Shown here: in pieces, positions 1 to 64,000 of the stretch
Position numbering within the stretch: position 1 is the first letter of the stretch
Layout of the letters: each line of letters begins with the position of its first letter
Source of the DNA: a virus
Virus record (IMG/VR): IMGVR_UViG_3300027741_000027
Coordinates: 32,001-96,000 of that record
Reading direction: 5' to 3' (one strand)
Length of the DNA: 64,000 bases
Position numbers and translations under genes: made by a program
The notes under the pieces: generated by a model
What the model saw: the letters and a program-made list of their open reading frames with translations, nothing else
Database searches by the model: none
What the model was told of the DNA's origin: nothing

Positions 1-1701
1 GTATTCAACAATTACAGGTTCATCAAATGCGTATGTACTAGTGCCTGACTTCAAGCCAATGGTTGTTGATGGAATGGATGTAATTACCGAAGCATCGGTT
101 AAACCGGTTCCAGCGGTAAGGCCAGTTGTTGTGCCAGTTGTTGTTGAAAGTGTAAATGCAACCGTCGAACCCAGCGTGGCTGGAGTTGTAAAGGTAACGT
201 AACCGTTAATTTTTGTTGAAGAAATTGAATAAGTTGTGCTAGGTTGAAGTCCGGTATTTGCATTTAATGTAACGGTTGCAACGCTTGGAGAACCGGCAAA
301 AACTATTGATGCAACACTTAAAGTAGTAATTTGAGTCGATGAAATTGCGCGAGCAATGGTATTTGTTAAAAGTGATACTGGTACGCCAACGCTGTGATCT
401 GCGGCAATCGTGCCATATTCTGAATTGTAAACGCCAGTTAAAGTTGGAGGAGTTACTGATGTATTGACACCGGTATAAGTAAACAATTCGCTATCAATTT
501 TAACTGTTCCGCCCGTAGCTGGGAATCCACTGACTGATGAAACCGCAATTGTTCCGGGCAAACTTAATGAAGAAGTAAAAGCGGTTGCAAGAGTGGTTGA
601 AACAGAATTAGAATTTACTACCGAATATTGAGTTGAAGACGAACCATAATTAATCGTCAATGATGTTGTTGCTGCTACCGTTCCAGCAGTAGTACAAAGC
701 AAGGTTGCGGTGTTGGTTCCAGCGGCAGTAACAGTGTATGTTGGTCCGTTGGTGCCAGACGTTACCGTTCCGCCAAGAATTGCTGAAGTCCAAGTCCCTC
801 CACTTACATAAGATGAAGACCCTACAACATTGCCCGGAGCGGTTGTAACGGTTGTAGTAATTGAAGTTGGAGGAGTAGTTTGATTAACATAAATGGTGAC
901 ATTGCTACTAGATGCAGTTGGAGCATTGTTTACGGTAACGGTTAAAGTTGTTCCGTTAGCGTCAGATGTCACATTTGTAACTTTTGTATTATTAGGGATA
1001 CCTGTTCCTGCTACTGTTTGACCGATTCCCCAAGGATTATTAACGCTTGCAGTAAAATATGCAGTTCCACTAGTAAGAGTTACACCAGATTCGATAAAAC
1101 CGTCATAACGTGTACCGGAAGTATTATTTGAAGGGGCATTTGACGCAAGAGTAACCTTGTTAATTGATACAAGTTTGCTGCCAGTTGAAATTGAAGGAAG
1201 AGTAATCGGAACGCCAATTTGCTTAATGCTGGCTTTAAAAGTACCTGCAAAACTAGTACCGGGAACAACAGATAACTTATCAGTGGTACTAGCCGTTACT
1301 AAAACAGTAACATCGGTAACGTCTGTTGTAATGGAACCTGAAACATTTCCAATAATGTTGCTGCCAAATGTGATAGATGCAATGTTGGCATTAGTTGAAG
1401 TTGTTGCGCCAGTTACAGTATAAGTAATTTGATAAGTAAATCCAACAGTTGGAACAAAACTATTAGTTAATGCAACAACGCTGCCAGTAGTGTGTGAATA
1501 AGGGCTAGTGGTTCCCCAGTTTGTTCCAGACCAAGTACTGGTTAAAAGCTCAGGGCTAGTAAAAGTAACAGTATCAGTCTTAGTCACGCCCGCAATAGGA
1601 GTAGGCCCAACAAGGCAAAGAGTGTCTGCTGTAGCAAGCAGAGGGGAAACTACTGGATTCGTATATTCAGTTACTGATACGCCGGGTGGATTATAAGCCA
1701 T
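1..1701 (-). CDS. Contractile tail sheath protein, N-terminal part (runs off window start), with long T/S/G-rich inserted beta-domains
   Basis: Not in the ORF track because it lacks a stop in the window. I translated it by hand: ATG at 1701 with AAGGAG upstream, open to base 1 (567 codons). It starts MAYNPPGVSVTEYTNPVVSPLL, a typical sheath PGVxxxE start, and lies directly downstream of the tail terminator-like gene. Confidence 0.75.
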   Translation of the reverse strand, partial: MAYNPPGVSVTEYTNPVVSPLLATADTLCLVGPTPIAGVTKTDTVTFTSPELLTSTWSGTNWGTTSPYSHTTGSVVALTNSFVPTVGFTYQITYTVTGATTSTNANIASITFGSNIIGNVSGSITTDVTDVTVLVTASTTDKLSVVPGTSFAGTFKASIKQIGVPITLPSISTGSKLVSINKVTLASNAPSNNTSGTRYDGFIESGVTLTSGTAYFTASVNNPWGIGQTVAGTGIPNNTKVTNVTSDANGTTLTVTVNNAPTASSSNVTIYVNQTTPPTSITTTVTTAPGNVVGSSSYVSGGTWTSAILGGTVTSGTNGPTYTVTAAGTNTATLLCTTAGTVAATTSLTINYGSSSTQYSVVNSNSVSTTLATAFTSSLSLPGTIAVSSVSGFPATGGTVKIDSELFTYTGVNTSVTPPTLTGVYNSEYGTIAADHSVGVPVSLLTNTIARAISSTQITTLSVASIVFAGSPSVATVTLNANTGLQPSTTYSISSTKINGYVTFTTPATLGSTVAFTLSTTTGTTTGLTAGTGLTDASVITSIPSTTIGLKSGTSTYAFDEPVIVEY

Positions 1702-1762
1702 TATTATTCAAATGCTCCTTGTCAAAAATTAAGTGGTAGTGAACGGCATAAAGAAAGGTTGA

Positions 1763-2437
1763 TTAGGTCCAATTATTTAAATTTTCGCTGCCTTTTGGAA
1801 GATCGTCACCATCGGTATAAGGATAAAGGAAAGTCTGTTTAATAAAATCAATCGGCACATCAGCGGGAAGGCTATAAAATTCTCCCCAAATGTTTGATCT
1901 ATAAGAAACTTGATAAATTAAATCATCTTCAGAGTTCCAAGGTACAGGATTTTGATTTTCTCCAAATCCATTAATTTTGTCAGAGTTTATATTTATATAA
2001 TGTCCAACTGAATCAGGAATGTTTGATGTATTTGGAGGATAAATTCGATTAAAAAAATTATTTGTATAATCGGCTAAGTTGCCCATCGCTATGGTTTGAA
2101 CCAAAGTGTCAGAGATTAAATCTCTATCAAGAGAAGATAAAGCTAAAATTGAAAATTCTATGTCTCCATTATAAAAATAATGTTTAAATTTCCAAACGTT
2201 ATTATCATTGTCAATTAACATTTCTTCATGTCCGACACCAGCATTACTAATTTCTTTTTCATAAAATTTAATAACTACTGACGGATAACTTTGACGCTCT
2301 TTTGGAAAGTCAATAGTAACGTTGGTATTTCTTAATTTTTCATCCAAGTGATTTTTAAAAACCGGTCTTAATGCTTCAACTAATGCAGTTTTTACATAAG
2401 TCTTATACCTAACTGTTTTTTCAGGTAAATAAGTCAT
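1763..2437 (-). CDS. Putative tail terminator/completion protein (Bxz1-like)
   Basis: VKTALVEALR...IDFP...YPSVVIKF...SILALSSLDRDLISD resembles the cluster-C terminator as I recall it; position immediately before the sheath. Confidence 0.6.
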   Translation of the reverse strand: MTYLPEKTVRYKTYVKTALVEALRPVFKNHLDEKLRNTNVTIDFPKERQSYPSVVIKFYEKEISNAGVGHEEMLIDNDNNVWKFKHYFYNGDIEFSILALSSLDRDLISDTLVQTIAMGNLADYTNNFFNRIYPPNTSNIPDSVGHYININSDKINGFGENQNPVPWNSEDDLIYQVSYRSNIWGEFYSLPADVPIDFIKQTFLYPYTDGDDLPKGSENLNNWT

Positions 2438-3273
2438 CTATCAACCTCTACATTCATTAAAATGTTATTAGCTGGGACAAGTGTTATTTGATATTTTTGA
2501 TTAACTGTGTGACGATTATTTAAATACCCTTTGTTCTCAATTCGCCCATTGTTATCCAAACCTCTCATGGTAACCGGATTAACAATCTTTGCTTGATATC
2601 TCCGCCCCGCAGCGATAACCCTTCCGTTATTACCCAATTCAACATTAATGATTAAATCATTGTCATCTACTTTTGGAAACCAACCCATAGTTAGTTCTGC
2701 CATCTGCGTTTGAAACATAGCTCCCTCTGGAGTCAATTTAAAAAAGTCCTCTGCAATGTCTGGTTGAATGACATAAGTTAAAATACCGGGACCAAATCCT
2801 CTATATTTAGGAGCTTTAGGCCAACTATCGTTAGGAGTATAATCCGATCTTACAACTTCGCCAGTTGAAAGATCAATCCATTCATCGTCTGATTTTTCTT
2901 TTGAAACAAAACCTGATCCCCAAGAAAGATTATCATTGTTACGAGTTTGACCGTAAATGGAATCATAATTAGCTGAGCGCTCAGCGTAATTTTCCTCAAC
3001 ATCTTTGACCGTTAACATCTTTTTAATAATTACAGGTTGACCCATGCGGCGCATCATGTCATGCACTTGACGACGAAGGCGCTTAATGTCTTGCGGGGCA
3101 CTTTCATTCCCAACATATTTAGTGGCATATAAAAGATTGTCGTAAATAGTGGTACGATAACCAATTGATGCTGCCAAATTAGAAGTTGCGGTTAAAAGGT
3201 TCGCGACCTTTGCATTTGCTTTTAAATTAGATTGAGCCGATAAATTGGCTGAGTATGAACCTGAATTAGTCAT
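2434..3273 (-). CDS. Putative head-closure/neck protein
   Basis: 279-aa ORF overlapping the next gene (ATGA), located between adaptor and terminator; function inferred from synteny. Confidence 0.4.
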   Translation of the reverse strand: MTNSGSYSANLSAQSNLKANAKVANLLTATSNLAASIGYRTTIYDNLLYATKYVGNESAPQDIKRLRRQVHDMMRRMGQPVIIKKMLTVKDVEENYAERSANYDSIYGQTRNNDNLSWGSGFVSKEKSDDEWIDLSTGEVVRSDYTPNDSWPKAPKYRGFGPGILTYVIQPDIAEDFFKLTPEGAMFQTQMAELTMGWFPKVDDNDLIINVELGNNGRVIAAGRRYQAKIVNPVTMRGLDNNGRIENKGYLNNRHTVNQKYQITLVPANNILMNVEVDR

Positions 3274-3281
3274 CTAAACCC

Positions 3282-3704
3282 TTAGGTTAGGGTCAGAGTT
3301 AAGCTGCCCGCTGGAAGTGTAAATGTGTCGCCACTAACCGCCATTAAAATTTTTGCCGAAAGGGAACCAAACCAAAGAAGTTGACCGTCACTATCAAAAA
3401 CTCCGATGTATCCAACCGGAGTGGCACTTCCCGAATTACTGCTCCAAGGACCGGTAGAGGTCCAAGTAATGTCCGTGGAATTACTTATAGTGCCAGATGA
3501 TGCAGAATTCCAAGAAATTTGTTTTCTTTGATATCCATTTGTTTGTCCAACCTCAACGCCTGTAATTGAGTTGGAAGTTAAATAATTAACAGTTGGAATA
3601 CTAATAAAAAGCCCTGCATAGGTTGCAGCAGGCATTGCGTAAGATGTTTTGCCAACGCTATGCTCAAGGAGCTTGTTTTCTAAATATGTTGTAATGTTTG
3701 CCAT
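3282..3704 (-). CDS. Small virion structural protein (tail/neck-associated)
   Basis: YLENKLLEH...TYAGLF...GYQRKQISW...TITNxxxITW...YIGVFDS..GQLLWFGSL...GDTFTLPAGSLTLTL, a common phage structural family. Confidence 0.6.
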   Translation of the reverse strand: MANITTYLENKLLEHSVGKTSYAMPAATYAGLFISIPTVNYLTSNSITGVEVGQTNGYQRKQISWNSASSGTISNSTDITWTSTGPWSSNSGSATPVGYIGVFDSDGQLLWFGSLSAKILMAVSGDTFTLPAGSLTLTLT

Positions 3705-3725
3705 CGTATATTAAGTTGTCGTAAA

Positions 3726-4643
3726 CTACCAATAACCACGCCCAACAGATCTTGCCCGCATAGGAGCAGGAATAAGACGACCAGCTTTAGCGGAAACAAT
3801 GAGCTTGCTATGACCAAGTTGAAGGAATCCGCGTTTGTAAAGAGCAACCCATCGCATATATTGCTGCATTTCTAATTCGTACATGCTTTCCCAGCGTTGA
3901 AGATAATCACGACGATCTTGAAAAGCAATTTGCGCACCAGTAGGCATTGGTTGCTCAACATAAGAGCGCATAATGTGACGAAGAACTTGAATAAAAATGC
4001 CCTGAACAAGAAGTGGATAATTGTCAGTAACCGTATTGTCAGCGTTTACAAAACTGTTAATTGCTAAAGCGGTAGGAGGATTTTGATAATTAATATCAAA
4101 AAGAGCGTCTGCAATAAATTTTTCCATTTTTTCTTCACGAAAAAAATGCATGGTCATATCTTGAACCCAAGGACCTTCATTTTCAGCATCAAAGCAATCT
4201 TCAAGTTTAGTCCACACGCCATCTGCTACAACGCGGATTGGAGTATCAACAATTTCAAATGGATCAAAAACTTCAAAATCAACTCTAGTTGACTTTGTTG
4301 TTCCGTCAATAAGTTTAAAAGTTGCAACGGCGATATGATGACCTAAACGAGTAGTGTCATCATAAATTAAAACTCCTGTACCGTCTTCTAAAATTTCGCC
4401 ATCTAAAGTTATCTTTTCAGCGGGGCTGATGTATTCTCTGTTCTTTTTATTATCAGATGGATCATCATCTGTGCGACTAGCGGGCAATTGAATAGTAAAA
4501 GTTACTGATCCAAGGTCTTCATAAGAATAAAGTTGATCATTATCGTCATAAAGACGAGCGACAAGGCGAGCAGAGTCACCTAGCGCAACAATTTTTGTTT
4601 GTTTATCATAACCAAGGCTCATGCAACTATTAACTGTTGGCAA
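3726..4643 (-). CDS. Head-to-tail adaptor/neck protein (Bxz1-like)
   Basis: C-terminal SYVEQP...DRRDYLQRW...KRGFLQLG matches the motif I recall from cluster-C adaptors; TTG start. Confidence 0.6.
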   Translation of the reverse strand: MPTVNSCMSLGYDKQTKIVALGDSARLVARLYDDNDQLYSYEDLGSVTFTIQLPASRTDDDPSDNKKNREYISPAEKITLDGEILEDGTGVLIYDDTTRLGHHIAVATFKLIDGTTKSTRVDFEVFDPFEIVDTPIRVVADGVWTKLEDCFDAENEGPWVQDMTMHFFREEKMEKFIADALFDINYQNPPTALAINSFVNADNTVTDNYPLLVQGIFIQVLRHIMRSYVEQPMPTGAQIAFQDRRDYLQRWESMYELEMQQYMRWVALYKRGFLQLGHSKLIVSAKAGRLIPAPMRARSVGRGYW

Positions 4644-4660
4644 TAAAGAATCTTAAAATA

Positions 4661-4687
4661 AAAAGAGCCGCACAAGGCGGCTCTTTC
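4661..4687. terminator. Bidirectional intrinsic terminator
   Basis: AAAAGAGCCGC-ACAAG-GCGGCTCTTT hairpin with A/T tracts on both sides. Confidence 0.75.
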
Positions 4688-4705
4688 ACTAAAACATTGA
4701 TAAAT

Positions 4706-5017
4706 TTACTTATCTGACTCTTCAGTTGCAGGCTCAGTTTTCTTAGCAGCAGCCTTTTTAGGAGCGGCCTTTTTCACTTCTTCCTTAACAACTTCAGCGA
4801 CCTCTTCAACCTTTTCAACAACTGTTTCAACGACAGTTTCCGCGACAATTTGTACGGTTTCTGCGGAATCGGTTGCAAAAACCTTAAGAGCTTCAAGAAT
4901 TTCTTTAAGTTTTTCTTCGTAGTTAAGTACATCGGTTTTAGCTTGATGAATACGACATTCAATTGAAGTTTTTATCGCATCCAACTCACCTTCATTTAAA
5001 TTATTAATATTACTCAT
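4706..5017 (-). CDS. Hypothetical protein, coiled-coil with K/A-rich tail
   Basis: 103-aa ORF with AAGGA SD; KKAAPKKAAAKK tail. Confidence 0.7.
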   Translation of the reverse strand: MSNINNLNEGELDAIKTSIECRIHQAKTDVLNYEEKLKEILEALKVFATDSAETVQIVAETVVETVVEKVEEVAEVVKEEVKKAAPKKAAAKKTEPATEESDK

Positions 5018-5037
5018 ATTTTTCCTTTAATATTAGT

Positions 5038-5589
5038 TTACAACGAGCTACCCGGAACGTCAACCCTTTCAGGAGCAACGCTGCGGGTAATTTCAGTCGC
5101 CTTTTCCTCATTTGGACGACCCTCTACTTCATTAAGGTGACCGATTGTAATACTTTTTTCTGTATTAGACTTGTCCAGACCTGTAAAATTACCAGCATTA
5201 CCAAGTTGATCGGTAAGAATATCTTCTGGGCGAGGCTGTGGCAAAGTTGATGCATTAGTCATCTGCTTTTCACGGATTGTCTGAGCGTCAGTGGCAGAAA
5301 TAACTTCATAAAGGCTGCCAAGGTTATTAAGGAAGATTGAATCATCTAATTCATCCTTACTAATTGCAGTCATATCATTGCGCTGGCCTCTAGGAGCAAG
5401 TTCAATCTTGCGACCAGATCCAAATGTAACGCGAACATTGACGCCGCGAACATTACGAACATACTTGCTTGTTGACGCGCTCTTTCTGGGAGCGGTCTTG
5501 GGCTTTGCGGCAGGCTTGCGAGTTGCAGCAATTTTTGCTCCAACGGGTTCAGCAGCCTGACCATTAGGGGTTAGCTTCTTAGGTGGCAT
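5038..5589 (-). CDS. Hypothetical head-module protein
   Basis: 183-aa ORF at the position after the capsid gene; basic N-terminus. Confidence 0.7.
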   Translation of the reverse strand: MPPKKLTPNGQAAEPVGAKIAATRKPAAKPKTAPRKSASTSKYVRNVRGVNVRVTFGSGRKIELAPRGQRNDMTAISKDELDDSIFLNNLGSLYEVISATDAQTIREKQMTNASTLPQPRPEDILTDQLGNAGNFTGLDKSNTEKSITIGHLNEVEGRPNEEKATEITRSVAPERVDVPGSSL

Positions 5590-5851
5590 AATTTATTCTC
5601 TCTTTCTATAACAATATAAGACTTGACTTGGTACTACAAACGAGACTTGCCACTGATTAAGACCGGGATTCGATATAGTAATTAGGGAAGCCAAACTAAG
5701 TCTTGACAATTTGACTATATGATATAGTCTTTGTACAAGTCAACGTTTGGCTTTTTATATAAATCGACAAAAGGAGTTAATTCCACTGGTCTCATTCAGC
5801 CCGTTAAGTTGTTAAGTAAGAGGGCTTGCGAAGTCAATGTAGGACAAATGA

Positions 5852-6793
5852 ATGTGTTCCAAGGAAGATATTATGTTATATGCTAAAACAGCGGTTGTAG
5901 TAGCCGCCGTAATCGGTAGTTTTGCATCTACCCCAGAACCAGCGAAAGCTGTTAGTAAACAGGCCCACATTACTACAATTCCGGGTCCTGTAGTAACAAA
6001 AACAAAGAAATATCGCGTAAGGGTGCCGATTCAGCACTTTTCCGTTAGAGCAACCGCTTATTCAACTGAAGGCTGTGATGCTTCAGGTGGCGGTAATATT
6101 ACATCAATGGGAACAACGCCTCGTTTTGGCGAAGTTGCCAATAATTTCCTTCCATTAGGAACAAGGATCTATTTCCCTAAAGCCATTTATGGCAAGCATT
6201 ATTTTAGGGTTGAAGATCATATTGGTTGGGGTTCTCAGCTTGACATTTGGGTTCATTGTGGATATCAAATGAATAATTGGAATAATCCCACTGTTCATTT
6301 TTATACATACAAATGGAAGGTGAAAACAAAGAAGATCCGAGTAAGGGCGTCAATCAGCCTTATTAAAGATCCTCTCAAACCTGTTGTAATGGGTTCTAAG
6401 GCTTTTATATATAAAAATGTAGCCTATGCCCCATCTAAGGCTCCAATTAATGTTAAACGAGTTGTATGGGCCGGAAACAAGATCAATGCGCTTCCATATG
6501 TATGGGGAGGCGGACATGGATCTTTTTTAGATTCTGGCTACGACTGTTCAGGATCAGTATCATATGCCCTTCATGGAGCAGATCTGATCAATACTCCAAT
6601 GGATTCAGGATCACTAATGTCTTGGGGTCAGTCAGGGCCGGGTAAATGGATTACGGTTTACGCTAATTCAGGCCACACATACATGCATGTTGCTGGTATT
6701 AGGTTTGATACATCAGGAGCTAATCCTTCAAGGTGGCAATCTGATTTAAGGCCTAGCTTAGAATATGCTCTTAGGCATCCAAGTAATTTATAA
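5852..6793 (+). CDS. Secreted 3D-domain plus NlpC/P60 peptidoglycan hydrolase
   Basis: Signal-peptide-like N-terminus; 3D domain (VRATAYS...VANNFLPLGTRIY...RVED...LDIW); NlpC/P60 (PYVWGGGH...GYDCSGSVSYAL...GHTYMHV). The start may be the second Met. Confidence 0.85.
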   Translation: MCSKEDIMLYAKTAVVVAAVIGSFASTPEPAKAVSKQAHITTIPGPVVTKTKKYRVRVPIQHFSVRATAYSTEGCDASGGGNITSMGTTPRFGEVANNFLPLGTRIYFPKAIYGKHYFRVEDHIGWGSQLDIWVHCGYQMNNWNNPTVHFYTYKWKVKTKKIRVRASISLIKDPLKPVVMGSKAFIYKNVAYAPSKAPINVKRVVWAGNKINALPYVWGGGHGSFLDSGYDCSGSVSYALHGADLINTPMDSGSLMSWGQSGPGKWITVYANSGHTYMHVAGIRFDTSGANPSRWQSDLRPSLEYALRHPSNL

Positions 6794-6811
6794 AATAATA
6801 TAAATGCAAAT

Positions 6812-6843
6812 AAAAAGGCCCCCATTTCTGGGGGCCTTTTCTT
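6812..6843. terminator. Bidirectional terminator between the convergent capsid and hydrolase genes
   Basis: AAAAAGGCCCCC-ATTTCT-GGGGGCCTTTT. Confidence 0.85.
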
Positions 6844-6863
6844 TACCTCAAAGAGGACTAGGA

Positions 6864-7952
6864 TCAGGCGAGGCCTGAGATGTCTAGCTTCTTGCTTGTT
6901 GTAGTGGTTGTGTAATCAGAGATTGCACCGCCCTTAACAATACGTGAAAGGCCGCGAGCGTTAAGGATGAGCATGCCGATAAGTTCGTCCATGACCCAAC
7001 CCTTCCAAAATGTTTCAACATTGTGGTTCTCTTCAACGTCAAGTGAGTACATGACGGGCATAACACCGACGTAATCAGGCTCAGCGGTAAGGAATACCTC
7101 GCCTTGTGGGACGATGATTGAACGCTGGATCTGGAATTCACCGAATGTGGTGATCTTCTCTCCACCGAATACCTTATCCTTGAATTCAAAGCCAGTTACG
7201 TTGAGATCCCAGTTGTAGAAATCGCGAGCGTCAGCAGGGTGAATGATGACACGGCGAGCTTCAAGCTGGTTGATCTCGATTTGTGAAACAGCGCTGTAAA
7301 AGTCGCTAGGCTCAAGTGGGTTACCATCACCAATAAGGATGGTCTGCTCACCTGATGAACCAGCAGCAATACCGGTCTGACGACCACCGGTAGGAGCAAC
7401 GCCAGCAATAGCGTCATTGCCAGTTGCATTGCGAACCTTGCCAAGCTCAGCAATAGCAGCCTCAAGAAGAAGGATAAGACGGGCGTCTTCCTGCTTCTGG
7501 ATTGCCTGACGGCTCTCGTCCTGTGCGTACTCAACAGCGTTTACACGAAGGTAGTACAGATCTTCCTTACGGATACGTGGGAACGTAGCGATACGGAAAA
7601 GCTGAGGGAATGCCTGCTTGCCTTCGAATGGGGTGATCTTAACTTCCGAGTCGGTCTGGTTAAGGATATAAGCCCTACCTAGATCGTCAAGGATGTCGTA
7701 AGGCATAAGGGGACCGCGCTCAAGAGTATCTTCAATAAGAACATTACGAGTAATGCCCTCATAACGAAGACGAATCTGAATAGGACCGATCATACCCTGA
7801 CCGATACGACGCATTGCGTTCGATGAATCCTTTAGGATTGACTGAAGCTTCTGTGCCTTTGCTTCCTTGGTAAGCTTAGGTGCGTTAGCAAGCTTAGCCT
7901 CGTAATCGGCTGATGAAACAGCCTTGCGTGATGTAATTTCCATATTAATCAT
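6864..7952 (-). CDS. Major capsid protein (HK97 fold, Bxz1-like)
   Basis: RIGQGMIGPIQIRLRYEGITRNVLIEDTL...FRIATFPRIRKEDLYYLR...VMPVMYSLDVEE...KGWVMDEL closely parallels the cluster-C capsid as I recall it. The start is moved to 7952 (or 7943) because the upstream gene ends at 7963. Confidence 0.9.
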   Translation of the reverse strand: MINMEITSRKAVSSADYEAKLANAPKLTKEAKAQKLQSILKDSSNAMRRIGQGMIGPIQIRLRYEGITRNVLIEDTLERGPLMPYDILDDLGRAYILNQTDSEVKITPFEGKQAFPQLFRIATFPRIRKEDLYYLRVNAVEYAQDESRQAIQKQEDARLILLLEAAIAELGKVRNATGNDAIAGVAPTGGRQTGIAAGSSGEQTILIGDGNPLEPSDFYSAVSQIEINQLEARRVIIHPADARDFYNWDLNVTGFEFKDKVFGGEKITTFGEFQIQRSIIVPQGEVFLTAEPDYVGVMPVMYSLDVEENHNVETFWKGWVMDELIGMLILNARGLSRIVKGGAISDYTTTTTSKKLDISGLA

Positions 7953-7962
7953 ATTCCTTTCT

Positions 7963-8727
7963 TTATACCAATAGGTCCACGACAATACGGCTTGTGGCTG
8001 GGCTGTCAATTAAACGAGCAACAGGCATACGGTTTACACCGGGGGTCGTCATGCTTACAAGGCGACCATCTACACCTGCGTACAGGTAGATGCCGCTGGT
8101 GTTATTGACAGTACCTGAAATGGCTGTTGAAATAGCCTGCGCACCAAATGCATTAGTTGCAGTAGTTGCAGTGGTCTGAGCGGTTCCACCAAATGTTGGA
8201 GGATAAGTCAGAGACTTAATGGTGTTAGTGGCGCCGATACCGCCAGAGGCACCAATGGCCGTTGTGACAACAGATGTGCCGCTTGAGCCAGTGCCGTCGC
8301 TGTCGAACGCAGGTGAGAGAATCTCAAACACCGAGTCCGGACCGCGCCAAACACCAACTGAATTTTGAAGAGAGTCTCCTGAGAAACCCTCGTCAAGGTC
8401 GCCGCCAACAAAGTTGGCAAGAAGACCAAATGGTACTTCATTTTCAGCGCCAGTAGCGACTGTAACTGATTCGCCAAGAGCACCCGAGGAATCCTTGGCA
8501 CGAACTAGAACAAGTCCGGGAACAAGGCTACCCTTGAGAGTAAAAGCAGAAGCCTGACGAGCAGTGGCACCAGCAGTAACCGAAGTGGTTGGAAGCTGGA
8601 GCGAACCGTCAGATGCACGAAATCCACTATGTAGATTTGCAGCATAAGGCGTAGCCTGAGTCTGGGCATACAACGGCCTACAAGTGCGCTTCTGATACTT
8701 ATTAGCTAGATTCTTTAGTCTAAGCAT
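7963..8727 (-). CDS. Capsid accessory/decoration protein (Bxz1-like)
   Basis: QKRTCRPLYAQTQATP...PFGLLANF...VFEILSPAFD; immediately upstream of the capsid gene as in cluster C. Confidence 0.7.
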   Translation of the reverse strand: MLRLKNLANKYQKRTCRPLYAQTQATPYAANLHSGFRASDGSLQLPTTSVTAGATARQASAFTLKGSLVPGLVLVRAKDSSGALGESVTVATGAENEVPFGLLANFVGGDLDEGFSGDSLQNSVGVWRGPDSVFEILSPAFDSDGTGSSGTSVVTTAIGASGGIGATNTIKSLTYPPTFGGTAQTTATTATNAFGAQAISTAISGTVNNTSGIYLYAGVDGRLVSMTTPGVNRMPVARLIDSPATSRIVVDLLV

Positions 8728-8843
8728 ATTTGTATTTTCCTATTTTGTTTTGTGATTTTTAGTTTCACGCCTTGTGGGCGCTACGCCGTTTCAATTGTTT
8801 CTAGACGGCGGGTTGTAAAAATAAAGTAATATTCTCTTATTTT

Positions 8844-11390
8844 TTACATAAACAGAGCAGAGTCATCTGAATCTGCCTGAGTTGTTGCGGGAGCAGTACT
8901 TGCCTCCCTAACTAGAGACGGAAGCCTCTTAGCTGTCCGCGCCGACTTCTTAAGGCCCGCTGTCTTAACGCGATTAGCGTAAATCAGTGAAGCCTCAACA
9001 ACTGCGGGCGCTGCCTTTTCAAGCTCAGCAACTCTTGCATACTTCTGTGAAGCGTCAAGAATGCCAAGTTCGATCTCAGTATCAGCCAACTTGAAGGCCG
9101 ACATGATATGAGCGGTGCTATCATTACCATCACCAAAAGCATGATCCTTAGAATCAACTCCAGTTGGGTAAAATTCCTTACTATTCTGATCGTGATAGAA
9201 ACTCTTATTCTGAGGATCTACTGGATCAGCCTGACGAGTTACCGCGCTATTACCATCTGGGAAAGTAGCTGTTGGGCCAGAATCCTGAGTGGTAATTGCA
9301 TATGGTCCCATGCTATCTGTTACATCAATGCGGTCATCAGCCTTACCCATTGGGTCGGAAGGCTCCACGCCGCGAACATCTGATACAACCCATGATGAAG
9401 CCTTTGCTGCTGGCTCATGCATTGTAAGAGGCGTAGCGCTATCTGAGTTAAATACCTGATAGCTACTTACGTCAGTTACTGGGTCTTGCTGACCGAGTGA
9501 ATCGCCCTCATTTGCACCAAAAGTATCTGTGTGGATAGCTTCAATGTTTTTTGAGTGTTCATCGCCCTGATCAACTTGTACTGTCTTTTCATTGCCAGTG
9601 CCAACACCAGAAATGCCACCAATATCGGTAACATTAACTTGAGCGTCAGCCTTGGATGCGTCTTCATTTGAAGCTCCACCAACGCCACCAGTTCCGACTA
9701 CATCAGTATTGTAGTCAGGCTTGGCAACAGCCGGTGCGCTTGTCATTGCGTCAGCGATATGTGTTTCCATGTTGTTCCTTTTTCTGTTACCAGCAGCCGC
9801 AAGGAAATCCGATGCGGTGCGAACTGATGATGTGACGGGCCTTATTTGATCCTTCACAACATAGTCTTGCGGCTCATTAGACGCTGGTGGCGTCTGAACC
9901 GGAAGTATTGGTCGTTCAATTTTATTGATTTGTGAAATTTTTGTGTCGAATACTGTCCATTCGGCATCTGTTACATGAGAGAGCGTAGGCAAATTATTAG
10001 TATCAACATCTAAAGTTGATAAAGATTCTTCATTTGCTTCTTCTGATTCGTCACGCCTTTTAGCGGCGCTAAGATCTGGATCGCCAAAACCTTCAGGCTC
10101 TGCTTCATAACCACAAACGTCGCACTGTGGGCCATCCATAATTTCGCCACAAATGTCGCAAACCTTATCTTCGCGCAAAGTATCTACTTCTTCAGGAGCG
10201 CGAGTTTTAGTGATCTGTGGCTTATCATTAGAAGTTTTTTCACTCTTATCATGGCCAACTTCTTTGCCAACAACGGATTCCGCCCAAGAGCGACCTGAAT
10301 CTCCGCCCCAAAGCATCCAAGCGGTTTTCCAAGGTGAGTTACCTTTGCCGCCATCATCTGGGCGAGTTTTATCATGACGCTCAAAGAATGAATGCATACG
10401 CTTAACATGATCAAGGCTTAGAGCCTTGCCTGAAGCGATATCATGAGCACGACCTTTGGTTGCAGATTCAAGACCATCGCCAGCCTCGCCAGCTTCAACC
10501 ATTTCAAGACCACGACGAGCATTGTTTTGTACTGACTCTGGTGGAGTAAACCCTTCAGACGCAAATTTATTCATAGAAGCTTCCTTTACATTAGAACGTA
10601 CCTCGCGGATAAGAGCCGTCTCATCGGCGGGGTCAAATACTGCTGAAATCTCAAAGAACTTAATGCCGTAGCAGTCCTCATATGATTTCTTTGAAGTTTT
10701 ATGACCCGTCTCAGGATCGATGTAATCGCACATAGCGCCCTTCATGCGAACGTGGTTGCAAAACTCATCAGGAGTAGTTGCAGAGTTCTTGCAGATATTG
10801 CAAACAGAGCGCTCTACGTCACATCCCATTGAGAAACCATCAATGCCATTCTTGGCATTCTTTGATCCGTCAATAATTGCCTTAGCAAGCTTAGGGAATG
10901 ACTTAGCATCTACTTCAAGAAGAAGCTCAACCCAAGTTGGGGGAGTGTGATTAGAAGGAGCGTCGCGATAATAAGAATCTTTTTGAGCGGCAGTTTTATG
11001 ATCGTCTACATGAAGCTTTGCATCAACAATAACCCCACGCGCACGGGAGGGATCTGAATTATGATGATCTACAAAGATTGGCTTGCCAATGAAAGTAGAA
11101 AATCCATATTGATCATTAGCATTGGCGTTAACAGTGAATCCGCCAGTAGAAGAAGTGTGACGATCAAAAACATCCTGACCGCCAGCAAGCTCTACTGAGG
11201 GCCAGCCGTCATGATTTTTATTTACTCTTGAAGAAATGGCACGAATACGAGCGTAAAGATAACCATCTTCAGTACGATAATCTTCAAAAGCAGCAATTTT
11301 AGAAAGAGAAGCAGAGGCATCGCGCTCTGCTGAACCTTTAATCTCTAAAACTTTGCTGACCTCTAAAGAGGCGTATTTTGTGAATGCCAT
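8844..11390 (-). CDS. Capsid maturation protease fused to an acidic scaffold-like region
   Basis: N-terminal RAISSRVNKNHDG...FIGKPIFVDH...SMGCDV...CNIC...CNH...FFEISAVFDPADETA; low-complexity C-terminal half; position before the capsid genes. Confidence 0.75.
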   Translation of the reverse strand: MAFTKYASLEVSKVLEIKGSAERDASASLSKIAAFEDYRTEDGYLYARIRAISSRVNKNHDGWPSVELAGGQDVFDRHTSSTGGFTVNANANDQYGFSTFIGKPIFVDHHNSDPSRARGVIVDAKLHVDDHKTAAQKDSYYRDAPSNHTPPTWVELLLEVDAKSFPKLAKAIIDGSKNAKNGIDGFSMGCDVERSVCNICKNSATTPDEFCNHVRMKGAMCDYIDPETGHKTSKKSYEDCYGIKFFEISAVFDPADETALIREVRSNVKEASMNKFASEGFTPPESVQNNARRGLEMVEAGEAGDGLESATKGRAHDIASGKALSLDHVKRMHSFFERHDKTRPDDGGKGNSPWKTAWMLWGGDSGRSWAESVVGKEVGHDKSEKTSNDKPQITKTRAPEEVDTLREDKVCDICGEIMDGPQCDVCGYEAEPEGFGDPDLSAAKRRDESEEANEESLSTLDVDTNNLPTLSHVTDAEWTVFDTKISQINKIERPILPVQTPPASNEPQDYVVKDQIRPVTSSVRTASDFLAAAGNRKRNNMETHIADAMTSAPAVAKPDYNTDVVGTGGVGGASNEDASKADAQVNVTDIGGISGVGTGNEKTVQVDQGDEHSKNIEAIHTDTFGANEGDSLGQQDPVTDVSSYQVFNSDSATPLTMHEPAAKASSWVVSDVRGVEPSDPMGKADDRIDVTDSMGPYAITTQDSGPTATFPDGNSAVTRQADPVDPQNKSFYHDQNSKEFYPTGVDSKDHAFGDGNDSTAHIMSAFKLADTEIELGILDASQKYARVAELEKAAPAVVEASLIYANRVKTAGLKKSARTAKRLPSLVREASTAPATTQADSDDSALFM

Positions 11391-11419
11391 ATCGCCTCTT
11401 AAGTGTGGGATAAACTAAA

Positions 11420-11596
11420 TTATTTAGTTACAATGTCCCGAATTGACTTTTCTGCGTCATAAGTCAATGATTTAAAGGTGGCTTTGCAGCCCTTTTCTTG
11501 ACGCTCAGGAAGACCCCAAGATTCAATTAAACCAAGTACCCGGCCCCGAAGAGTATTAAACTCTTTAATAATAATTTCTTCGGAGTCAAGGCTCAT
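11420..11596 (-). CDS. Small hypothetical protein (58 aa, below ORF-track cutoff)
   Basis: Hand translation MSLDSEEIIIKEFNTLRGRVLGLIESWGLPERQEKGCKATFKSLTYDAEKSIRDIVTK; fills the gap between two head genes. Confidence 0.65.
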   Translation of the reverse strand: MSLDSEEIIIKEFNTLRGRVLGLIESWGLPERQEKGCKATFKSLTYDAEKSIRDIVTK

Positions 11597-11597
11597 T

Positions 11598-12620
11598 TTA
11601 TCGAGTCACTAAAGCGTGAATATAATCTCCGTCGCGCTTAATGCGAGCTACGCGAAAACCTTGATAAGTATTTTCAAGCTGAGCTTTAGCCATTCTAATG
11701 CTTACATCGCGATTAGGATCAGCCTTAGAAGCTGTAAATGACATCACTGGGCCTGAAGCTGAGGGGGATGCAGGAGCGGCTGCATTTGATGCTGTTGAAG
11801 CGCCGCAAGAGCATGGTTGACCGGGAGGGCAAGTGCAGCTTTGACCAGACATAGGAGCGCCTACTGGACCTGAGGCAGTGCCCATAGCAGGTGCGCCCAT
11901 AGCAGCAGGAGGCATTGAAGCATTAGCTTCACGTTTGCTGTCGCAATGCTCACAAGCACCCTTTTCGCATTCGCCTTCGCAGCTAGCAGTTTTAACTGAA
12001 GCAAATGAAGGTGAACCAACAGGGGTCATACCGGGCTTGTTAGGAACCTCACCGGGCTTAAGTTTAGCGCCTGAACCTGTTGGAAGAGGCTCTGATTTGC
12101 TAGGACCCTTTGGACGCTTAGGAGCAGGTGCAGCAGGAAGATCAGCAGATGGACCCTCTGGCATTTCATCCATATCTTCGCCCTTTTCGCTAATTCCAAG
12201 AGCATCAAGAAGAAGGTCAATCTTCTTCTCAAGTTCAGCAATCTTTTTATCTTCTGAGCGCTCATGCTTTTCTACATGATCTTCGCCCTCATGCTCTTCC
12301 ATTTCTTCAAGGGGTGATTCATTCATTTCATGCATGTCATCATGAAGGTCGGCGGGCGATTCATCAATATCTTCAAATGCGCCAGCGGCAGTCTTCTTGC
12401 AATGCTGACAACCTTTATCCTCGCAATGCTCGCAAGGCTTTACATCTTCATTTGAAGTCTTAGGAACAAGAAGCTTGGCAACCCAATGACCGCCCTGATT
12501 GTGAATGCTGGCAATTTTAGTTCCAGCTTGGAACTGACTATGATTCTGAAGCGAAAGAAGGGCTTCATGCTGAGTGAGTCCTGAAGCGGACTTAACGATG
12601 CGGGTTGTATAATCCATCAC
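11598..12620 (-). CDS. Hypothetical head-associated protein, low complexity with CxxC pairs
   Basis: 340-aa ORF; repeated CEHC/CQHC, acidic and Pro/Ala-rich segments. Confidence 0.7.
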   Translation of the reverse strand: MMDYTTRIVKSASGLTQHEALLSLQNHSQFQAGTKIASIHNQGGHWVAKLLVPKTSNEDVKPCEHCEDKGCQHCKKTAAGAFEDIDESPADLHDDMHEMNESPLEEMEEHEGEDHVEKHERSEDKKIAELEKKIDLLLDALGISEKGEDMDEMPEGPSADLPAAPAPKRPKGPSKSEPLPTGSGAKLKPGEVPNKPGMTPVGSPSFASVKTASCEGECEKGACEHCDSKREANASMPPAAMGAPAMGTASGPVGAPMSGQSCTCPPGQPCSCGASTASNAAAPASPSASGPVMSFTASKADPNRDVSIRMAKAQLENTYQGFRVARIKRDGDYIHALVTR

Positions 12621-12653
12621 TTGTTATCCTTTAGATTTAAGTTGTTTTTAAGG

Positions 12654-15600
12654 TCAGCAACCGAAAAGAAAGTAATCGGGGTCTGAATCGGCATAGTGAG
12701 TGCCTTCTAAATTAAGCTTGTCTGAATTGCGAGCTTCGCCATACTCATCAATAAGTTCACGCTGCTGCATAGGTGTGTAATGCTGTCCGGCTGTTTTTAG
12801 TGACGAAACATTACGCCCTTCTTGATGCTCTTTTACTGTATAAATTTGTTGCATGTAATTTTCACCGGCTTCTACGGTTGGCACATGATGATATGGGCAT
12901 TCGCCGGGTTCAAAATCTCCGCCCTCAATATTAAATTGACATGCTGGAGTTTCTGGGCAAGCCCAAAAACCAACGGTTGCCTTCTTTGTAGAACTACCGA
13001 TTTGAATATGAGGCGTTGAAAGGTCTGAATCCTGACCGGGAGCAGTGACGTTCTTAGTGTCAAGATTTTCCTCAATGCCAGCCGGATTATCTTCTGACCC
13101 AAAATCAGTTGAAACAAAACGATAACCGTTAAGATCTGCTTCTTTGCGATCAATTTCAATTGTGGTACGAAGTCCGCCATTAGATTCAATTTCATAAACA
13201 ACGGCATCTGGCTTAACTTCAACTACGCGACCAACATCTGGGATTTCATAATTATGAGCATAAATTTCATATTCCTTGCCCTCTTGAAGCGGTTCGCCAG
13301 AATCGTCTGCCCAAGTATGAGTAGAGTCATCTTCTTCTAATTCTTCAGGCTCGCTAAAAGAATCAACAGATCCGGGCATAACTTCCATTGGGCCTTCATC
13401 AAGATTCAAAGCCTGATAAAAACTAGCAGTTGTGCTTGTATCTGTTGAAGTACCATCAGAAGGAATTAGATTCTTATCATCCCATTTATGACCGCATGAG
13501 CGACACTCGCATCCACCGCTAGATTGATTTACAACACCGGTAGTGTGACCATCACATTTAGGGCATACGCTAGCGGCAGAATCGGCAGCATGTTTAAAAA
13601 TAGATTTAAGCATATCATTTCTTACATGAGACATGATTGGGGGCTGCATAGCGCCGGGGCCAGCAGGGTTAAGATCAGCAGGCGTAGGTGCACTCATATC
13701 AGGAATTCCGGGTGCAGGACCACCGGGGCCGAGAGGACCGCCCATACCCATATCTCCACCGGGAGGTGCTGGTGCGCCGGGTGCGCCCATGCCCTGCATT
13801 TGCTCTTCTGGGCTAGGAGCCATATCTTCTGGAGCGGCATCAAAAAGCTCATCTTGATTAGCAATCTCTGCCCAAATTTTAGTAATCTCTGGATTAGAAG
13901 GCTCATTAAACATCATATCTTCTAATTGGGCAACTTGTTCTTCATCAAGTTCCCCAGCCTCAAATAATTCGTGAAGGCGCTCAATAAATGCATTTTGTTG
14001 TTCATCTGTATGAGGACCCTGTGTATGTGATCCTTGTTTCTTTTGTTGAATTTGTTGCATAATTTGTTGTTCAGTCTGCTGCTGTTTTTGTTGATTGTTT
14101 TGAGTTAACTGCTGAGCTTGCTGTTGTTCTTCCGGAGTAAGGGGAGCAGTCTTATTAATTAGGTTAGGGGAAGTCTGTGTTTCCCAGCCTGCCGAAGCTC
14201 CAGCAGCATTTGCAGGACCAGCTTGAGGATCAAAACCATGAGTTGAAGGATCTATTACATTTGGTTTTTTCTGTTTAGGCATTTGAGTAGGATCAGGAGT
14301 TAAAGGCATTCCATCTCTTGGAACAAGGGTTTTTGGTCCAAAAACGGCAACGCCTGTTTTTTGAATATCGCGGTCGGATCCATTTAAGATTAGTAAAATT
14401 TCGTTTTCTTCAGGAGCAACATCGGGTAGATCAAGATAATCTGGAAATAATTCGTTAAACGCTTCATGAAACTCTTGAAGGTCGGGGTCGTCAATGCCTG
14501 ATTCTTCGGAAGAATAAAAATGTAATAATTTTGGTAAAGCTTTTGTAAGAATTTCAATTAAATGATCCTCACTATGACTTTCTTTAAATGGCTTATCTTC
14601 GCCCGTTCGACTTTGACCGATTCCATTTACAGAAAAATCTTTTTGCCAATATTGATTATCTCCGTCTGTCTTTGTATGCGGATCTACATTGTGAGGATCG
14701 GTAGTATCTTTTCTTTCACTAATTGAACTTGGGCTTTCAAATTCGTCTCCATAAGTAGCATTTTTATCAAAAGATAAATATTGCCATCCAGTGTCCGCAG
14801 GTTGATCAAAAGATTGTCCTCCGCTCATAGCAGGCTGTCCTCCGCCACCAGAGTTTTCGCCATCATTGCCTTCACCATCATCACTTTCGTCACCAATGCC
14901 AAGTAATTTTTTGACGCCTTCAAACGCAGCCATATTTTTACCTTTACTAAGGGCACCTTTAGCCAAAGAAGAAAGTCCTCCTAATAAGCGTCCGCCACCA
15001 AGAGCGGCCTCACCTGCGCCCAGTGCTTCTGCGCCTAATCCAGCGGCTCCAGCAGCCTCAGCAGCACCAGCAGCACCAGCAGCGGCTCCGCCAATTCCTA
15101 AACCAGACAGTGCAGCAGCGGCGGCTTCCGGTAATAAAGCTAAAAGTGGCCAAAGGGCTTCTTTACGAACTGATGCGGATTTATTTAAAGCGGATAAATC
15201 GTCAGTTCTTGCAATGTGATTAATAATGTCGGCCATATGAGGATCCTCTACTCCGATTTGAACTGAACCTTGTGTAATTTTTGGTCGAATAACTGACCAA
15301 TACTCTTTATAAGGCCGAAGTTTGCCATTTTCCTCTGGGTTCTCTACCCAAGCATTAAGAGCGATTAAAGCCTCATGTAAATTATCTGTAATACCTTCAG
15401 GCATTGGCATAGAATATTTGTTAGCGGCCTCTGTAAGCTCTTTAGAAGGCTCTACAACGTCAACGATATCCCAGCCTAGTTGCTCAACAGGAAAATTATC
15501 TGGTTCTTCATCAAGCCAAGGCGCTGTAGCAACTTTATTTGTTGATTGATTAGGCTCAGCTTGAGCGTTTTCAAAATCTTCAACAACTTGATCCCAAAGA

Positions 15601-16043
15601 TCTTGATTGTCATTATCTCCGGGATCGCTCCAGCTATGCTCGCCACTACTACGAACAGAGCCAAGCATTTCATCTCTGCCCATAGAGCGATCAGATCTAT
15701 CTCCGGGCTTCCACTGATTATCTTTTACAGGATGAGTTTCGCCAAGGCCAGCAGGTTCAGTTGCTTCATCAAGCTCAGCGATTTCTTCCCAATCCATTTC
15801 ATCCTTAAGCCCAGCAAGAATTCCTTCTTTCAAAGAATTGCCGCCCTGATCTTTACCATCTTCAAAAGTATTGCGTTCTTTCATTTCTTCTTCAACGGGA
15901 TTGGGCCGCCCGCGATAAGGACGATCCCGACCCTCAGTTTGCACTGTCTCAGGTTGAATTTCGCCTTGTTGAAAGAAAACCGTTCGCCCATTTTCAGGCG
16001 ATTCAATTTCGTCGTAGTGGTGCTCAGGACCTTTATGATCCAT
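12654..16043 (-). CDS. Large acidic multidomain head/internal protein
   Basis: 1129 aa. It has an Ala/Gly hydrophobic segment, poly-Q, a Pro/Gly/Met-rich region and zinc ribbons. The C-terminal KTAGQHYTPMQQRELIDE...ARNSDKLNLEGTHY motif I recall from cluster-C head proteins. Confidence 0.7.
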   Translation of the reverse strand: MDHKGPEHHYDEIESPENGRTVFFQQGEIQPETVQTEGRDRPYRGRPNPVEEEMKERNTFEDGKDQGGNSLKEGILAGLKDEMDWEEIAELDEATEPAGLGETHPVKDNQWKPGDRSDRSMGRDEMLGSVRSSGEHSWSDPGDNDNQDLWDQVVEDFENAQAEPNQSTNKVATAPWLDEEPDNFPVEQLGWDIVDVVEPSKELTEAANKYSMPMPEGITDNLHEALIALNAWVENPEENGKLRPYKEYWSVIRPKITQGSVQIGVEDPHMADIINHIARTDDLSALNKSASVRKEALWPLLALLPEAAAAALSGLGIGGAAAGAAGAAEAAGAAGLGAEALGAGEAALGGGRLLGGLSSLAKGALSKGKNMAAFEGVKKLLGIGDESDDGEGNDGENSGGGGQPAMSGGQSFDQPADTGWQYLSFDKNATYGDEFESPSSISERKDTTDPHNVDPHTKTDGDNQYWQKDFSVNGIGQSRTGEDKPFKESHSEDHLIEILTKALPKLLHFYSSEESGIDDPDLQEFHEAFNELFPDYLDLPDVAPEENEILLILNGSDRDIQKTGVAVFGPKTLVPRDGMPLTPDPTQMPKQKKPNVIDPSTHGFDPQAGPANAAGASAGWETQTSPNLINKTAPLTPEEQQQAQQLTQNNQQKQQQTEQQIMQQIQQKKQGSHTQGPHTDEQQNAFIERLHELFEAGELDEEQVAQLEDMMFNEPSNPEITKIWAEIANQDELFDAAPEDMAPSPEEQMQGMGAPGAPAPPGGDMGMGGPLGPGGPAPGIPDMSAPTPADLNPAGPGAMQPPIMSHVRNDMLKSIFKHAADSAASVCPKCDGHTTGVVNQSSGGCECRSCGHKWDDKNLIPSDGTSTDTSTTASFYQALNLDEGPMEVMPGSVDSFSEPEELEEDDSTHTWADDSGEPLQEGKEYEIYAHNYEIPDVGRVVEVKPDAVVYEIESNGGLRTTIEIDRKEADLNGYRFVSTDFGSEDNPAGIEENLDTKNVTAPGQDSDLSTPHIQIGSSTKKATVGFWACPETPACQFNIEGGDFEPGECPYHHVPTVEAGENYMQQIYTVKEHQEGRNVSSLKTAGQHYTPMQQRELIDEYGEARNSDKLNLEGTHYADSDPDYFLFGC

Positions 16044-16051
16044 GAGATATC

Positions 16052-16813
16052 CTAGTACTTAACGCTAGCGTCTGATGTACGGGCGTTGAGCCTGAAAATA
16101 GTTGGCCAAAGTACATCAGTCGTACCACCAAGAACAAATTTAAACCTAATGTAAGGACTTACGATCTCTTCAGTAAATTTGGCACTAAATCCAGTCACCG
16201 TTCCAGTTGGAGTGTCAATGACTCCGGAATTGCTAGTATTATCCGTAACTACCGTACTTTGGTAATCCCAATTTTTACCATCTGGGCTTTGCTGAATGTA
16301 AAGAGTGCCAGCATTATTACCAGAAGATGTACTTACGCCGTAATTAAATACTGTGCCATTAAGCTTGTCGTGAGTGTCGGTTTTAATAAAATCAGTTGTA
16401 ATAGTCCTGCTTCCATTGTTAGTAATGTCAACAAAGGTGTAAGCAGTTGAACCTGTTGACCAATAAGCTGAAGATGAAGATGGTGTGTTACCAACATTTC
16501 TATCAATCAATGAAACGTAGTAAGTAGTAGCTGTTACTTTGGTTGAAGATAGTGCAGAAGCAAGGGGGCGACTCAAACCAATTGTAGTTGAATTAATCGA
16601 CGTTACCGTTGTACTTGATTGAATTCCGCGTCCATTAAGGGCGGAAATGGTCATTCCAACTGCAAAGTCATTTGCAGAGTTAACGGTAATTGTTGAAGAA
16701 TCTACAGTTCCGGTAGCAGTTGTATTAGCAGAAGTTCCGTATCCAACGACGTCGCCTTTGTTATAAGTTGTATTACTATCGTAAAAGTAAATGTTTGCGC
16801 CAAGATATGCCAT
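16052..16813 (-). CDS. Putative virion structural protein
   Basis: 253 aa, T/S-rich; C-terminal beta-sandwich-like GTLYIQQSPDGKNWDY...PYIRFKF. Confidence 0.6.
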   Translation of the reverse strand: MAYLGANIYFYDSNTTYNKGDVVGYGTSANTTATGTVDSSTITVNSANDFAVGMTISALNGRGIQSSTTVTSINSTTIGLSRPLASALSSTKVTATTYYVSLIDRNVGNTPSSSSAYWSTGSTAYTFVDITNNGSRTITTDFIKTDTHDKLNGTVFNYGVSTSSGNNAGTLYIQQSPDGKNWDYQSTVVTDNTSNSGVIDTPTGTVTGFSAKFTEEIVSPYIRFKFVLGGTTDVLWPTIFRLNARTSDASVKY

Positions 16814-16852
16814 TCTATAAGTTATTCTTTCGTATTGGGTTATTTAGTAGGT

Positions 16853-17557
16853 TTATGTAAACGATACAATTGAGAATGTCAAGGTAGCGGTTAATGGTGT
16901 AATGCTTGTACCTTGAGTATGGAATCCCCAAAGATTGAAAAAGTCATATTGAGCTGCATAAACGTGCATTGATACCGTAGAAGCAAAAGAAGCAGCACCA
17001 AGAAGTGGAGTTTCTGCAAGGTTTGCACTTGGTGTTGTCATTCCAGTATAAAAGTTAACTAGGTAATTCGCCCCACCAGTAGGTGAATAATGCCTAATAT
17101 GCGTCCATCTGTTTCCTGTTGTGCTTGCACTTGGCCAAGTTATTAAACCGCTTATATGAATCCAACAAGCTTGTTTTACTTGCACAAATCCGTTTGCTAT
17201 GGATCCGCCATTGGTAGGGGTAGCCGTTACTATTTGAGTATTAAGTGCAGTATTACCAGAATCAGTTGAAACGGTATTAGTAGCTAAGTTTATATTAGTA
17301 AGTGTGGCAGTTGTCATAGACGCGGTTGTTCCTGTTAATTTAACAAGATCTCGTTTATCAACATAAGTTTTGGTTGCAGCATCATTTGCAGTTGTTGGAG
17401 CGGAAACGTTTGTAATTTTATTAGTATTAGCGGTAATAGACGCAGTTGCAGGACGATTAGTCGCAAGGTTATCCAAAGTTAAAGCAGTTGACAAATCACC
17501 ATAAGCAATAGTTCCATCAGTAATGTCAGTACTTGTTGTGTTAGGATTGTAAGTCAT
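16853..17557 (-). CDS. Putative fibre/appendage protein
   Basis: KITNVSAPTTANDAATKTYVD fibre repeat; C-terminal C1q-like beta region. Confidence 0.6.
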   Translation of the reverse strand: MTYNPNTTSTDITDGTIAYGDLSTALTLDNLATNRPATASITANTNKITNVSAPTTANDAATKTYVDKRDLVKLTGTTASMTTATLTNINLATNTVSTDSGNTALNTQIVTATPTNGGSIANGFVQVKQACWIHISGLITWPSASTTGNRWTHIRHYSPTGGANYLVNFYTGMTTPSANLAETPLLGAASFASTVSMHVYAAQYDFFNLWGFHTQGTSITPLTATLTFSIVSFT

Positions 17558-20319
17558 TAGATAATAATCCAGCCCGTTCCTGTTGATTGAACAGTAATAG
17601 TTTGATAGCGTTTAACGCTACCATCAATTGTAATAGAGGTTGCGTTATCAATTGTATCGCTGCCAGTTCTTGCAATAGTTATAACTCCGGTACCACTATT
17701 TTTGATATTGTAAATACGACCAGTTACGCCTGCCGCTGCTGCCGTTGTTGATGCGGCTGGAAGGGTTACCGTATATGATCCGCTTGTATAATTTACTGTA
17801 TAATGAGATGCGGTAAGGGGCAAGTTACCAGTAGAAGTCGCATCAAGATATGGCAATTGTAATGCTCCGCCTGAACCGATTGCTGCCAATGTAGTGCTAG
17901 AACTATTTTGCCATTCTTGAATATTTCCTGATTGACCATTCCAAGCTTGAGTAATTAATTTGGTTCCAGTGGGGGCGGTTGGAGCGGTACCGGCAAAATA
18001 AGCATTTGTTAATGTGGCGGTACTTGTTGGTGCGCTAGATGGGCGGTCGCTGAAACTAATAGTAAACTGTGTCGAACTTGTAACAGTGACTGTGTAAGAA
18101 CCAGAGTTAAGATTCGCCCATTGCGTGCCTGCATTATTTGCAAACCCTGAAAAAGAAACACTCTGACCAGTATAAAGTCCATGAGCTACAGATGTTGTAA
18201 GAGTGACCGTTGTGCTTGATACAGATGCTGCTGAAAACGGAGTTGTGCCTGTATCGTTATATGCATTAGTTGTTGTAGAGCTAGCAGTTGTTTGTTGAGT
18301 TCCAGATACTGGAATGTATTGTGCGCCCGTCCATGTTGGACTCGCGCCAGTCGCCCTATAAATTTTATAACTAGAAGCTCCGGGAATTTGCGCCCAAGAC
18401 AATGATGCAGTCTGATTACCGGATGTGGGGGTAACATTTACAGTTGAACTAACCGTTGTCTCCCCCTGAGGGTTGACAGCCGTAACCTGATAATTGTATT
18501 GTGTGCTGACCGTTAATGATCCTCCCGATGCTAACGCAGCAGAAGGAGAAGGAACCGCTAAAGCATTAAGATAAACATTCGTGCCATTATTTTTTAAATT
18601 GCCAAAATTATCAAATAAAGCATAAACGCTGTTATTTGTATCTGAAATTCTTAAAATGTCTTGCGTTTGATCATACCTTGATCTAGCGATTATTGGAACG
18701 GTACTAGACGAACCGCTTTGTGCGTTTACAGTATAGGCGGGCGAAATTAAAGTAGAGGCACCGGCACTGCCATTAACTTGTAGACCGCTGTTGATAACAG
18801 TATTTCCATAAACCTTATTAATTGAAAACGTAGTAGCGCCAACATAATCGTAAATTGCAAAAGCGTGTTGGTTCATTGCTGATACACCGGCTGGAGCGGC
18901 ACCCGACGTACTCGTTCCTGTATCTTTGTAAGATGTAATTGATCCGCTAGTAATTGTGGTTAAAAGTAGACCGGATCCAGTAAAAACGCTGCTGTTCGAA
19001 TTACGATAAATTTTGTAACCAATCGCACCCGGAGTTTGAACCCAATTCAAAGTAACGGTATTTGTATTATTAACTGTAGTTTGCGTGAACCTGATATAAC
19101 TAGAAGCAGTTGAAGTTGTGGCCGTACTTGAAGTTCCTACGAATCCGTCGCCATTTGAAAATACCGGAACAACAGTGTAATAATATGTTGCGGCTGAAGA
19201 GCTAAATGATGAACTTTCAGTATTAACTACGACCGGCCATGTTGCAGTATACATAGCCCTACTAATAATTAAACCATTATTTAAAGTTAATAAACCGGTT
19301 TGATCAAATTTTGCCAATACATTATTATTAACATCGTTGACATCGTATATATCAGTAGATGGAGTCACTGTTGCGGTAGCATTAGTTGCGGTTGTAATAC
19401 CAGAACCAGTTGAACTCAAAAGTATTGGCGTTCCTGCAAAGGTGACTGACATTCCAGCAGCGTGAGCGACGGGAGCTGTAGAGTTCGCACCTCTAGTGCA
19501 TCCAGTAAAAGTTGTTACCGTTAATCCCGTATAAGTGATTTGTTCACTTTCAATTTGAATTGTTCCAGTATATGAAAAACCTGCGGTGCTGCCAACGGTA
19601 ATTGTTGTACCACTTGAGCCGGGATCAGTACCGACCGTTGTTGAAGTTGAAATGGTGCCGCGAGTAGTAAAAGTATATGGGGCGTAACCGGTTTGACCAG
19701 AAGCTACAGTTGGATCTTTAGTTATGCTGGGAATACCAGAGGAGGAAATGGCATATGTAGTATAAGGTTGAAGACCCGTTGCGGAAAGACTGCCTCCTGT
19801 AGCGGTCAATGTTGCATTCGCGCTGCTGCTTGAAGTAGTTACTACCAAACCAGAAAGAGACGATCCAAGACTTGAAGTACCCTTAAGTGTTAAAGGTACT
19901 GCGGTCGTAGAAGTAGGGGCAATAGTGTTAGCAGCAGTAAAAGTATTAGCAATATTTAATGTTGCAACCGTACCATTTGCATTTGGAAAAGTCATTGTGG
20001 TACCATCGGTACCAGACAATGTTAAAGCGTTATTAATTGCTACAGTTTTACCAGATCCTAATGTTAATGTGGCTTTACTTGCGGGTGTAGTAATATCAAC
20101 ATTATTGTAAACTTTATTTCTTAAATTGTCGGAGCTATCTGTACTAACAAGATTACCTCCCCCGACCGGCAAATATGCTGAGCTTAAAGTGCCACTATTA
20201 TTGGCATATAAATATGTAACCGATCCATCAGAAGCATATATTCCCAAACTTCCGGAATCGTTAGAATTTCCTAAATTAATGAAATTGGTTTGTATACCAT
20301 TTTTAAACTTAGCAGACAT
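17557..20319 (-). CDS. Large fibre/appendage protein with FnIII-like modules
   Basis: 920 aa, T/S/G-rich; two YxVxxV...LxWxQxPGAxxYKIYR FnIII-like repeats. Confidence 0.65.
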   Translation of the reverse strand: MSAKFKNGIQTNFINLGNSNDSGSLGIYASDGSVTYLYANNSGTLSSAYLPVGGGNLVSTDSSDNLRNKVYNNVDITTPASKATLTLGSGKTVAINNALTLSGTDGTTMTFPNANGTVATLNIANTFTAANTIAPTSTTAVPLTLKGTSSLGSSLSGLVVTTSSSSANATLTATGGSLSATGLQPYTTYAISSSGIPSITKDPTVASGQTGYAPYTFTTRGTISTSTTVGTDPGSSGTTITVGSTAGFSYTGTIQIESEQITYTGLTVTTFTGCTRGANSTAPVAHAAGMSVTFAGTPILLSSTGSGITTATNATATVTPSTDIYDVNDVNNNVLAKFDQTGLLTLNNGLIISRAMYTATWPVVVNTESSSFSSSAATYYYTVVPVFSNGDGFVGTSSTATTSTASSYIRFTQTTVNNTNTVTLNWVQTPGAIGYKIYRNSNSSVFTGSGLLLTTITSGSITSYKDTGTSTSGAAPAGVSAMNQHAFAIYDYVGATTFSINKVYGNTVINSGLQVNGSAGASTLISPAYTVNAQSGSSSTVPIIARSRYDQTQDILRISDTNNSVYALFDNFGNLKNNGTNVYLNALAVPSPSAALASGGSLTVSTQYNYQVTAVNPQGETTVSSTVNVTPTSGNQTASLSWAQIPGASSYKIYRATGASPTWTGAQYIPVSGTQQTTASSTTTNAYNDTGTTPFSAASVSSTTVTLTTSVAHGLYTGQSVSFSGFANNAGTQWANLNSGSYTVTVTSSTQFTISFSDRPSSAPTSTATLTNAYFAGTAPTAPTGTKLITQAWNGQSGNIQEWQNSSSTTLAAIGSGGALQLPYLDATSTGNLPLTASHYTVNYTSGSYTVTLPAASTTAAAAGVTGRIYNIKNSGTGVITIARTGSDTIDNATSITIDGSVKRYQTITVQSTGTGWIII

Positions 20320-20333
20320 TCTGCCCCTTTACT

Positions 20334-21767
20334 TTAACCAATGATGGTAATATCGTATGTATCGTAACTTGCTGTAACATCTGCAAATGTAATAGTGACT
20401 TGACCGAGTGCACTAATGACAATATCAGTATACACGACATTACCGTTAGAATCGGAAACTTGAACAATGAGATTTCGATTAGACGAAAGTCCGTGAGCAG
20501 ATTGAGCAATAACCTTAGACACGTTTCCGAAAGAAGCAGTAAAAGTTGTTACATACTTAGTTGGAAGACTCTGGTTAGTTTCAGTTGGAACGGTAGCAAG
20601 GGTTCCCGAAGTTGGAAGAGTTACGCTTGTTGTACCAGTGGCTGTAAGAGTAACAGAATAAGCTCCAGACGTTGCTAATGTTGAGCTATTAGCAAGAGTA
20701 AGCGTACCCGTGCGCGATGTAATTGTAACACCGTTAATTGAGGTTGCCGTTGCCACACCAAGTGTTGGAGTAGTAAGAGTTGGCGATGTAGCAAGAACAA
20801 AATTACCGGTGCCAGTGCTGATACTAACTGGAACCGTTGTATTATCAAGTTCAAAATTAGTACCATTTGTTATTTTAATACCAGCGGCAGGATTGTTTGC
20901 CGTATATGACGCAAGTTGCGTAAATTGAGTAAAGGTTAAGCTACTTGTGCCAACGGTAAGCGTACCAGTTGCAGATTGAATCCAAGCAGTTGATTTTTGA
21001 CCGCCATAAAGAACGAAAATGTAATCGCCATTTGCAACTTCGCCAGTAATACTGCCATCGTAATCTGTATCACGAATAAGTTTGGCGGTAGACGAAGTTG
21101 GAAAGCTATCAAGGTAATAAACACCATTTTGCGTTTGAGTCGTTTGATTTTTAACAAGAATTCTGTCGCCGGTATAGATGGTTCCCGCCGTAAGTAGCTT
21201 GCCGTCAATTGTCAAAGTTGAACTAGTTGCCGTGACAGTAAGATAGGCTCCAATGCCGTTTCCGTTTGGCGCGGTGTAGCTATTTCCAAGGTCTGCCGTG
21301 GTAGCTGCTACAACGGGGGCATGAACATTAAGATTAGCAACAGCGGCATCAACATATTTTTTGTTTGCTGCATCATTGTCTGCTGTAGGATCAGCAACGT
21401 ATTGAATTTTTTGAGGTGTACCGCTTGTACCGGCAGAGATAGTTCCAGTGGCGTAACCGATAGTGTCAAGTCTTACAGAATTAGCTGTAGCAGACGTTGT
21501 AAGAAGTTTAGTTACGTCAATTGCTGCACTAGATGAAATATCAGCATTGACAATACTTCCGGAATAAGGAATGCTCAACCAAGCGCTGTTAGCCGCATTA
21601 CGAATAACTAACCGGTTATTAGTTCCGCCACCGCTTGTATCAAAATAAATTACTCCGGTTTTTTGATTAACCGCTGTAGTAGGATAATTGACATCTGGTT
21701 GCGGATTTAAAGCAACATTTTGAAGCTGATTGTTATTTAAATTGATTGATGTATAAAATTTAGGCAT
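20334..21767 (-). CDS. Putative fibre protein
   Basis: MPKFYTSINLNNNQLQN start, ADPTADNDAANKKYVD repeat, C-terminal HGLS..NLIVQV domain. Confidence 0.65.
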   Translation of the reverse strand: MPKFYTSINLNNNQLQNVALNPQPDVNYPTTAVNQKTGVIYFDTSGGGTNNRLVIRNAANSAWLSIPYSGSIVNADISSSAAIDVTKLLTTSATANSVRLDTIGYATGTISAGTSGTPQKIQYVADPTADNDAANKKYVDAAVANLNVHAPVVAATTADLGNSYTAPNGNGIGAYLTVTATSSTLTIDGKLLTAGTIYTGDRILVKNQTTQTQNGVYYLDSFPTSSTAKLIRDTDYDGSITGEVANGDYIFVLYGGQKSTAWIQSATGTLTVGTSSLTFTQFTQLASYTANNPAAGIKITNGTNFELDNTTVPVSISTGTGNFVLATSPTLTTPTLGVATATSINGVTITSRTGTLTLANSSTLATSGAYSVTLTATGTTSVTLPTSGTLATVPTETNQSLPTKYVTTFTASFGNVSKVIAQSAHGLSSNRNLIVQVSDSNGNVVYTDIVISALGQVTITFADVTASYDTYDITIIG

Positions 21768-22051
21768 TAATTAAAAAAAGCCTTTCCGGTAAAAGCGGCG
21801 GTAAATGTCAAGGTTACTTGGTTAAGCGAATTGTAACGAATTTCTCCAATAACAACATCATCATTATTATCTACAACTGTTACGGAACAGTATTTATTTA
21901 GATTGTGGGTGATTGGATTATTTCCAGCTATAAAAGATTGAATGGGAGTCACATAATTTGCTCCGCTCCCTTGACTTACAAGCATTGATTCTGTACTTAA
22001 TACCAAATTAACTGGGTTGATCGGATTTTCTAATTTTATTTTATCGGGCAT
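21767..22051 (-). CDS. Small fibre-associated protein
   Basis: ITHNLNKYCSVTVVD...VTLTFTAAFTGKAFFN, a common fibre-cluster family. Confidence 0.65.
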   Translation of the reverse strand: MPDKIKLENPINPVNLVLSTESMLVSQGSGANYVTPIQSFIAGNNPITHNLNKYCSVTVVDNNDDVVIGEIRYNSLNQVTLTFTAAFTGKAFFN

Positions 22052-22068
22052 CGTATATTAAATGTTGG

Positions 22069-25000
22069 CTAACCCATAGAAACAATTGAAGTGCCTTTAC
22101 GGGCAAGCGTTTCTCTAATTTTTACTTCTAAATACGCCGTATTAATATTAAAATTAAATATACTGGGGGCAATATAAGATTTAGTATGAGTTGTTTGACT
22201 AGAAAGATTTATGGGTTTGTCTATTGTTATAACCAAAGAATCTAAAACGCTTTGGTTTAATAAAGGAAAATCAATTTGATTAATTTGCGTAATAGTGTTT
22301 TCTTGACCCAAATTATTATCAGCTTGAATCCATCCATTGATGTTATTTTTAAATGATATTATAGAATTAGGTTGACTTATTACAGGAGAGGCGCTTATAC
22401 TAAATCCTAAAGTTCCAAGGGTGGCATCAGCAGCATCAATGCCGCCATCGGTAAATTGATCTGCGTAAACGGCTGCGATTGATATATATTTTGTTGAAGG
22501 GCGAGTATAAGAGCTTGGCGTAGCGTTAGAGGCGCTAACTCTTAAATTTGACGGATCAAAAAGAGTACTAAATGAGATTTCTGCTTCGGTATCTACGTCT
22601 TTCCAAATTCCGGTTATGCTATCCTTGTAAAGAGCAATTTTTATCCAAGCAAAATCGGTTGGATTTGTATCGCAAGTTGTAACAAGTTGCCAATATGAAT
22701 TTGTTTCATATGGAGAGGTTGTATTAATGCTATAGCGGTTATCGTTTTGCAAACTTCTATAAACTCTATAAACTCCGTCATCCTGTTTATATGAAATTAA
22801 ATCGCCAAGCGAATAAGTAATTTGGGGATAAGTGCTGGGGCCACCAGTCGCGCCAGATCCAAGACCCTGCCTGCCATTAGAGTCAGTTCCAGTAATAGTT
22901 GGGTTAAACCAATTACCCTTATAATTTATTGCTTTATAATTAAAATATCTTGTAGAATCATAAAGTTTAATATTTGCTGTTAAAGGCGCATTGGTCGCAT
23001 TAATATAAGTTCCAGATGATATGGTAGAACTTGGTTTCCAAAGAGATGTTATTCCGGTATCGGGGTCAGTGTAACTCATTTGAATAGTGTTTGATGGAGT
23101 TTTACTTGAAATAAACACTCCGTTTTTTATTTTTCCCGCGCTATCATTAAGAAATGCACCAACGCCAAAATTGGCAATTGCAGAGCTACTTGAGAAAGTT
23201 AAAGTGCTACTACTGGTGCTGGTGCTTGATGTAATTTGCTGCCTAGTCGCCCTATCGGAATATCCAGTAACTAAACAAACCCATACTTCAACTCTGCTCG
23301 CGTTTCTACCGCTTGGGAATGGATTTGGGGTTGATAAAGTCCAATCCATATATTGAGCGGATGAATTTGATACGGAATTTACAACTACGGAATTATTTAA
23401 ATAAGGGGTGATACCTCTAACTGTGGCACCGATGTTATGCGTAGCAGGAATTGTGTTATTGTAACCACGCCCAGTTGCAGTTGCAGTTAAAGTGCTGCCA
23501 GACCTTGTGTATTTAATATACTCTTCATCAATAAGTACAATTCCGGAAGTAGCAAGTGCGCTTGAACCAGTTCCAACCGTAAATTGAATTGATCCCGCCG
23601 TGCTAGTAATATTTGTTGACAGTGTGACCGTGCCAGTACCATTAACAGCGGCAACAAAGTCGGACCCAGATTGAGAAGTTGTCCATGTAGACCCACTTTG
23701 AGTGGCAACTGCCGGTCTTTGATTTCTAAATACCATCAAAGTATGATTAAAATTGACAACCGGTTTAATATAAAGAATATCTTGATTACTTCCTTTATAA
23801 AAACTATTTGTAAACATATAAAGATATGACGAACTGTTGTTAGATGAATCAAACCACACGGTAGAATTTTGAGGCAGTGCGGACCCACTTTTAACTAATT
23901 GGGTTTGCATCGTATAAGATCCATCAAGGGTGACGCCGGATTCGGTTGTAGTTGACAAAGTATCAGATTTATAAAAATTAAATCCGTTTGCAACAAGATC
24001 TTGAGTCGGAACAATATATCTATTGCCAATAATTTCGGGTTTATTAACATTTTTATCTGGAAAGTTGGACGGACCATCGTAGGTCGAATGAATCACAGAA
24101 CTTTCAGGATTATCGGTAGGGGCATCATTCATAAACGGACTGAGCGAATCATAAATATATTGACTTTTATAAATATCACTGGTCCATGGAAACCAAGTTG
24201 TCGTCCCAAGATAGGTAACCTTATAATAACCTTGATAATTATTTAAAATTCCAGCCACAAACCTTTTACTATTTAAAATATAACTCATTGTTTTGCGAGC
24301 TGTAGCGGGCGGTAAGGGAAACCCGCCCTCTTCTAATATTGCGGGTTTTTGATAACTATTAAATATTGACAAATTGGCTGCTAGCTCATATGCCGACCGC
24401 GATGAATTGGCATACTGATGAGGAGAGAAAACATCAACTAAATCATTAATATTTGCTGGACTAAATCCACCTGTAAAAAATGGACTGCTATTTCCATAAA
24501 AACTAGTAGTTGGCATAGTAATTGGAGTATATTGATCTTCGCCGGTATTTCTAATAGCGTCTTTCATTTTTGTAATCCAATTACGAATAACCATTTTATT
24601 TTGTACGCCTCTGGGCGTGAGAGATAAATATGGTACGTAATGTCTATCAGAATTAAAAAAAGATGATCCGACCCATTGAGTATTGTTGGTAATAGTACAA
24701 TTTTGATAATCTAAAGAAGACGTTACGTCATCGGCATTTGACAATGTAATAACATATTGATTATTTGAATTAGCGGTGATTGTATCACCAGTGGTAAATG
24801 ATATGTTGCCGCCCTGTGGAATTGTGTCACTGTAAATTTGATAAGTCGTATTTGGTTTTAATTGTTGACGAAAATAAGACGCATTTTGAACCGATAGAAC
24901 TCCCGAGGAGGCCGGGCCTATAACAGTAAAAATGTTTGGAGTTAAAACGGATTTAACTGTATAATTTCCATTTATATTTGACGGGGTTGCGCCAGAAATT

Positions 25001-27597
25001 GTTACCAGATCATTAATTTTTAATTGATGCGGAGTACCCGTAGTATATTTATACGTGTAAGTTTTTGGAATTGTAGTTACAAACCCGTTTCCAATTATAT
25101 CTTCATATTCAATTGATACGGTTACACCGTAATTTGGTAATAGTGAATCGTTTTGAACAATTTGTTTATATGTATTTAATATTTTTGTGTGACCAAGGCT
25201 GTTTAAATTATTATTAGCGTCATAATCCGAATTAATATCTAATTTAGTTTGATTAGGCGAATTTACATCTATAAAATAAATATTTCTATCAAAAAATTCG
25301 GCTTGTATTAATTTAGAAATTTTTTGATTCCATTTAATAACCGGATTAACTTCGTCTGATGAAGATTTAATGTATCCAGCAGGCAAATTATTATCAATAG
25401 AATTTAAAAAAATAGGTCTCGGATCAGATGATTCAATTTGCCAATAATCTAAACAAGCCGTACCGTTTGTTACATTTAAAGTAATAGAAATGGTATTAGC
25501 ACCAGATGGTAAGGCGTTTAACCTTTTAATGACTGGCAGCGCAAAATAATTTTGATCATTAGTATTAGATTTATATACATCAATTCCAGATATTAAACTT
25601 TGTGTATAAGAATTTCCATTAACCGTAATAGTTGCGCTAGCAGAAGAACCGTATTCAACCATAAATCCAATGGCGACAGTTTGATCAGCGGTAAAACCAA
25701 TTGGCGTAGTAAAGGTTACCGTTGTATTACCAGACCCCCCAGATGGTTGATAACGTTGATAACTGTTGCCCGAGGCGCTATACGCAGCAATATGAACAGT
25801 GGGATCAACAGTTGTAAATTGATTAAGGTTTGAAAATTCATTAACGTAACCAAATCTAGTAGAAAGTCTACTTAAAACAACTTTTAAAGATTGAATAAAA
25901 AACGTATCATTATATCCTTGATTTGCACCATATAATTTAAAATCTTCTTTTCCAAAATTTATAGAATTAAATTGAAAATTATTGCCTTGAGGATAATTTT
26001 TTAGCACTTGGCCGTAGCCAGTAGGATTCCCATTATTGTGTTGATTAGAAGATAAAATTGCACCAGACACTCCAAAATTAGATTCCTGTAATACCGAAGT
26101 GAGACTGCTTAAAAGTTGAGTAGAATACCTTTGCAAAGATGGCGTAGATAATCCCGACCCAACCGTTGTAGAATCTCCTATAAATCCAAAAGTTGGAGGC
26201 TCATCAACAGTGGCAGGTTGAAAAGGAACGCCGCTAGCTAAAAAATCTAAAATTGCTGTAGTGCTGCCCTCTGTTGTTTGCACAAGTTTTAAATTATCAA
26301 TATCGGGTTCTTTATTAATTAAAGATATATATGAATTGACATTCGGATTAACAATTTCTTCATCTGATAGTGGAGGATAGGTTCCATAAGATAGGCGATC
26401 AACACCAGTAATGTCAATTTTTTGACCAGAAACGGATAAATTTTGATAATAAAGAAGTTCAACTTTACTATTTGTCGCGTCTGTTAATAGTGCAAAACCG
26501 GGAGTGTTTAATTTGTTAGAGGGAAATCCGGTTCCTGACGGATTGCTTCCAGTTATAGTGGATGTTCCGTCGTCGTTTTCTGCATAATAAGTTACTACAG
26601 CGTCGTCTATTCCTTCGACCGGTTCATTAATTAAGCTGTACCAAGCGACCGCAGGGTGAGCGTTAACAGTTTGAGCCACACTTGACCAAAAACTGGCTTG
26701 AGCAGTCCATCTATCAACATCATTAGACCAAGCCAACCAGTCAGGTTGATCTCCTGCAACCCATGAATTTGCACCGTTAATAATAACATAAATATCATAT
26801 TTAGCCGCTAAATCACAAAAAGCATATAAATTATCAAGTTGATCCTGATCAACTAAAAAGGGGTCGGTATTGACATCTGTTACAGGTTCTTCAATAAAAC
26901 TTATAATATCATTTGGTTGTTGATCCGCGTCATCTGAATCGTCTTTGCCTTCATTTGCAGCATCGATTGCAGCTTGATAACCTTGGTCATCAAGCATAAA
27001 TTTATCAAGTTGCAAACAAATTCTGATAATTTTAGATTTGGCTATGTTTTTCATAATTGCCAAATCTAATTCTATTGAACCCATTCCAATTAATACATTA
27101 TTGACTGAGGTACCAACGGTATTAGCATTAATGAAATTTTTAAATTCTTGTTGAAATGTAATTGTGTTATTAGTTGTATTAATATTGGAAATAGCTTGAC
27201 GATTATTATTTACATCTGTTGCAGCGCCCTCGATACTAAAATTAACCGAAGTACCTCCAAAAACATTTGTGCCAATAAGCGTAGGACTTCCGGCAATAGT
27301 AATTTTGTCGGTTCCAATTGTAAAAGTGTCAGAAGAAAGTGCTTCATTCAATGTTAGAGTAACATTGTAAGTAAAAGTTGGGCCGGTTCCAGAAACATAA
27401 GACCAAGCTATTTTATTAACGGTAAAAATTCCGCCTTTGGCGTATAAATTATCGCTCCAAACGTTTTCAATAATTTCTCCATACGCCCCAATATCTAAGA
27501 TGTTTAAATTGTCATAATTATGACCCCAAACAGGGAATAATGATCCATCTTGCTTGACAATATTAGTTCCGTCTATTTTCAACCTTTGCGTAATCAT
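22069..27597 (-). CDS. Giant virion-associated protein with a split GH5-like glycoside hydrolase, an SGNH/GDSL domain and carbohydrate-binding-like modules
   Basis: GH-A motifs WGHNY, AWYSLINEP (about 26620), VDVFSPHQY and KPAILEEGG (about 24340); SGNH block I FIGDSTTVG (about 26175); C-terminal YSLGDLISY...YRSLQ...WQLV CBM5/12-like segment. Confidence 0.7.
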   Translation of the reverse strand: MITQRLKIDGTNIVKQDGSLFPVWGHNYDNLNILDIGAYGEIIENVWSDNLYAKGGIFTVNKIAWSYVSGTGPTFTYNVTLTLNEALSSDTFTIGTDKITIAGSPTLIGTNVFGGTSVNFSIEGAATDVNNNRQAISNINTTNNTITFQQEFKNFINANTVGTSVNNVLIGMGSIELDLAIMKNIAKSKIIRICLQLDKFMLDDQGYQAAIDAANEGKDDSDDADQQPNDIISFIEEPVTDVNTDPFLVDQDQLDNLYAFCDLAAKYDIYVIINGANSWVAGDQPDWLAWSNDVDRWTAQASFWSSVAQTVNAHPAVAWYSLINEPVEGIDDAVVTYYAENDDGTSTITGSNPSGTGFPSNKLNTPGFALLTDATNSKVELLYYQNLSVSGQKIDITGVDRLSYGTYPPLSDEEIVNPNVNSYISLINKEPDIDNLKLVQTTEGSTTAILDFLASGVPFQPATVDEPPTFGFIGDSTTVGSGLSTPSLQRYSTQLLSSLTSVLQESNFGVSGAILSSNQHNNGNPTGYGQVLKNYPQGNNFQFNSINFGKEDFKLYGANQGYNDTFFIQSLKVVLSRLSTRFGYVNEFSNLNQFTTVDPTVHIAAYSASGNSYQRYQPSGGSGNTTVTFTTPIGFTADQTVAIGFMVEYGSSASATITVNGNSYTQSLISGIDVYKSNTNDQNYFALPVIKRLNALPSGANTISITLNVTNGTACLDYWQIESSDPRPIFLNSIDNNLPAGYIKSSSDEVNPVIKWNQKISKLIQAEFFDRNIYFIDVNSPNQTKLDINSDYDANNNLNSLGHTKILNTYKQIVQNDSLLPNYGVTVSIEYEDIIGNGFVTTIPKTYTYKYTTGTPHQLKINDLVTISGATPSNINGNYTVKSVLTPNIFTVIGPASSGVLSVQNASYFRQQLKPNTTYQIYSDTIPQGGNISFTTGDTITANSNNQYVITLSNADDVTSSLDYQNCTITNNTQWVGSSFFNSDRHYVPYLSLTPRGVQNKMVIRNWITKMKDAIRNTGEDQYTPITMPTTSFYGNSSPFFTGGFSPANINDLVDVFSPHQYANSSRSAYELAANLSIFNSYQKPAILEEGGFPLPPATARKTMSYILNSKRFVAGILNNYQGYYKVTYLGTTTWFPWTSDIYKSQYIYDSLSPFMNDAPTDNPESSVIHSTYDGPSNFPDKNVNKPEIIGNRYIVPTQDLVANGFNFYKSDTLSTTTESGVTLDGSYTMQTQLVKSGSALPQNSTVWFDSSNNSSSYLYMFTNSFYKGSNQDILYIKPVVNFNHTLMVFRNQRPAVATQSGSTWTTSQSGSDFVAAVNGTGTVTLSTNITSTAGSIQFTVGTGSSALATSGIVLIDEEYIKYTRSGSTLTATATGRGYNNTIPATHNIGATVRGITPYLNNSVVVNSVSNSSAQYMDWTLSTPNPFPSGRNASRVEVWVCLVTGYSDRATRQQITSSTSTSSSTLTFSSSSAIANFGVGAFLNDSAGKIKNGVFISSKTPSNTIQMSYTDPDTGITSLWKPSSTISSGTYINATNAPLTANIKLYDSTRYFNYKAINYKGNWFNPTITGTDSNGRQGLGSGATGGPSTYPQITYSLGDLISYKQDDGVYRVYRSLQNDNRYSINTTSPYETNSYWQLVTTCDTNPTDFAWIKIALYKDSITGIWKDVDTEAEISFSTLFDPSNLRVSASNATPSSYTRPSTKYISIAAVYADQFTDGGIDAADATLGTLGFSISASPVISQPNSIISFKNNINGWIQADNNLGQENTITQINQIDFPLLNQSVLDSLVITIDKPINLSSQTTHTKSYIAPSIFNFNINTAYLEVKIRETLARKGTSIVSMG

Positions 27598-27601
27598 TAA
27601 A

Positions 27602-29140
27602 TTAATTTAACTTGTGTTCAAAAACCAAAGTCACCGTCAAATTTTGCGGAACGGGGCTGGTGCTAATTCCAGTAATATATATACCAATTCTATTTCTATT
27701 AGTGATAGTAATAGGTGTAGTAAAATTATTACCATCTAAATGATTTGCCGTTGATGACGCTAAAATAGTTGAGCCGCTACCTAAAACAGTTGCATCTGCG
27801 GGAACAGTTGCATCTGCGGGCCAAATAACACTAGTGTTAGAATTGGTATTTATTGGACTATCATTTATTATTTTATAAATTTGAAAATAAACATTTCCAC
27901 TAGTTGTTACATAATGAACTTCAGCCAATGTTGTCACTCCAATATTTTGCCCTATGCCATTTACTTGAGGCCACCCATTAATAGCAAAAAATGGAGGAAT
28001 TGGCAAAGCTCCACTTGTAACAATATTTCCCTGAATAATAAAATTATGGGATGTTCTAAATACATGAGGATGAGCGCCCGCAGCAATTTGGTTAGACAAT
28101 GTTCCAACATTTTTAGTTGCGGAATCTCCAAGGCCAAGATTAACAATCGCCGCAGGTTTGTCAGTTAAATCATTTAAATTGGAAGATTTTTGAGCAGCAC
28201 CGATAATTCTTGAATCATCACCGGCTGCAACTGTTCCAGATGTTTGTCCGATGTTTTTTGATGCCGATCCGCCAGCATCTGTGATTTGACTTAAAGTATG
28301 AGTGTGAGATACCGGCGCTGCTCCAATGTCGGAATAACCAATATTTACTGAACTTCCTGTTTTGTTACCACCCGGATTGGTAACAATTTGAGAAATGCCG
28401 CTGGCCGCTTCTTGAAACCAATCTCTATAATCATTATAAGTTGTTTGAAATTTTACATAAGTTCCCGAATTTGTACCGCCAGTTTTAATAATTTTATCGC
28501 CAACGACCCAAGTAATGCTGTTGTAAGGAGATTTGGTTGCAATATTAAAAGCAGAGTCATCGTTTACATTTGCATATTGAGTGGGGTTTTGAACTGGAAG
28601 ATACTGAGAGTCAATTTTTGTACTGGAATTTAATCCAGCATAACCGTTTGCTTGATTTTTTTCTGAAGTATTTTGTTTACCAGTTAAAGTTGATGAAAGA
28701 CTGGTAATATCTGTAATAGCGTGAGTATGGACAAGCGGAGCCTTGCCATTAACATTAGTAGTAAGGGTTGATAAATCTGAAGTTAAATTGGTAATTTTAG
28801 ATTGATTTAAAGTACCACTAATTTTTACATCTGTAACAGATGCATCTTTAGGCGTTCTATCATCAGTAAGTCTCCCGTCGCCGCCTAAAACAAGTTGAAA
28901 AGTTCCAGTACCAGTATTCGCGCTTATTTTTTTAGTAGCACTGTCATATAGAATAGGAGGATCGGCATTAACAATACCAGTTAACCCAATGTCTCCCTTT
29001 TCTCCTTGAATACCTTGAGGTCCCTGCACGTAAATACCGGCAACGGCAATTGAAACCTTTTGATTCTCAGTGTTTAAAGTTAACCCCTGAGAATCCTCAA
29101 CAAGAAGGATCTTTTTAGTACCATCTATTTCTAGATTCAT
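27602..29140 (-). CDS. Tail fibre-like protein
   Basis: Short collagen-like GPQGIQGEKGD; phage tail repeats APLVHTHAITDI and APVSHTHTLSQI. Confidence 0.65.
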   Translation of the reverse strand: MNLEIDGTKKILLVEDSQGLTLNTENQKVSIAVAGIYVQGPQGIQGEKGDIGLTGIVNADPPILYDSATKKISANTGTGTFQLVLGGDGRLTDDRTPKDASVTDVKISGTLNQSKITNLTSDLSTLTTNVNGKAPLVHTHAITDITSLSSTLTGKQNTSEKNQANGYAGLNSSTKIDSQYLPVQNPTQYANVNDDSAFNIATKSPYNSITWVVGDKIIKTGGTNSGTYVKFQTTYNDYRDWFQEAASGISQIVTNPGGNKTGSSVNIGYSDIGAAPVSHTHTLSQITDAGGSASKNIGQTSGTVAAGDDSRIIGAAQKSSNLNDLTDKPAAIVNLGLGDSATKNVGTLSNQIAAGAHPHVFRTSHNFIIQGNIVTSGALPIPPFFAINGWPQVNGIGQNIGVTTLAEVHYVTTSGNVYFQIYKIINDSPINTNSNTSVIWPADATVPADATVLGSGSTILASSTANHLDGNNFTTPITITNRNRIGIYITGISTSPVPQNLTVTLVFEHKLN

Positions 29141-29526
29141 ACGCCAACAACCTTGATTCCCCCGTAGAGCAATGCATCTGTTACACCATTATTGGTTATT
29201 GTTAAATCATAAACGCCTGATTTCCAAGTGCTTGATTTGCCAAGGTTTTTAGTTACGGCGTCTGAAATTTGTAACCGAATTTGACCTTGATCGGCAGTAG
29301 TTGTTCCAAGTGAAATACTACAACCGTCAGATTTATTTACATTTTCTAAAGTTGCCAATGTTAGCAATGCCGTCCCATTGGGTTTATCTCTAATAATCAT
29401 TTCGGCTGTATAACCGGTCAGATTGCGCGGAGAAGTTCGATCCATTGTTGAATACAATGTTAAAACTTCATAAAATGTTGCGCCCTGCCAAATGGTGAAA
29501 GTATGTTTATCAGGTATAATAGTCAT
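29137..29526 (-). CDS. BppU-like/fibre-adaptor virion protein
   Basis: TIWQGATF...NLTGYTAEMIIR...GQIRLQIS...GVYDL...LLYGGIKV pattern. Confidence 0.65.
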   Translation of the reverse strand: MTIIPDKHTFTIWQGATFYEVLTLYSTMDRTSPRNLTGYTAEMIIRDKPNGTALLTLATLENVNKSDGCSISLGTTTADQGQIRLQISDAVTKNLGKSSTWKSGVYDLTITNNGVTDALLYGGIKVVGV

Positions 29527-29622
29527 GCTACAAATTACAGTTCGTTAAAGCTATAAACTACAGCCCAATGTCTTCAGGCTCAATAATAATATCTTCAATA
29601 TCAAAATCAATGTTAAAATTCA

Positions 29623-31971
29623 TTAATTAACCGCCTCCCTTCCTATTTCTGGATTCAATGCCCAAATTTCCGGTGTGCTAAGCGGGCCGTCTCCAAGCGC
29701 CAAGGATTCAATAATATGCTGCATATGCCTTTGACCGGGGCGGCCAATAACCTTATCCTTGGTATCAGGATGATGATAGAAAGGCATTAGCATGCTAGAG
29801 AACCCAGCATCAGCCTTCTTTCTAAAAGGAATGGCATCCTTAGGATTAGATACGCCTTCAAGTCTATCCCATTGTTTGCCAATTTGCTTGCGAATATCTT
29901 TAGTATCATTAAACCAGCTTGGAATAATTGGTTTTTCTGATTTCTTTGATCGATTATCCCAATCAATGCCGTCATGAGGAACAGGAAGAAGAACGTGCAT
30001 GTGATCTTTTGAAGGATGATGACCGGGCGCATGCCTCATAAGATTCTTTAGCCCTCTAGAAAATTGACCAAGAGGAAGGTGCCCGTATCCAGAGGCATCT
30101 CTAGCGCCCTGTAATTGACGTTCGGCCTTAAAGTAATCCCTTATTCCCATATCATCTTTTTTATGCCCAAGGGCCTTTAAAATGTCTGGGTTAATTGACC
30201 CAAGTTGACTTGTATGAGGCGCAAGGAAAAACCAAGCTTCATCAACCTGATGTGGCTCCATGTCATCAGTAAAAAACTGCTTCATAAATGAAGACCTGAA
30301 GTGATGACCCTTGCCGCCCTGATCAATATCTTCAAGTGCAATTTGAACAATATTCTTAATGTTCTTGCCAATGTCAGCGATTGGTTTTACTTGATGAGCA
30401 AGGGGCGGAGAGTAAATAGCTGAATCAGGATGTTTAGATTCAAAGAACATTTTCTCATTACCAAAATCATAATCTTGATTAACTTTAGCATTGGTCATGC
30501 GCTTGAGCCTTTTGATAAGTCGCTTAGTTGCCTCACGATGAATATCATCTGAAGTGGCATCTTCGCCAAGTTTCTTCTTTGCCTCGCGCTCTTCTTCTGC
30601 CTTCATATTCAAAAGATGATGATCTGCCAAATCACTAATTTGATCATGCCTCAATCCTCCACCAATATTTTGAATATGGCGCTTAAATGGCATCATATAA
30701 GGATCAAGTTCTTTATTTGCCTGCAAGTAACCGCGAGCATTATTATGTGTATCGCGGGCGTGAGTAAGAGCATTCCAAATACGAGCAGGATCATCTACTG
30801 AACCGGGAAGGTGATGAAGTGCTTGATAATGCTGGGCGTGGCCGCGTTCGTGCTTATGAGGTTTCAAAAATGCATTAGAGAAGGCGTTACTAACCGCTTG
30901 CTCGCGGCTTGCATCATCTAGTTCATGCCAATTAGATTTAATTCCACGGGTCATATTGGTAAGGCCGCGACTATTAAGTGGATCAACCATTTCACCATCG
31001 GCATTACGAATCCTGTGCCAATTATAAGCATTGTTATCTGCTGGAACAACGCCTGTTTCATAACCATCATTTGGATCAAGCAAATTATCAAATGATGAAT
31101 TCTTATCAAAGTTGGCATCGTTAGGAATTTTAGCCATAGGGCCGGGAACAATAGTTTGTGAAGGATGAACGGGGTGATGATAAGGCTCAGGCGCTTCGGG
31201 GTTGTCAAATATTTTTAAGAATGCAATCTTCTGCTGAGATTGTGATCCATAATAAGAATTAAATGCACCTTGACCAATAACTTCAGTAAACAATGCCTTT
31301 TGAGCAGTGTAAGTCAAAAGTGGAGCGTGAGCTTTAAATGCTCTATTGATACCAAACCAAGACCAATCACCGCCAGAGGCACCATGACCTAAAATGTCAT
31401 GAGCAATGCGAAAATCTACAATTTGATTAATGCTCCAAACGGGATGGGATGCATTGGCCCTAGAAACAGTGAAATGACCCTTTTGAGTAATATCTTCGGC
31501 CATCTCCGAGAAAGTTTTATAAGGCAAAGGGTTGTCAGTGATTTCAATCTCAATTTCATTTTGAATAATCTCTACACGACGACGACAATCTTCTGCAAGC
31601 TCAGTCCAAGCAGAAGCTGCTTTTTTATCATACATTTTGGCGTCAGCATATTCGTGCGCAATGACCTCTTGAAGATCAATGTATGAATCATGCCAAGCTG
31701 CTGCTCTTGCGTTCATAGGCATACGGAAACTATAAAGGCGCTGAATCATATGCAAAAGATTACCAGCGGCTGTTTCCTGAGTATTGCCAGTAGCTTCTAG
31801 CTTTTCACCATGAACGCTAGTGGCTTTGACCTTATAGCCATCTTTTTTATAGTCAGAAGTATGATCTACCTCCCACCCAAGATCCTGAATTTGATTCAGG
31901 ATCTCAGGCAGGGGTGTAGTAATCCCAACAAAGGCGGAAGTAACATCAATAAATTTGATGTCTTCCCACAT
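29623..31971 (-). CDS. Large multidomain protein with an HDxxGH (zincin-like?) domain
   Basis: PYKTFSEMAEDI...HP...FRIAHDILGH...ALFTEVIGQ, a motif seen in large phage virion proteins. Confidence 0.55.
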   Translation of the reverse strand: MWEDIKFIDVTSAFVGITTPLPEILNQIQDLGWEVDHTSDYKKDGYKVKATSVHGEKLEATGNTQETAAGNLLHMIQRLYSFRMPMNARAAAWHDSYIDLQEVIAHEYADAKMYDKKAASAWTELAEDCRRRVEIIQNEIEIEITDNPLPYKTFSEMAEDITQKGHFTVSRANASHPVWSINQIVDFRIAHDILGHGASGGDWSWFGINRAFKAHAPLLTYTAQKALFTEVIGQGAFNSYYGSQSQQKIAFLKIFDNPEAPEPYHHPVHPSQTIVPGPMAKIPNDANFDKNSSFDNLLDPNDGYETGVVPADNNAYNWHRIRNADGEMVDPLNSRGLTNMTRGIKSNWHELDDASREQAVSNAFSNAFLKPHKHERGHAQHYQALHHLPGSVDDPARIWNALTHARDTHNNARGYLQANKELDPYMMPFKRHIQNIGGGLRHDQISDLADHHLLNMKAEEEREAKKKLGEDATSDDIHREATKRLIKRLKRMTNAKVNQDYDFGNEKMFFESKHPDSAIYSPPLAHQVKPIADIGKNIKNIVQIALEDIDQGGKGHHFRSSFMKQFFTDDMEPHQVDEAWFFLAPHTSQLGSINPDILKALGHKKDDMGIRDYFKAERQLQGARDASGYGHLPLGQFSRGLKNLMRHAPGHHPSKDHMHVLLPVPHDGIDWDNRSKKSEKPIIPSWFNDTKDIRKQIGKQWDRLEGVSNPKDAIPFRKKADAGFSSMLMPFYHHPDTKDKVIGRPGQRHMQHIIESLALGDGPLSTPEIWALNPEIGREAVN

Positions 31972-32336
31972 TAGTACCTCTTACCGTGCCTGTGCGGGCG
32001 AGTCTTATTCTTCTTAATCTTTTCGGTAATTGAATTACCAATATCAAGGCCAAGACCACCAGCAAGATCAAGAGTACGAATAACAATATCCGCAAGCTCC
32101 TCTGTAAAATCCTGCTCCTGCTGTGCAGTCATGTAATTAAAGTTTGGCCCTTCAATACCTTCATATTCCTCACGATGAACCTTAAGGGCTTCGCTCACTT
32201 CGTCACCAATAAGGGCGAGCTTAACTGGAACAATGGCAAAAGGACTAATATCCTCAATATGCCAAAAACCCTTCTCATCTGAAATCTCGCAAACTTCTGC
32301 GGACAACTCATTAATCTTCTTACCTAACTTTGACAT
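31971..32336 (-). CDS. mazG: MazG-like nucleotide pyrophosphohydrolase
   Basis: LALIGDEVSEALK...EELADIVIRTLDL...KIKKNKTRPHRHGKRY. Confidence 0.85.
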   Translation of the reverse strand: MSKLGKKINELSAEVCEISDEKGFWHIEDISPFAIVPVKLALIGDEVSEALKVHREEYEGIEGPNFNYMTAQQEQDFTEELADIVIRTLDLAGGLGLDIGNSITEKIKKNKTRPHRHGKRY

Positions 32337-32626
32337 TACTTTCCTTCCATGGGCAAGGGTTGCCCATAGTGTAGCTGATTAAAATTCAAATCATCTGGGG
32401 CAATTGGCTCCAGATCATCGCCCCGAAGGGCATCCATTACTTTACGAACTAAATAAGGATCATCGACAGCATCATGATCCCTATCTGTCAGTCTCCATCC
32501 CCCATCAATGCGATAAACATAACCTTGCTGATCGCATTCTTCATTACCGTCAATATAAGCCTCATCCATATAAGGATCGTAGGCCCAATGATGGTAAATT
32601 TTGTGCTGTTCGGGAATTTCCTTCAT
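32336..32626 (-). CDS. Hypothetical protein
   Basis: 96-aa ORF translationally coupled to its neighbours. Confidence 0.7.
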   Translation of the reverse strand: MKEIPEQHKIYHHWAYDPYMDEAYIDGNEECDQQGYVYRIDGGWRLTDRDHDAVDDPYLVRKVMDALRGDDLEPIAPDDLNFNQLHYGQPLPMEGK

Positions 32627-32627
32627 A

Positions 32628-32852
32628 CTAATTATTTGCTAGCTTTTCAGCCTTTTCATAATTAGCCATAGACAAATGACGAAGGCCAGTTGACTTAACT
32701 AGTTCATCAAACATCTTACCACATGTCGTACACTTGTAATAATACGTGCGCGTAGTAAGAGTGTAATCGTATTTTTTGGCCGTATGAAAATCTTGAGAAT
32801 GTAGAGTTAAACCCTCGCCACACTCAAGACAATTAAACTTATCATTAGGCAT
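32628..32852 (-). CDS. Small zinc-ribbon protein
   Basis: CLEC...CTTC; start reassigned to ATG 32852, just after the upstream stop. Confidence 0.6.
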   Translation of the reverse strand: MPNDKFNCLECGEGLTLHSQDFHTAKKYDYTLTTRTYYYKCTTCGKMFDELVKSTGLRHLSMANYEKAEKLANN

Positions 32853-32853
32853 A

Positions 32854-33006
32854 TTAACTCGCAATCAGTTGGGATTCTAATACATACTTGTAACTGTGAA
32901 AATCCTTTGAACCACAATTTTGACAAATGGCAACGCCATCTCTAATTTTCAGTCCACAATCTCCACAGTTAACAATCTTAATTGACTTAGGAGGATTCTT
33001 AGGCAT
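32854..33006 (-). CDS. Small zinc-ribbon protein (50 aa, below ORF-track cutoff)
   Basis: Hand translation MPKNPPKSIKIVNCGDCGLKIRDGVAICQNCGSKDFHSYKYVLESQLIAS. Confidence 0.6.
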   Translation of the reverse strand: MPKNPPKSIKIVNCGDCGLKIRDGVAICQNCGSKDFHSYKYVLESQLIAS

Positions 33007-33283
33007 TTGGATCTACTACAAGCTCCTCAACTACGGGTTGAGTTGCATCAATGGCATCCACAATATCCTGAGCTTCCTTAGAAAACTTGGTCCTAGACGC
33101 TGCAATCTTGCGAATAAAGTCAATCTGAGACTCTGAAGAAACATAAGTCAAATCAGTGCCACTGGAATCAGAAATCTGAGACTCTAAATCAGCGATCCTC
33201 TGATAAGCCCTAACTAATTCTTCAGCCTTAGTTGAGTTCTGAGACTCTAAAAAGCGAATGGTTTGTTCTGTAGCAACATCCAT
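32999..33283 (-). CDS. Hypothetical protein
   Basis: 94-aa coupled ORF. Confidence 0.65.
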   Translation of the reverse strand: MDVATEQTIRFLESQNSTKAEELVRAYQRIADLESQISDSSGTDLTYVSSESQIDFIRKIAASRTKFSKEAQDIVDAIDATQPVVEELVVDPNA

Positions 33284-33594
33284 TACTTCTTGATCTCCTC
33301 AATGGTCTTAGCAACCTTGTCAACCTCATCCTGACTTGTAGGAATTACGATGTTAGAGCCTTCGGGAAGCTCATTAGCTGCGTCAGTAGCCTTCTGGAAA
33401 AACTCCAAAGCCTGACTGCGAGTAAGCTGAAAACGGTAGCTGCCGCTGGGTACGCGCAGGGGATTACCATCTGGTCCCTGAATTGGGAATGTCATTCCGG
33501 CAACAAAAACAAGCTCAAGAACGCCTTCCTTGCCAGCCTCTACGTCAACATTGCCAACGCTAGCTCCAACCAACTCTACTGTTGTATCAAACAC
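33283..33594 (-). CDS. Hypothetical protein
   Basis: 103-aa ORF, GTG start. Confidence 0.65.
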   Translation of the reverse strand: MFDTTVELVGASVGNVDVEAGKEGVLELVFVAGMTFPIQGPDGNPLRVPSGSYRFQLTRSQALEFFQKATDAANELPEGSNIVIPTSQDEVDKVAKTIEEIKK

Positions 33595-33736
33595 TATATT
33601 TCTCTTTTCTTTGTTAATTTGTACTCAACTGAGTGCGTATAATGTAGCAGATAATTATTTGATTTGCAAATCGGTCAAAAGTGTGTATACTGACCGTGTG
33701 CTACAAAGCACTCCATATAATAAAGGAGCGATTTAA

Positions 33737-33928
33737 ATGAAAAAGAAGAATGTTGCATTTAAGGACAAGGGTCCCAAAGATGATGGTAGTCGCTGGCTTG
33801 TCATTGGCGAGGACGGACGACCTGTATATCAAGGCAAGGGTGTCAAGAAGTCTGATGCAGAGATGCTTGCTAGTCATCTAGTACAATCTGCTACACTTGA
33901 GATGATTGTACCTCCGACAGAAGGTTAA
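33737..33928 (+). CDS. Hypothetical protein
   Basis: 63 aa, AAGGAG SD. Confidence 0.7.
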   Translation: MKKKNVAFKDKGPKDDGSRWLVIGEDGRPVYQGKGVKKSDAEMLASHLVQSATLEMIVPPTEG

Positions 33929-33930
33929 TA

Positions 33931-34350
33931 ATGCAAACATTTGTACCATATGATGATTTTGAGCTTTGTGCCATGACGCTTGATAATAAGCGCCTTAATA
34001 AACAACGCATTGAGTCATTTCAAATCCTACGCGCTATTACTGATGATACTTACGGTTGGCAAAGTCACCCTGCTACAAATATGTGGCGTGGTTATGTTGG
34101 CGGCCTTGTATCTTACAGTCTTGCAATATGTCGTGAATGGCGTTTGCGTGATGGTGCTGACAATACTGACCTTGAGGGTCGCATTGCAGCATTTGGTGCA
34201 GATGACAGGCTTCCAGCATGGTGGGGTGATGAGCGTGTGCATGAATCGCACCGCTCTAACCTCTACCATAAGGAACCAACTTGGTATGAGCAGTTTTGGA
34301 TTAATCTGCCAGAGCTACCATACTTCTGGCCAACTAAAGAAGGCTACTGA
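33931..34350 (+). CDS. Pyrimidine-dimer DNA glycosylase family protein (MSMEG_6728-like)
   Basis: MQTFVPYDDF..CA..LDNKRLNKQRIE..QIL...HPATNMWRGY...ICREW...SHRSNL. Confidence 0.85.
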   Translation: MQTFVPYDDFELCAMTLDNKRLNKQRIESFQILRAITDDTYGWQSHPATNMWRGYVGGLVSYSLAICREWRLRDGADNTDLEGRIAAFGADDRLPAWWGDERVHESHRSNLYHKEPTWYEQFWINLPELPYFWPTKEGY

Positions 34351-37300
34351 GTCCAGTCAGAAGGAATTGTAAGGTCGCCCGGATCATCTGGGTGTTCTAT
34401 TTTACATATTGGGCACCAAGGGTATGTTTCTTCCTGTAGGTTGCCCAGTTCTTCTGCTGTAAAATCAGTCATATACATTTGGGTCAAAAGGTCGTGCTTG
34501 CCCTCTTCGTGGTCGAAACGCTCTGATTCTTTAATGTCTTCTGCAATAGAGTTATAGATTTGAGGCCAATCGACCTTAGATTCATCAATGATGCTTGCTG
34601 TTTCATCTGCCCTTGGATCCATGCCAAAAATTTCATCAAAGCCTTCAGTAAGAGCCTGACCACCTTCGCTCATATGTTCCCGTCCCGTTGGGCGCTCATC
34701 ATAAGGAATATCATTCCATTCTTGAGCGTCTTCTAAAGCTTGTTTATTATGAGGGGCGATGACCGCCTGTGTTGCCCAAATAGCAAACTCGTTAAGCGGA
34801 GTAAAGTTCTTAACCATTTCCCTTGATTGCATGTAATGATTGTATTCATTGTCAATCATTACTTTGGTATTCCAAGTTTCCCAATTGGTTGAACCCTGAT
34901 GATCTGCTGTTTTTCCAATTCTAAGCCATTGTCCGTTATATGACTGCCACCATTTGCCTTCACCGTCTAACATAACGATTCGATTATCAATTTGAACTGG
35001 CGTGTTAATTGGAACCCCGGTTTCTAAACCGTAATCTTGCTCTTGCTGCTGTGGAATTTCAACCTGTGGCTTAGGCTCATTTTCCCACGCCGGATCAACC
35101 CTGCGCCAATAGTTTTTTGCATCATTAGGATCCATTAACCCTTTTTCAAAAATATCTTGCTTTCTTTGTTCAAATTGAACATCTCTTTTAGTTGGGAGCG
35201 GTTGTTTTCTGCCGAATAACTCTTCATATTCTTGTGCAAATTCGGGATCAGATAAATCGGGCGCAATGATATTTTCATTTTCATCAAATTCCATTAATTC
35301 ATGACCGGTCAAAAGATTGTCAATGCCTAGGGCGCCTCCCATTTCACTGCCAAAGCTATATTTGCCTTCACTGTCAGCGGTCATTCCAAGGACTTTAATC
35401 ATTTTATTGGGATCATTATCAAAAAAATTTAACAGCCTTTCTTCGTCGCCCTCTTTAAACGCCATATTTAAATTATTCATATGACCGCCATTTTCAATAA
35501 GTTTTTCAATAAGAAACACAACTAGATCTAAACTAATGTCATTAGCTATTTCGTGTTGCGTTTTGTGGGGCAGATTATTTGGATCCAATGTAATTGTTTC
35601 ACTTGAAGTTTGAACGCCTTGGGCCATTGCTGCGTCTAGTCCCGCCCACCAACTCATAATTGCCGCCTCGGTGTTTTTAGCCACCCAACCAGAAACTGGC
35701 TTAGAAACATAAAACGGATTTTGGTTTTGAGATAAAACTAGTTTTTGACGTTCGTATTTCTCCCTATCTTTTTTTAAAGTATTTGGGCGTTTGATGTAAT
35801 CTCTATGTAACTTTGGAGGTTTTTGCTTACGGAATTTATTTCGAATAGACCAAGAGAAACTAGTCTCGCCCGGATTTTCCTCGCTATACGGCGTGTTCCC
35901 TCTTTCAAGAAGCGTTTCATCAGAGGGCATTTCTGCATCAATGACAGACCAATTTTCTAATTTTGGAACGTCAAATCTTCTTTCTATTTTTCTCTTCTTT
36001 AAAAGTCGCTCAGCTTGCTCGGGACCTAATTTTTCTTTTATGCGTTCTACTTCAACCGGCGACCATTGTTTAAACTTATCGGTTCGGTAATCTCTTATTC
36101 TTTGAACCATGTCATTGGCAATACCTACTTTAATTGTTGATCCAGATTGAAATGCATAAACATAATATTGATCATTAAAATCTACCGCTCTTTTTGTAAA
36201 CATAGCGTCGCGATCATCTAAATTTGATCTAAATCTTTGTTCTAGAATAGTTGATCGCCTTGAACCTGATTGCGACAACAATTCTTTTTCGCTATCAGTC
36301 ATTGGCAGATTGGGGAATTTTTCAATTATCTTTTGTTCTAATTTTGCCATAAAATCATCATAATCAAAATTAGAAATAGAGCCTCCCTGTGCTTCTCTTT
36401 CTTCCTCAACTAAATTTTTAATTATAATCGGCAACCTTTCATTGTACGCTTTTTGTAATTTAGGATTTTTTAACTTTTCTTCGTTGCGGACTTTTATTTT
36501 AGACAAATCAGCAGTAAGCGTTCGATATAAAGAACTTTGTTCATTTATACCCATCTCTTGATATCTTCTTTTAAGAACATTTCTAATTTGTTCTTCAACT
36601 TGAGGACGACTTAAAGTCAAAACGCCATTATGCTTTTTTATATCCGCATTAACTATTTCTTTTACTAATTGAGAAACGTTGTTTTCTCTCATAAATTTAA
36701 TTTCTTCTTTAGTCCTAGCTCTTTTCAATCCCTGACTGAAATTGTCATGCATTTGACGGAACCTTGTTTTTAAAATATAAAATTCATTTTCGTTTAATCC
36801 GAGAGACTCGGCAAATACCCTTGACAAAATTTTAACTGATAATGGGGCAAAAGACGCATTACTTTGACTACGCATGTTTTCTAAATACTTTGAAATAATC
36901 TGTCTGACCGATTTTGTGGTAACGAGACTGTACAGATTTTCTAAATACTTGATTTCATCCTTATTAAAATAAGGGCTTCCATCTTCATTTTTTAATAGCT
37001 TTACATCATTAATATTTTGCCCATGACTGATGTTAGACATTTTTTCAAAGAAAATGTTTTTTGCGTTGCTATTAGCGCTTGTTATAAATTTCCAAGACCC
37101 CGCCCTAATGCCAGCCTTATCATTACGACCATTTAATTCATACCATTTCATGGCAGACTCTTGGTCATCAACGTCCTCTTGGGTATATCCTTCAGGATAC
37201 GCCTGAGGATATTCTTGAGACAATTCATTGAAATTCCACAGGGTTTGTTGATTAGGGTTAATTTCTTGATTTTGAATTTGACCTTGTTCTAACACCGAAC

Positions 37301-38696
37301 TTGCTTCTGGTTGATTATTTAAACCTAATTCTTGACCAAATTCACCAGAAAACATTTGATCAAAATTTTCATCGCTAATATTAAAGTTAGACTGCAACCA
37401 TTCTTTACCATACTCACCAAGATCTGGAGCCTTACCGCCATTGTTAGCCATAACGCCAATAAAATATGCAATAAGATCAGGAGTAATTCCGGCACTATTG
37501 GCCATAGGAATAGATTCGCACATGTGAAGAACTTTTTCTTCCTCTCCCTGTTCATTTTTAATTACAGGGAGCGTTTTTCCTTTTTGTTCTCCAATGGGAG
37601 AGGTCTGAATCATGCAGTCATCTCTGCACCAGTTAATAATCCGCGCTTCAATAACTTCAGCCGTCTTTTTCTTCATTTCGGGACTGACATAATGAATGAT
37701 CTCGCCCTGTTCATCTGCGGATCGAACAATTTTTCTATTGCGCCCATATGGAGTTGTATGATAAAACTGGTTTAGATGCTGCGGACTAAATTGTTGATCA
37801 AAAAACAGTGTTGATTGTCCTCCGGGACCTTCAATAGGAATTTCTCGCAATTCGTCTGGATCGGTATGCCATTGCCATTCCGGATTATTTTTAAATTGTT
37901 TTCTGTTCTGTTGTTTGTATCCCTGTTGGCGCGTTTTAAATCCATTTCCGGTAATGCCAACTTTAATTGCTACTGGAGAAGTAATAACATAAAGAATATG
38001 CGGACGGTCATCCATTGGAATTTTCTTTTGTGCCTTACCCCCAACAATTGTTTTTTGAAAATAATTCCAAACTAATTTTGGATCTGTATCAGGGTCAATG
38101 TATTCTATACGCTCGCTGGGGTCTTCAACTTCTTCTTTGTTGTATTTATGCATAGCCTCGTTATATTTTTCAATGCAACCTTCAAAGATATTTTTAAAAC
38201 GTTGATAATCTCCGTCATGAAGACTTTCATACAAACCGTTGCCCCAACCTTCAGGAAAAGCAGGTTGAAATCCGGTTTCATACATATCGGTATCTATCTC
38301 TTCAGCAATAAACATTACAAAGTTTGCTAGAGCTTTGTCTCTCCATCTTTTAACTCCCTTGGCAACGGGATTTTCCCATTCATAATCATCTTCAGAAGAA
38401 GAATGAGTAGATCCAGCCCTAATTCCAGCCTTATCATCCCTAAAAGGATCAAGAGGGAAGTTCTTAATAGGCTCTGATACACTATTGGGCCAATCACAAA
38501 GGGGGCAGCGACCATCAACAAGGTTGTTCTGATTGCAAGTTTTGCAAGGAGTGTCAGATTCCTTGCCCTTGCCTTCAGGGTATCCTCCGCCGGGGCGGGC
38601 TACATTTGGATAATGGTCGGGCTGAACAGCTTTGCCGGATGAATCATCTTCTCCCCAATCGGAGTCCGGCTTATGACTAAAATTCCAAAGGCTCAT
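34344..38696 (-). CDS. 1450-aa multidomain protein with two GIY-YIG/T5orf172-like domains and a C-terminal TNWETW-family domain
   Basis: LYVITSPVAIKVGIT..FKTR and YVYAFQSGSTIKVGIA..MVQR; N-terminal double CxxC; C-terminal GSTNWETWNTKVMIDNE...VDWPQI. Confidence 0.65.
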   Translation of the reverse strand: MSLWNFSHKPDSDWGEDDSSGKAVQPDHYPNVARPGGGYPEGKGKESDTPCKTCNQNNLVDGRCPLCDWPNSVSEPIKNFPLDPFRDDKAGIRAGSTHSSSEDDYEWENPVAKGVKRWRDKALANFVMFIAEEIDTDMYETGFQPAFPEGWGNGLYESLHDGDYQRFKNIFEGCIEKYNEAMHKYNKEEVEDPSERIEYIDPDTDPKLVWNYFQKTIVGGKAQKKIPMDDRPHILYVITSPVAIKVGITGNGFKTRQQGYKQQNRKQFKNNPEWQWHTDPDELREIPIEGPGGQSTLFFDQQFSPQHLNQFYHTTPYGRNRKIVRSADEQGEIIHYVSPEMKKKTAEVIEARIINWCRDDCMIQTSPIGEQKGKTLPVIKNEQGEEEKVLHMCESIPMANSAGITPDLIAYFIGVMANNGGKAPDLGEYGKEWLQSNFNISDENFDQMFSGEFGQELGLNNQPEASSVLEQGQIQNQEINPNQQTLWNFNELSQEYPQAYPEGYTQEDVDDQESAMKWYELNGRNDKAGIRAGSWKFITSANSNAKNIFFEKMSNISHGQNINDVKLLKNEDGSPYFNKDEIKYLENLYSLVTTKSVRQIISKYLENMRSQSNASFAPLSVKILSRVFAESLGLNENEFYILKTRFRQMHDNFSQGLKRARTKEEIKFMRENNVSQLVKEIVNADIKKHNGVLTLSRPQVEEQIRNVLKRRYQEMGINEQSSLYRTLTADLSKIKVRNEEKLKNPKLQKAYNERLPIIIKNLVEEEREAQGGSISNFDYDDFMAKLEQKIIEKFPNLPMTDSEKELLSQSGSRRSTILEQRFRSNLDDRDAMFTKRAVDFNDQYYVYAFQSGSTIKVGIANDMVQRIRDYRTDKFKQWSPVEVERIKEKLGPEQAERLLKKRKIERRFDVPKLENWSVIDAEMPSDETLLERGNTPYSEENPGETSFSWSIRNKFRKQKPPKLHRDYIKRPNTLKKDREKYERQKLVLSQNQNPFYVSKPVSGWVAKNTEAAIMSWWAGLDAAMAQGVQTSSETITLDPNNLPHKTQHEIANDISLDLVVFLIEKLIENGGHMNNLNMAFKEGDEERLLNFFDNDPNKMIKVLGMTADSEGKYSFGSEMGGALGIDNLLTGHELMEFDENENIIAPDLSDPEFAQEYEELFGRKQPLPTKRDVQFEQRKQDIFEKGLMDPNDAKNYWRRVDPAWENEPKPQVEIPQQQEQDYGLETGVPINTPVQIDNRIVMLDGEGKWWQSYNGQWLRIGKTADHQGSTNWETWNTKVMIDNEYNHYMQSREMVKNFTPLNEFAIWATQAVIAPHNKQALEDAQEWNDIPYDERPTGREHMSEGGQALTEGFDEIFGMDPRADETASIIDESKVDWPQIYNSIAEDIKESERFDHEEGKHDLLTQMYMTDFTAEELGNLQEETYPWCPICKIEHPDDPGDLTIPSDWTQ

Positions 38697-38714
38697 GTAA
38701 ATTAAGGGCGGGGA

Positions 38715-38743
38715 TTGAGACGTTCGATAGGATCTGCTAAACT
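38715..38743 (+). promoter_or_regulatory. Housekeeping-sigma promoter for the thyX operon
   Basis: TTGAGA-17 nt-TAAACT with TGC extension. Confidence 0.6.
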
Positions 38744-38771
38744 ACAATGACTGTTAACTAGAAAGGGCATT

Positions 38772-39038
38772 ATGTTCAGACGTTTTATTAATTATATCAA
38801 AAATCGTGGACTTTGTTTTACCTCAGCGTCTCCGTCTAACAAAGTACTTCTTGCAATTTGTTCCGACCTTGACGTTGCACGTATTACGACTCCATATGGC
38901 GACGACCTAATAGATGGCATTGATAATATCGTTGCCGGTCTTACAGCGGCTTACAAGAGCGCTCAGGACAAGGGTGATGATGTTGTAATGGCAGAGATTC
39001 ACAGCATTAAGCATGAGATTATGAAGCAGGCAGCATGA
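38772..39038 (+). CDS. Hypothetical protein
   Basis: 88 aa, ATGA overlap with thyX. Confidence 0.65.
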   Translation: MFRRFINYIKNRGLCFTSASPSNKVLLAICSDLDVARITTPYGDDLIDGIDNIVAGLTAAYKSAQDKGDDVVMAEIHSIKHEIMKQAA

Positions 39039-39709
39039 TCAAGGTATTTCCCCCGCACGGGTGGGTAGATCTAGAAATGCACAGTGGGTCAGACCTAAGT
39101 GTAGTTAATGCCGCCAAGGTATCATTTGCCAAGCAATCAGATGGATTTGGCGAGGACGAAAAGCGAGTGCTTAACTTCCTGCTTAGGGAAAAGCATGGCA
39201 GCCCATTTGAGCATAACTTCTTCAAGTTTCATGTACGCGCTCCCATCTTTGTTGTTCGTGAATGGCAAAGACATCGCATTGGATTTTCATACAATGAGGA
39301 GTCGGGGCGCTACAGCGAGCTAAGGCCAGATTTTTATGTGCCAGAGGAAGCTCGTATTCAGGAAGGTCGCCCCGGAGCATATGTATTTGAAGATGGCGAT
39401 GATGCGCAAACAGAGCAGATTCGTACCGCTGTAATGATGAACTCTAAAAACGCATTTAAATACTATGAGGATCTGCTAAACTCTGGCATTGCAAAAGAGC
39501 AAGCAAGGATTGTATTGCCGCTTAATACATATACAGAGTTTTACTTCAGTTGTAATGCAAGAAGTCTTATGAACTTCTTAGAGCTTCGTATGTCATCTCA
39601 TGCAATGTATGAGATTAGAAAATACGCTGAAGCGATTTATAAACTTTGGAAAGATGCTATGCCGCATACTGCGGAGGCATTTGAGACACATGGGTTTATT
39701 GCCCCCTAA
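39035..39709 (+). CDS. thyX: Flavin-dependent thymidylate synthase
   Basis: HGSPFEH and the signature RHRIGFSYNEESGRY (RHRX7SxR); EQARIVLP; HAMYEIR. Confidence 0.97.
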   Translation: MIKVFPPHGWVDLEMHSGSDLSVVNAAKVSFAKQSDGFGEDEKRVLNFLLREKHGSPFEHNFFKFHVRAPIFVVREWQRHRIGFSYNEESGRYSELRPDFYVPEEARIQEGRPGAYVFEDGDDAQTEQIRTAVMMNSKNAFKYYEDLLNSGIAKEQARIVLPLNTYTEFYFSCNARSLMNFLELRMSSHAMYEIRKYAEAIYKLWKDAMPHTAEAFETHGFIAP

Positions 39710-39722
39710 CAAAGGAGAACTA

Positions 39723-39989
39723 ATGGAAATTAAGAAGATTGATCGTTCTGAATTAGAAGGATTTGCAGAGCTTATAAAACCAGCAAGGCGCACAGAAAGT
39801 ATTTGCGCTTGCAGTGAAATTTTGTCTACGCCATCGGCTCAAGCAAAAATTCTTGACGCCCTTGCTCATAATGCACAAAGGCTTTCAAAACTTGGTGCAG
39901 AAACGCATGATGATTATTATGCCAATAACGCAGAAGAAAACAGGAAATTGTGGAAGGAACTTCGCATTGCATTTGGGCTAGATAATTAA
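39723..39989 (+). CDS. Hypothetical protein
   Basis: Start reassigned to ATG 39723 after AAGGAG. Confidence 0.65.
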   Translation: MEIKKIDRSELEGFAELIKPARRTESICACSEILSTPSAQAKILDALAHNAQRLSKLGAETHDDYYANNAEENRKLWKELRIAFGLDN

Positions 39990-40101
39990 AGCTATATTTT
40001 AACTGACTTAGCAAGGTTAATTTATACACATAGCGCATTGGAACAACCGTCCGGGGATTGCTCTGGCAGGCCAATGGCACAAAGAAAGTAAAAGGAAATA
40101 T

Positions 40102-41046
40102 ATGTCTTATCCATATAACGCTCTAGCCGTACTCGGTGGATTTGGTGTTACACTAAGCCAAACAACCATTGCTAAGGATACCGTAACAGTCACATCTGGT
40201 ATCTATGATGATCGTAATGTTCTAAGTGATGCATCGTATGTTTATGTTGCAGGTGCAGCCGTTTCAACAGCGGCGATTACTCTTGCAGCCACTGGTTACA
40301 AGCGTATCGACCTCGTTGTTTATGAAACATCAACAGCTAATACCAAGGGTTTCAAGGTTGTAACAGGTACTGCGGTTTTGGCCGCAGCCACCGCCGTTGC
40401 TCCACAGCCTACTAATACTCAGGTTGCCATTGCACAGATTCCTGTCACTGCCGCAGCTATTGGTAGTCCGATTGATGCACGTTGTTTCCCATCATACATT
40501 GCCGTTCGTGCGTTTAATCGCTCGCAGGCAGTTCGTATTGGTGGTCAGAAGGTTCTTACGGGAGCTAGTAGCTACATTGATACTGATGATCCAAAGGTTC
40601 GTAAAGAGCTTGCTTATCACTCATCGATTGGTGCGGTTTATACTACCGGACCCGTTTCAAACTCTGGTAATGGTGTTTCAGTAAGAAATAACACTGGCCT
40701 TAAGGTCACATTGACTTACTCCTCACCTAACTTCACTGCTGCTGTTGCCGCTGGTGAAATTTTTAACCGTGAGACCTCTACTATTACTACCGTTACAGGT
40801 GCAAATGCTACTACTACTGGCCTTGTTGCCGGAACAGGTAACCTTCGTGCCGACATTGTTTGGGTTGACAACTATGACGCTTCCGTTGGTGTAACAGCAG
40901 GAACTGCTGCTGCTACCGGAACTCAGGTTGTTCCATTCTCAAGCGTACCTGCTAATAAGACCCCGATTGCTGTTATTATTTACCCAGCAGCGGCTTCTGC
41001 TGCATCTGATGCGACTGTCATTGACATTCGTCCATTAAACAGCTAG
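40102..41046 (+). CDS. Putative virion structural protein with an internal duplication
   Basis: Two copies of V..G...T...RxDxV...VxxGT...P...xxIAxI flank a YIDTDDPKVRKELAYHSSIG segment; A/T/V-rich. Confidence 0.55.
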   Translation: MSYPYNALAVLGGFGVTLSQTTIAKDTVTVTSGIYDDRNVLSDASYVYVAGAAVSTAAITLAATGYKRIDLVVYETSTANTKGFKVVTGTAVLAAATAVAPQPTNTQVAIAQIPVTAAAIGSPIDARCFPSYIAVRAFNRSQAVRIGGQKVLTGASSYIDTDDPKVRKELAYHSSIGAVYTTGPVSNSGNGVSVRNNTGLKVTLTYSSPNFTAAVAAGEIFNRETSTITTVTGANATTTGLVAGTGNLRADIVWVDNYDASVGVTAGTAAATGTQVVPFSSVPANKTPIAVIIYPAAASAASDATVIDIRPLNS

Positions 41047-41065
41047 CAGTTAGCATTAACTAATG

Positions 41066-41092
41066 ATAAGGGCCGCTATATGCGGCCCTTAT
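41066..41092. terminator. Bidirectional terminator
   Basis: ATAAGGGCCGC-TATAT-GCGGCCCTTAT between convergent genes. Confidence 0.8.
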
Positions 41093-41242
41093 TTATTTTT
41101 GCTTAATATGCCAAGCCTTGCATTTGCGGCATTTGAAAAAATCCCATCTGCCAATATGATTAAATGCTTCATAAGCGGCAGCATAAGCGGACGCATATTT
41201 AATTCCGCACTTGCGGCCTTTAAATGCTTGGATGATGCCCAT
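41093..41242 (-). CDS. Small zinc-finger-like protein (49 aa, below cutoff)
   Basis: Hand translation MGIIQAFKGRKCGIKYASAYAAAYEAFNHIGRWDFFKCRKCKAWHIKQK. Confidence 0.5.
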   Translation of the reverse strand: MGIIQAFKGRKCGIKYASAYAAAYEAFNHIGRWDFFKCRKCKAWHIKQK

Positions 41243-43163
41243 TTTTAAATGACCAGCCTGCGCCCATATCTTCTACAAGAGTAAGGGGAACTGGGCGATT
41301 GCCTGTGCTTCTTTGAACAATCTGCGCCCAATCTCCGGGTTCAGGTGGGCGCTGGCCGCCCGCTGCACGAATAGCAACTAACCATTTTCCATCTGGGCCT
41401 TTAACAAATCCGCCAGAGGTATAAACTTCCCTACCCTCTTGGCCCTCTGGGACTTGAACTGGCTCAGGCTCAGGTACAGCATTGTACTGCTTAAAGTTCC
41501 AAATGTTCTTTGTATCAGAGGCTCGATCTGTAAGAATAACTTTAGATGGGTAGTTTCTATCTCTTGTCACGGTTACCATGTCGCCCGATTGAGGTGGCGT
41601 TTGTCCCTCTTGTAATTCAACAAGGACTGCCCAAACTGGACGAGACCATCCTGTAAGGCTCATAAACCTACCAGTATACTCTTCGCCATTAGCGCCAATG
41701 CGAGGATCTAAACCTTCATCTGGACCAAGCGGTTTTTCTACGGGGTGTTTTACAGTTGGAGCATTAAAAGCATTTTCAAGATTTGCTTGTGATGATGAAT
41801 CGGGTTTGATAGATGTGACCTTTTTAATAAAATTGAGAATGTCTAACACAATAGGTTGCATAATTTCTGTTAATTGTGTTAACATTTGTTGAAGTTGCTC
41901 TTGGCTCATTTTGCCCGCTTCCGCCATTATTTCGGACGGGTTCATACCAATAGCCCCATCAAATATTTTAGAGCGCTCTAACATGGTGTACACGGTCTCC
42001 GATGCAAAAAGCGAATTAAATAATTGAAACAAGTTGGTCGTTGAAAGCGATACAAATGCGTTACACGCTTGAATCATTTGACTATATTCCGATCCAGAAA
42101 ATCTAAAAACTGGATTGCCCTGTTCGTCCCTTGATACAATATTAGAATTTAAAAACTCTTCGGGTAGTAATTCATAAGCCTCTGCCCATTGAAAGAAGAT
42201 ATCGGCGGAATTTAATTCATTTCCATTTTTATCAATTGGGATAGTATAATATTGGTTATCTAATGATTCAGCGCCAGTATGAGGCCCAAGTGGATGCTCT
42301 ACGGCAGGCATATTAAATTGTTTTTCAAGCATATTTATTTGACCAGCAGGGGTAGCGGGAGGAATTGAGTGAGGGATGTCATCCCATTCATCTTCATCTT
42401 CATCATCAATATCAGGACCGTAACCAGTATCCGCCCAAGCGGAATTGCACTGATTGCAGCGCCAGTCGCCATCATTGTCAAGGCTAAGCCACCCATCGCA
42501 AGCAGGGCAGCGCCACTGACGAAAACCTGATGGAAGTTCCATATCTGGGGCAGGATTTTCTTCATATTGCCAGCCTTCAAAAAGAGAAGGGCGAGATTCA
42601 CCTTCAGGATTATATTCAGGGGCTTCAGATAGCTCTGGCACTTCGCCAAATATATCTTCGGCCTGACTGCCCATTGGGTTCTCGCCCTCTGCAAGGCCCT
42701 CTGGATTCTTTTCCATAGTAGGAATGTTTTCAAGATCAGCCATAGAGCTTGGCTCTGGCGTAGCTTCAAACATAGCATCTCCTGCAATTGCCATATCATC
42801 TAGGCCCGATCCGCTCTCATCAACAATAGACCCCCATTGATTAATAAATTCAGTTTCGCCAAGCTCTTCATAAAGATCCCAAGTTTGATTATAAGCGTTA
42901 ATGAGCGTATCAAGCTCTTCTGCATTTAATCTAATTGTATTATCATCGCTAGAAATAGCATTAGCAATGTAATCTGTTAAAGGATTAAGCTTCTCTTGAT
43001 CAACGCCTAGCAGAATAGAAGCAAACTGGATAATGGACAAAAGACCCATAAGCCCTTCGCGGTTTTTAAAATTAATAGTGTAGTAAGTGTTCTCTTTCTC
43101 ACTATCTGCCTTTTTGCGAATAGGCTCATCATCGGAGCCGTCAAATAAAGAAAAGTGTCGCAT
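41220..43163 (-). CDS. Large acidic multidomain protein with a zinc ribbon and two small beta-barrel modules
   Basis: 647 aa; CPAC...CNQC; repeats LEKQFNMPAVEHPLGP and LENAFNAPTVKHPVEKPLGP. Confidence 0.7.
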   Translation of the reverse strand: MRHFSLFDGSDDEPIRKKADSEKENTYYTINFKNREGLMGLLSIIQFASILLGVDQEKLNPLTDYIANAISSDDNTIRLNAEELDTLINAYNQTWDLYEELGETEFINQWGSIVDESGSGLDDMAIAGDAMFEATPEPSSMADLENIPTMEKNPEGLAEGENPMGSQAEDIFGEVPELSEAPEYNPEGESRPSLFEGWQYEENPAPDMELPSGFRQWRCPACDGWLSLDNDGDWRCNQCNSAWADTGYGPDIDDEDEDEWDDIPHSIPPATPAGQINMLEKQFNMPAVEHPLGPHTGAESLDNQYYTIPIDKNGNELNSADIFFQWAEAYELLPEEFLNSNIVSRDEQGNPVFRFSGSEYSQMIQACNAFVSLSTTNLFQLFNSLFASETVYTMLERSKIFDGAIGMNPSEIMAEAGKMSQEQLQQMLTQLTEIMQPIVLDILNFIKKVTSIKPDSSSQANLENAFNAPTVKHPVEKPLGPDEGLDPRIGANGEEYTGRFMSLTGWSRPVWAVLVELQEGQTPPQSGDMVTVTRDRNYPSKVILTDRASDTKNIWNFKQYNAVPEPEPVQVPEGQEGREVYTSGGFVKGPDGKWLVAIRAAGGQRPPEPGDWAQIVQRSTGNRPVPLTLVEDMGAGWSFKNGHHPSI

Positions 43164-44077
43164 TAGTATTCAGGCATTGTTGGAATATCATCCAGCCCTG
43201 ATCCGGCTGCATCATATTCTGCTGTTTTAAGTGCTTCTAAAGCCTCTAGGATTTGAGCGCCCTGAGGATTGCTTTCCCCAACTTGATTTAGGAAAACCCT
43301 TAAAGCGCCGGTAATGTTAGAAAGCTGCTCTCCGGTAAGTCTAAGAGTGTAATAAGAGCTTCCAAGGTTATCATTAGACTGATGGTGCCAGCCAAGATGC
43401 TCATCAGGAATACTGGAGCGATCAATTGACACAGCGTTCTCGCTATAAGCCATGTGCTTATTTGCGGAAATAGAAGCCTCAATGATCTCTTGAACCTGAT
43501 TCATGATCTCTTGATGCGGAACGCCTGCGTCTCGCATATGCTTAATTAGCTCGCGCAGTTTATTGTTTAGCTCAGGCTTGACGCTAGCGTAATCTTCGTC
43601 AGTGAACTCTTCGTTGCCAAAATTGCTCTTTTTAAGTCGTTTATCCATAGCTTCCTCTATATCCTTAATGCTTGGAGCCACTTCACTCTCAGGTACCCCT
43701 CCGGCAATCATTTGCTCTCTAAGAACATCATTAAGGGTTTTATCAAGTTTATAGCTCATACTAGTTAACCTTTCGGATTCGCCTGAATTACTGTCGGCTA
43801 CAGGCTCAAAAGTCCACCAAGAATAAAGTTCGTCCCTGCCAGCAGGATCGGCGGGCAGCATAGGAGGATAAATTCTTTCAAGAACACGAAAAGAATGATC
43901 TTCGCCCTTTACAGGGACAATAACCTCTTCGCCCGGATCAGGAAACCTACTATTGCCATTTCTAGGATTAATGCCGATTTGAACGAGCCAAGTGCCATCG
44001 GGCTGCTTGCTAAATCCTCCAAGCAGCCTTTGGTCTCTAAATCGGTCAAAAGGTGTTTTCCATTCAATTTTAGCCAT
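43163..44077 (-). CDS. Multidomain hypothetical protein (leaderless)
   Basis: 304 aa; TGG-TATAAT exactly 6 nt before the ATG. Confidence 0.7.
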   Translation of the reverse strand: MAKIEWKTPFDRFRDQRLLGGFSKQPDGTWLVQIGINPRNGNSRFPDPGEEVIVPVKGEDHSFRVLERIYPPMLPADPAGRDELYSWWTFEPVADSNSGESERLTSMSYKLDKTLNDVLREQMIAGGVPESEVAPSIKDIEEAMDKRLKKSNFGNEEFTDEDYASVKPELNNKLRELIKHMRDAGVPHQEIMNQVQEIIEASISANKHMAYSENAVSIDRSSIPDEHLGWHHQSNDNLGSSYYTLRLTGEQLSNITGALRVFLNQVGESNPQGAQILEALEALKTAEYDAAGSGLDDIPTMPEY

Positions 44078-44204
44078 CTAGGTATTATACCAATGCTTTT
44101 TAGAAAAAACCAACCCTCTCGCGCAAACTCAAGCGATTTCAGTTTTGATTATTGCGTATTTAATAATTAGTTACAAATGGTGATTGTTATGCTATACTCA
44201 AAGG

Positions 44205-44450
44205 ATGAATAAAACACTAAAGCAAGATTCCGGAGCTAGGTTTGTCCGAAGGCAAGGCAAATGGTTCATTGAGATTCCATTTGAGCCGAAGGGGTGGCAT
44301 CCAGTTGCGAATCGAACAATATATGTCCGAAGGAAAGACCGAAAGCATGTCGGGGTAATTCTGAAGGAAAAGGTAGATCAGACAGAATACGGCAACATAT
44401 GGAGCTTTAAGAAGGGATACAATGGCATAGGCGTCATCAGAGGCCCGTAG
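44205..44450 (+). CDS. Small beta-barrel (SH3/KOW-like) protein (leaderless)
   Basis: TGC-TATACT (44193-44198) 6 nt before ATG 44205; paralogous to modules in the two neighbouring genes. Confidence 0.65.
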   Translation: MNKTLKQDSGARFVRRQGKWFIEIPFEPKGWHPVANRTIYVRRKDRKHVGVILKEKVDQTEYGNIWSFKKGYNGIGVIRGP

Positions 44451-44497
44451 AAGCCAATCTAAAAAGCCTGCTCCGCAGGCGGGCAAGATTGGGCGAA

Positions 44498-44608
44498 TTA
44501 GGGCTTGTGTTTTTTAGAAGCGCCTTTATCGCGCAGAGACTGCTTGTACTTCTTGAATTTAGCTTCATACGATGCTTTTTTATTATTATTTTCTTTTTTC
44601 TTTTCCAT
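44498..44608 (-). CDS. Very small basic protein (36 aa)
   Basis: MEKKKENNNKKASYEAKFKKYKQSLRDKGASKKHKP, followed by a hairpin at 44454-44491. Confidence 0.4.
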   Translation of the reverse strand: MEKKKENNNKKASYEAKFKKYKQSLRDKGASKKHKP

Positions 44609-44948
44609 ATTATTTATAGTACCGGAAAAGGGACCCATTATATTTTAGGTACCAAAAGGGGACCCGCAACAACAGTAACTTGCAACACGCAAACACCCTA
44701 TAGGAAAAAATTATATTATTTTTTCAAAAGTTTACGATTGCCTAGCAAGGCAAAAGGGGACCCATTACTTTCTGTCGAAAGTAAGCCCGTAAGCAAAATC
44801 CCCCGCCTAGGGGGATAAAAAGAAGACTGCGGGTTACCCTATCCCCAGCTACAATAGGGACTCCTAAAGATCCTCAGGCTTTACCATACCTTTACTATTG
44901 GTATGATAGTGGGGGCGGGGCTGCTATGCCCCACCCTTTACCATCTCT

Positions 44949-45221
44949 TTACTTGCGGTCTACGTTCACGCTCAGGTCGAACGCTGCGTTAATCATGTTG
45001 ATGGCCTCACGCAGCATGTCGTCTACTGCGTCTACTGCATCTCTGCGTTGGTCGTGCTGGATAGTGATAGGGTGCCACTCATTCTTCTCTGTGTCCTTGA
45101 TGTAGTCTGTCTCGTCAAGGCTATGAACCAACGCCCATGTTTCCTGCTGTGCATCATGCACCATATCTAGGATGTTGTTGAGGCATGTTGTTGGGTCGTG
45201 GATGATCTTGGTCTTTGGCAT
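44949..45221 (-). CDS. Hypothetical protein
   Basis: Start reassigned to ATG 45221 (GAGAGGA SD) downstream of the boxed promoter. Confidence 0.65.
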   Translation of the reverse strand: MPKTKIIHDPTTCLNNILDMVHDAQQETWALVHSLDETDYIKDTEKNEWHPITIQHDQRRDAVDAVDDMLREAINMINAAFDLSVNVDRK

Positions 45222-45252
45222 TTGGCCGTTCCTCTCATTGGTTGATGGAATC

Positions 45253-45285
45253 ATCTTAGCAGGTGCTAGGTAAAGTAAAGGTAAA
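45253..45285 (-). promoter_or_regulatory. TTTAC-box promoter
   Basis: TTTACC-N5-TTTACC-N10-TAAGAT with TG extension. Confidence 0.7.
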
Positions 45286-45288
45286 GCT

Positions 45289-45528
45289 TTATGATCCCCA
45301 ACCGCGAGCCTGACCATACGGATCATTGACTTCACGGTATAGGCGCTGTTCTGCCTGCTCCTGAGCGTCTGCGGCGGCGGCGGCAGGGTCAGCGGCCTGT
45401 AGTGCTTCCTTTTTTGCCTGAGCGTCTCTAAGACGCTTTAGGGCTTCATCGTATGCCTGTTGATCCTGTGCGCGTCTCATATCGAACGCTGCATCAGTCA
45501 TCAGGTTTCTATAATCATTGATTGTCAT
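45289..45528 (-). CDS. Hypothetical protein (leaderless)
   Basis: 79 aa; ATG 6 nt after the -10 box. Confidence 0.7.
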   Translation of the reverse strand: MTINDYRNLMTDAAFDMRRAQDQQAYDEALKRLRDAQAKKEALQAADPAAAAADAQEQAEQRLYREVNDPYGQARGWGS

Positions 45529-45534
45529 GGATTC

Positions 45535-45567
45535 ATCCTAGCAGGTCGAAGGTAAAGGAAAGGCAAA
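45535..45567 (-). promoter_or_regulatory. TTTAC-box promoter
   Basis: TTTGCC-N5-TTTACC-N10-TAGGAT with TG extension. Confidence 0.7.
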
Positions 45568-45623
45568 ACATCTGTTGCATGTTGTGCAACACGATCCATC
45601 TGGTCCTTCCCGCCCACCCTGTA

Positions 45624-45667
45624 AGTGTATCGCCATCCGGCGGCGGCAAGAGTAAAGATATGGCAAA
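45624..45667 (-). promoter_or_regulatory. TTTAC-box promoter before a G-rich non-coding stretch
   Basis: TTTGCC-N5-TTTACT-N21-TACACT. Confidence 0.5.
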
Positions 45668-45708
45668 AGATTGGAGGGGGCGATTGGCACCCCCTCCGCT
45701 CTTGCTTG

Positions 45709-45978
45709 CTACGCTTTTGCTGCGAACCTGCGGCCCTTGTCTGTCAGGCCGTAGTAGTGGGCAGGGCGGCCACGCTTCTCGCTCTTGACCTTGCCTGTGA
45801 TCTTGACCAGACCGGCCTTCTGCATCCGTGTCATAAATGACGGGGCAACCTCAAGGCTCATGGCCGTTGCTTGGCCCTTCTGTGCCTTGATTGCTGCCAT
45901 TACAGTGGCGGCGTTGGCCTCACCGAAGATTGTGCGGTGGTGCTTGGTGGTCTTGGTGGTTGTCTTGGTTGATGGCAT
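45709..45978 (-). CDS. Winged-helix-like DNA-binding protein
   Basis: MTRMQKAGLVKITGKVKSEKRGRPAHYYGLTDKGRR, a typical wHTH wing (GRP..Y.LT..G); AAGGAG SD. Confidence 0.65.
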   Translation of the reverse strand: MPSTKTTTKTTKHHRTIFGEANAATVMAAIKAQKGQATAMSLEVAPSFMTRMQKAGLVKITGKVKSEKRGRPAHYYGLTDKGRRFAAKA

Positions 45979-46018
45979 TTGGATTATCTCCTTGTTGGTT
46001 GATTGCCTTGTGTTACAC

Positions 46019-46062
46019 ACTGTATCAAATGATTTGATATTGAAAGGTAAAAGGTAAGTAAA
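46019..46062 (-). promoter_or_regulatory. TTTAC-box promoter
   Basis: TTTACT-N5-TTTACC-N21-TACAGT with TG extension. Confidence 0.7.
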
Positions 46063-46074
46063 ATTTAGTCTTCG

Positions 46075-46269
46075 TCAAACGGGCATATTCTTTACGCCGT
46101 ACTGAATCGCCATCTGTAACCAATTCCAGTGAAGGGGGGCGTAAAGCTCTTGCGTTCTCTGGCAAGAATGGCGTAATCCGCAATTCCCGAATGGCATATG
46201 CCAATTGCCTTCTTCGCTGCTACTCCAATGTTCATACGGAGTCGGAGTCTTCTTTTTGTTGGGGTGCAT
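46075..46269 (-). CDS. Hypothetical protein
   Basis: Start reassigned to ATG 46269 (AGGAG SD). Confidence 0.6.
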   Translation of the reverse strand: MHPNKKKTPTPYEHWSSSEEGNWHMPFGNCGLRHSCQRTQELYAPLHWNWLQMAIQYGVKNMPV

Positions 46270-46297
46270 TCTTATCTCCTGATTGGTTGATAGAGTC

Positions 46298-46330
46298 ATA
46301 CTATCAGGTGCTAAGTAAAGAAAAAGTAAA
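46298..46330 (-). promoter_or_regulatory. TTTAC-box promoter
   Basis: TTTACT-N5-TTTACT-N10-TAGTAT with TG extension. Confidence 0.7.
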
Positions 46331-46375
46331 ACTTTCCCAATGCTTTTTACTGCCTTGTCCTCCCGCCCGCCCATC

Positions 46376-46418
46376 ATTATAACGACAGGCGGCGGGGCGC
46401 AAGCAAAGGTTAGGTAAA
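46376..46418 (-). promoter_or_regulatory. TTTAC-box promoter before a G-rich non-coding stretch
   Basis: TTTACC-N5-TTTGCT-N20-TATAAT. Confidence 0.55.
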
Positions 46419-46422
46419 GGGT

Positions 46423-46446
46423 GGAGGGGGCATTTCAGCCCCCTCC
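46423..46446 (-). terminator. Probable terminator hairpin
   Basis: GGAGGGGGC-6 nt-GCCCCCTCC downstream of the 46470-46730 gene. Confidence 0.55.
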
Positions 46447-46469
46447 GTGCCGCTCAACCAAACGGCAAA

Positions 46470-46730
46470 CTATGAAATCTCGTCCTGAAGCTCCCAAATC
46501 TCGATCTGATCGGGGTTCTGAGTCTGGAGGTTGGCAAAGTAATCGCCAATCGCCTCGTAGATCACGCGGCCCAGATCATCTTCGTTGATCTCTGACTCGT
46601 CTGGCGTGAACGGTGTCTTAGGCACCGCTACCAGAATCAGGCAATCTTCGTGAGCTTCTGCGTCCTGAGCAAGCTCATAGAAAGACTTAGGTGCTGCTTC
46701 GATCTTGTTACGACGGTTAAAGAACTTCAT
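46470..46730 (-). CDS. Hypothetical acidic protein
   Basis: 86 aa, AAGGAG SD. Confidence 0.7.
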   Translation of the reverse strand: MKFFNRRNKIEAAPKSFYELAQDAEAHEDCLILVAVPKTPFTPDESEINEDDLGRVIYEAIGDYFANLQTQNPDQIEIWELQDEIS

Positions 46731-46764
46731 GTGATTCTCCTTCGGTTGATTTACTGTGTTTCAC

Positions 46765-46807
46765 ACTCTAGCAGGTCAATTGGAGCTAAAGGTAAAGGAA
46801 TGGCAAA
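46765..46807 (-). promoter_or_regulatory. TTTAC-box promoter
   Basis: TTTGCC-N5-TTTACC-N20-TAGAGT with TG extension. Confidence 0.7.
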
Positions 46808-46821
46808 ACATTAAATTTGAT

Positions 46822-47134
46822 AAAGAAAGGGCCGGGATTGGGGAACTGTGAAATTCCTCTCCCGGCCCTAACTGTCGCATATGCTGGCTATACCTGCTCA
46901 GTGCGCCTATCTTCTGAGTCAGTCGGCTTTATAGCTGCCTTATCGCTGGACACTCTCTACTTTGAGTTCCGAACCCATGATAGCTGTATAGTCGTCTATC
47001 CACTGCACTCGCACCTATGTTAGCGTGGCATCTCATCACGGTCTGTTTTACGAGATTGCTACCGACTCTCGTTAGTCCTCTAACCGACCGTCGCCGGTCT
47101 GACTACATGGCCGATGGGCTAGCTCCATCAACAA
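46822..47134 (-). ncRNA. Candidate ~310-nt structured non-coding RNA of unknown family
   Basis: Has its own consensus promoter and a strong terminator (46822-46869), many nested stems, and no convincing ORF with an SD. Confidence 0.6.
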
Positions 47135-47139
47135 GAACA

Positions 47140-47184
47140 ACTATACAGATGGCCCCATATGAAGTCAAGTAAAGGTTTAGTAAA
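47140..47184 (-). promoter_or_regulatory. Consensus promoter plus TTTAC box for the ncRNA candidate
   Basis: TTGACT-17 nt-TATAGT, with TTTACT-N5-TTTACT abutting the -35. Confidence 0.75.
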
Positions 47185-47232
47185 GGATTTACCAATGCAA
47201 TGGATGGTCTTTGTTCCGCCCTCCCACCCTTC

Positions 47233-47275
47233 ATTATAGCAACAAAACCAATACGAAAAGTAAAGGTTTTGCAAA
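47233..47275 (-). promoter_or_regulatory. TTTAC-box promoter before a G-rich non-coding stretch
   Basis: TTTGCA-N5-TTTACT-N20-TATAAT with TG extension. Confidence 0.6.
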
Positions 47276-47474
47276 AAGCCTATAAAGTGGAAACAGAGAA
47301 AGGTGATGTATTCAGGGTTTTCTTTACTTTTCAGTAGTTTACCCGGATACTTTTCATATTATATAAAGGGGAATATTTTACTTTATATATATTGGTATAT
47401 TTCACTAGGGATATTCTTAGTCTTTTCCCTGCAAAATAAAGGTTTTTATTTTTATAAAATAATACAATAAATTG

Positions 47475-47518
47475 ATTATATCATATTTTTTCCATTTGTC
47501 AAGTAAATATTTGGTTAA
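47475..47518 (-). promoter_or_regulatory. Consensus promoter plus TTTAC box firing into the AT-rich region
   Basis: TTGACA-16 nt-TATAAT with TG extension; TTAACC-N5-TTTACT abutting the -35. Confidence 0.65.
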
Positions 47519-47658
47519 TACTTTACTTATGCCTTAGCTGCACAAAATACCATCACTGCACCTACAACTGCAAATAATACGGTCATAATTCCTTTCAGAT
47601 TGAATATTTTACTTATAAGTATGAATACTTTACTTATGATAAGGGATATATTACTTAT
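47515..47658 (+). repeat. Iteron-like direct repeats (T(G/T)AATA(C/T)TTTACTTAT family)
   Basis: TTACTTAT cores at 47523, 47609, 47630 and 47651; the last three have an exact 21-bp period. Confidence 0.7.
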
Positions 47659-47767
47659 CACCTATTATATACACGGGAGGAAGTGGGGGTGAGTGGAGGG
47701 GGGTGGATAGGTGAACAACCTCACATTGAGCCATTCCATTTGGATTGAAGCACCTCACCCTGCCACC

Positions 47768-47896
47768 TCACAATCCTGCATTCTTCATTTTTGCTTCCCA
47801 ATGCTTATCGTCAATCCATTTGTAAAACTTGAGCGAATTATCCCTCATAGACAGATATAGCTTTTCTTTTGCCTTATTTATTGTTTTCATTATCAT
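47768..47896 (-). CDS. Small hypothetical protein (42 aa), paralog family
   Basis: MIMKTINKAKEKLYLSMRDNSLKFYKWIDDKHWEAKMKNAGL; ATGA-coupled to the upstream gene. Confidence 0.5.
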   Translation of the reverse strand: MIMKTINKAKEKLYLSMRDNSLKFYKWIDDKHWEAKMKNAGL

Positions 47897-48129
47897 GCCC
47901 AAGCTCCCTTGTCTTTATTTCCAAATGGGCCGTTACATTCATCGCAAAAAATATAATCCTCCTCAGGGAATTTTTCTACAATTAAATGAATAGGGCCATC
48001 ATAAGCAATATTATTGCAATCAGGCATACGACACTCTCTAGAAGCTGGATAATCAAATGGCGCGGTTATATGAGTGCCAAGACTACCATCTATTTGATCG
48101 TCTACTATTGGGTCTATTTCTTTATTCAT
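47893..48129 (-). CDS. Small protein with CxxxxC/CxxC motifs
   Basis: 78 aa. Confidence 0.6.
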   Translation of the reverse strand: MNKEIDPIVDDQIDGSLGTHITAPFDYPASRECRMPDCNNIAYDGPIHLIVEKFPEEDYIFCDECNGPFGNKDKGAWA

Positions 48130-48334
48130 TGTTATTCTTTTTTCTTGTCAATAGTTCTAGCCTATGACTCCATAGGTCTATAACCAAAGTATATATGGGC
48201 GAAATAACTGCTCGTCTTTCTGGCAGTAATGCTTCCGCCTTTTGGAGATGAATACCAATAAGATGAAGTGATATATATTGGCGTTCAAATCGAAGGCCGA
48301 TTATTCTTTTCTTTGTATTTATTGTTTTATTCAT
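48122..48334 (-). CDS. Hypothetical protein
   Basis: 70 aa. Confidence 0.55.
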   Translation of the reverse strand: MNKTINTKKRIIGLRFERQYISLHLIGIHLQKAEALLPERRAVISPIYTLVIDLWSHRLELLTRKKNNNE

Positions 48335-48425
48335 TGTTATTTCTTTCTTATTGTTTTATATGTATTCTGGGGATAATCTGAGGGATGATTATGGGCGATT
48401 ATCAGTATAGCCAACTGTCGTGAGT

Positions 48426-48662
48426 CTAGGCATCTAGCTCCTCCCACTTTTCTTTTTCTTTTAGGTCTGTGGTATACATTGCGAAACCGAATAGGCCGAA
48501 CCTCACACGAATATACTTTTCATATGAATTAGTTGTTCGACGGTATACGCCAAATAAATCTTTCAATAAAGCAAGCACCTTTCGGAAAAGACGAGTACGC
48601 CCTGCCCAAACAATCTTGATTTCTTTATTCTTTGTTTTATATATTGTTTTATCTATTTCCAT
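48426..48662 (-). CDS. Hypothetical basic protein
   Basis: Start reassigned to ATG 48662 (AAGGA SD). Confidence 0.55.
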   Translation of the reverse strand: MEIDKTIYKTKNKEIKIVWAGRTRLFRKVLALLKDLFGVYRRTTNSYEKYIRVRFGLFGFAMYTTDLKEKEKWEELDA

Positions 48663-48691
48663 TGTGTTTTCCTTTGTTATTCTGAGATAGG

Positions 48692-48874
48692 TTATCGGCG
48701 ATCTCTTTTGTCTATTGAGGCCGATATTCTTTTCCATTTAGCTTTATCCATTGACAGATAGCTCCACTTGCCAATCCGATCAGCGTACAGGGCAATCTTC
48801 AAATAAATCTTTTCTTTTATGGTGGCCGATTTGATTCTTGCCTCGCATTTAGCTTCCCATATTACTTTATTCAT
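48692..48874 (-). CDS. Small hypothetical protein, paralog family
   Basis: KEKIYLKIALYADRIGKWSYLSMDKAKW. Confidence 0.55.
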   Translation of the reverse strand: MNKVIWEAKCEARIKSATIKEKIYLKIALYADRIGKWSYLSMDKAKWKRISASIDKRDRR

Positions 48875-49049
48875 TGTTATCCTTTTTTGCCCATGAATCT
48901 AGGTCGTACTTATCAACATTAGCAATCATGCGCTCAGTATTTCTTTTCTTATCACCTGCCGCATCCCAAAACTTTTTATCGCTCCAAGTGTAAACTCTAA
49001 ACGAATAATTGCAAATGAAATCGTATGTTCTTTTCTTTATATTAGTCAT
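48867..49049 (-). CDS. Small hypothetical protein, paralog family
   Basis: KKRTYDFICNYSFRVYTWSDKKFW. Confidence 0.55.
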   Translation of the reverse strand: MTNIKKRTYDFICNYSFRVYTWSDKKFWDAAGDKKRNTERMIANVDKYDLDSWAKKDNNE

Positions 49050-49291
49050 TATTCCTGTATATTTCTTTTTTGATTACATCTGTTTGCTTCTCAGGCCGAT
49101 TTTCTTTATTTTATATAAAGATTGCCTGCTCACTTCATTATATCAAAGATGTTCACTTATATCTATTATGTAACAAATGTTACATATAAAATAAAGTGCA
49201 AAAAAGAGAGGGCTTGCGCCCCCTCTCAAACTCTATCCTGCTGCCCACATCACACTTATAAGTATGATAAATAAGAATAAAGCAATGCCGA

Positions 49292-49489
49292 TCATTCGGC
49301 CCTCCACTTACCGTCGCGCCAGATGTATCCCCAATCACTCATTTCTTCGTGATCTTCGTCAGTGCAACGACAGGTGCCATCGCCACTGTAATGATCTGGC
49401 ATAAGAATAAAGTAATCACAGGCCATGACTTCTTTGCGGGCGATTTCTTTATTTACAAACATTGCGTCAAGCAGATTTACTCGTCCCAT
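49292..49489 (-). CDS. Hypothetical protein
   Basis: 65 aa, GGAGG SD; a terminator-like GAGAGGG hairpin lies downstream near 49206-49227. Confidence 0.65.
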   Translation of the reverse strand: MGRVNLLDAMFVNKEIARKEVMACDYFILMPDHYSGDGTCRCTDEDHEEMSDWGYIWRDGKWRAE

Positions 49490-49519
49490 TTGGGAACCTC
49501 CTGATTAGTTGATGTAACC

Positions 49520-49552
49520 ATCGTAGCAAATGCTAGGTAAAGAACGAGTAAA
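49520..49552 (-). promoter_or_regulatory. TTTAC-box promoter
   Basis: TTTACT-N5-TTTACC-N10-TACGAT with TG extension. Confidence 0.7.
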
Positions 49553-49554
49553 AC

Positions 49555-49713
49555 CTACTCCTCAATTTCGATAATATCGGCACACTCGCCATCTTCATTG
49601 ACTAGGATAGCTTCTCTATGGCCGTCCATCACAAGGTCATACGCTTGCTCAGTAGAGTCAGCTTCGACCTCCCAATACTTTCTAATTACTTCTGTAACTT
49701 CGTATCTAGGCAT
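49555..49713 (-). CDS. DpnD/PcfM-like small protein (52 aa, below cutoff)
   Basis: Hand translation MPRYEVTEVIRKYWEVEADSTEQAYDLV...; paralog of the next gene. Confidence 0.6.
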   Translation of the reverse strand: MPRYEVTEVIRKYWEVEADSTEQAYDLVMDGHREAILVNEDGECADIIEIEE

Positions 49714-49924
49714 TAGTTACCTCCTGAATCATCCAATCATAATTTTCAATGTAATTAAAAGCGTTATCAAGGTAATCATCCATTACGCAAGAATACTCTA
49801 GCTTACCTTCGACAACATCTCCACCGCCGTCAATAATACTTTTGATAGCTTCACGCTCATTTTCAGCCTCTACAGTGACCGTCTGATAGTGAAGCTCCGG
49901 CACCAATACTTCGTACTTAGGCAT
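49706..49924 (-). CDS. DpnD/PcfM-like small protein
   Basis: MPKYEVLVPELHYQTVTVEAENEREAI. Confidence 0.6.
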   Translation of the reverse strand: MPKYEVLVPELHYQTVTVEAENEREAIKSIIDGGGDVVEGKLEYSCVMDDYLDNAFNYIENYDWMIQEVTNA

Positions 49925-49927
49925 TAG

Positions 49928-50146
49928 TTACGCCCGATCCCAGACGGGCCAATCGGCAGATTCGGCAATGTCAAGAACATTGTCAATAATTCCTTTTGCG
50001 TCAATTGGATTCCAAGACTCGTCATACACATCCGGCATATCGGGCAAGAAGATGTTTTCGTACTCCTGCAATACGCGAACCACCTCATTAGTTTCGGTGT
50101 CCACGAATACCGTGACGGGAACCATATACTGAACCGCTGCTTCCAT
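49928..50146 (-). CDS. Small acidic protein, paralog of 53689-53910
   Basis: VQY.VPV.VFV.TET.EV.RVL...DIAE..DWP.WD.A; GGAGG SD. Confidence 0.7.
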   Translation of the reverse strand: MEAAVQYMVPVTVFVDTETNEVVRVLQEYENIFLPDMPDVYDESWNPIDAKGIIDNVLDIAESADWPVWDRA

Positions 50147-50240
50147 AACTGCCTCCTATTTGGTTGATTGCAATATAGGGCGGGGCTGTACGCCACCCCG
50201 CCCTTTTCTTTTAGCCGGGATTCTCACCCTGTCTACGATC

Positions 50241-50273
50241 AGTCTAGCAAATCGAATGTAAAGGAAGGGTAAA
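50241..50273 (-). promoter_or_regulatory. TTTAC-box promoter
   Basis: TTTACC-N5-TTTACA-N10-TAGACT with TG extension. Confidence 0.7.
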
Positions 50274-50282
50274 ACTATGAAA

Positions 50283-50501
50283 CTATTTACTTTTGTAATT
50301 GACTGCTTCTGCAAACACTCCATCGCCGTCCCAAAGACTAATGAGGAAGGCATATTTCCACAGACAAAGCACAAAGCTACGAACTACATAATCACCATCA
50401 TTACTTTTTTGACGATAGAGTGTCACTCCTACGTTTCGCATAATTTGATGATTTTCATGCCAACGAACTTGCAATTCTTTATTTTTGATGTTGAATTTCA
50501 T
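50283..50501 (-). CDS. Hypothetical protein
   Basis: Start reassigned to ATG 50501 (ATGA overlap). Confidence 0.55.
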   Translation of the reverse strand: MKFNIKNKELQVRWHENHQIMRNVGVTLYRQKSNDGDYVVRSFVLCLWKYAFLISLWDGDGVFAEAVNYKSK

Positions 50502-50812
50502 TTGTTTACCGATTTGTGAAGTGTGGTCAAGACGACCCATTTGTTTTCTTTTTTATCAAAAACAACAGGGCAAACTATATGACCTCTGTTTAATAAAAGA
50601 TAATGGGAAGTAGAACGCCGACCTCTGACCCAGCTTGGTTTCTTTTCTTTTGGCACAATAATAACATTGCGAAGATAGCCGGTACGCTTGATCCCCATAT
50701 GAGAGATTTCATTTATGATTCTCTCTTGATCTAAGCTCACGGGCAAGACTCTACCATAGTATCGCTCAATGGCGTGATGTGTAAATATAAGTTGTTCAGG
50801 TTTGACTTGCAT
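50498..50812 (-). CDS. Possible BECR-fold (DUF4258/RelE-like) ribonuclease
   Basis: LIFTHHAIERYYGRV...CPVVFD...WVVLTTL. Confidence 0.45.
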   Translation of the reverse strand: MQVKPEQLIFTHHAIERYYGRVLPVSLDQERIINEISHMGIKRTGYLRNVIIVPKEKKPSWVRGRRSTSHYLLLNRGHIVCPVVFDKKENKWVVLTTLHKSVNK

Positions 50813-50827
50813 TACTTTTTATAAAAC

Positions 50828-51028
50828 CTATCCTATGAATGACACTAGCAGGGCCGTAGATGCCATAGACCAAACTATAGCGATTCCTATGCGGTGCCTA
50901 GTGTGCTTACAGAACCCGCGAGCGTAGTAGCCACCCAATGCGGCTAGACCCTCAAAGCCAAGATGCAAAATATAATCAACTAATAATTTATTTATAGCCC
51001 ATCTCCTTCTTATCCCAATATTCATCAT
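50828..51028 (-). CDS. Small membrane protein
   Basis: Two hydrophobic segments. Confidence 0.5.
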   Translation of the reverse strand: MMNIGIRRRWAINKLLVDYILHLGFEGLAALGGYYARGFCKHTRHRIGIAIVWSMASTALLVSFIG

Positions 51029-51115
51029 GGCTTCTGAAATAGTTATCTATGGCCCAATAATATGTTTTATTAGCGATCCGCGCTATCTTTTGATAAACTT
51101 TTCGTTTAATATATA

Positions 51116-51352
51116 TCATATAAAATATCCAAGTGCCTTCTGAACCTTGTCGTCCCATCCGTAGTCAATCCTTCGCCCGTAATGCTCTCTAAGCGCATCA
51201 CGCTTCTCAGGCATATTAACATAGACGTTACAAGCCTTTAGAGACTCTGAATGATTGCCAGCCACATATGCCGGGTCGAAGATGACTTCATCATCATCAT
51301 CAACGACAATCCAGCGATCAGAAGGGTATTTATTTCCTGTTACAACTCTCAT
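51116..51352 (-). CDS. Hypothetical protein
   Basis: 78 aa. Confidence 0.6.
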   Translation of the reverse strand: MRVVTGNKYPSDRWIVVDDDDEVIFDPAYVAGNHSESLKACNVYVNMPEKRDALREHYGRRIDYGWDDKVQKALGYFI

Positions 51353-51518
51353 CTTTAAACTTTACTAATTCGATATTTATTGTGATGATTGGTAGGCCGA
51401 TTTCAAGCCCGGTGTATTTGGTGCCGCGCTTAGTGTCGAACCTGTAGCTCCTGAGCATTAAGCCAAACTGCCAGCCAATTGCAGAGTCAATCCAAACTGT
51501 ATATTTTCCAATACTCAT
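51330..51518 (-). CDS. Hypothetical protein
   Basis: 62 aa. Confidence 0.55.
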   Translation of the reverse strand: MSIGKYTVWIDSAIGWQFGLMLRSYRFDTKRGTKYTGLEIGLPIITINIELVKFKDESCNRK

Positions 51519-51654
51519 TTTTTATTTGGCTTCCATCTACGAAACGGGTTACAAATAATTATGCAAGGGCAGCTATCATATTCTTTGTTATCGCCAAAAG
51601 CGGAAAAGGTTGTACCGACGTACCAGAACCTATTATCAAATAAAAATTTACGCA

Positions 51655-51873
51655 TCACGCCTCCACAACTCTTGAGAGGGAGGCGGCTTCGGCATCACGA
51701 AGGATGGCAAGCTGCTCCTGAGCTACCTCTACAAGCATAGCTGCGTGTTGGATCTCCTTAGAGTCCATCAGGCTCTCAGCACCGGACAGATGAACTGAAT
51801 CACTGTCGTCCATGTAAGCGATGGCCCTAAGACCGAAATCGCCAACTACTTCTACTTTGATTAGGTAATCCAT
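51655..51873 (-). CDS. Hypothetical protein
   Basis: Start reassigned to ATG 51873 (AAGGAG SD); extended -10 TGCTACAGT at 51908-51916 without a TTTAC box. Confidence 0.65.
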   Translation of the reverse strand: MDYLIKVEVVGDFGLRAIAYMDDSDSVHLSGAESLMDSKEIQHAAMLVEVAQEQLAILRDAEAASLSRVVEA

Positions 51874-52094
51874 TGTTAGTTCTCCTTTGATTCGATTGCG
51901 TAAGAACACTGTAGCAGGTTCTCAGGCGTTCATAGATTTGGGTGCATGATCTTTATTAGAAAGCAATACAACGCTGCGATTACTTTATTCATCATCTTCG
52001 TCATTGTTTCTACTTAGCAAGATCAACACAAGCGTCATAATTGTTACATAAAGTATGGTTAAACCTGCTGCCATTGTGACAAAGTGCATTTCGA

Positions 52095-52313
52095 TCACTC
52101 CTCTTCATTCTTGCAATGAGCGCACCACGGACGGTCGCAATCAGCAATTCTTATTGTATTACCATTTGTGCGTAGTGGGCTTACCCACCAATCAACATCA
52201 GATTCATTTTCCCATACTTCGATAGCATCGTCTGTCGTTGCATAAGGGCCATAGACGGTAATCCCATTCAAGGGATCGCCAACTACTACCACCACTCCAT
52301 TTGTATCAGTCAT
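52095..52313 (-). CDS. Small acidic YGPY-motif protein
   Basis: VVVVGDPLNGITVYGPYATTDDA; related to 55303-55548. Confidence 0.65.
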   Translation of the reverse strand: MTDTNGVVVVVGDPLNGITVYGPYATTDDAIEVWENESDVDWWVSPLRTNGNTIRIADCDRPWCAHCKNEEE

Positions 52314-52563
52314 TACTTTCTACCTTCCATGTAAAGCCAGCCTGATCGAGGTAGGTATCACCACGACGTAGGGCCAGCAGAGCGCTATTAATAATTGCGG
52401 CACGATCAACTGCGTAGACCTCAGGATCATCGTCCTCGTCCACGTTCAGCAACAGCAGAGTCTCTTCTGCTGCATCAGCAACAACTGACAGGAACTCGTC
52501 ATCGCCATGAAAAACGTATCCGCCTTCTGCCCCGTCATTGCTATAAAAAACAAGCTCAGTCAT
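52306..52563 (-). CDS. Small acidic hypothetical protein
   Basis: 85 aa, coupled to its neighbours. Confidence 0.65.
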   Translation of the reverse strand: MTELVFYSNDGAEGGYVFHGDDEFLSVVADAAEETLLLLNVDEDDDPEVYAVDRAAIINSALLALRRGDTYLDQAGFTWKVESND

Positions 52564-52798
52564 TTTCTTTTTTATTCTCCAATATTCCTTCTACAGTATC
52601 AATCACTGATTGCAATGATTGTGTTTTATTGATTTTAGCTTTCGCTACGTTGAGCCTAGCAAATCCTTCATAGCTATTCAAGTTCTGAATAGCGAACGTC
52701 AGATCCTCTAGGCCGTTCTCTACGCTTTTGTGAATGCCGTACAGGACAACCTCCATCTCGTCAATCACATCTTGTATTTCGTGCTTTTCGTAACTCAA
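52556..52798 (-). CDS. Hypothetical protein
   Basis: 80 aa, TTG start with AAGGA SD. Confidence 0.6.
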   Translation of the reverse strand: MSYEKHEIQDVIDEMEVVLYGIHKSVENGLEDLTFAIQNLNSYEGFARLNVAKAKINKTQSLQSVIDTVEGILENKKEND

Positions 52799-52968
52799 TT
52801 TTTTCCTTTAGCTTCTCTGGTGTCCAATTTTTATACTCAAAAAGAGCGTTGATGCGCTCTTTTTCTTTTGCTTTATCTGATTTCTTTTTATTAGCCATAA
52901 ACGGTGACGGCGACTACCCCCTTTGACAGAAAATAGTCGCCGCATTGTTTAACTATTGCGTCAAATGC

Positions 52969-53658
52969 TTACCATGCAGTGAAGATGTCTTCATAATCCT
53001 GCTGCAACGTTGAGAGGCTCAACTGCTGCTGCGGCTTATATCCAGCAAGCGCAATCGTATCTTCTCGCGTAACAGCCCTTTCTTCGTCCAACTTAGTCAG
53101 ATTTACAAAAGTGCCATTATTGACTCTATCCCTAATCGTAGAAAAAGCACTGCTTCTAGGATTGTCGGTATTAGAATAATCACAATTATCATGCAAGAGG
53201 TCAGCAAGATCGCCAGCAATCACGGTGTCATTATTAGCAAAATAATTGTTAATAAACTCTTCACGCTTCATTCTTTCTAGCTTGCGAGCAGGCTTACGAT
53301 TACTAGACTTTTCATCAATGTATACCTTTAGATCTTCCTCAAAAACGTGAAGCCTTCCATTAACTTTAATGTTGCGTAAAACTCCACGATTTGCATAACG
53401 CTCAATAGTTTTTTTACTTCTATTCGCCTTTTCAGCCGCCTTTTCGTAATCACAAACACTGAGCGGTTCGTGTGACCGATTGATAATCGCATCAATCCTG
53501 TCAGACAAAGTTTCACTAGCCGACTGATCTAGCAAACCCCTCTTGGTCAAAATATCATTCATATTTTTTGCAAAATAAGTTTTCTGTTCCTCTGTCAGAA
53601 CATCAATAACTTTTATCTCAATGGTTGTCAAAACATCATCTACATCTGAGTAATTCAT
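52969..53658 (-). CDS. Helix-turn-helix DNA-binding protein (excisionase/MerR-like)
   Basis: YEKAAEKANRSKKTIERYANRGVL...NGRLHVFEEDL; AAGGAG SD. Confidence 0.7.
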   Translation of the reverse strand: MNYSDVDDVLTTIEIKVIDVLTEEQKTYFAKNMNDILTKRGLLDQSASETLSDRIDAIINRSHEPLSVCDYEKAAEKANRSKKTIERYANRGVLRNIKVNGRLHVFEEDLKVYIDEKSSNRKPARKLERMKREEFINNYFANNDTVIAGDLADLLHDNCDYSNTDNPRSSAFSTIRDRVNNGTFVNLTKLDEERAVTREDTIALAGYKPQQQLSLSTLQQDYEDIFTAW

Positions 53659-53688
53659 TGTGTCTCCTTATACTTTTATATTAATTGA

Positions 53689-53910
53689 TTATGCTTGATC
53701 CCAAGCGGGCCAATCATAAGTCTCAGCGATATCAAGGGCGGCTGCTTCAACACCATCGTTCGTCACAGGTTGCCAATCTGTAGTGTCCACTACAGTCTCA
53801 GCCTTGTTCAGTTCGATGTTTTGAGTTTCCAGCAGAACCCTGTCTACCTCGCCCGTCTCAGTGTTTACAAATACTGATACAGGAACTGTGTATTGCACTA
53901 CGACTTCCAT
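53689..53910 (-). CDS. Small acidic protein, paralog of 49928-50146
   Basis: Clearly alignable by eye over its full length. Confidence 0.7.
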   Translation of the reverse strand: MEVVVQYTVPVSVFVNTETGEVDRVLLETQNIELNKAETVVDTTDWQPVTNDGVEAAALDIAETYDWPAWDQA

Positions 53911-53940
53911 CACTTCTCCCTCTGTTGGTTTGTAATAACT

Positions 53941-53973
53941 ACTCTAGCAAACTGATGGTAAAGAACAGGCAAA
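53941..53973 (-). promoter_or_regulatory. TTTAC-box promoter
   Basis: TTTGCC-N5-TTTACC-N10-TAGAGT with TG extension. Confidence 0.7.
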
Positions 53974-53975
53974 AC

Positions 53976-54248
53976 CTATTCAGTGTCCAGAGCGTGAATC
54001 TCTGTAAGCCGCTCTGCGATCTTATCAAGATCCTTTGGTGTCTCTTCGATAGGAAGAAACGGATCGTCATGGTCAATAATTGTTAGAATAAGTTTCTCAT
54101 CATCTGAGGCTGTATCAACAATAAAGTTTGCTGTCTTGCCGATGATCGAAACTTCTCCTGAGTCAGTCACCTTAGCTTCGTATGGTGTCATCATGGAAAT
54201 ATATCCTGCCACCATGTTGTCCACTACTTCCTGATTAGTCATTGTCAT
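53976..54248 (-). CDS. Hypothetical acidic protein
   Basis: 90 aa, coupled. Confidence 0.65.
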   Translation of the reverse strand: MTMTNQEVVDNMVAGYISMMTPYEAKVTDSGEVSIIGKTANFIVDTASDDEKLILTIIDHDDPFLPIEETPKDLDKIAERLTEIHALDTE

Positions 54249-54474
54249 ATCTTTCTTCCATTAGGTCAAGCCCGAACCTGAGTAGCAGCTTCGATGCAGC
54301 AATGAGTTTAGCAGACTTATCAAGCTCTGCCTCTGCTAGCTCAGGATCAATCGTTAGCATACTCTTGGCGAATTCATTTCTTTGAACAACACCGCGATTG
54401 ATTTCTTTTGTCGCGGTGTTGAGTGCGCCTAGCACATCGTCAAGCCTAGTATCCGTATGCGCAATAATTGTCAC
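54235..54474 (-). CDS. Hypothetical protein
   Basis: 79 aa, GTG start. Confidence 0.6.
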   Translation of the reverse strand: MTIIAHTDTRLDDVLGALNTATKEINRGVVQRNEFAKSMLTIDPELAEAELDKSAKLIAASKLLLRFGLDLMEERYDND

Positions 54475-54653
54475 TTGCCATCCCTCACAGGATCGTGCTT
54501 AGGTGGCTTGGTACCCATAAACGCCGGGTGCATCGTGCGAGCCACAGGGCGCGGCACATCAAGCATATGATTCTGCTTGTAGATCGTTACAGGTTGGCCC
54601 GCCATCTGCGCATGATCCAGAGCGGCCTTCCACTGATTCATAAAATCACTCAT
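54471..54653 (-). CDS. Hypothetical protein
   Basis: 60 aa, AAGGA SD. Confidence 0.6.
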   Translation of the reverse strand: MSDFMNQWKAALDHAQMAGQPVTIYKQNHMLDVPRPVARTMHPAFMGTKPPKHDPVRDGK

Positions 54654-54667
54654 TTGTTTTCCTTTGT

Positions 54668-55030
54668 TTAGTACCTGAATAGGTAGTTGTTGCCTTGAAA
54701 TTCTACATCGGTGTAATCATAACGAAGTTCGTCTGCTGCTGCCGACCAATCAATATGAGTGGCAGGCCAAGTTGTTTCGTCATCAATGGCTCCGATATCG
54801 TGAGCAAATTCTTTGGCGTAATCCTCAAAATAATCTTCATCAATAAAATATACGCTATCCCGATCTGCTTCTTCTAGCGTGATGCCCATATCAGATTCAA
54901 GCTCAATAAGCTCATTAAGCTCTTCTTGCAGATTTTCTTTTTCGAGAGGAAGAAGGGTGTTTTCTTCTACATTATTTTGTAGAAGCTCAGTAAGTTCTAC
55001 CTTGCGATTAAGTAGTGCATTAATATCCAT
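54668..55030 (-). CDS. ArdA-like acidic antirestriction (DNA-mimic) protein
   Basis: YFIDEDYFEDYAKEFAHDIG...WPATHIDWSAAADEL..DYTDVEF; very acidic; start reassigned to ATG 55030. Confidence 0.6.
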   Translation of the reverse strand: MDINALLNRKVELTELLQNNVEENTLLPLEKENLQEELNELIELESDMGITLEEADRDSVYFIDEDYFEDYAKEFAHDIGAIDDETTWPATHIDWSAAADELRYDYTDVEFQGNNYLFRY

Positions 55031-55059
55031 TACGATCTCCTTAGTTGGTTGTTGCAATC

Positions 55060-55092
55060 AGCATAGCAAATCAAGGGTAAAGACTTAGTAAA
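55060..55092 (-). promoter_or_regulatory. TTTAC-box promoter
   Basis: TTTACT-N5-TTTACC-N10-TATGCT with TG extension. Confidence 0.7.
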
Positions 55093-55094
55093 AC

Positions 55095-55310
55095 CTAATC
55101 CTTGTCCTCGCTAAAGTCAGGAAGCGGATCCGCAAAGTGAGTCATGTACATATCCACTGCCTGCTTGACCTGATTGTAAAGACTAGCAGCATGAGGTTCT
55201 ACAAAAGCATCATACTTTTCATTCCACTCAATGCCTTCATCCTGAGCCTGCTGGAAATAACTATCGCTAACATAATCTTCGATAGCTTTGTAAATATTAT
55301 TGTCAGTCAT
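55095..55310 (-). CDS. Hypothetical acidic protein
   Basis: Start reassigned to ATG 55310. Confidence 0.6.
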   Translation of the reverse strand: MTDNNIYKAIEDYVSDSYFQQAQDEGIEWNEKYDAFVEPHAASLYNQVKQAVDMYMTHFADPLPDFSEDKD

Positions 55311-55548
55311 TCTTGTCCCCCTCTGATTTAATATTGAATGGAATGGTTGTCTCTGCATCTGTAATAAAACTAATCTCAGCCCATTCGATTGAATCCTCGT
55401 TATAGATTCCGACAATTCGGGCTACGTCATCGTTGTCGTCTGTGTGCTGCTCTACGGCCTCCTGAAAGCTGCTGTAAGGGCCGTACTGCCCTAGCGTATC
55501 GGGATTGTCAGAAGCAGGGCCATTGAGCAATAGAGCGTATACTTTCAT
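55303..55548 (-). CDS. Small acidic YGPY-motif protein
   Basis: GQYGPYSSFQEAVE; GGAG SD. Confidence 0.65.
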   Translation of the reverse strand: MKVYALLLNGPASDNPDTLGQYGPYSSFQEAVEQHTDDNDDVARIVGIYNEDSIEWAEISFITDAETTIPFNIKSEGDKND

Positions 55549-55560
55549 CATTGTCTCCTA

Positions 55561-56157
55561 TCAAGTGTGAACGTCACAGGTAAGGATAGCAAGCCCGAAG
55601 TCCTCGCCATCAGTTAGGTCAAAGGTACGCGCCGTGTAAGGCGAAAACTGATAAGCATTAAAGAACGGCGGAGTAAAATACTTATCATTAAGCTGCTCAT
55701 AAACCCTAGCAAGGTTAGGACGAACCGATAGCCTCCAAGAATCAATGCCATCATCGGTGCCTGCGTAGCTAGCTGCAAGAGCCTCACGAATAGTTTGGGC
55801 AGCTTCATCAGTAGATTTAAACTTATACTGATAATTATGATCGCCCTCAGTCAGAACGCGAAGATCGTTGCCGATATCCCAATACATACAATTGTATGCA
55901 GACTTCATAGCGGCATCGTAGTCCCAGCTATCACGATCATCAACCCAAGAGTCAAAGCCGCCGCGATAGGTGTCATCACTAATCACTGCCTCGCCATCCT
56001 TGACGGCTAGGGCAAGAGGTGTGTACCAATTGTTATCGTCAAACTTATGCTCAACATAAGAACTAAATGCACCATGTTCAATTGCAAAGATACGTCCGTC
56101 CTGAACAATGTCGTCAGTGTCATCAATGTTAATAAGAAAATGCTGTAGAGCGTGAAT
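55561..56157 (-). CDS. Acidic hypothetical protein, probably initiating at ATT 56157
   Basis: The frame stays open 57 codons upstream of the GTG at 55986. GGAGG lies 8 nt before the ATT, with an in-frame TAG just upstream. Confidence 0.55.
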   Translation of the reverse strand: MHALQHFLINIDDTDDIVQDGRIFAIEHGAFSSYVEHKFDDNNWYTPLALAVKDGEAVISDDTYRGGFDSWVDDRDSWDYDAAMKSAYNCMYWDIGNDLRVLTEGDHNYQYKFKSTDEAAQTIREALAASYAGTDDGIDSWRLSVRPNLARVYEQLNDKYFTPPFFNAYQFSPYTARTFDLTDGEDFGLAILTCDVHT

Positions 56158-56198
56158 TGTAATCGCCTCCTATGGCGGTCTGTTTAGTCAGTAGATAC

Positions 56199-56241
56199 AA
56201 CTTAGCAGTTTCGCTTTTGTCTTGGGTAAAGGTTTGGTTAA
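56199..56241 (-). promoter_or_regulatory. TTTAC-box promoter
   Basis: TTAACC-N5-TTTACC-N20-TAAGTT with TG extension. Confidence 0.65.
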
Positions 56242-56423
56242 GACTTGCTCAACTTACGTTCGATGTACCTAACGAGAATATCAGCGTTAGCGATATCGCC
56301 CTCCATGTATTTAATCATCTCGTCGTTGTTGTCCTGAGTTTCTAGCGTATTTTGCAACTCCTCCGCATAACTATTTGCGATGCGGATAATTTCTTCTGCA
56401 ATATCATTCTCAATACTAATCAT
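56238..56423 (-). CDS. Hypothetical protein
   Basis: Start reassigned to ATG 56423 (ATGA overlap). Confidence 0.6.
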   Translation of the reverse strand: MISIENDIAEEIIRIANSYAEELQNTLETQDNNDEMIKYMEGDIANADILVRYIERKLSKS

Positions 56424-56803
56424 ACTTCCATCTCCTCGCAATTACAATCCCAATCCATATCCTCGCCGCAATCATCGCAAAGGCTATCATCCTCCTGTGG
56501 ATCAAAGTCAATCGTGAGGGTCTTGACCCTATTGCGATTGTCAAACTCTGCGTACACAGGGTACACACCGTCACCGTACAAGGTGCCACAGGCGATAGCA
56601 AGGTTCTCAAGCTGTCCGTAACCATTGCTACTCAGAGTTGCGTTGCAGCAACCATCGTAATTCATTTCGTATGATGAACTTGGCTTATTCTTAGTGCTAG
56701 TGTCAAATTCTTTTACAAAGTCTGCATTGATGTAGCAGGGGTCAATAATCATAATCTGGCCTGAGTCTACCGCGACCTGACCGATAAGTGTCTTTGTAGT
56801 CAT
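56420..56803 (-). CDS. DUF4241-like protein
   Basis: IGQVAVDSGQIMIIDPCY...TLYGDGVYPVY; start reassigned to ATG 56803 (AAGGAG SD). Confidence 0.7.
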   Translation of the reverse strand: MTTKTLIGQVAVDSGQIMIIDPCYINADFVKEFDTSTKNKPSSSYEMNYDGCCNATLSSNGYGQLENLAIACGTLYGDGVYPVYAEFDNRNRVKTLTIDFDPQEDDSLCDDCGEDMDWDCNCEEMEV

Positions 56804-56840
56804 TGTGTTTCTCCTTGTTTTGTGTTCAACAACTGAATAC

Positions 56841-56883
56841 AACATAGCAAACCGTTTCACCGCTTGGGTAAAGACTTGGCAAA
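56841..56883 (-). promoter_or_regulatory. TTTAC-box promoter
   Basis: TTTGCC-N5-TTTACC-N20-TATGTT with TG extension. Confidence 0.7.
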
Positions 56884-56885
56884 AC

Positions 56886-57194
56886 CTACGTTCCCCGAAT
56901 GGTGGCACCCTTTAGAGGCCAACCCTGACACACCTTCACAGTGACATTCTTTCCAACTGGATTATTTGCTGTAAAAGTAAACAGGACTGTATCACCCTTG
57001 CCGCAACCCTTGAATCCAACAAATATAGAATCGCGGTCAATAAGTTTTACATTAGTAAATCCATTGGTCACAAGGGTATTCTCTGCCACCCTCTGATCTG
57101 CAAACTGTCCAAACGCACAACCCGCAAACAAAACAAAAACAATAGCTACGAGGGTTCCAACCCATGTATATTTATCTTTGATATTTCTTTTCAT
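56886..57194 (-). CDS. Membrane-anchored/exported small protein
   Basis: N-terminal TM helix; GC...D...F.A.NP.G..V...VC.G..KG.TIR family pattern. Confidence 0.65.
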   Translation of the reverse strand: MKRNIKDKYTWVGTLVAIVFVLFAGCAFGQFADQRVAENTLVTNGFTNVKLIDRDSIFVGFKGCGKGDTVLFTFTANNPVGKNVTVKVCQGWPLKGATIRGT

Positions 57195-57619
57195 TAGTAA
57201 AGGTGTCCTGATCTAGAGAATGGGTCTTGCATGATCTTAGCTCGCATCTTCTCAAGATCAGCAAGGTCGTTGTGAGAGCGTTCTGCCCTGTGATTAGTCA
57301 GTTGGTCTTGGATATAGCGCAGCTTGGACACGGTATGCGGCCTAGCGTCAGTGGAATACCTATCGGGGACGCTCACGGTCATGCGAGGGTCACGGATAAC
57401 AGACTCAACCCGTTCAGACCACTCCTGTTCCTCCTGAGACTTCTTATTGGCCTTAGCAGCGTGAGCCGCTTGGATTCCAGTGATGGTAACAGGGGCAGAA
57501 GTGCCTGTGATTACTTTTTCTTCTGTATGTTCGGGACAGTTGAGAGGTAAACGACCGCGCTGTGCGGCTCTCTGCCACTCATGGTTCCCTGCTTGGCAAT
57601 GCAATGTTTTCATAGTCAT
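57194..57619 (-). CDS. Hypothetical protein with an N-terminal C/H metal-binding motif (leaderless)
   Basis: CQAGNHEW...CPEH; ATG 6 nt after the -10 box. Confidence 0.65.
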   Translation of the reverse strand: MTMKTLHCQAGNHEWQRAAQRGRLPLNCPEHTEEKVITGTSAPVTITGIQAAHAAKANKKSQEEQEWSERVESVIRDPRMTVSVPDRYSTDARPHTVSKLRYIQDQLTNHRAERSHNDLADLEKMRAKIMQDPFSRSGHLY

Positions 57620-57625
57620 AAGTTT

Positions 57626-57668
57626 ACCTTAGCACACTTGATTACTTTTTAAGTAAAGACTTAGTAAA
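57626..57668 (-). promoter_or_regulatory. TTTAC-box promoter
   Basis: TTTACT-N5-TTTACT-N20-TAAGGT with TG extension. Confidence 0.7.
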
Positions 57669-57754
57669 GGAAGGGAGGACGCAGCGGGGGAGTATTGTCT
57701 TTTATATCCGAAGCCAATGGGGACGGGCATTGGCTGGAGTCCTCAATATATTAC

Positions 57755-58741
57755 TTAAGCGTTAAGGACGAGTTCAAAGCCCCTCTGCTTAAGTGCGTTG
57801 TCATCGAAGCTACGCGCCATTTGTGAGCCACGCTTAGTCATCTTGCGACCGTAATCGGCATACTCTGCGATTGCGTTAGCTGCGCACCACTTGCTGCCCG
57901 GTGCGTTGCCTGTAGTGTCGCCATTGACGCCTTCGCCCCTGTAGATCGCCATGATTGCATTCTTTGCAACTGAGCGATTAGTTACAGCACGATCACCCAT
58001 GCTGCCCTCAACAGGGTAAAGCTCATCAAGAACAGAGCGCAGACGGCCCTCTGAAAAAGAAGTCAGAGCCAACTGATCGCCAAGATCCTTAAATTGCTTG
58101 TAATAGTCAATGGTAATACCCATGACGTTACGAGCCTCATGGAGCTTTGCATTAATATTACCTGTGTGACGTACAGTGTAGGTGCGCTTACCCTGCTTGG
58201 CCCTGCTTACAGCCCAACCAAGAGTGTTTGCGCAAACAATACGAATTGGGCTAACAGACACAAGGCAAGCAGACTTACCATCGTGAGCATTAGCAATAAA
58301 TACATATTGCCCAACATCGTCACCTGCAACCTGAATGTAATCAGGCATCTTGCACAGTACCCATACCTTCTTACCTGCGTACAGGGAACCTGCGGTTTCG
58401 TACATCATATCTGTGCCAATAAGATTGTCCATGAAAGCAAATGCCTCATGGTTCTGAATTGGCTTGTAACGCTCTGTTACGACACCCATTACATCGTTGG
58501 TATCCTCACGGACGTTCATCCAAAGATTGTCTACCTTTGGGTACGTTGTGATGTTCTGACCACCGACGTTGGTAATAATTTCCTGATGAACAGGGCGCTG
58601 AATGATGTTCCAATCAAGACCTGAAAGCTCTAGTGCTTCCTTGATCGAACCGGGGTACTGATCTAGTACGTTACCAAGACCATGCCACGGCATTTCGCGT
58701 ACCGAGAACATCTGATCTTTGTCTGTAATTCCGTGTGCCAT
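57755..58741 (-). CDS. DUF932 family protein (TIGR03299-like)
   Basis: PWHGLG...ALELSGLDW...VVTERYKPIQN...YETAGSL..GKKVW...NAHDGKSA...PIRIVCANT...HT. Confidence 0.85.
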   Translation of the reverse strand: MAHGITDKDQMFSVREMPWHGLGNVLDQYPGSIKEALELSGLDWNIIQRPVHQEIITNVGGQNITTYPKVDNLWMNVREDTNDVMGVVTERYKPIQNHEAFAFMDNLIGTDMMYETAGSLYAGKKVWVLCKMPDYIQVAGDDVGQYVFIANAHDGKSACLVSVSPIRIVCANTLGWAVSRAKQGKRTYTVRHTGNINAKLHEARNVMGITIDYYKQFKDLGDQLALTSFSEGRLRSVLDELYPVEGSMGDRAVTNRSVAKNAIMAIYRGEGVNGDTTGNAPGSKWCAANAIAEYADYGRKMTKRGSQMARSFDDNALKQRGFELVLNA

Positions 58742-58896
58742 TTGCTGCTCCTTTGTTTTGTTGTATTCAACTGCTGAACAGGAGTGTAGCAGCTATTTCA
58801 TCATTGAAGAGGATTTTACCAAGATTTTACCTTTCGATATGATTCTGGCTTGATTAATCTTATTAAAATAAGAAAAACAAATCTTTAATTAATACA

Positions 58897-59052
58897 ATGA
58901 GTTTATTGAGAATAGACAACCAGCTAAAAAGAGTTTGGATTCTCAATAAAAGAATTCATCACGGAGCAGTTGGATTCGTTATGTTTGTTGCGGGAATTGC
59001 CTTAATGCAGAATGATTGGCACGATTTTCCGTGGCTTCGTGATAATGATTGA
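58897..59052 (+). CDS. Small membrane protein (51 aa, below cutoff)
   Basis: Hand translation MSLLRIDNQLKRVWILNKRIHHGAVGFVMFVAGIALMQNDWHDFPWLRDND. Confidence 0.55.
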   Translation: MSLLRIDNQLKRVWILNKRIHHGAVGFVMFVAGIALMQNDWHDFPWLRDND

Positions 59053-59080
59053 GATTCCGAACCTTAAATAGTAGATACCT

Positions 59081-59509
59081 ATGTTATTAGCATCATTTTC
59101 AAGCTTTATGGGGCAACCCACCCCTCTCGTCATCTTTGAATTGATCGGCGCAAGCTTGGGATCTTATGCTCTTTTTTCTTATATTAAAAATATCAATGTA
59201 AAATCACAATTAACGGCAAAAGATACAATAATTGAAACCAATCAACAAACTATAGTATCATATGGAGAAAGATTAGATTCTTTGGAAGCTCAAGTCAAAG
59301 CCCTTGAGAAAGAAAACAATTTTCTTAAGACCGAATTAACTAATTGGGAAGAAAAATATAGGTCGCTTGAGAGCTTTGCCGCTCCGCAACTAGGCGAAAA
59401 ATTAATTAAGATGTTCGAACAACAAGAGGATTTGTTAAGTAAAATGGTGTGTGCATTAGAAGGAATCCAAGCTAAAATTGATTCCTTTGATGAACAGCAG
59501 AGTGAGTAA
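59081..59509 (+). CDS. TM plus coiled-coil protein (holin/spanin-like architecture)
   Basis: N-terminal hydrophobic helix followed by a long heptad region. Confidence 0.5.
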   Translation: MLLASFSSFMGQPTPLVIFELIGASLGSYALFSYIKNINVKSQLTAKDTIIETNQQTIVSYGERLDSLEAQVKALEKENNFLKTELTNWEEKYRSLESFAAPQLGEKLIKMFEQQEDLLSKMVCALEGIQAKIDSFDEQQSE

Positions 59510-62500
59510 TGTGGGATTTCTCTTTTCAAAAAGAATCTACGGATAATCATGATTGGACACCGGGGCGACTCGGTGCCGGATATATCCACGCTAGAACGAA
59601 TACCCCAGATTCGTTCAACCTGCTTGACTATAGCATACGCACATGGTCAGTAGGCCCAGACTATACAGATGACATTGACCGCGAGTACCAGCGTATTCGC
59701 GCTACTGATCTTGTCGTATTTAAGTTTTATATTACACCTACAGGTGGTATCCATGATCGTGGCGAAGGTTTTAAGAATAGAACCGGCAAGTCAGATCGTT
59801 CTGTAATTGCCTTTCTTCATCGTAAAGATAATCGTTTTTATGATGGACGCAATGATATTAAGACAAGCGCAACAGAAGATAGCGCACTGCACTTTAATCA
59901 TTATACAGGTGAGCCTTGCTACTGCGGATTTGGTCAGACGCATGGCTTAGAGAAGGAAGCCAATCTAAAGTATAAAGATATTAAACGAGGCGAGCTTCCA
60001 GAAAGCTATTATATGAATTTGGAAGGCGAAAATGGCAGGGTTTTTCGAGATTATGTTGTTGCTTTAGCCGAAGGCGGAGAGGTTGTAGGCGCTGGAGGTA
60101 ATACAGAAACAATAGAGGCGATTCCCGGAATCAAAAAAGTTATTCCGTGGATTGTCGGTCAAATGAAAAAAGGAACTCTTAATTTTGAATCGGGTCGTCG
60201 CAGCACCAGACCCGGTTTTGAGCGCGTTGTTTCTGAAAGAAACTTTGAATTTTGGTCGCCGGGACGCCTTGAAAATATTGCTGATTTATTTAATGCCGAA
60301 GGATCTCCTTATCAAAACAAACTTGTAGAGTGTCCAGAGTGCAAGGGAAAAGGAGAAAAGTGGAATACGGAGGTTGAAGCTCATGTAATGTGCGATAGAT
60401 GCATGGCACACAAAACTGCGCCAAGTAATCAAAAAGAAAACTTGATGGAGCTACCTCCAGACGAAATAGAAACAAGAGCTAAACGCCATCGAAATTGGGT
60501 TAGAGAGCGCGAAGCAGAAGCTATGCGCAAAGCCGATGTTAAAAATCAAGAGAGGGTTTACGAATTTACTGATCCAGACCATAAAGGCTGGTTTGTTACA
60601 AGACTTAATCCTGATGCTGGTGAGGCTAAACGAGTTGGCATTGAGCAAGGCAATTGTTTTCAACAGGAGGCGCAGGGCTATCAAAGGTCAGTTGCAGAGG
60701 GCGATTTAACTGTTTATGTATTAAGGGATCCTAAAGGGTTGGGTCATGCGCTATGGGCTTATGACCGCGATGGCAAAATCGCGGTTATGGAAGATTCTAG
60801 TAAACTTTATAACAAACGAGGCAAAGGTTGGGTAGGTTATGAAGTAAATAATCAATGGATTCGAAATATGATTAATGAAGCCAGTGATGCCTTAGGTATG
60901 CAAAAAAGATACCACAAAGATAATTATGATGTTCAACTGCCCGATGTTTTAACAGTAGATCAATTTTTAATTCAATTTTCAAACGATGATTCGGATGCAT
61001 ATAAACAATTAGTTGCAAAATCCGCAGATGAACAAGATATTGATGCGGATATGGTTTCGGAAGTTATAAAAGGTCGCGTTGATTGGAGGTCCATTGTCGG
61101 AGATTTGTTTAACGGGCCAACTACCGGAAACCTATCTGATGAACAAATCCCTTTTAATGATTTTATAAAAATTATGGATGGTGATGATCGTCTTATCTTT
61201 GCTTTGGATCAATTTGTTCAAGAAGCAGATAGAAGAATATCAGACCCAGAAGTAGAAGCCAATCAGCGCAATCAAGATCATGTAAATGATTATAAAGAGT
61301 GGAAAAAAATTCACACTCATCCATATACTGGCGAATATACACACCCAGAAACATGGGCAAATACCGCTTGGCACAAAAATGACTATGAAGAATTTCGTGA
61401 AAATTTCAGTGACAGTCCGTGGGCTTTTTCACTTCCTGATTGGGACACATTTATTTCTGAGTGGGGCGGCAAACTTCCAGCAAGTTTAAATCCTGCTTAT
61501 CGAAAAGGCAAACCTGTAATTGAAACCAGTGCTTGCAAAAAATGTGGTGGGTCTGGTCGTCTTATTACTCCAAATGGTTATGTCACTTGTGATAAATGTT
61601 GGGGTGATGGTGATGAACGAAATAAAGTTGTATTTCCTGATCCAGAATCAGATGCCGCCAAGTGTCAGTCCTGTGCAGGATCAGGCGTCGATCAAAGCAA
61701 AGTTCAACACCTTAAACAACAGGTTGAGCAATTAAAAGCAGATGGTGTTCATGACCGTCTTATTGTTGAATTTGAAAGAACTTTAGGAAGAAAAGATTTA
61801 CAAAATACTGATTTGCGTTGCGGGGCTTGTAATGGCACGGGCAAAAACAAGCCTGCCGCAAAGCTCATGGAAGAGGGTTCAGGGCAACTTAAATTTGGTA
61901 AAAAGAAACAAGACAATTACATTGTTCACTTTGATTCTATTACAGGCAAGCCATGCACCTGTGGATTTGGTGCATATAGGAATACCAATGAAGATGGCGA
62001 GCGATTCTTTAAAGAAGCATCAGGTTACAAGTTTAAAGAAATTACAAAGAGTCCGCCTTCATTTCTTCAAAATGAAGAGGGTCAAGCCCTCATTGAGTAT
62101 TTAACATCTCTTATTAAGGGTGTTGGCGAGAATCCTCAACCCATACTAGAGGGAGCTAAAACTCTTGTTCCGTGGATTGTTAAACAGTTCAAAGAAGGCA
62201 ATCTTACTTACAATCCAAACGAAGATCGATCATATTATACGGGCATTGAAAGAGTGTATCCGGGTGGAAATACACCAATTGATTTTGATGAGTTAGAGTT
62301 CATAGTTAATTATGTTAATGCAAGCGAAGGCCCATATAGACAAAATGTTGATTGGATGTCTTTTGATTTTATTGACCTAATACGTCAGGGGATGAGGCAT
62401 CATGAGTGGGTTAAAGAAAAAGAAAAAGACGCTAAGTTTTTAGCAAATCAAAACACCGTTTATACATTTGATGACTCTAACCTTGAATGGGTTGGTTGGA

Positions 62501-64000
62501 CTGTTGCTAAATTAGAAGACGAAAATGAAGTTGAGCAAGAAGGAATAAGGCAGGGCAATTGTATTAAAGACGAAGAAAGCGGTTATTTAGAAGCTTTTGA
62601 TAAAGGTTATCTTGATCTTTATGTATTGAGAGATACATTTGGAGGCAGTCATGCAATTTGGGGATATAACACAGACGATGGTTCTGTGGCATTTATGGAG
62701 GATTCTTCTAAAAGATATGCAGAAGAGAGAAGGCGAACTGACTTTCCTTACTACAAGGTAAATGTCCCATTTATTCGTGAAATGATTTCTACTGCTAATC
62801 AAGCACTTGGTTTAGATGATGACTACGATAATGGTAGTTATAATTATAATAGAGGTGAAACTGGTGAAGATTGTTACGATAGAAATAGGGAGCATTGGAG
62901 GCCAGAGCGGGAAGAAGAGGAAGAGGAGGAAGAGGAGGAAAAGGAAGCACTTGAAATTCAATTGTCAGATGTAACAAGTTTTGCAGAATACGAAGCTCAA
63001 TATGGCGAGGACAATAATTGTTGGGAGCTTGCAGCAAGGGAGGCACAAGATGAAGGTCTTATTATTGGCGATGATACACAGATTTATCCCGGCTCAATTC
63101 ATTGGGATGATATAGCCTATGAATACTTTAATACTCCAAGAGACTTTCAAACCAACTTAGATTTGTTGAACAAATGGGCCGCAGTTTTTCATAATCAATT
63201 TCAGATTGGAGATTTTTACGAAGAGTGTCAAAGGTATTTAGAAACAGCAGATCTTGATGAAGAAGACGATGCAGAAATACAGGCTTACCAAGAGTGGGTT
63301 AAATTACACACAAATCCGCTTACGGGTAAATTTCAAGATCCTAGAGGAATTTCGCCAAGTAATTTAGATAGATTAAGAAGGCAAGAAGAAGAAAACGTTT
63401 GGGGATTCTCTGTTCCAAGCGATGAAGATTTAGCATCATTTAACGGCATTCTTCCTGCGGGCTTAAATCCACAAAACAGAAGAGGCGAGCCATTACATAC
63501 AAAAATTCAATGCCTGTCTTGCGGTGGAGCTGGAGGAGATCCTAATACTGGCGCAACGTGTCGGGCCTGTAATGGAACGGGTATGATGCAGGCTAGAGCC
63601 ACAATGCCCGATTGGGAAACAAGATTGAAAAATCGGGGCGAGAACGGTGGAATTCCAAACCCCGCAGCAATGATTCATGAAGAGCCATCAGGTCAATTGT
63701 TTATGGCAAAGAAAAAGTGGGACATGACCCCTCTTAGTTTTACCGACCAATTGAAACTTCACTTATCAACGATTGAAGCTAAGGTTTCTCATGATCTTAG
63801 CTGGGTAGCTGGTGGTCGCGGTCGCGGCCTTATGCTCAATAGCGGTAAACTTATCACTTGGCCAGTGAACAAGAAAGGCGAGCCGCAGCATCCTGATATG
63901 TATGAATACCTTACAGGACACAAATTGCCTGAGACTCATTCCGTACATGATTTTACAGAAGGCATCCCATTTGATATTAATGAAGATGGATCGGTCAATT
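59509..64000 (+). CDS. Giant multidomain protein (>1497 codons, runs off window end) with two tandem PcfJ-like units and DnaJ-type zinc fingers
   Basis: Not in the ORF track. I translated it by hand from ATG 59509 (TAATG overlap) with no stop to 64000. It has two copies of QGNC...YVLRD..G..HA.W...MEDSSK and eight CxxC motifs, seven of them CxxCxGxG. Confidence 0.8.
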   Translation, partial: MWDFSFQKESTDNHDWTPGRLGAGYIHARTNTPDSFNLLDYSIRTWSVGPDYTDDIDREYQRIRATDLVVFKFYITPTGGIHDRGEGFKNRTGKSDRSVIAFLHRKDNRFYDGRNDIKTSATEDSALHFNHYTGEPCYCGFGQTHGLEKEANLKYKDIKRGELPESYYMNLEGENGRVFRDYVVALAEGGEVVGAGGNTETIEAIPGIKKVIPWIVGQMKKGTLNFESGRRSTRPGFERVVSERNFEFWSPGRLENIADLFNAEGSPYQNKLVECPECKGKGEKWNTEVEAHVMCDRCMAHKTAPSNQKENLMELPPDEIETRAKRHRNWVREREAEAMRKADVKNQERVYEFTDPDHKGWFVTRLNPDAGEAKRVGIEQGNCFQQEAQGYQRSVAEGDLTVYVLRDPKGLGHALWAYDRDGKIAVMEDSSKLYNKRGKGWVGYEVNNQWIRNMINEASDALGMQKRYHKDNYDVQLPDVLTVDQFLIQFSNDDSDAYKQLVAKSADEQDIDADMVSEVIKGRVDWRSIVGDLFNGPTTGNLSDEQIPFNDFIKIMDGDDRLIFALDQFVQEADRRISDPEVEANQRNQDHVNDYKEWKKIHTHPYTGEYTHPETWANTAWHKNDYEEFRENFSDSPWAFSLPDWDTFISEWGGKLPASLNPAYRKGKPVIETSACKKCGGSGRLITPNGYVTCDKCWGDGDERNKVVFPDPESDAAKCQSCAGSGVDQSKVQHLKQQVEQLKADGVHDRLIVEFERTLGRKDLQNTDLRCGACNGTGKNKPAAKLMEEGSGQLKFGKKKQDNYIVHFDSITGKPCTCGFGAYRNTNEDGERFFKEASGYKFKEITKSPPSFLQNEEGQALIEYLTSLIKGVGENPQPILEGAKTLVPWIVKQFKEGNLTYNPNEDRSYYTGIERVYPGGNTPIDFDELEFIVNYVNASEGPYRQNVDWMSFDFIDLIRQGMRHHEWVKEKEKDAKFLANQNTVYTFDDSNLEWVGWTVAKLEDENEVEQEGIRQGNCIKDEESGYLEAFDKGYLDLYVLRDTFGGSHAIWGYNTDDGSVAFMEDSSKRYAEERRRTDFPYYKVNVPFIREMISTANQALGLDDDYDNGSYNYNRGETGEDCYDRNREHWRPEREEEEEEEEEEKEALEIQLSDVTSFAEYEAQYGEDNNCWELAAREAQDEGLIIGDDTQIYPGSIHWDDIAYEYFNTPRDFQTNLDLLNKWAAVFHNQFQIGDFYEECQRYLETADLDEEDDAEIQAYQEWVKLHTNPLTGKFQDPRGISPSNLDRLRRQEEENVWGFSVPSDEDLASFNGILPAGLNPQNRRGEPLHTKIQCLSCGGAGGDPNTGATCRACNGTGMMQARATMPDWETRLKNRGENGGIPNPAAMIHEEPSGQLFMAKKKWDMTPLSFTDQLKLHLSTIEAKVSHDLSWVAGGRGRGLMLNSGKLITWPVNKKGEPQHPDMYEYLTGHKLPETHSVHDFTEGIPFDINEDGSVN

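Follow-up and report, generated by a model that had tools for sequence, protein, structure and literature searches.

The DNA analysed here, a stretch of 64,000 nucleotides referred to as the window, belongs to the 136-kb record of an uncultured phage of lake origin, a relative of mycobacterial myoviruses, and it carries an island of small genes that are probably early genes. The pattern TTTRC-N6-TTTRC was matched 22 times in the window against 1.4 matches expected from shuffles, and the whole virus record contains 24 matches, 22 of them within 44.8-58.8 kb of the window. The 11-bp period alone is enriched, with 22 pairs in the island compared with 0-4 for all other spacings from 5 to 29. When one mismatch was allowed in the box search, exactly 17 minus-strand elements followed by TAnnnT were obtained, with outer limits of exactly 45253-57668. 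With the C of the proximal box and the T of the -10 as end points, the gap measures 11 in seven elements and 21-23 in ten, with none at 12-20; these values correspond to the 10 and 20-22 of the first-pass annotation, which were counted after a 6-mer unit, and its 17 phased elements and two spacing classes were recovered with exact counts. The gap-11 pattern on its own was matched 7 times, with 0.04 matches expected. Both the motif and its phasing greatly exceed chance, and the 17 elements form a conserved promoter class of the small-gene island. They are listed below, followed by the box pairs on the plus strand.

57626-57668, minus strand: box promoter, gap 21, TTTACTAAGTCTTTAC then TGcTAAGGT; serves a 141-aa gene (57194-57619), predicted to be leaderless because its ATG lies 6 nt after the -10
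56841-56883, minus strand: box promoter, gap 21, TTTGCCAAGTCTTTAC then TGcTATGTT; serves a DUF4241-like gene (56420-56803)
56199-56241, minus strand: box promoter, gap 21, distal TTAAC, then TGcTAAGTT; long leader before gene 55561-55986
55060-55092, minus strand: box promoter, gap 11; serves gene 54668-55030; a third "unit", TTTGC, belongs to the extended -10 (TTTGCTATGCT)
53941-53973, minus strand: box promoter, gap 11, TTTGCTAGAGT; serves gene 53689-53913
50241-50273, minus strand: box promoter, gap 11, TTTGCTAGACT; upstream of gene 49928-50146, with a conserved leader (CAGGGTGAGAATCCCG) and a GC hairpin between
49520-49552, minus strand: box promoter, gap 11, TTTGCTACGAT; serves gene 49292-49489
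47475-47518, minus strand: box promoter, gap 22, distal TTAAC; boxes adjoin a full consensus TTGACA-16-TATAAT
47233-47275, minus strand: box promoter, gap 21, TGcTATAAT; the predicted transcript start is a G-rich run, GGGTGGGAGGG (47219-47229)
47140-47184, minus strand: box promoter, gap 23; boxes adjoin TTGACT-17-TATAGT; no protein gene downstream
46765-46807, minus strand: box promoter, gap 21, TGcTAGAGT; serves gene 46470-46730
46376-46418, minus strand: box promoter, gap 21, TATAAT; G-rich start GGGCGGGCGGG (46362-46372)
46298-46330, minus strand: box promoter, gap 11, TGaTAGTAT; serves gene 46075-46269
46019-46062, minus strand: box promoter, gap 22, TGaTACAGT; serves a PadR-like winged-helix gene (45709-45978)
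45624-45667, minus strand: box promoter, gap 22, TACACT; G-rich start GGGTGGGCGGG (45609-45619); a terminator hairpin (45673-45697) runs into the distal box
45535-45567, minus strand: box promoter, gap 11, TGcTAGGAT; serves gene 45289-45528, predicted to be leaderless because its ATG lies 6 nt after the -10
45253-45285, minus strand: box promoter, gap 11, TGcTAAGAT; serves gene 44949-45221, the last of the island
44880-44952, plus strand: two reversed box pairs (44880-44895 and 44937-44952) on either side of the terminator hairpin 44912-44936 at the island 3′ end
58815-58843, plus strand: box pair in the divergent region, facing plus-strand genes

A TG at -15/-14 is present in 14 of the 17 elements and a -35-like hexamer in two only (47518 and 47184), in line with the earlier description of mostly TG-extended -10 boxes that generally lack a canonical -35, while the distal unit is TTAAC in two (56241 and 47518). 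As read from the sequence, a box promoter would comprise two TTTAC(C/T) boxes that repeat every 11 bp on one helix face, usually in place of the -35. The first-pass statement that the boxes head nearly every cassette is generous, with a 3.7-kb stretch (50.3-53.9 kb) containing no boxes and extended -10 promoters without boxes at about 58790, 51913 and 49142. The plus-strand pairs have no 11/21 spacing to a conserved -10; those at 44880-44952 are kept in the related phages G001 and G004, and the pair at 58815-58843 is not conserved in G001. Because conserved pairs exist without a correctly spaced -10, the pair is a putative binding site in its own right.

The regulon is kept in the homologous island of four related phages (G001-G004) and, beyond these, in 13 lake contigs of the same clade. 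Pooled, the elements of the phages have a gap of 11/12 in 56 cases and 21-23 in 16, with none at 13-20, and give the consensus a.gtTTTACc...TCTTTACc.t..a.cTGcTA.g.TG, while 69 pairs from the 13 contigs, taken without selection by the search pattern, include gaps of 11 (35 pairs), 21-23 (18) and 33 (four). The promoters at 57668, 56883 and 56241 have a gap of 21 in the window and their orthologs in G001 a gap of 11, the same difference separates the promoter at 46418 from its ortholog in G004, and G003 has a gap of 12 in all 11 promoters with unrelated spacer sequences. Given these 10-bp indels and the uniform gap of G003, the spacing is under selection, which would be the expectation for a stereospecific contact with the polymerase. 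The ATG found 6 nt past the -10 in the window (57619 and 45528) and also in G002, G003 and G004 supports the assignment of the -10 and of the predicted transcription start. These comparative data strengthen the anatomy first put forward, that is, 11-bp repeats phased to an extended -10 with the -35 replaced, in the style of activator-dependent promoters.

The promoters also have 5′ leader motifs in common (e.g. CAACCAA..AGGAG and GTAYKCAGCAGTT), so duplication has spread the cassettes, and the repeats might be a mere by-product of many-fold copying of promoter cassettes with functionless boxes. We consider this very improbable, as boxes and gap are kept in five phages and 13 contigs while the sequence between and after the boxes is near random, with no conservation from box to -10, and the indels that are present come solely in multiples of about 10 bp.

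A metagenome scan revealed the same box, 11-nt gap and TG-extended -10 on cellular contigs, in front of small secreted proteins and upstream of the genes below.

L168: OmpR-family regulator
L170 and L194: HtrA-like proteases
L171: RND pump
L189, L225 and L230: MacB/FtsX permeases
L234: KdpA gene (kdpA), full module, gap 11

Second box pairs, searched for at the same loci without requiring a -10, have a gap of 11 in all cases, and two of them immediately precede regulator-kinase operons (L171 5367 and L181 7127), an arrangement that would represent classical autoregulation. These operons share no genes with the phage. The nearest regulator cluster, described as "commonest Actinomycetota", serves only as a lead to contig taxonomy, and GC content is 42% in the phage versus 50-63% in the module-bearing contigs. 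In its major capsid protein the phage shares about 50% identity with Mycobacterium cluster C, Rhodococcus and Gordonia phages, a likeness that, together with the putatively leaderless genes, fits an actinobacterial host.

On cellular DNA the module marks regulator-kinase operons and stress and transport genes, not genes generally, and this makes it quite improbable that the boxes are read by the holoenzyme itself, as -35-like hexamers or UP-like sites that sigma region 4 or the alpha C-terminal domain contacts without help from a dedicated factor. The island shows no enrichment of canonical -35/-10 promoters (41 versus 35.7 expected), box pairs are conserved without a promoter, and in the dominant class the distances from boxes to -10, 10 and 21 nt, are both unworkable as a -35 spacer, and -28 falls within the spacer, a region not bound by alpha. 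Such direct reading would, however, agree with the similarity of TTTACC to TTGACA, with the canonical distances of the plus-strand pairs at 58815 (distal unit, TTTACC-17-TATGAT) and 44880 (TTTACC-16-TATGAT), and with the gap 21-23 boxes at about -39 and -50, where the UP subsites of E. coli lie.

Another possibility considered was that the boxes are operators, comparable in spirit with the asymmetric stoperators of cluster A mycobacteriophages, through which a lysogeny repressor or the product of a phage middle gene silences the early promoters. This would account for boxes at every early promoter, including the two perfect-consensus ones needing no activation, for their overlap with the polymerase-occupied region and for the roadblock-like reversed pairs on either side of the island-end terminator, but occlusion requires neither a fixed gap, still less 11, 21-23 and 33 with none between, nor 10-bp indels between orthologs. 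The cellular copies before autoregulated regulator operons have a typical activator layout and no conserved repressor candidate was found, leaving repression clearly improbable.

Most island proteins have no known domain, and its helix-turn-helix proteins, one PadR-like and one HTH_17, are poor candidates for the box binder, the palindrome 49168-49185 being a more plausible target of the former and the latter not being conserved in relatives. A domain search of the phage records found no Trans_reg_C (OmpR-type), Response_reg (receiver), sigma region 2, WhiB, MotCF (MotA) or AsiA. This negative result and the poor helix-turn-helix candidates speak against a phage-encoded activator or sigma appropriator of unrecognised fold that would act on host polymerase from the boxes, by recruiting or remodelling it, as a functional analogue of T4 MotA/AsiA or phi29 p4. 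The identical module before cellular regulator-kinase operons without genes common to the phage speaks against it too, as does its occurrence in the unrelated phage G005, which has no detectable protein in common with this phage. On the other hand, the motif is confined in IMG/VR to one clade apart from G005 and such a periodic motif is missing from the nearest cultured relative, Rhodococcus phage Finch; the genome-wide gap of 12 in G003 versus 11 elsewhere suggests a co-evolving partner; and the domain-less proteins leave room for a novel DNA binder. The factor would be injected or made from box-less or basal extended -10 promoters, which could provide it first. We regard a phage factor as rather unlikely.

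The reading we prefer, with about an even chance of being correct, is that the box promoters are early promoters dependent on a host response regulator. It builds on the observed motif, phasing, conservation, genome-specific spacing and module before cellular regulator genes; because the same layout stands on bacterial DNA before two-component regulator genes, the phage probably borrows the host regulator. The first-pass annotation had left a host regulator and a phage activator side by side, and the former is favoured by the cellular module, which precedes OmpR-family regulator-kinase operons and genes typical of two-component control, and by the negative domain search of the phage records. 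Host primary-sigma RNA polymerase would read the extended -10 (TGnTAnnnTG), with the boxes at about -28/-39 (gap 11) or a turn upstream at about -39/-50 (gap 21-23). We infer both the identity of the binder, a host winged-helix response regulator of the OmpR/PhoB family that occupies both boxes as a head-to-tail dimer, and activation by its binding: at -28/-39 the dimer would substitute for the -35/sigma region 4 contact, as in PhoB, mycobacterial PhoP and SARP, and at -39/-50 it would work from just upstream, as in OmpR. A host two-component system, perhaps active in nutrient-poor lake water or turned on by infection itself, would then strengthen or gate the first phage transcription; KdpE-like, PhoP-like and envelope-stress type regulators are candidates, and all fit.

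Several points count against dependence on a host regulator. The polymerase can work without boxes, since box-less extended -10 promoters exist, and two elements with full consensus -35/-10 should need no activator. The uniform 12-nt gap of G003 comes more easily from a fast-evolving phage factor, the motif is limited in IMG/VR and missing from Finch as described, the cellular contigs with the module differ from the phage in GC content, and a phage takes a risk in tying its lytic programme to a host regulator of stress or nutrients. Pho boxes called bioinformatically in phages have been reported to be unreliable (PMC10976474), and the warning applies here too.

Among known systems, the PHO box is built of two directly repeated 11-nt units in which 7 positions are conserved and 4 vary (PMC4415409). 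The phage elements resemble such promoters (E. coli PhoB; Streptomyces and Mycobacterium PhoP) in their paired 11-nt units, with a similar division into about 7 conserved positions and 4 variable ones, and in the placing of the box, which takes over or overlaps the -35 region and stops some 10 nt short of the -10. In mycobacteria, PhoP dimers displace the contact of sigma R4 with the -35 (PMC11825685), and additional boxes may occur in phase at more distant upstream positions (PMC4415409, PMC11825685). In its core, CTTTACC, the phage box comes near Streptomyces GTTCACC and cyanobacterial PyTTAAPyPy(T/A) (PMC10976474), but it differs from all published PHO consensuses, and PhoP is a putative binder. 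Unlike in PHO-box systems, the setting is a phage, about 17 early cassettes rather than phosphate genes are headed, and one third of the elements have no box at -28. The comparison with GlnR (AC-n9-AC) made in the first-pass annotation is too loose to count as evidence.

The E. coli K-12 KdpE site lies 43 nt before TACCCT, which we take to be the -10 of the kdp promoter, and is on the same helical face as the phage boxes, since 43 = 11 + 32. The two E. coli KdpE half-sites, TTTATA and TTTACA, are separated by 5 bp (PMC3264566) and nearly equal the phage pair TTTACY-N5-TTTACC, and the 22-bp M. smegmatis site contains GTAAAG, the complement of CTTTAC, and includes the complement of TCTTTACG (PMC5401905). 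Unlike the phage boxes, the E. coli site is far upstream with no -35 overlap, and KdpE normally controls one operon. SARP promoters (AfsR/afsS and relatives) are likewise built on direct repeats with a spacing of 11 or 22 bp, and the afs box covers -40 to -19; the dimer is side-by-side and works by sigma adaptation, the -35 is weak and the setting actinobacterial (PMC10936776). However, their 3′ repeat is 8 bp from the -10 versus 10-11 in the phage, SARPs control antibiotic gene clusters, and the phage yielded no protein of SARP or BTAD type.

T4 middle promoters similarly carry a -30-region box instead of a -35 before a TAnnnT -10 that is often TG-extended. They have a single 9-bp box versus two phased repeats here, belong to the middle rather than the early class and depend on phage MotA and AsiA, for which the domain search of this phage gave no match; as the defining MotA features are lacking, the "MotA-like" label given earlier is retained as a functional analogy only. 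Cyanophage genes under host PhoBR (P-SSM2 pstS, S-PM2d) are a precedent for phage transcription tuned via host response-regulator sites (PMC10976474), which is putative here. Whereas in cyanophages a handful of auxiliary genes react to phosphate stress through degenerate boxes, here a strongly conserved, phase-locked pair stands before most promoters of a whole, probably early, island.

The virus record, of which the window covers bases 32001-96000, is linear, 136 kb long and estimated to be 85% complete, and the window has a GC content of about 42%. In its major capsid protein the phage shares about 50% identity with Mycobacterium cluster C myoviruses, Rhodococcus phage Finch and Gordonia phages, and 223 of the 226 records matching this protein have actinobacterial hosts; the relatives of the DUF932 protein adjoining the small-gene island are mostly from actinophages. 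Between 44.9 and 58.7 kb, every credible gene is small, lies on the minus strand and carries a strong Shine-Dalgarno site, with the structural genes further downstream, also on the minus strand. No match came from Rfam for the window, nor from cultured phages when the island was searched at near identity, and the phage ThyX, searched in genome_contigs for host assignment, returned only a distant archaeal match.

The pattern TTTRC-N6-TTTRC was found 22 times in the window against 1.4 expected, and the 11-bp period was the only enriched one among spacings of 5-29 bp. With one mismatch allowed, a total of 17 minus-strand elements (45253-57668) carry TAnnnT after the box pair. The gap from the C of the proximal box to the T of the -10, counted by script, is 11 nt in seven elements, 21-23 nt in ten and 12-20 nt in none, and the gap-11 pattern by itself gave seven matches against 0.04 expected. 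A TG at -15/-14 was observed in 14 of the 17, and the apparent third unit TTTGC in four gap-11 elements is the TG-extended -10 itself (TTTGCTAnnnT). Only 47518 and 47184 have a -35-like hexamer, which the boxes abut, and a scan of the island for canonical -35/-10 promoters showed no enrichment (41 found, 35.7 expected). Since counts, gaps, -10 and -35 data all agree, the description and coordinates of the 17 elements in the first-pass annotation were correct, as was its statement that most lack a canonical -35 (15 of 17). Over the whole record, 22 of the 24 copies lie in the island, and all four related phages keep clustered boxes in the homologous island, on the gene strand.

Taking the -10 as -12 to -7, the two 11-nt units of the short-gap class occupy about -41 to -20. 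In two elements the ATG of the downstream gene (57619 and 45528) comes 6 nt past the -10, as it does in relatives G002, G003 and G004. A leaderless mRNA with its start about 7 nt beyond the -10 would look like this, and the -10 boxes were taken as real on the strength of it. The apparently leaderless arrangement fits an actinobacterial-type host; judged by corynebacterial and streptomycete promoters, so do the G that trails the box (TAnnnTG) and the many TAGRRT-type hexamers. Box-less extended -10 promoters also occur, at about 58790, 51913 and 49142.

The four related phage contigs were located via the DUF932 protein and via the motif itself. Pooling of the five genomes gave gap 11/12 in 56 promoters and gap 21-23 in 16, with the consensus a.gtTTTACc...TCTTTACc.t..a.cTGcTA.g.TG. 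In the pooled profile, information is low at the 3-4 positions that separate the boxes and at the eight preceding the TG, so the boxes are conserved against a diverged background. The gap is also genome-specific, being 11 in all 45 short-gap promoters of this phage, G001, G002 and G004; each of the 11 G003 promoters has 12, and their spacers are mutually unrelated in sequence. Orthologous promoters differ by 10 bp, with gap 21 at 57668, 56883 and 56241 against gap 11 in G001, and gap 21 at 46418 against gap 11 in G004. Thirteen further lake contigs of the clade contributed at least 69 pairs from the metagenome scan that did not match the search pattern and were hence not selected by it; their gaps were 11 in 35, 21-23 in 18 and 33 in four, with almost none between. 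Both series indicate that indels arise, and that those retained change the gap by about a helical turn at a time, which is the signature of a box-bound protein that would have to face the polymerase. The box feature is real, conserved and under selection. An intrinsic promoter element is an unlikely reading of the boxes, and a functionless relic of duplication is scarcely credible.

The island has leaders that are conserved or shared.

50170-50240, minus strand: predicted leader of the 50273 promoter transcript, CAGGGTGAGAATCCCG, kept in metagenome relatives L191 and L214
45988-46001, 46276-46289, 49498-49511, 50153-50166 and 55037-55051, minus strand: CAAC(C/T)AA-N1-8-RGGAG leaders, just before the start codon

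A GC-rich hairpin follows the CAGGGTGAGAATCCCG leader before the next gene, making the leader a candidate attenuator or small RNA. The relatives have GTAYKCAGCAGTT in common directly after the -10, and because this motif and the CAAC(C/T)AA-N1-8-RGGAG leaders recur, promoter-leader cassettes have evidently multiplied by duplication. A role in enhancing translation is possible for CAACCAA. The window holds only three GGGnGGGnGGG runs (47219-47229, 46362-46372 and 45609-45619, minus strand), each directly after the -10 of a long-gap box promoter. A second box promoter lies 90-100 nt downstream of each of these, so that they come in tandem pairs. In G001, G002, G003 and G004, too, comparable G-rich starts follow box promoters; the runs may represent a short G-rich RNA, a quadruplex or a Shine-Dalgarno-like decoy.

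Both ends of the island have box pairs in other arrangements.

57755-58741, minus strand: DUF932 gene, ahead of the island, with a box-less TGCTACACT promoter in this phage
44798-44952: island 3' end, with a GC hairpin (44912-44936) between two oppositely oriented box pairs

The DUF932 gene has a regular box promoter in G003; here, an inverted box pair lies 26 nt upstream of the -10. At the 3' end, about 100 nt of non-coding sequence past the hairpin are nearly invariant in this phage, G001 and G004 and end in a second terminator (44798-44816); this zone may be a small RNA gene or a zone of protein-assisted termination. The terminator at this end has on either side a conserved box pair with no -10 at the proper spacing, so the box pair is a putative binding site in its own right. 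That the bound protein is a repressor, with the boxes as its operators, is improbable.

Six-frame family searches found no OmpR-type DNA-binding, receiver, WhiB or sigma region 2 domain in the record or its relatives. Trans_reg_C had no match in any phage record, so no SARP-type protein was found nearby, and MotCF/AsiA had none in G000, G001, G002, G004 and G005, in a search without a positive control on records 61-85% complete. A single sigma region 4-like helix-turn-helix scored weakly, below threshold, at a site outside the window. DNA-binding signatures were detected in only two of about 38 island proteins, and comparison of the conserved island proteins with Pfam, PHROG, PDB sequences and the ESM Atlas added no DNA-binding candidate to these two.

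45709-45978, minus strand: PadR/AspA-like winged helix with a DNA-binding signature
52969-53658, minus strand: HTH_17 protein with a DNA-binding signature, absent from relatives
49137-49185, minus strand: box-less extended -10 promoter TGATATAAT with a palindrome kept in G002

The perfect palindrome, ATGTAACA-N2-TGTTACAT at 49168-49185, lies over the box-less promoter. It is likely the operator for the PadR/AspA-like protein, a better target than the boxes, and the two likely form a second, separate regulatory circuit. A phage-encoded factor acting on the boxes is less probable than a host regulator; the uniform 12-nt gap of G003 would be more easily explained by a co-evolving phage factor.

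Within IMG/VR, hardly any phage outside this clade has the full module. The sole outsider is G005, a complete 68.7-kb phage of 55% GC with no detectable protein in common.

G005 array, L028 (G005:50000-58000), about 3776-3824, minus strand: five tandem TTTACGC, 11-nt gap, TGcTATGCTG

The array stands in a divergent intergenic region, together with three GTCTTCATAAT copies and a stretch of GGTCT-type repeats just upstream. A general occurrence of the module in phages was no longer assumed, as most triple TTTAC arrays in IMG/VR are 11-bp iteron-like tandem repeats, in many unrelated phages, and a -10 at gap 11/12 was not found beside the generic triple arrays of other IMG/VR phages. For Finch, the nearest cultured relative, no periodic 5-mer pair was found in the two thirds of the genome scanned (up to 50 kb and from 90 kb on).

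A metagenome scan with TTTAC-N5-CTTTAC-N8-TGnTAnnnTG returned at least 80 loci, with phage relatives making up 13 of the matches listed. Many of the non-phage loci listed sit within long reading frames, presumably by chance; others have an intergenic module with the following genes downstream.

L168: OmpR-family response regulator
L170 and L194: HtrA-type proteases
L171: RND pump
L189, L225 and L230: MacB/FtsX permeases
L223: SHOCT membrane protein
L175 and L181: small secreted proteins
L234, 9976-10009, minus strand: kdpA site TTTACGTGGTCTTTAC, 11-nt gap, TGcTAGCCT, 27 nt before the ATG, on a 63% GC contig
L171 5367-7240 and L181 5233-7140: regulator-kinase operons, each with one of the further box pairs described next directly upstream

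The L234 site is a predicted KdpE-type site at a class II position. A search of the same loci for further exact box pairs, with no -10 required, found TAnnnT at gap 11 in five of five. Those at L171 5367 and L181 7127 stand directly before the regulator-kinase operons, which are almost leaderless, and those at L194 5338 and L202 12364 stand ahead of small secreted proteins. A box pair with gap 11 is thus directly upstream of OmpR-family regulator(-kinase) genes in L168, L171 and L181, and in L181 alkaline-phosphatase-like (PhoA-like) and PstS-like genes come after the operon. Because intergenic modules and box pairs precede regulator-kinase operons and other targets, cellular OmpR-family two-component systems are predicted to use exactly the phage module, autoregulation included. 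The nearest Atlas cluster to the cellular regulator is labelled 'commonest Actinomycetota', a lead that does not itself give the contig taxonomy. Cellular contigs L168, L171, L175, L181, L189, L194, L202, L225 and L230 point to an undescribed two-component regulon, predicted from TTTACC-N5-TTTACC, with the box pair 11 nt before the -10.

We predict, at about an even balance of confidence, that the boxes mark early promoters dependent on a host response regulator. Confidence is held there because the module is almost confined to the clade in IMG/VR, the scanned part of Finch has no periodic motif, the G003 gap is uniformly 12, two elements have consensus promoters that should need no help, and box-less extended -10 promoters exist. 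More tentative, and on the doubtful side, is the proposal that, in this clade of freshwater actinophages, phase-locked box pairs of high affinity place the whole early programme under one host two-component response regulator. The phage would then start efficiently only while that signalling pathway is on. In an attractive version, potassium leak or envelope damage from phage DNA injection would activate a regulator of the KdpE-like or envelope-stress type, and infection would thus switch on its own early promoters; in another, a PhoP-like regulator would stay active all the time in lakes poor in phosphorus. With 17-20 strong sites, each genome copy would also titrate the regulator off the host's own regulon.

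Phage early promoters are usually seen as strong, factor-independent copies of host promoters, and activator-dependent classes, such as T4 middle promoters, depend on phage proteins. To our knowledge, phage use of a host response regulator extends to a few auxiliary genes; no phage early regulon on such boxes is described in the literature searched, and we know of none. Here, boxes with the geometry of response-regulator sites mark the whole island, conserved in a lake-wide phage clade, and selection on their helical phase is visible. Should a host regulator be what binds them, host signalling through potassium, phosphate or envelope stress would gain a hold on infection, with a bearing on viral control of abundant freshwater actinobacteria; the boxes would be a ready-made handle on the host's regulon, perhaps on the host itself, and low-GC actinobacteria would gain a compact set of tunable promoters. 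With its gaps of 11, 12, 21-23 and 33 nt, the clade offers a natural spacing experiment that compares class II with class I activation.

Among known systems, the SigF-type GTTT-N15-17-GGGTA consensus, Bacteroidetes TTTG/TAnnTTTG promoters, ECF-type promoters and Lsr2-type AT-rich binding were rejected by eye because of the TG-extended TAnnnT, the strong Shine-Dalgarno sites and the exact 11-bp repeat. The T4 middle promoter has a single 9-bp MotA box, TGCTTtA, centred near -30, whereas the phage promoters have two boxes 11 bp apart and unrelated to it in sequence. The MotA-like class proposed in the first-pass annotation therefore survives as a functional analogy, not as a strict MotA type, there being two boxes and no MotCF/AsiA found. 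Stoperators of mycobacteriophage cluster A are single asymmetric 13-bp sites in one orientation genome-wide and not tied to a -10; the phage sites, in contrast, are paired, restricted to one island and locked to the -10 at fixed gaps.

The closest published sequences are KdpE sites. The phage half-sites agree with the operator TTTAYA-N5-TTTACA at five of six positions each, although they do not stand at a kdp operon. The E. coli K-12 KdpE site lies 43 nt before TACCCT, which we take to be the kdp -10, and 43 nt (11 + 32) keeps the same helical register. E. coli KdpE sites read TTTATA and TTTACA with 5 bp between (PMC3264566), and the 22-bp M. smegmatis site reads ...GTTTCTTTACGG in reverse complement (PMC5401905), where GTTTCTTTACGG and the phage proximal TCTTTACC are identical at 7 of 8 positions. 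The cyanobacterial Pho box PyTTAAPyPy(T/A) is also close, and the control of cyanophage genes by host PhoBR is a precedent for host control of phage genes, published with the warning that Pho-box calls in phages from sequence only are unreliable (PMC10976474). In SARP boxes, which occupy -40 to -19, the repeats are spaced by 11 or 22 bp (PMC10936776); the phage period agrees, and the distance to the -10 is 10-11 nt after the TTTACC hexamer or 9-10 nt after the heptamer, against the SARP value of 8. The PHO box consists of two 11-nt direct repeat units, each with seven conserved and four variable positions (PMC4415409), and mycobacterial PhoP dimers displace the -35/sigma region 4 contact on such boxes (PMC11825685). 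The phage repeats share this 11-bp period, with the profile gtTTTACc / TCTTTACc and 3-4 variable positions between, and the box stands in the -35 place, ending about 10 nt before the -10, in seven of the 17 elements of this phage and in 56 of the 72 in the pool. The gap 21-23 class lies one turn further upstream, as in OmpR sites, and the module likewise occurs at cellular two-component genes (the L168, L171 and L181 regulators) and at HtrA, MacB/FtsX, RND and KdpA genes. The regulator is therefore named by family rather than by member: the box promoters have the sequence-level features of the OmpR/PhoB-type class and are predicted to work like its sigma-adaptation promoters.

Follow-up and report, generated by a model that had tools for sequence, protein, structure and literature searches.

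A Probable New Family of Structured Non-Coding RNA with a Predicted Self-Pairing Loop in Freshwater Myoviruses

The Locus, the Phage, and Its Probable Host

The window (the whole stretch of 64,000 nucleotides analyzed here) covers bases 32001-96000 of an IMG/VR virus record that is 136 kb long and has an estimated completeness of 85%. On the minus strand of this window, a transcription unit located at 47134-46820 is bounded by a promoter and by a strong intrinsic terminator. The unit lies within a long array of small early genes on the same strand, each of which has TTTAC boxes and a TAnnnT -10 box in front of it (the word CCTTTAC occurs 21 times, against 7.4 expected), and directly upstream of it there is an AT-rich, repeat-bearing tract with G-run modules.

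The proteins encoded in the record include a tail sheath, baseplate J, DnaE, RecA, a SNF2 helicase, and DnaB, along with a class II ribonucleotide reductase and an endolysin that combines VanY, PG_binding_1, and GH25. A scan of 29 large proteins revealed no phage RNA polymerase. The best matches of DnaE are those of Rhodococcus phage E3 and cluster C mycobacteriophages, with ~30% identity over 96-98% of the protein. According to this set of tail and replication genes and to the DnaE matches, the phage is a large myovirus (~150 kb) and its host is probably an actinobacterium, the latter as judged from distant DnaE similarity only. The phage genome also holds five tRNAs, which are found ~45 kb away from the RNA gene.

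Promoter, Terminator, and Coding Capacity

The promoter of the RNA (47140-47186, minus strand) consists of two CCTTTAC boxes (47186-47180 and 47175-47169), a -35 element TTGACT (47168-47163), and a -10 element TATAGT (47145-47140). The arrangement TTGACT-17-TATAGT at 47168-47140 agrees with 10 of the 12 consensus positions, and the position of the promoter suggests that the RNA starts near 47133. In the relatives described below, the RNA is preceded by CTTTAC(C)-N10-TATAGT or TATTGT. At the other end of the unit, the intrinsic terminator (46820-46868, minus strand) is a compound GC-rich hairpin (46868-46829) with an outer stem of 10 bp and an inner stem of 6 bp, followed by the U-rich tail UUUCUUUAU, and a hairpin of the GCCGGG...CCCGGC type with a U-tract terminates every variant of the RNA. 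The next gene, which encodes a protein of 86 amino acids on the same strand, has its own TTTAC-box promoter (46798-46765), placed between the terminator and the SD of that gene.

The unit does not appear to encode a protein. Its first ATG (47128) opens a frame of only 18 codons that lacks an SD, a comparison of 10 variants shows no sense ORF with a constant position, frame, or length (the longest ones reach 17-37 codons), and the indels that separate the variants are not multiples of three. An earlier reading of this DNA, made from the sequence alone (hereafter, the sequence-only reading), had pointed to the TTGACT-17-TATAGT promoter with a TTTAC box, to a 10-bp terminator stem with a U-tract, and to an 18-codon ORF without an SD as the only sense ORF from the first ATG, and all of these features were located as described.

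Database Searches and Homologs

None of the 4227 models of Rfam 15, which include those for 6S, tmRNA, RNase P, SRP, GOLLD, ROOL, OLE, HEARO, riboswitches, T-box, and ribozymes, matches any part of the window at the gathering threshold. When permissive filters were used, only snoU6-53 (14 bits versus 36, E 4.3) and SmY (E 6.4) were retrieved, both at chance level. ARAGORN detected neither tRNAs nor tmRNAs in the window; the sequence-only reading had also noted the absence of tRNA, tmRNA, and RNase P hallmarks. Furthermore, a blastn search (word size 11) of 50,697 phage records revealed no similar phage DNA, and the eight exact-pattern matches obtained from 185,579 prokaryote genomes were all rejected by the covariance model, leaving no prophage or host copy.

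Relatives of the RNA were found in metagenomic data. Two of them, present in IMG/VR, were reached via the neighboring 86-aa gene: G001, which is 98% identical but has a replaced 3' domain, and G002, which is ~70% identical. Two exact-motif scans of IMG/VR were also carried out, the first of which finds both relatives and the second only G002, because G001 lacks the second motif; the remaining matches are located in coding regions and were discarded as chance. L018 and L019 came from a motif scan of metagenomes, and homologs of two neighboring small proteins, together with contig look-ups, added L030, L031/L032, L033, L036, L041, L044, L059 (a 137-kb contig), L060, and L061. When a covariance model was trained on three close copies, it recovered all homologs at 68-247 bits, with the exception of L036, which contains an N gap (17 bits) and was left out of the final alignment (A6), as was the variant X14, whose reconstruction is incomplete. 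Two further relatives, recognized by their capsid genes (G003 and G004), are fragments without the RNA region.

In total, 12 homologs can be aligned, originating from independent lake assemblies and from related phage contigs of ~130 kb, and every source named in the homolog records is a lake or other fresh water. The genes downstream of the RNA differ between relatives, or a second RNA cassette comes next; the second cassette of L031 shows no other occurrence among the loci collected. As far as the databases can be searched, this RNA family seems to occur only in a single lineage of uncultured freshwater myoviruses (~130-160 kb), which are probably actinophages.

Covariation and Overall Architecture

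The alignment A6 contains 12 sequences and was guided by the model, given that MAFFT alone misplaced an insertion of G002. The 44 proposed pairs are formed in 92.6% of 475 cells, a count inflated by the fact that the alignment was fitted to the proposed fold, and the 12 sequences correspond to ~6 truly independent sequence types. Changes on both sides were observed in 26 of the 44 pairs, and every core helix holds at least two of them. Column shuffles gave 8.9 +/- 2.3 such pairs, and sliding the partners by 1-3 columns gave no more than 4. The fold supported by this comparison is a row of local hairpins, in which a core formed by P1 to P6 is followed by variable 3' modules.

The MFE z-score of the RNA is -3.0, that of the opposite strand is -3.4, and those of two relatives are -1.7 and -2.4. 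As the opposite strand folds equally well, the folding energy by itself counts for little, and the argument is carried by comparison and expression. Nevertheless, the strand can be assigned from the pairs themselves: read on the plus strand, the G-U pairs of P1 and P6 would become A-C, and the minus strand is therefore the functional one.

Helix by Helix

All the elements described in this section are encoded on the minus strand. P1 (47110-47132) is a hairpin formed by GUUGAUGG and CCAUCGGC, with an apical loop of 7 nt that contains the palindrome GCUAGC (47123-47118). Its pairs are formed in 93.8% of the cells, two of them covary (GC>AU and AU>CG), and many U-G/U-A switches are observed. P2 (47073-47105) is a helix formed by UAGUC and GACUA, with 100% of the cells paired and both-side changes in all five pairs, which encloses a conserved YAGAG bulge and the variable hairpin P2a (47099-47086; GACCG-GCGA-CGGUC). 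Unrelated hairpins occupy the place of P2a in seven homologs (L019, L030, G002, L041, L059, L060, and L061). The AG/YAGAG internal loop was inspected by eye as a possible K-turn, and this reading was rejected because the order of G and A departs from the canonical motif.

P3 (47050-47072) is a hairpin in which ACGAGA and UCUCGU enclose a loop of 11 nt containing CGGU. Two of its pairs covary, with changes GC>AU, GC>UA, and GC>CG, and the stem is CAACA/UGUUG in L019 and CUAG/CUAG in L059. The resemblance of ACGAGAG to a sarcin-ricin loop was discarded, since those bases constitute the covarying P3 stem, and so was a T-loop reading of UUCGGAA, in which position 58 is a G and the loop varies in L060. 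The CGGU of the P3 loop (47064-47061) may form a pseudoknot with ACCG (47042-47039), the whole element spanning 47039-47064. Here, 87% of the cells are paired and the CGG/CCG core is conserved, and pair 132-151 is UA, CG, or AU, being unpaired in four sequences; due to these four mismatches at the fourth position, the pseudoknot is considered only tentative.

P4 (47004-47030) is formed by UGCCACGC and GCGAGUGCA and closes the loop UAACAUAGGU (47022-47013). Three outer and two inner pairs of this hairpin covary, the outer stem being UGC/GCA, CGC/GCG, GGA/UCC, or AGA/UCU. Its loop is the most conserved sequence of the family, with the consensus UAA-NNN-AGGU present in 12 of 12 sequences. P5 (46979-47000), which belongs to middle module A, is formed by GAUAG and CUAUC and has a 12-nt loop with CUAUAC; four of its five pairs change on both sides. 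A contact between the P4 loop (AUAGG) and the loop of P5 or of the middle module (CUAU; ACCU in G002) was also considered by eye and rejected, as its register differs by lineage and L041 misfits. P6 (46964-46976), formed by GGGUU and AACUC, likewise shows both-side changes in four of five pairs, with a G-U pair in seven sequences, and is followed by the conserved CAAAGUAG...UGUCC.

The variable 3' domain (46877-46939) comprises two hairpins and two further elements. P7a (46939-46925) has a GGC/GCC stem that covaries, being GAC/GUC in other variants. P8 (46922-46894) is formed by CUG-CUCAG and CUGAG-CAG around the loop AAGAUAGGCGCA, and it covaries among variants as CUCAG/CUGAG, CCCGG/CCGGG, and GUUAGG/CCUAAC. 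The sequence UAUAGCC (46892-46886) is able to form pairs with the loop of P7a. It is followed by a palindrome of 8 nt, GCAUAUGC (46884-46877), which is invariant where present.

This fold coincides in part with the stems that had been proposed by eye in the sequence-only reading. GAUGG/CCAUC (part of P1), ACGAGA/UCUCGU (P3), and GGGUU/AACUC (P6) are supported by covariation. From the proposal of GCUAUA/UAUAGC enclosing CUG-CUCAG/CUGAG-CAG, the inner CUCAG/CUGAG has been retained as P8 by covariation, and UAUAGCC may pair with the P7a loop. In contrast, ACGGUC/GACCGU, which was thought to close a multiway junction, has to be abandoned, because L019 and L030 swap ACGGUC for an unrelated hairpin and retain GACCGU, and GUUAG/CUAAC competes with P2, which is the helix that covariation favors. 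With two of its stems unsupported, the proposed junction topology is wrong, and the hairpins are arranged in a row.

Modularity

Copies that are otherwise near-identical differ by whole modules, which are the P2a hairpin, the P3 stem and loop, the middle module, and the 3' domain. The middle module exists in two forms: A, made up of P5, P6, and the conserved segment downstream of P6, and B, in which P5 is missing and a single GGAG...CUCC hairpin appears instead (L044, L041, and L036). The 3' domain is wholly replaced in G001 and L030, and partly in L019/L033, L059, and L060/L061, and L030 mixes parts of three types. The invariant part is the 5' core, and above all the P4 loop. Some variants can thus do without the 3' domain and the middle module, and several loops that look conserved are not universal.

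Transcription in Lake Metatranscriptomes

The stretch is present in 20 public runs from 16 studies, eight of these runs being lake metatranscriptomes. Four RNA runs, from four studies, were placed on 46300-47700, and each of them yielded a single contig of 228-262 nt inside the RNA unit, with spans 46861-47122, 46891-47122, and 46886-47051 (in two runs). The loose ends of the two 46886-47051 contigs correspond to the P3 and the 3' module of the L019 type. None of the four runs gave contigs on the flanks (46300-46860 or 47123-47700). These Logan contigs, with a depth of 3.6-6x, provide no strand, exact ends, timing, or level, and DNA carry-over is argued against by the missing flanks only. What they clearly show is that the RNA exceeds its neighbors in RNA libraries, and no more than that. 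The TTTAC boxes shared with the surrounding small early genes, together with the lack of a phage RNA polymerase among the proteins scanned, suggest that this is an early transcript.

Two contigs from different studies share the end at 47122, which lies within the P1 loop, ~11 nt inside the predicted start. Second-strand library chemistry usually loses ~10-15 nt at the 5' ends of RNAs. The shared end fits this loss, or k-mer assembly, with processing as the rival reading.

Taken together, the existence of a discrete, transcribed, structured non-coding RNA that represents a new family can be accepted with high confidence. The sequence-only reading had described it as an unclassified stand-alone phage ncRNA, and this description is upheld by the absence of an Rfam family and of a conserved ORF, by the covariation in the 12 homologs, and by the RNA contigs of four studies that are confined to the unit.

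The P1 Loop Palindrome and Predicted Self-Pairing

The P1 loop carries GCUAGC in the window, G001, L019, L031, L044, L041, and L036, GCGCGC in G002 and L059, and GAUAUC in L060 and L061. This hexamer (columns 15-20 of A6) is self-complementary in all ten sequences that cover it. Two of its three pairs covary, with CG>AU at columns 16-19 (positions 2 and 5) and UA>GC at the adjacent columns 17-18 (positions 3 and 4), a covariation that is made up of three loop types, that is, two compensated switches. Neighboring bases of a single loop are unable to pair with each other, and pairing between two copies of the RNA is therefore the simplest explanation. The same argument from adjacent bases of a palindrome has been confirmed by cryo-EM for L9.3 of OLE and L21a of GOLLD (bioRxiv 10.1101/2024.12.08.627333). 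As expected of a symmetric kissing loop, the P1 loop keeps its palindrome while changing, adjacent bases included.

Nearest-neighbor energies of the self duplexes are -8.6, -13.9, and -4.6 kcal/mol, and those of the cross-lineage duplexes range from -3.5 to +1.3 kcal/mol. The sequence of the palindrome depends on the lineage, and cross-pairing between the RNAs of different phage types is therefore not expected. The same kind of calculation also allows the entire P1 hairpin to change into an extended duplex. In L060/L061, some bases of the hexamer may also be drawn into a GGA/UCC stem extension. Based on these sequence comparisons, the chances are evenly balanced that two copies of the RNA pair via the P1-loop palindrome as a symmetric kissing loop, possibly converting to the extended duplex.

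Proposed Role of the RNA and Alternative Explanations

It is proposed that this locus is a stand-alone gene for a structured ncRNA of ~270-340 nt, which would be a self-pairing, early, trans-acting scaffold or decoy. A probability of roughly 0.55 is assigned to this joint statement. In the mechanism that has been postulated, the host RNA polymerase would transcribe the RNA immediately after infection from its sigma-70/sigma-A-type early promoter, two copies would pair through the apical loop of P1, and the RNA would work in trans on a protein partner, as a self-associating scaffold or decoy. Contacts would be made by the invariant loops (UAA-NNN-AGGU in P4 and CUAUA in P5), and the swappable peripheral hairpins would serve as spacers or as arms-race surfaces. 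In this detailed form, the proposal is tentative.

A broader possibility, also speculative, is that the RNA is a compact member of a wider and so far unrecognized class of phage RNAs that work as RNA-only assemblies. Within minutes of infection, it would form a symmetric homodimer, or a higher oligomer via GCAUAUGC and the CUAU/AUAG loop pairs, and this assembly as a whole, and not one hairpin alone, would capture or disable a host factor, with the lineage-specific P1 palindrome functioning as a self/non-self code between co-infecting phage types.

Several other explanations have been weighed. The RNA could be a base-pairing regulator of the antisense type, whose conserved unpaired stretches (the P4 loop, CAAAGUAG, and AGCCAGCAUAUGCGA) would pair with host or phage mRNAs, leading to early shut-off or activation. 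The presence of several sequence-invariant unpaired segments and an early-type transcript that exceeds its neighbors and has a strong promoter are in line with such a regulator. However, complementarity across the 136-kb phage genome is at chance level only (10-12-mers, in approximately the expected number), and a seed-type sRNA would need far less than the covariation-supported, multi-hairpin architecture of 300 nt seen here. An antisense role is thus regarded as unlikely, and a role in protein binding or assembly is preferred because of the lack of complementarity above chance, the rich architecture, the invariant loops exposed on variable stems, and the module swaps reminiscent of an arms race.

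A second alternative is that the RNA sequesters the host RNA polymerase or a sigma factor, as a 6S/Ms1-type RNA would do in a host that is probably actinobacterial. These RNAs form a long, largely double-stranded rod closed by their 5' and 3' parts, with a central bubble, to which Ms1 adds short terminal hairpins (PMC9130861). With Ms1, the lake-phage RNA shares a similar size (~300 nt; PMC9130861), a stand-alone gene, terminal hairpins, and the probable host group, the latter suggested by the matches to Rhodococcus phage E3 and cluster C mycobacteriophages, and -10-like words (UAUAAU or UAUAGU) occur in some of its loops. Nevertheless, these loops are missing in G002, the local hairpins use almost the whole sequence and leave no room for a long closing stem and a central bubble, and Rfam gives no match of this kind even at E 10. 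Moreover, 6S and Ms1 are chromosomal, stationary-phase RNAs, unlike this phage-encoded and probably early one. The sequence-only reading had noted the likeness to Ms1 in size only, with no sequence match, and this caution was right, as the fold differs; a role of this type is accordingly improbable.

It is similarly improbable that the RNA is a ribozyme or self-processing RNA, or a precursor that is processed to smaller active pieces. A complex conserved fold with a possible pseudoknot could be expected of such a molecule, and the contigs of two studies share their start at 47122, a base of the P1 loop. Nonetheless, no known ribozyme model matches, and the shared contig end, which is equally explained by 5'-end loss and k-mer assembly, is accompanied by no other sign of cleavage.

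The location of the terminator directly upstream of an array of early genes on the same strand raises the question of whether the unit is a cis-acting leader (a long attenuator, a riboswitch-like sensor, or an antitermination element) that governs read-through into those genes. This is very improbable, given that the next gene has a TTTAC-box promoter of its own (46798-46765), that the genes downstream vary in relatives or a second RNA cassette comes next there, that the RNA contigs end before the terminator, and that neither a conserved terminator/antiterminator alternative nor a match to a leader family of Rfam, riboswitches and T-box included, was found. Finally, a DNA-level element with incidental transcription (an operator-like inverted repeat, an origin or primer-RNA region by the AT-rich tract, or a decayed protein gene) is barely credible despite the 23-bp imperfect palindrome that P1 forms ~20 bp downstream of the start site and the AT-rich repeats and G-run modules upstream, because G-U wobbles and U-G/U-A switches suit RNA pairing and not symmetric DNA half-sites, nine separate helices covary, a palindrome that changes by lineage would need a co-varying protein to read it as an operator, the indels are not multiples of three, and no ORF is shared.

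Comparison with Known Systems

The proposed scaffold or decoy would find its closest mechanistic analog in the self-assembling group formed by OLE, ROOL, and GOLLD, of which the lake-phage RNA is not a member. Those RNAs are, like this one, orphan and highly structured, with covarying stems and conserved loops, and ROOL and GOLLD are also borne by phages or prophages. OLE, ROOL, and GOLLD self-associate by symmetric kissing loops with palindromes that covary at adjacent bases (bioRxiv 10.1101/2024.12.08.627333), and the P1 loop shows the same covarying-palindrome signature. On the other hand, the lake-phage RNA has no match to their Rfam models, and its length is 270-340 nt, compared with ~600-800 nt or more. 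ROOL and GOLLD (larger than ~500 nt) are usually encoded beside phage tRNA islands, whereas this RNA, with its own promoter and terminator, belongs to an array of early gene cassettes far from the tRNA cluster (~45 kb). In addition, its oligomerization is predicted only, from a single symmetric contact with covariation support, unlike that of OLE, ROOL, and GOLLD.

GOLLD and ROOL are functionally unexplained and too big for easy dissection, and the lake-phage RNA is small enough for chemical probing, mutational scanning, dimer assays on native gels, and cryo-EM. Its clear promoter and terminator, its natural module-swap variants, and its testable dimerization code are practical assets for this purpose. 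If the self-pairing is true, a new class of much smaller RNAs would join those with RNA-only quaternary structure, and the role of such RNAs in infection would become easier to approach.

Resemblances at the level of the motif can be found in two other viral RNAs. The loop of the HIV-1 dimerization initiation site carries the same hexamer, GCGCGC, as that of G002 and L059 (A-GCGCGC-A), and in both cases a 6-nt self-complementary sequence flanked by A is displayed in an apical loop. In the rings formed by the pRNA of phi29, loop-loop pairing is self-specific, and the lineage-specific loops of the lake-phage RNA are predicted to lead to self-specific pairing as well. These likenesses do not imply homology: the lake phage is a DNA phage, without an RNA genome to link, and a myovirus of the terminase type is not known to need a packaging RNA.

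By analogy of position, the closest counterpart would be the Pleft RNA of cluster A mycobacteriophages, although the lake-phage RNA is not a member of that group either. The Pleft RNA is an abundant, stable, non-coding RNA transcribed from an early promoter at levels far above those of the neighboring mRNAs, and its function is unknown (PMC5712189). Both would be non-coding RNAs of actinophages (probably, in the lake phage) expressed from an early-type promoter, and the lake RNA contigs cover the RNA and not its neighbors. The phages that encode Pleft RNAs are temperate siphoviruses of ~50 kb, in contrast to the ~150-kb myovirus studied here. A conserved fold or dimerization signal has not been reported for Pleft RNAs, and the lake-phage RNA has no DNA similarity to the right-end transcript of L5/D29 or to any GenBank phage (blastn, 50,697 records).

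No Rfam family or described phage RNA matches the lake-phage RNA, which very probably represents a new family among the orphan ornate ncRNAs of phages, with an unusually clear dimerization signal. Fremin et al. (2023) obtained 10,006 candidate structured RNAs from IMG/VR, with expression evidence from the human gut only (PMC10690425). Those uncharacterized candidates come from the same source and were also predicted by comparison (PMC10690425), and the lake-phage RNA may be among them. Its detection in lake metatranscriptome assemblies of several studies raises the possibility that phages infecting dominant freshwater bacteria commonly produce it early in infection.

Mosaic variants of the RNA

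Comparison of the window region 46877-47100 with variants of the structured RNA recovered from lake metagenomes showed that five of them (loci L030, L019, L033, L044, and L041) are mosaics. The variable hairpin P2a, the core helix P3, the middle module, and the 3' domain have each been swapped independently among otherwise nearly identical copies of the RNA, which implies that the RNA gene recombines frequently.

A wider superfamily of such RNAs is suggested by the loci L031 and L032, in which a second promoter-RNA-terminator cassette (positions 401-690 in L031, and the same in L032) lies immediately after the first one. The second cassette opens with GUUCCUGUUG at its 5' end, as the first does, and has a hairpin resembling P1, a CAAG linker, and a helix resembling P2, but its 3' two-thirds are unlike those of the first. 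No copy of this second cassette was found in any other locus collected or in the phage genome to which the window belongs.

Promoters and G-run modules

The CCTTTAC box occurs 21 times across the window versus 7.4 expected, and 7 of these 21 boxes are located inside a 2-kb stretch (45250-47270, minus strand), where such boxes are grouped ahead of the RNA and of all the small early genes. Of the 11 RNA copies whose upstream sequence was read, 9 have TATAGT or TATTGT as their -10 box, the exceptions being L060 and L061; the protein genes have TAGAGT, TAAGAT, or TAAGGT at this place. A perfect TG-extended consensus promoter on the minus strand (47475-47502, TTGACA-16-TATAAT, 12 of 12 consensus positions) lies in the AT-rich gap that precedes the RNA, with no obvious gene downstream of it.

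The G-run module GGGNGGGNGGG begins 4-6 nt after a consensus-like -10 box at three minus-strand sites (47219-47229, 46362-46372, and 45609-45619), versus 0.08 expected. As in the window, one copy of the module always immediately precedes the promoter of the RNA itself in the relatives L003, L019, L044, L041, L059, and L060. In L060 and L061, a C-run complementary to the G-run, with which it would pair, is followed by a U-tract. This module may act as a G-quadruplex or R-loop element, or may specify a very short terminated transcript.

Host and PcfJ-like proteins

The main clue pointing to an actinobacterial host is a DnaE-type polymerase encoded outside the window (genome 2244-5405), whose closest sequence matches are Rhodococcus phage E3 and cluster C mycobacteriophages. 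The phage also encodes a PcfJ-like protein of 2504 aa (plus strand, genome 91509-99023, window 59509 onward), with DnaJ-type CXXCXGXG and Anti-TRAP-like zinc-finger matches, and a second PcfJ-like protein of 890 aa (genome 101223-103895).
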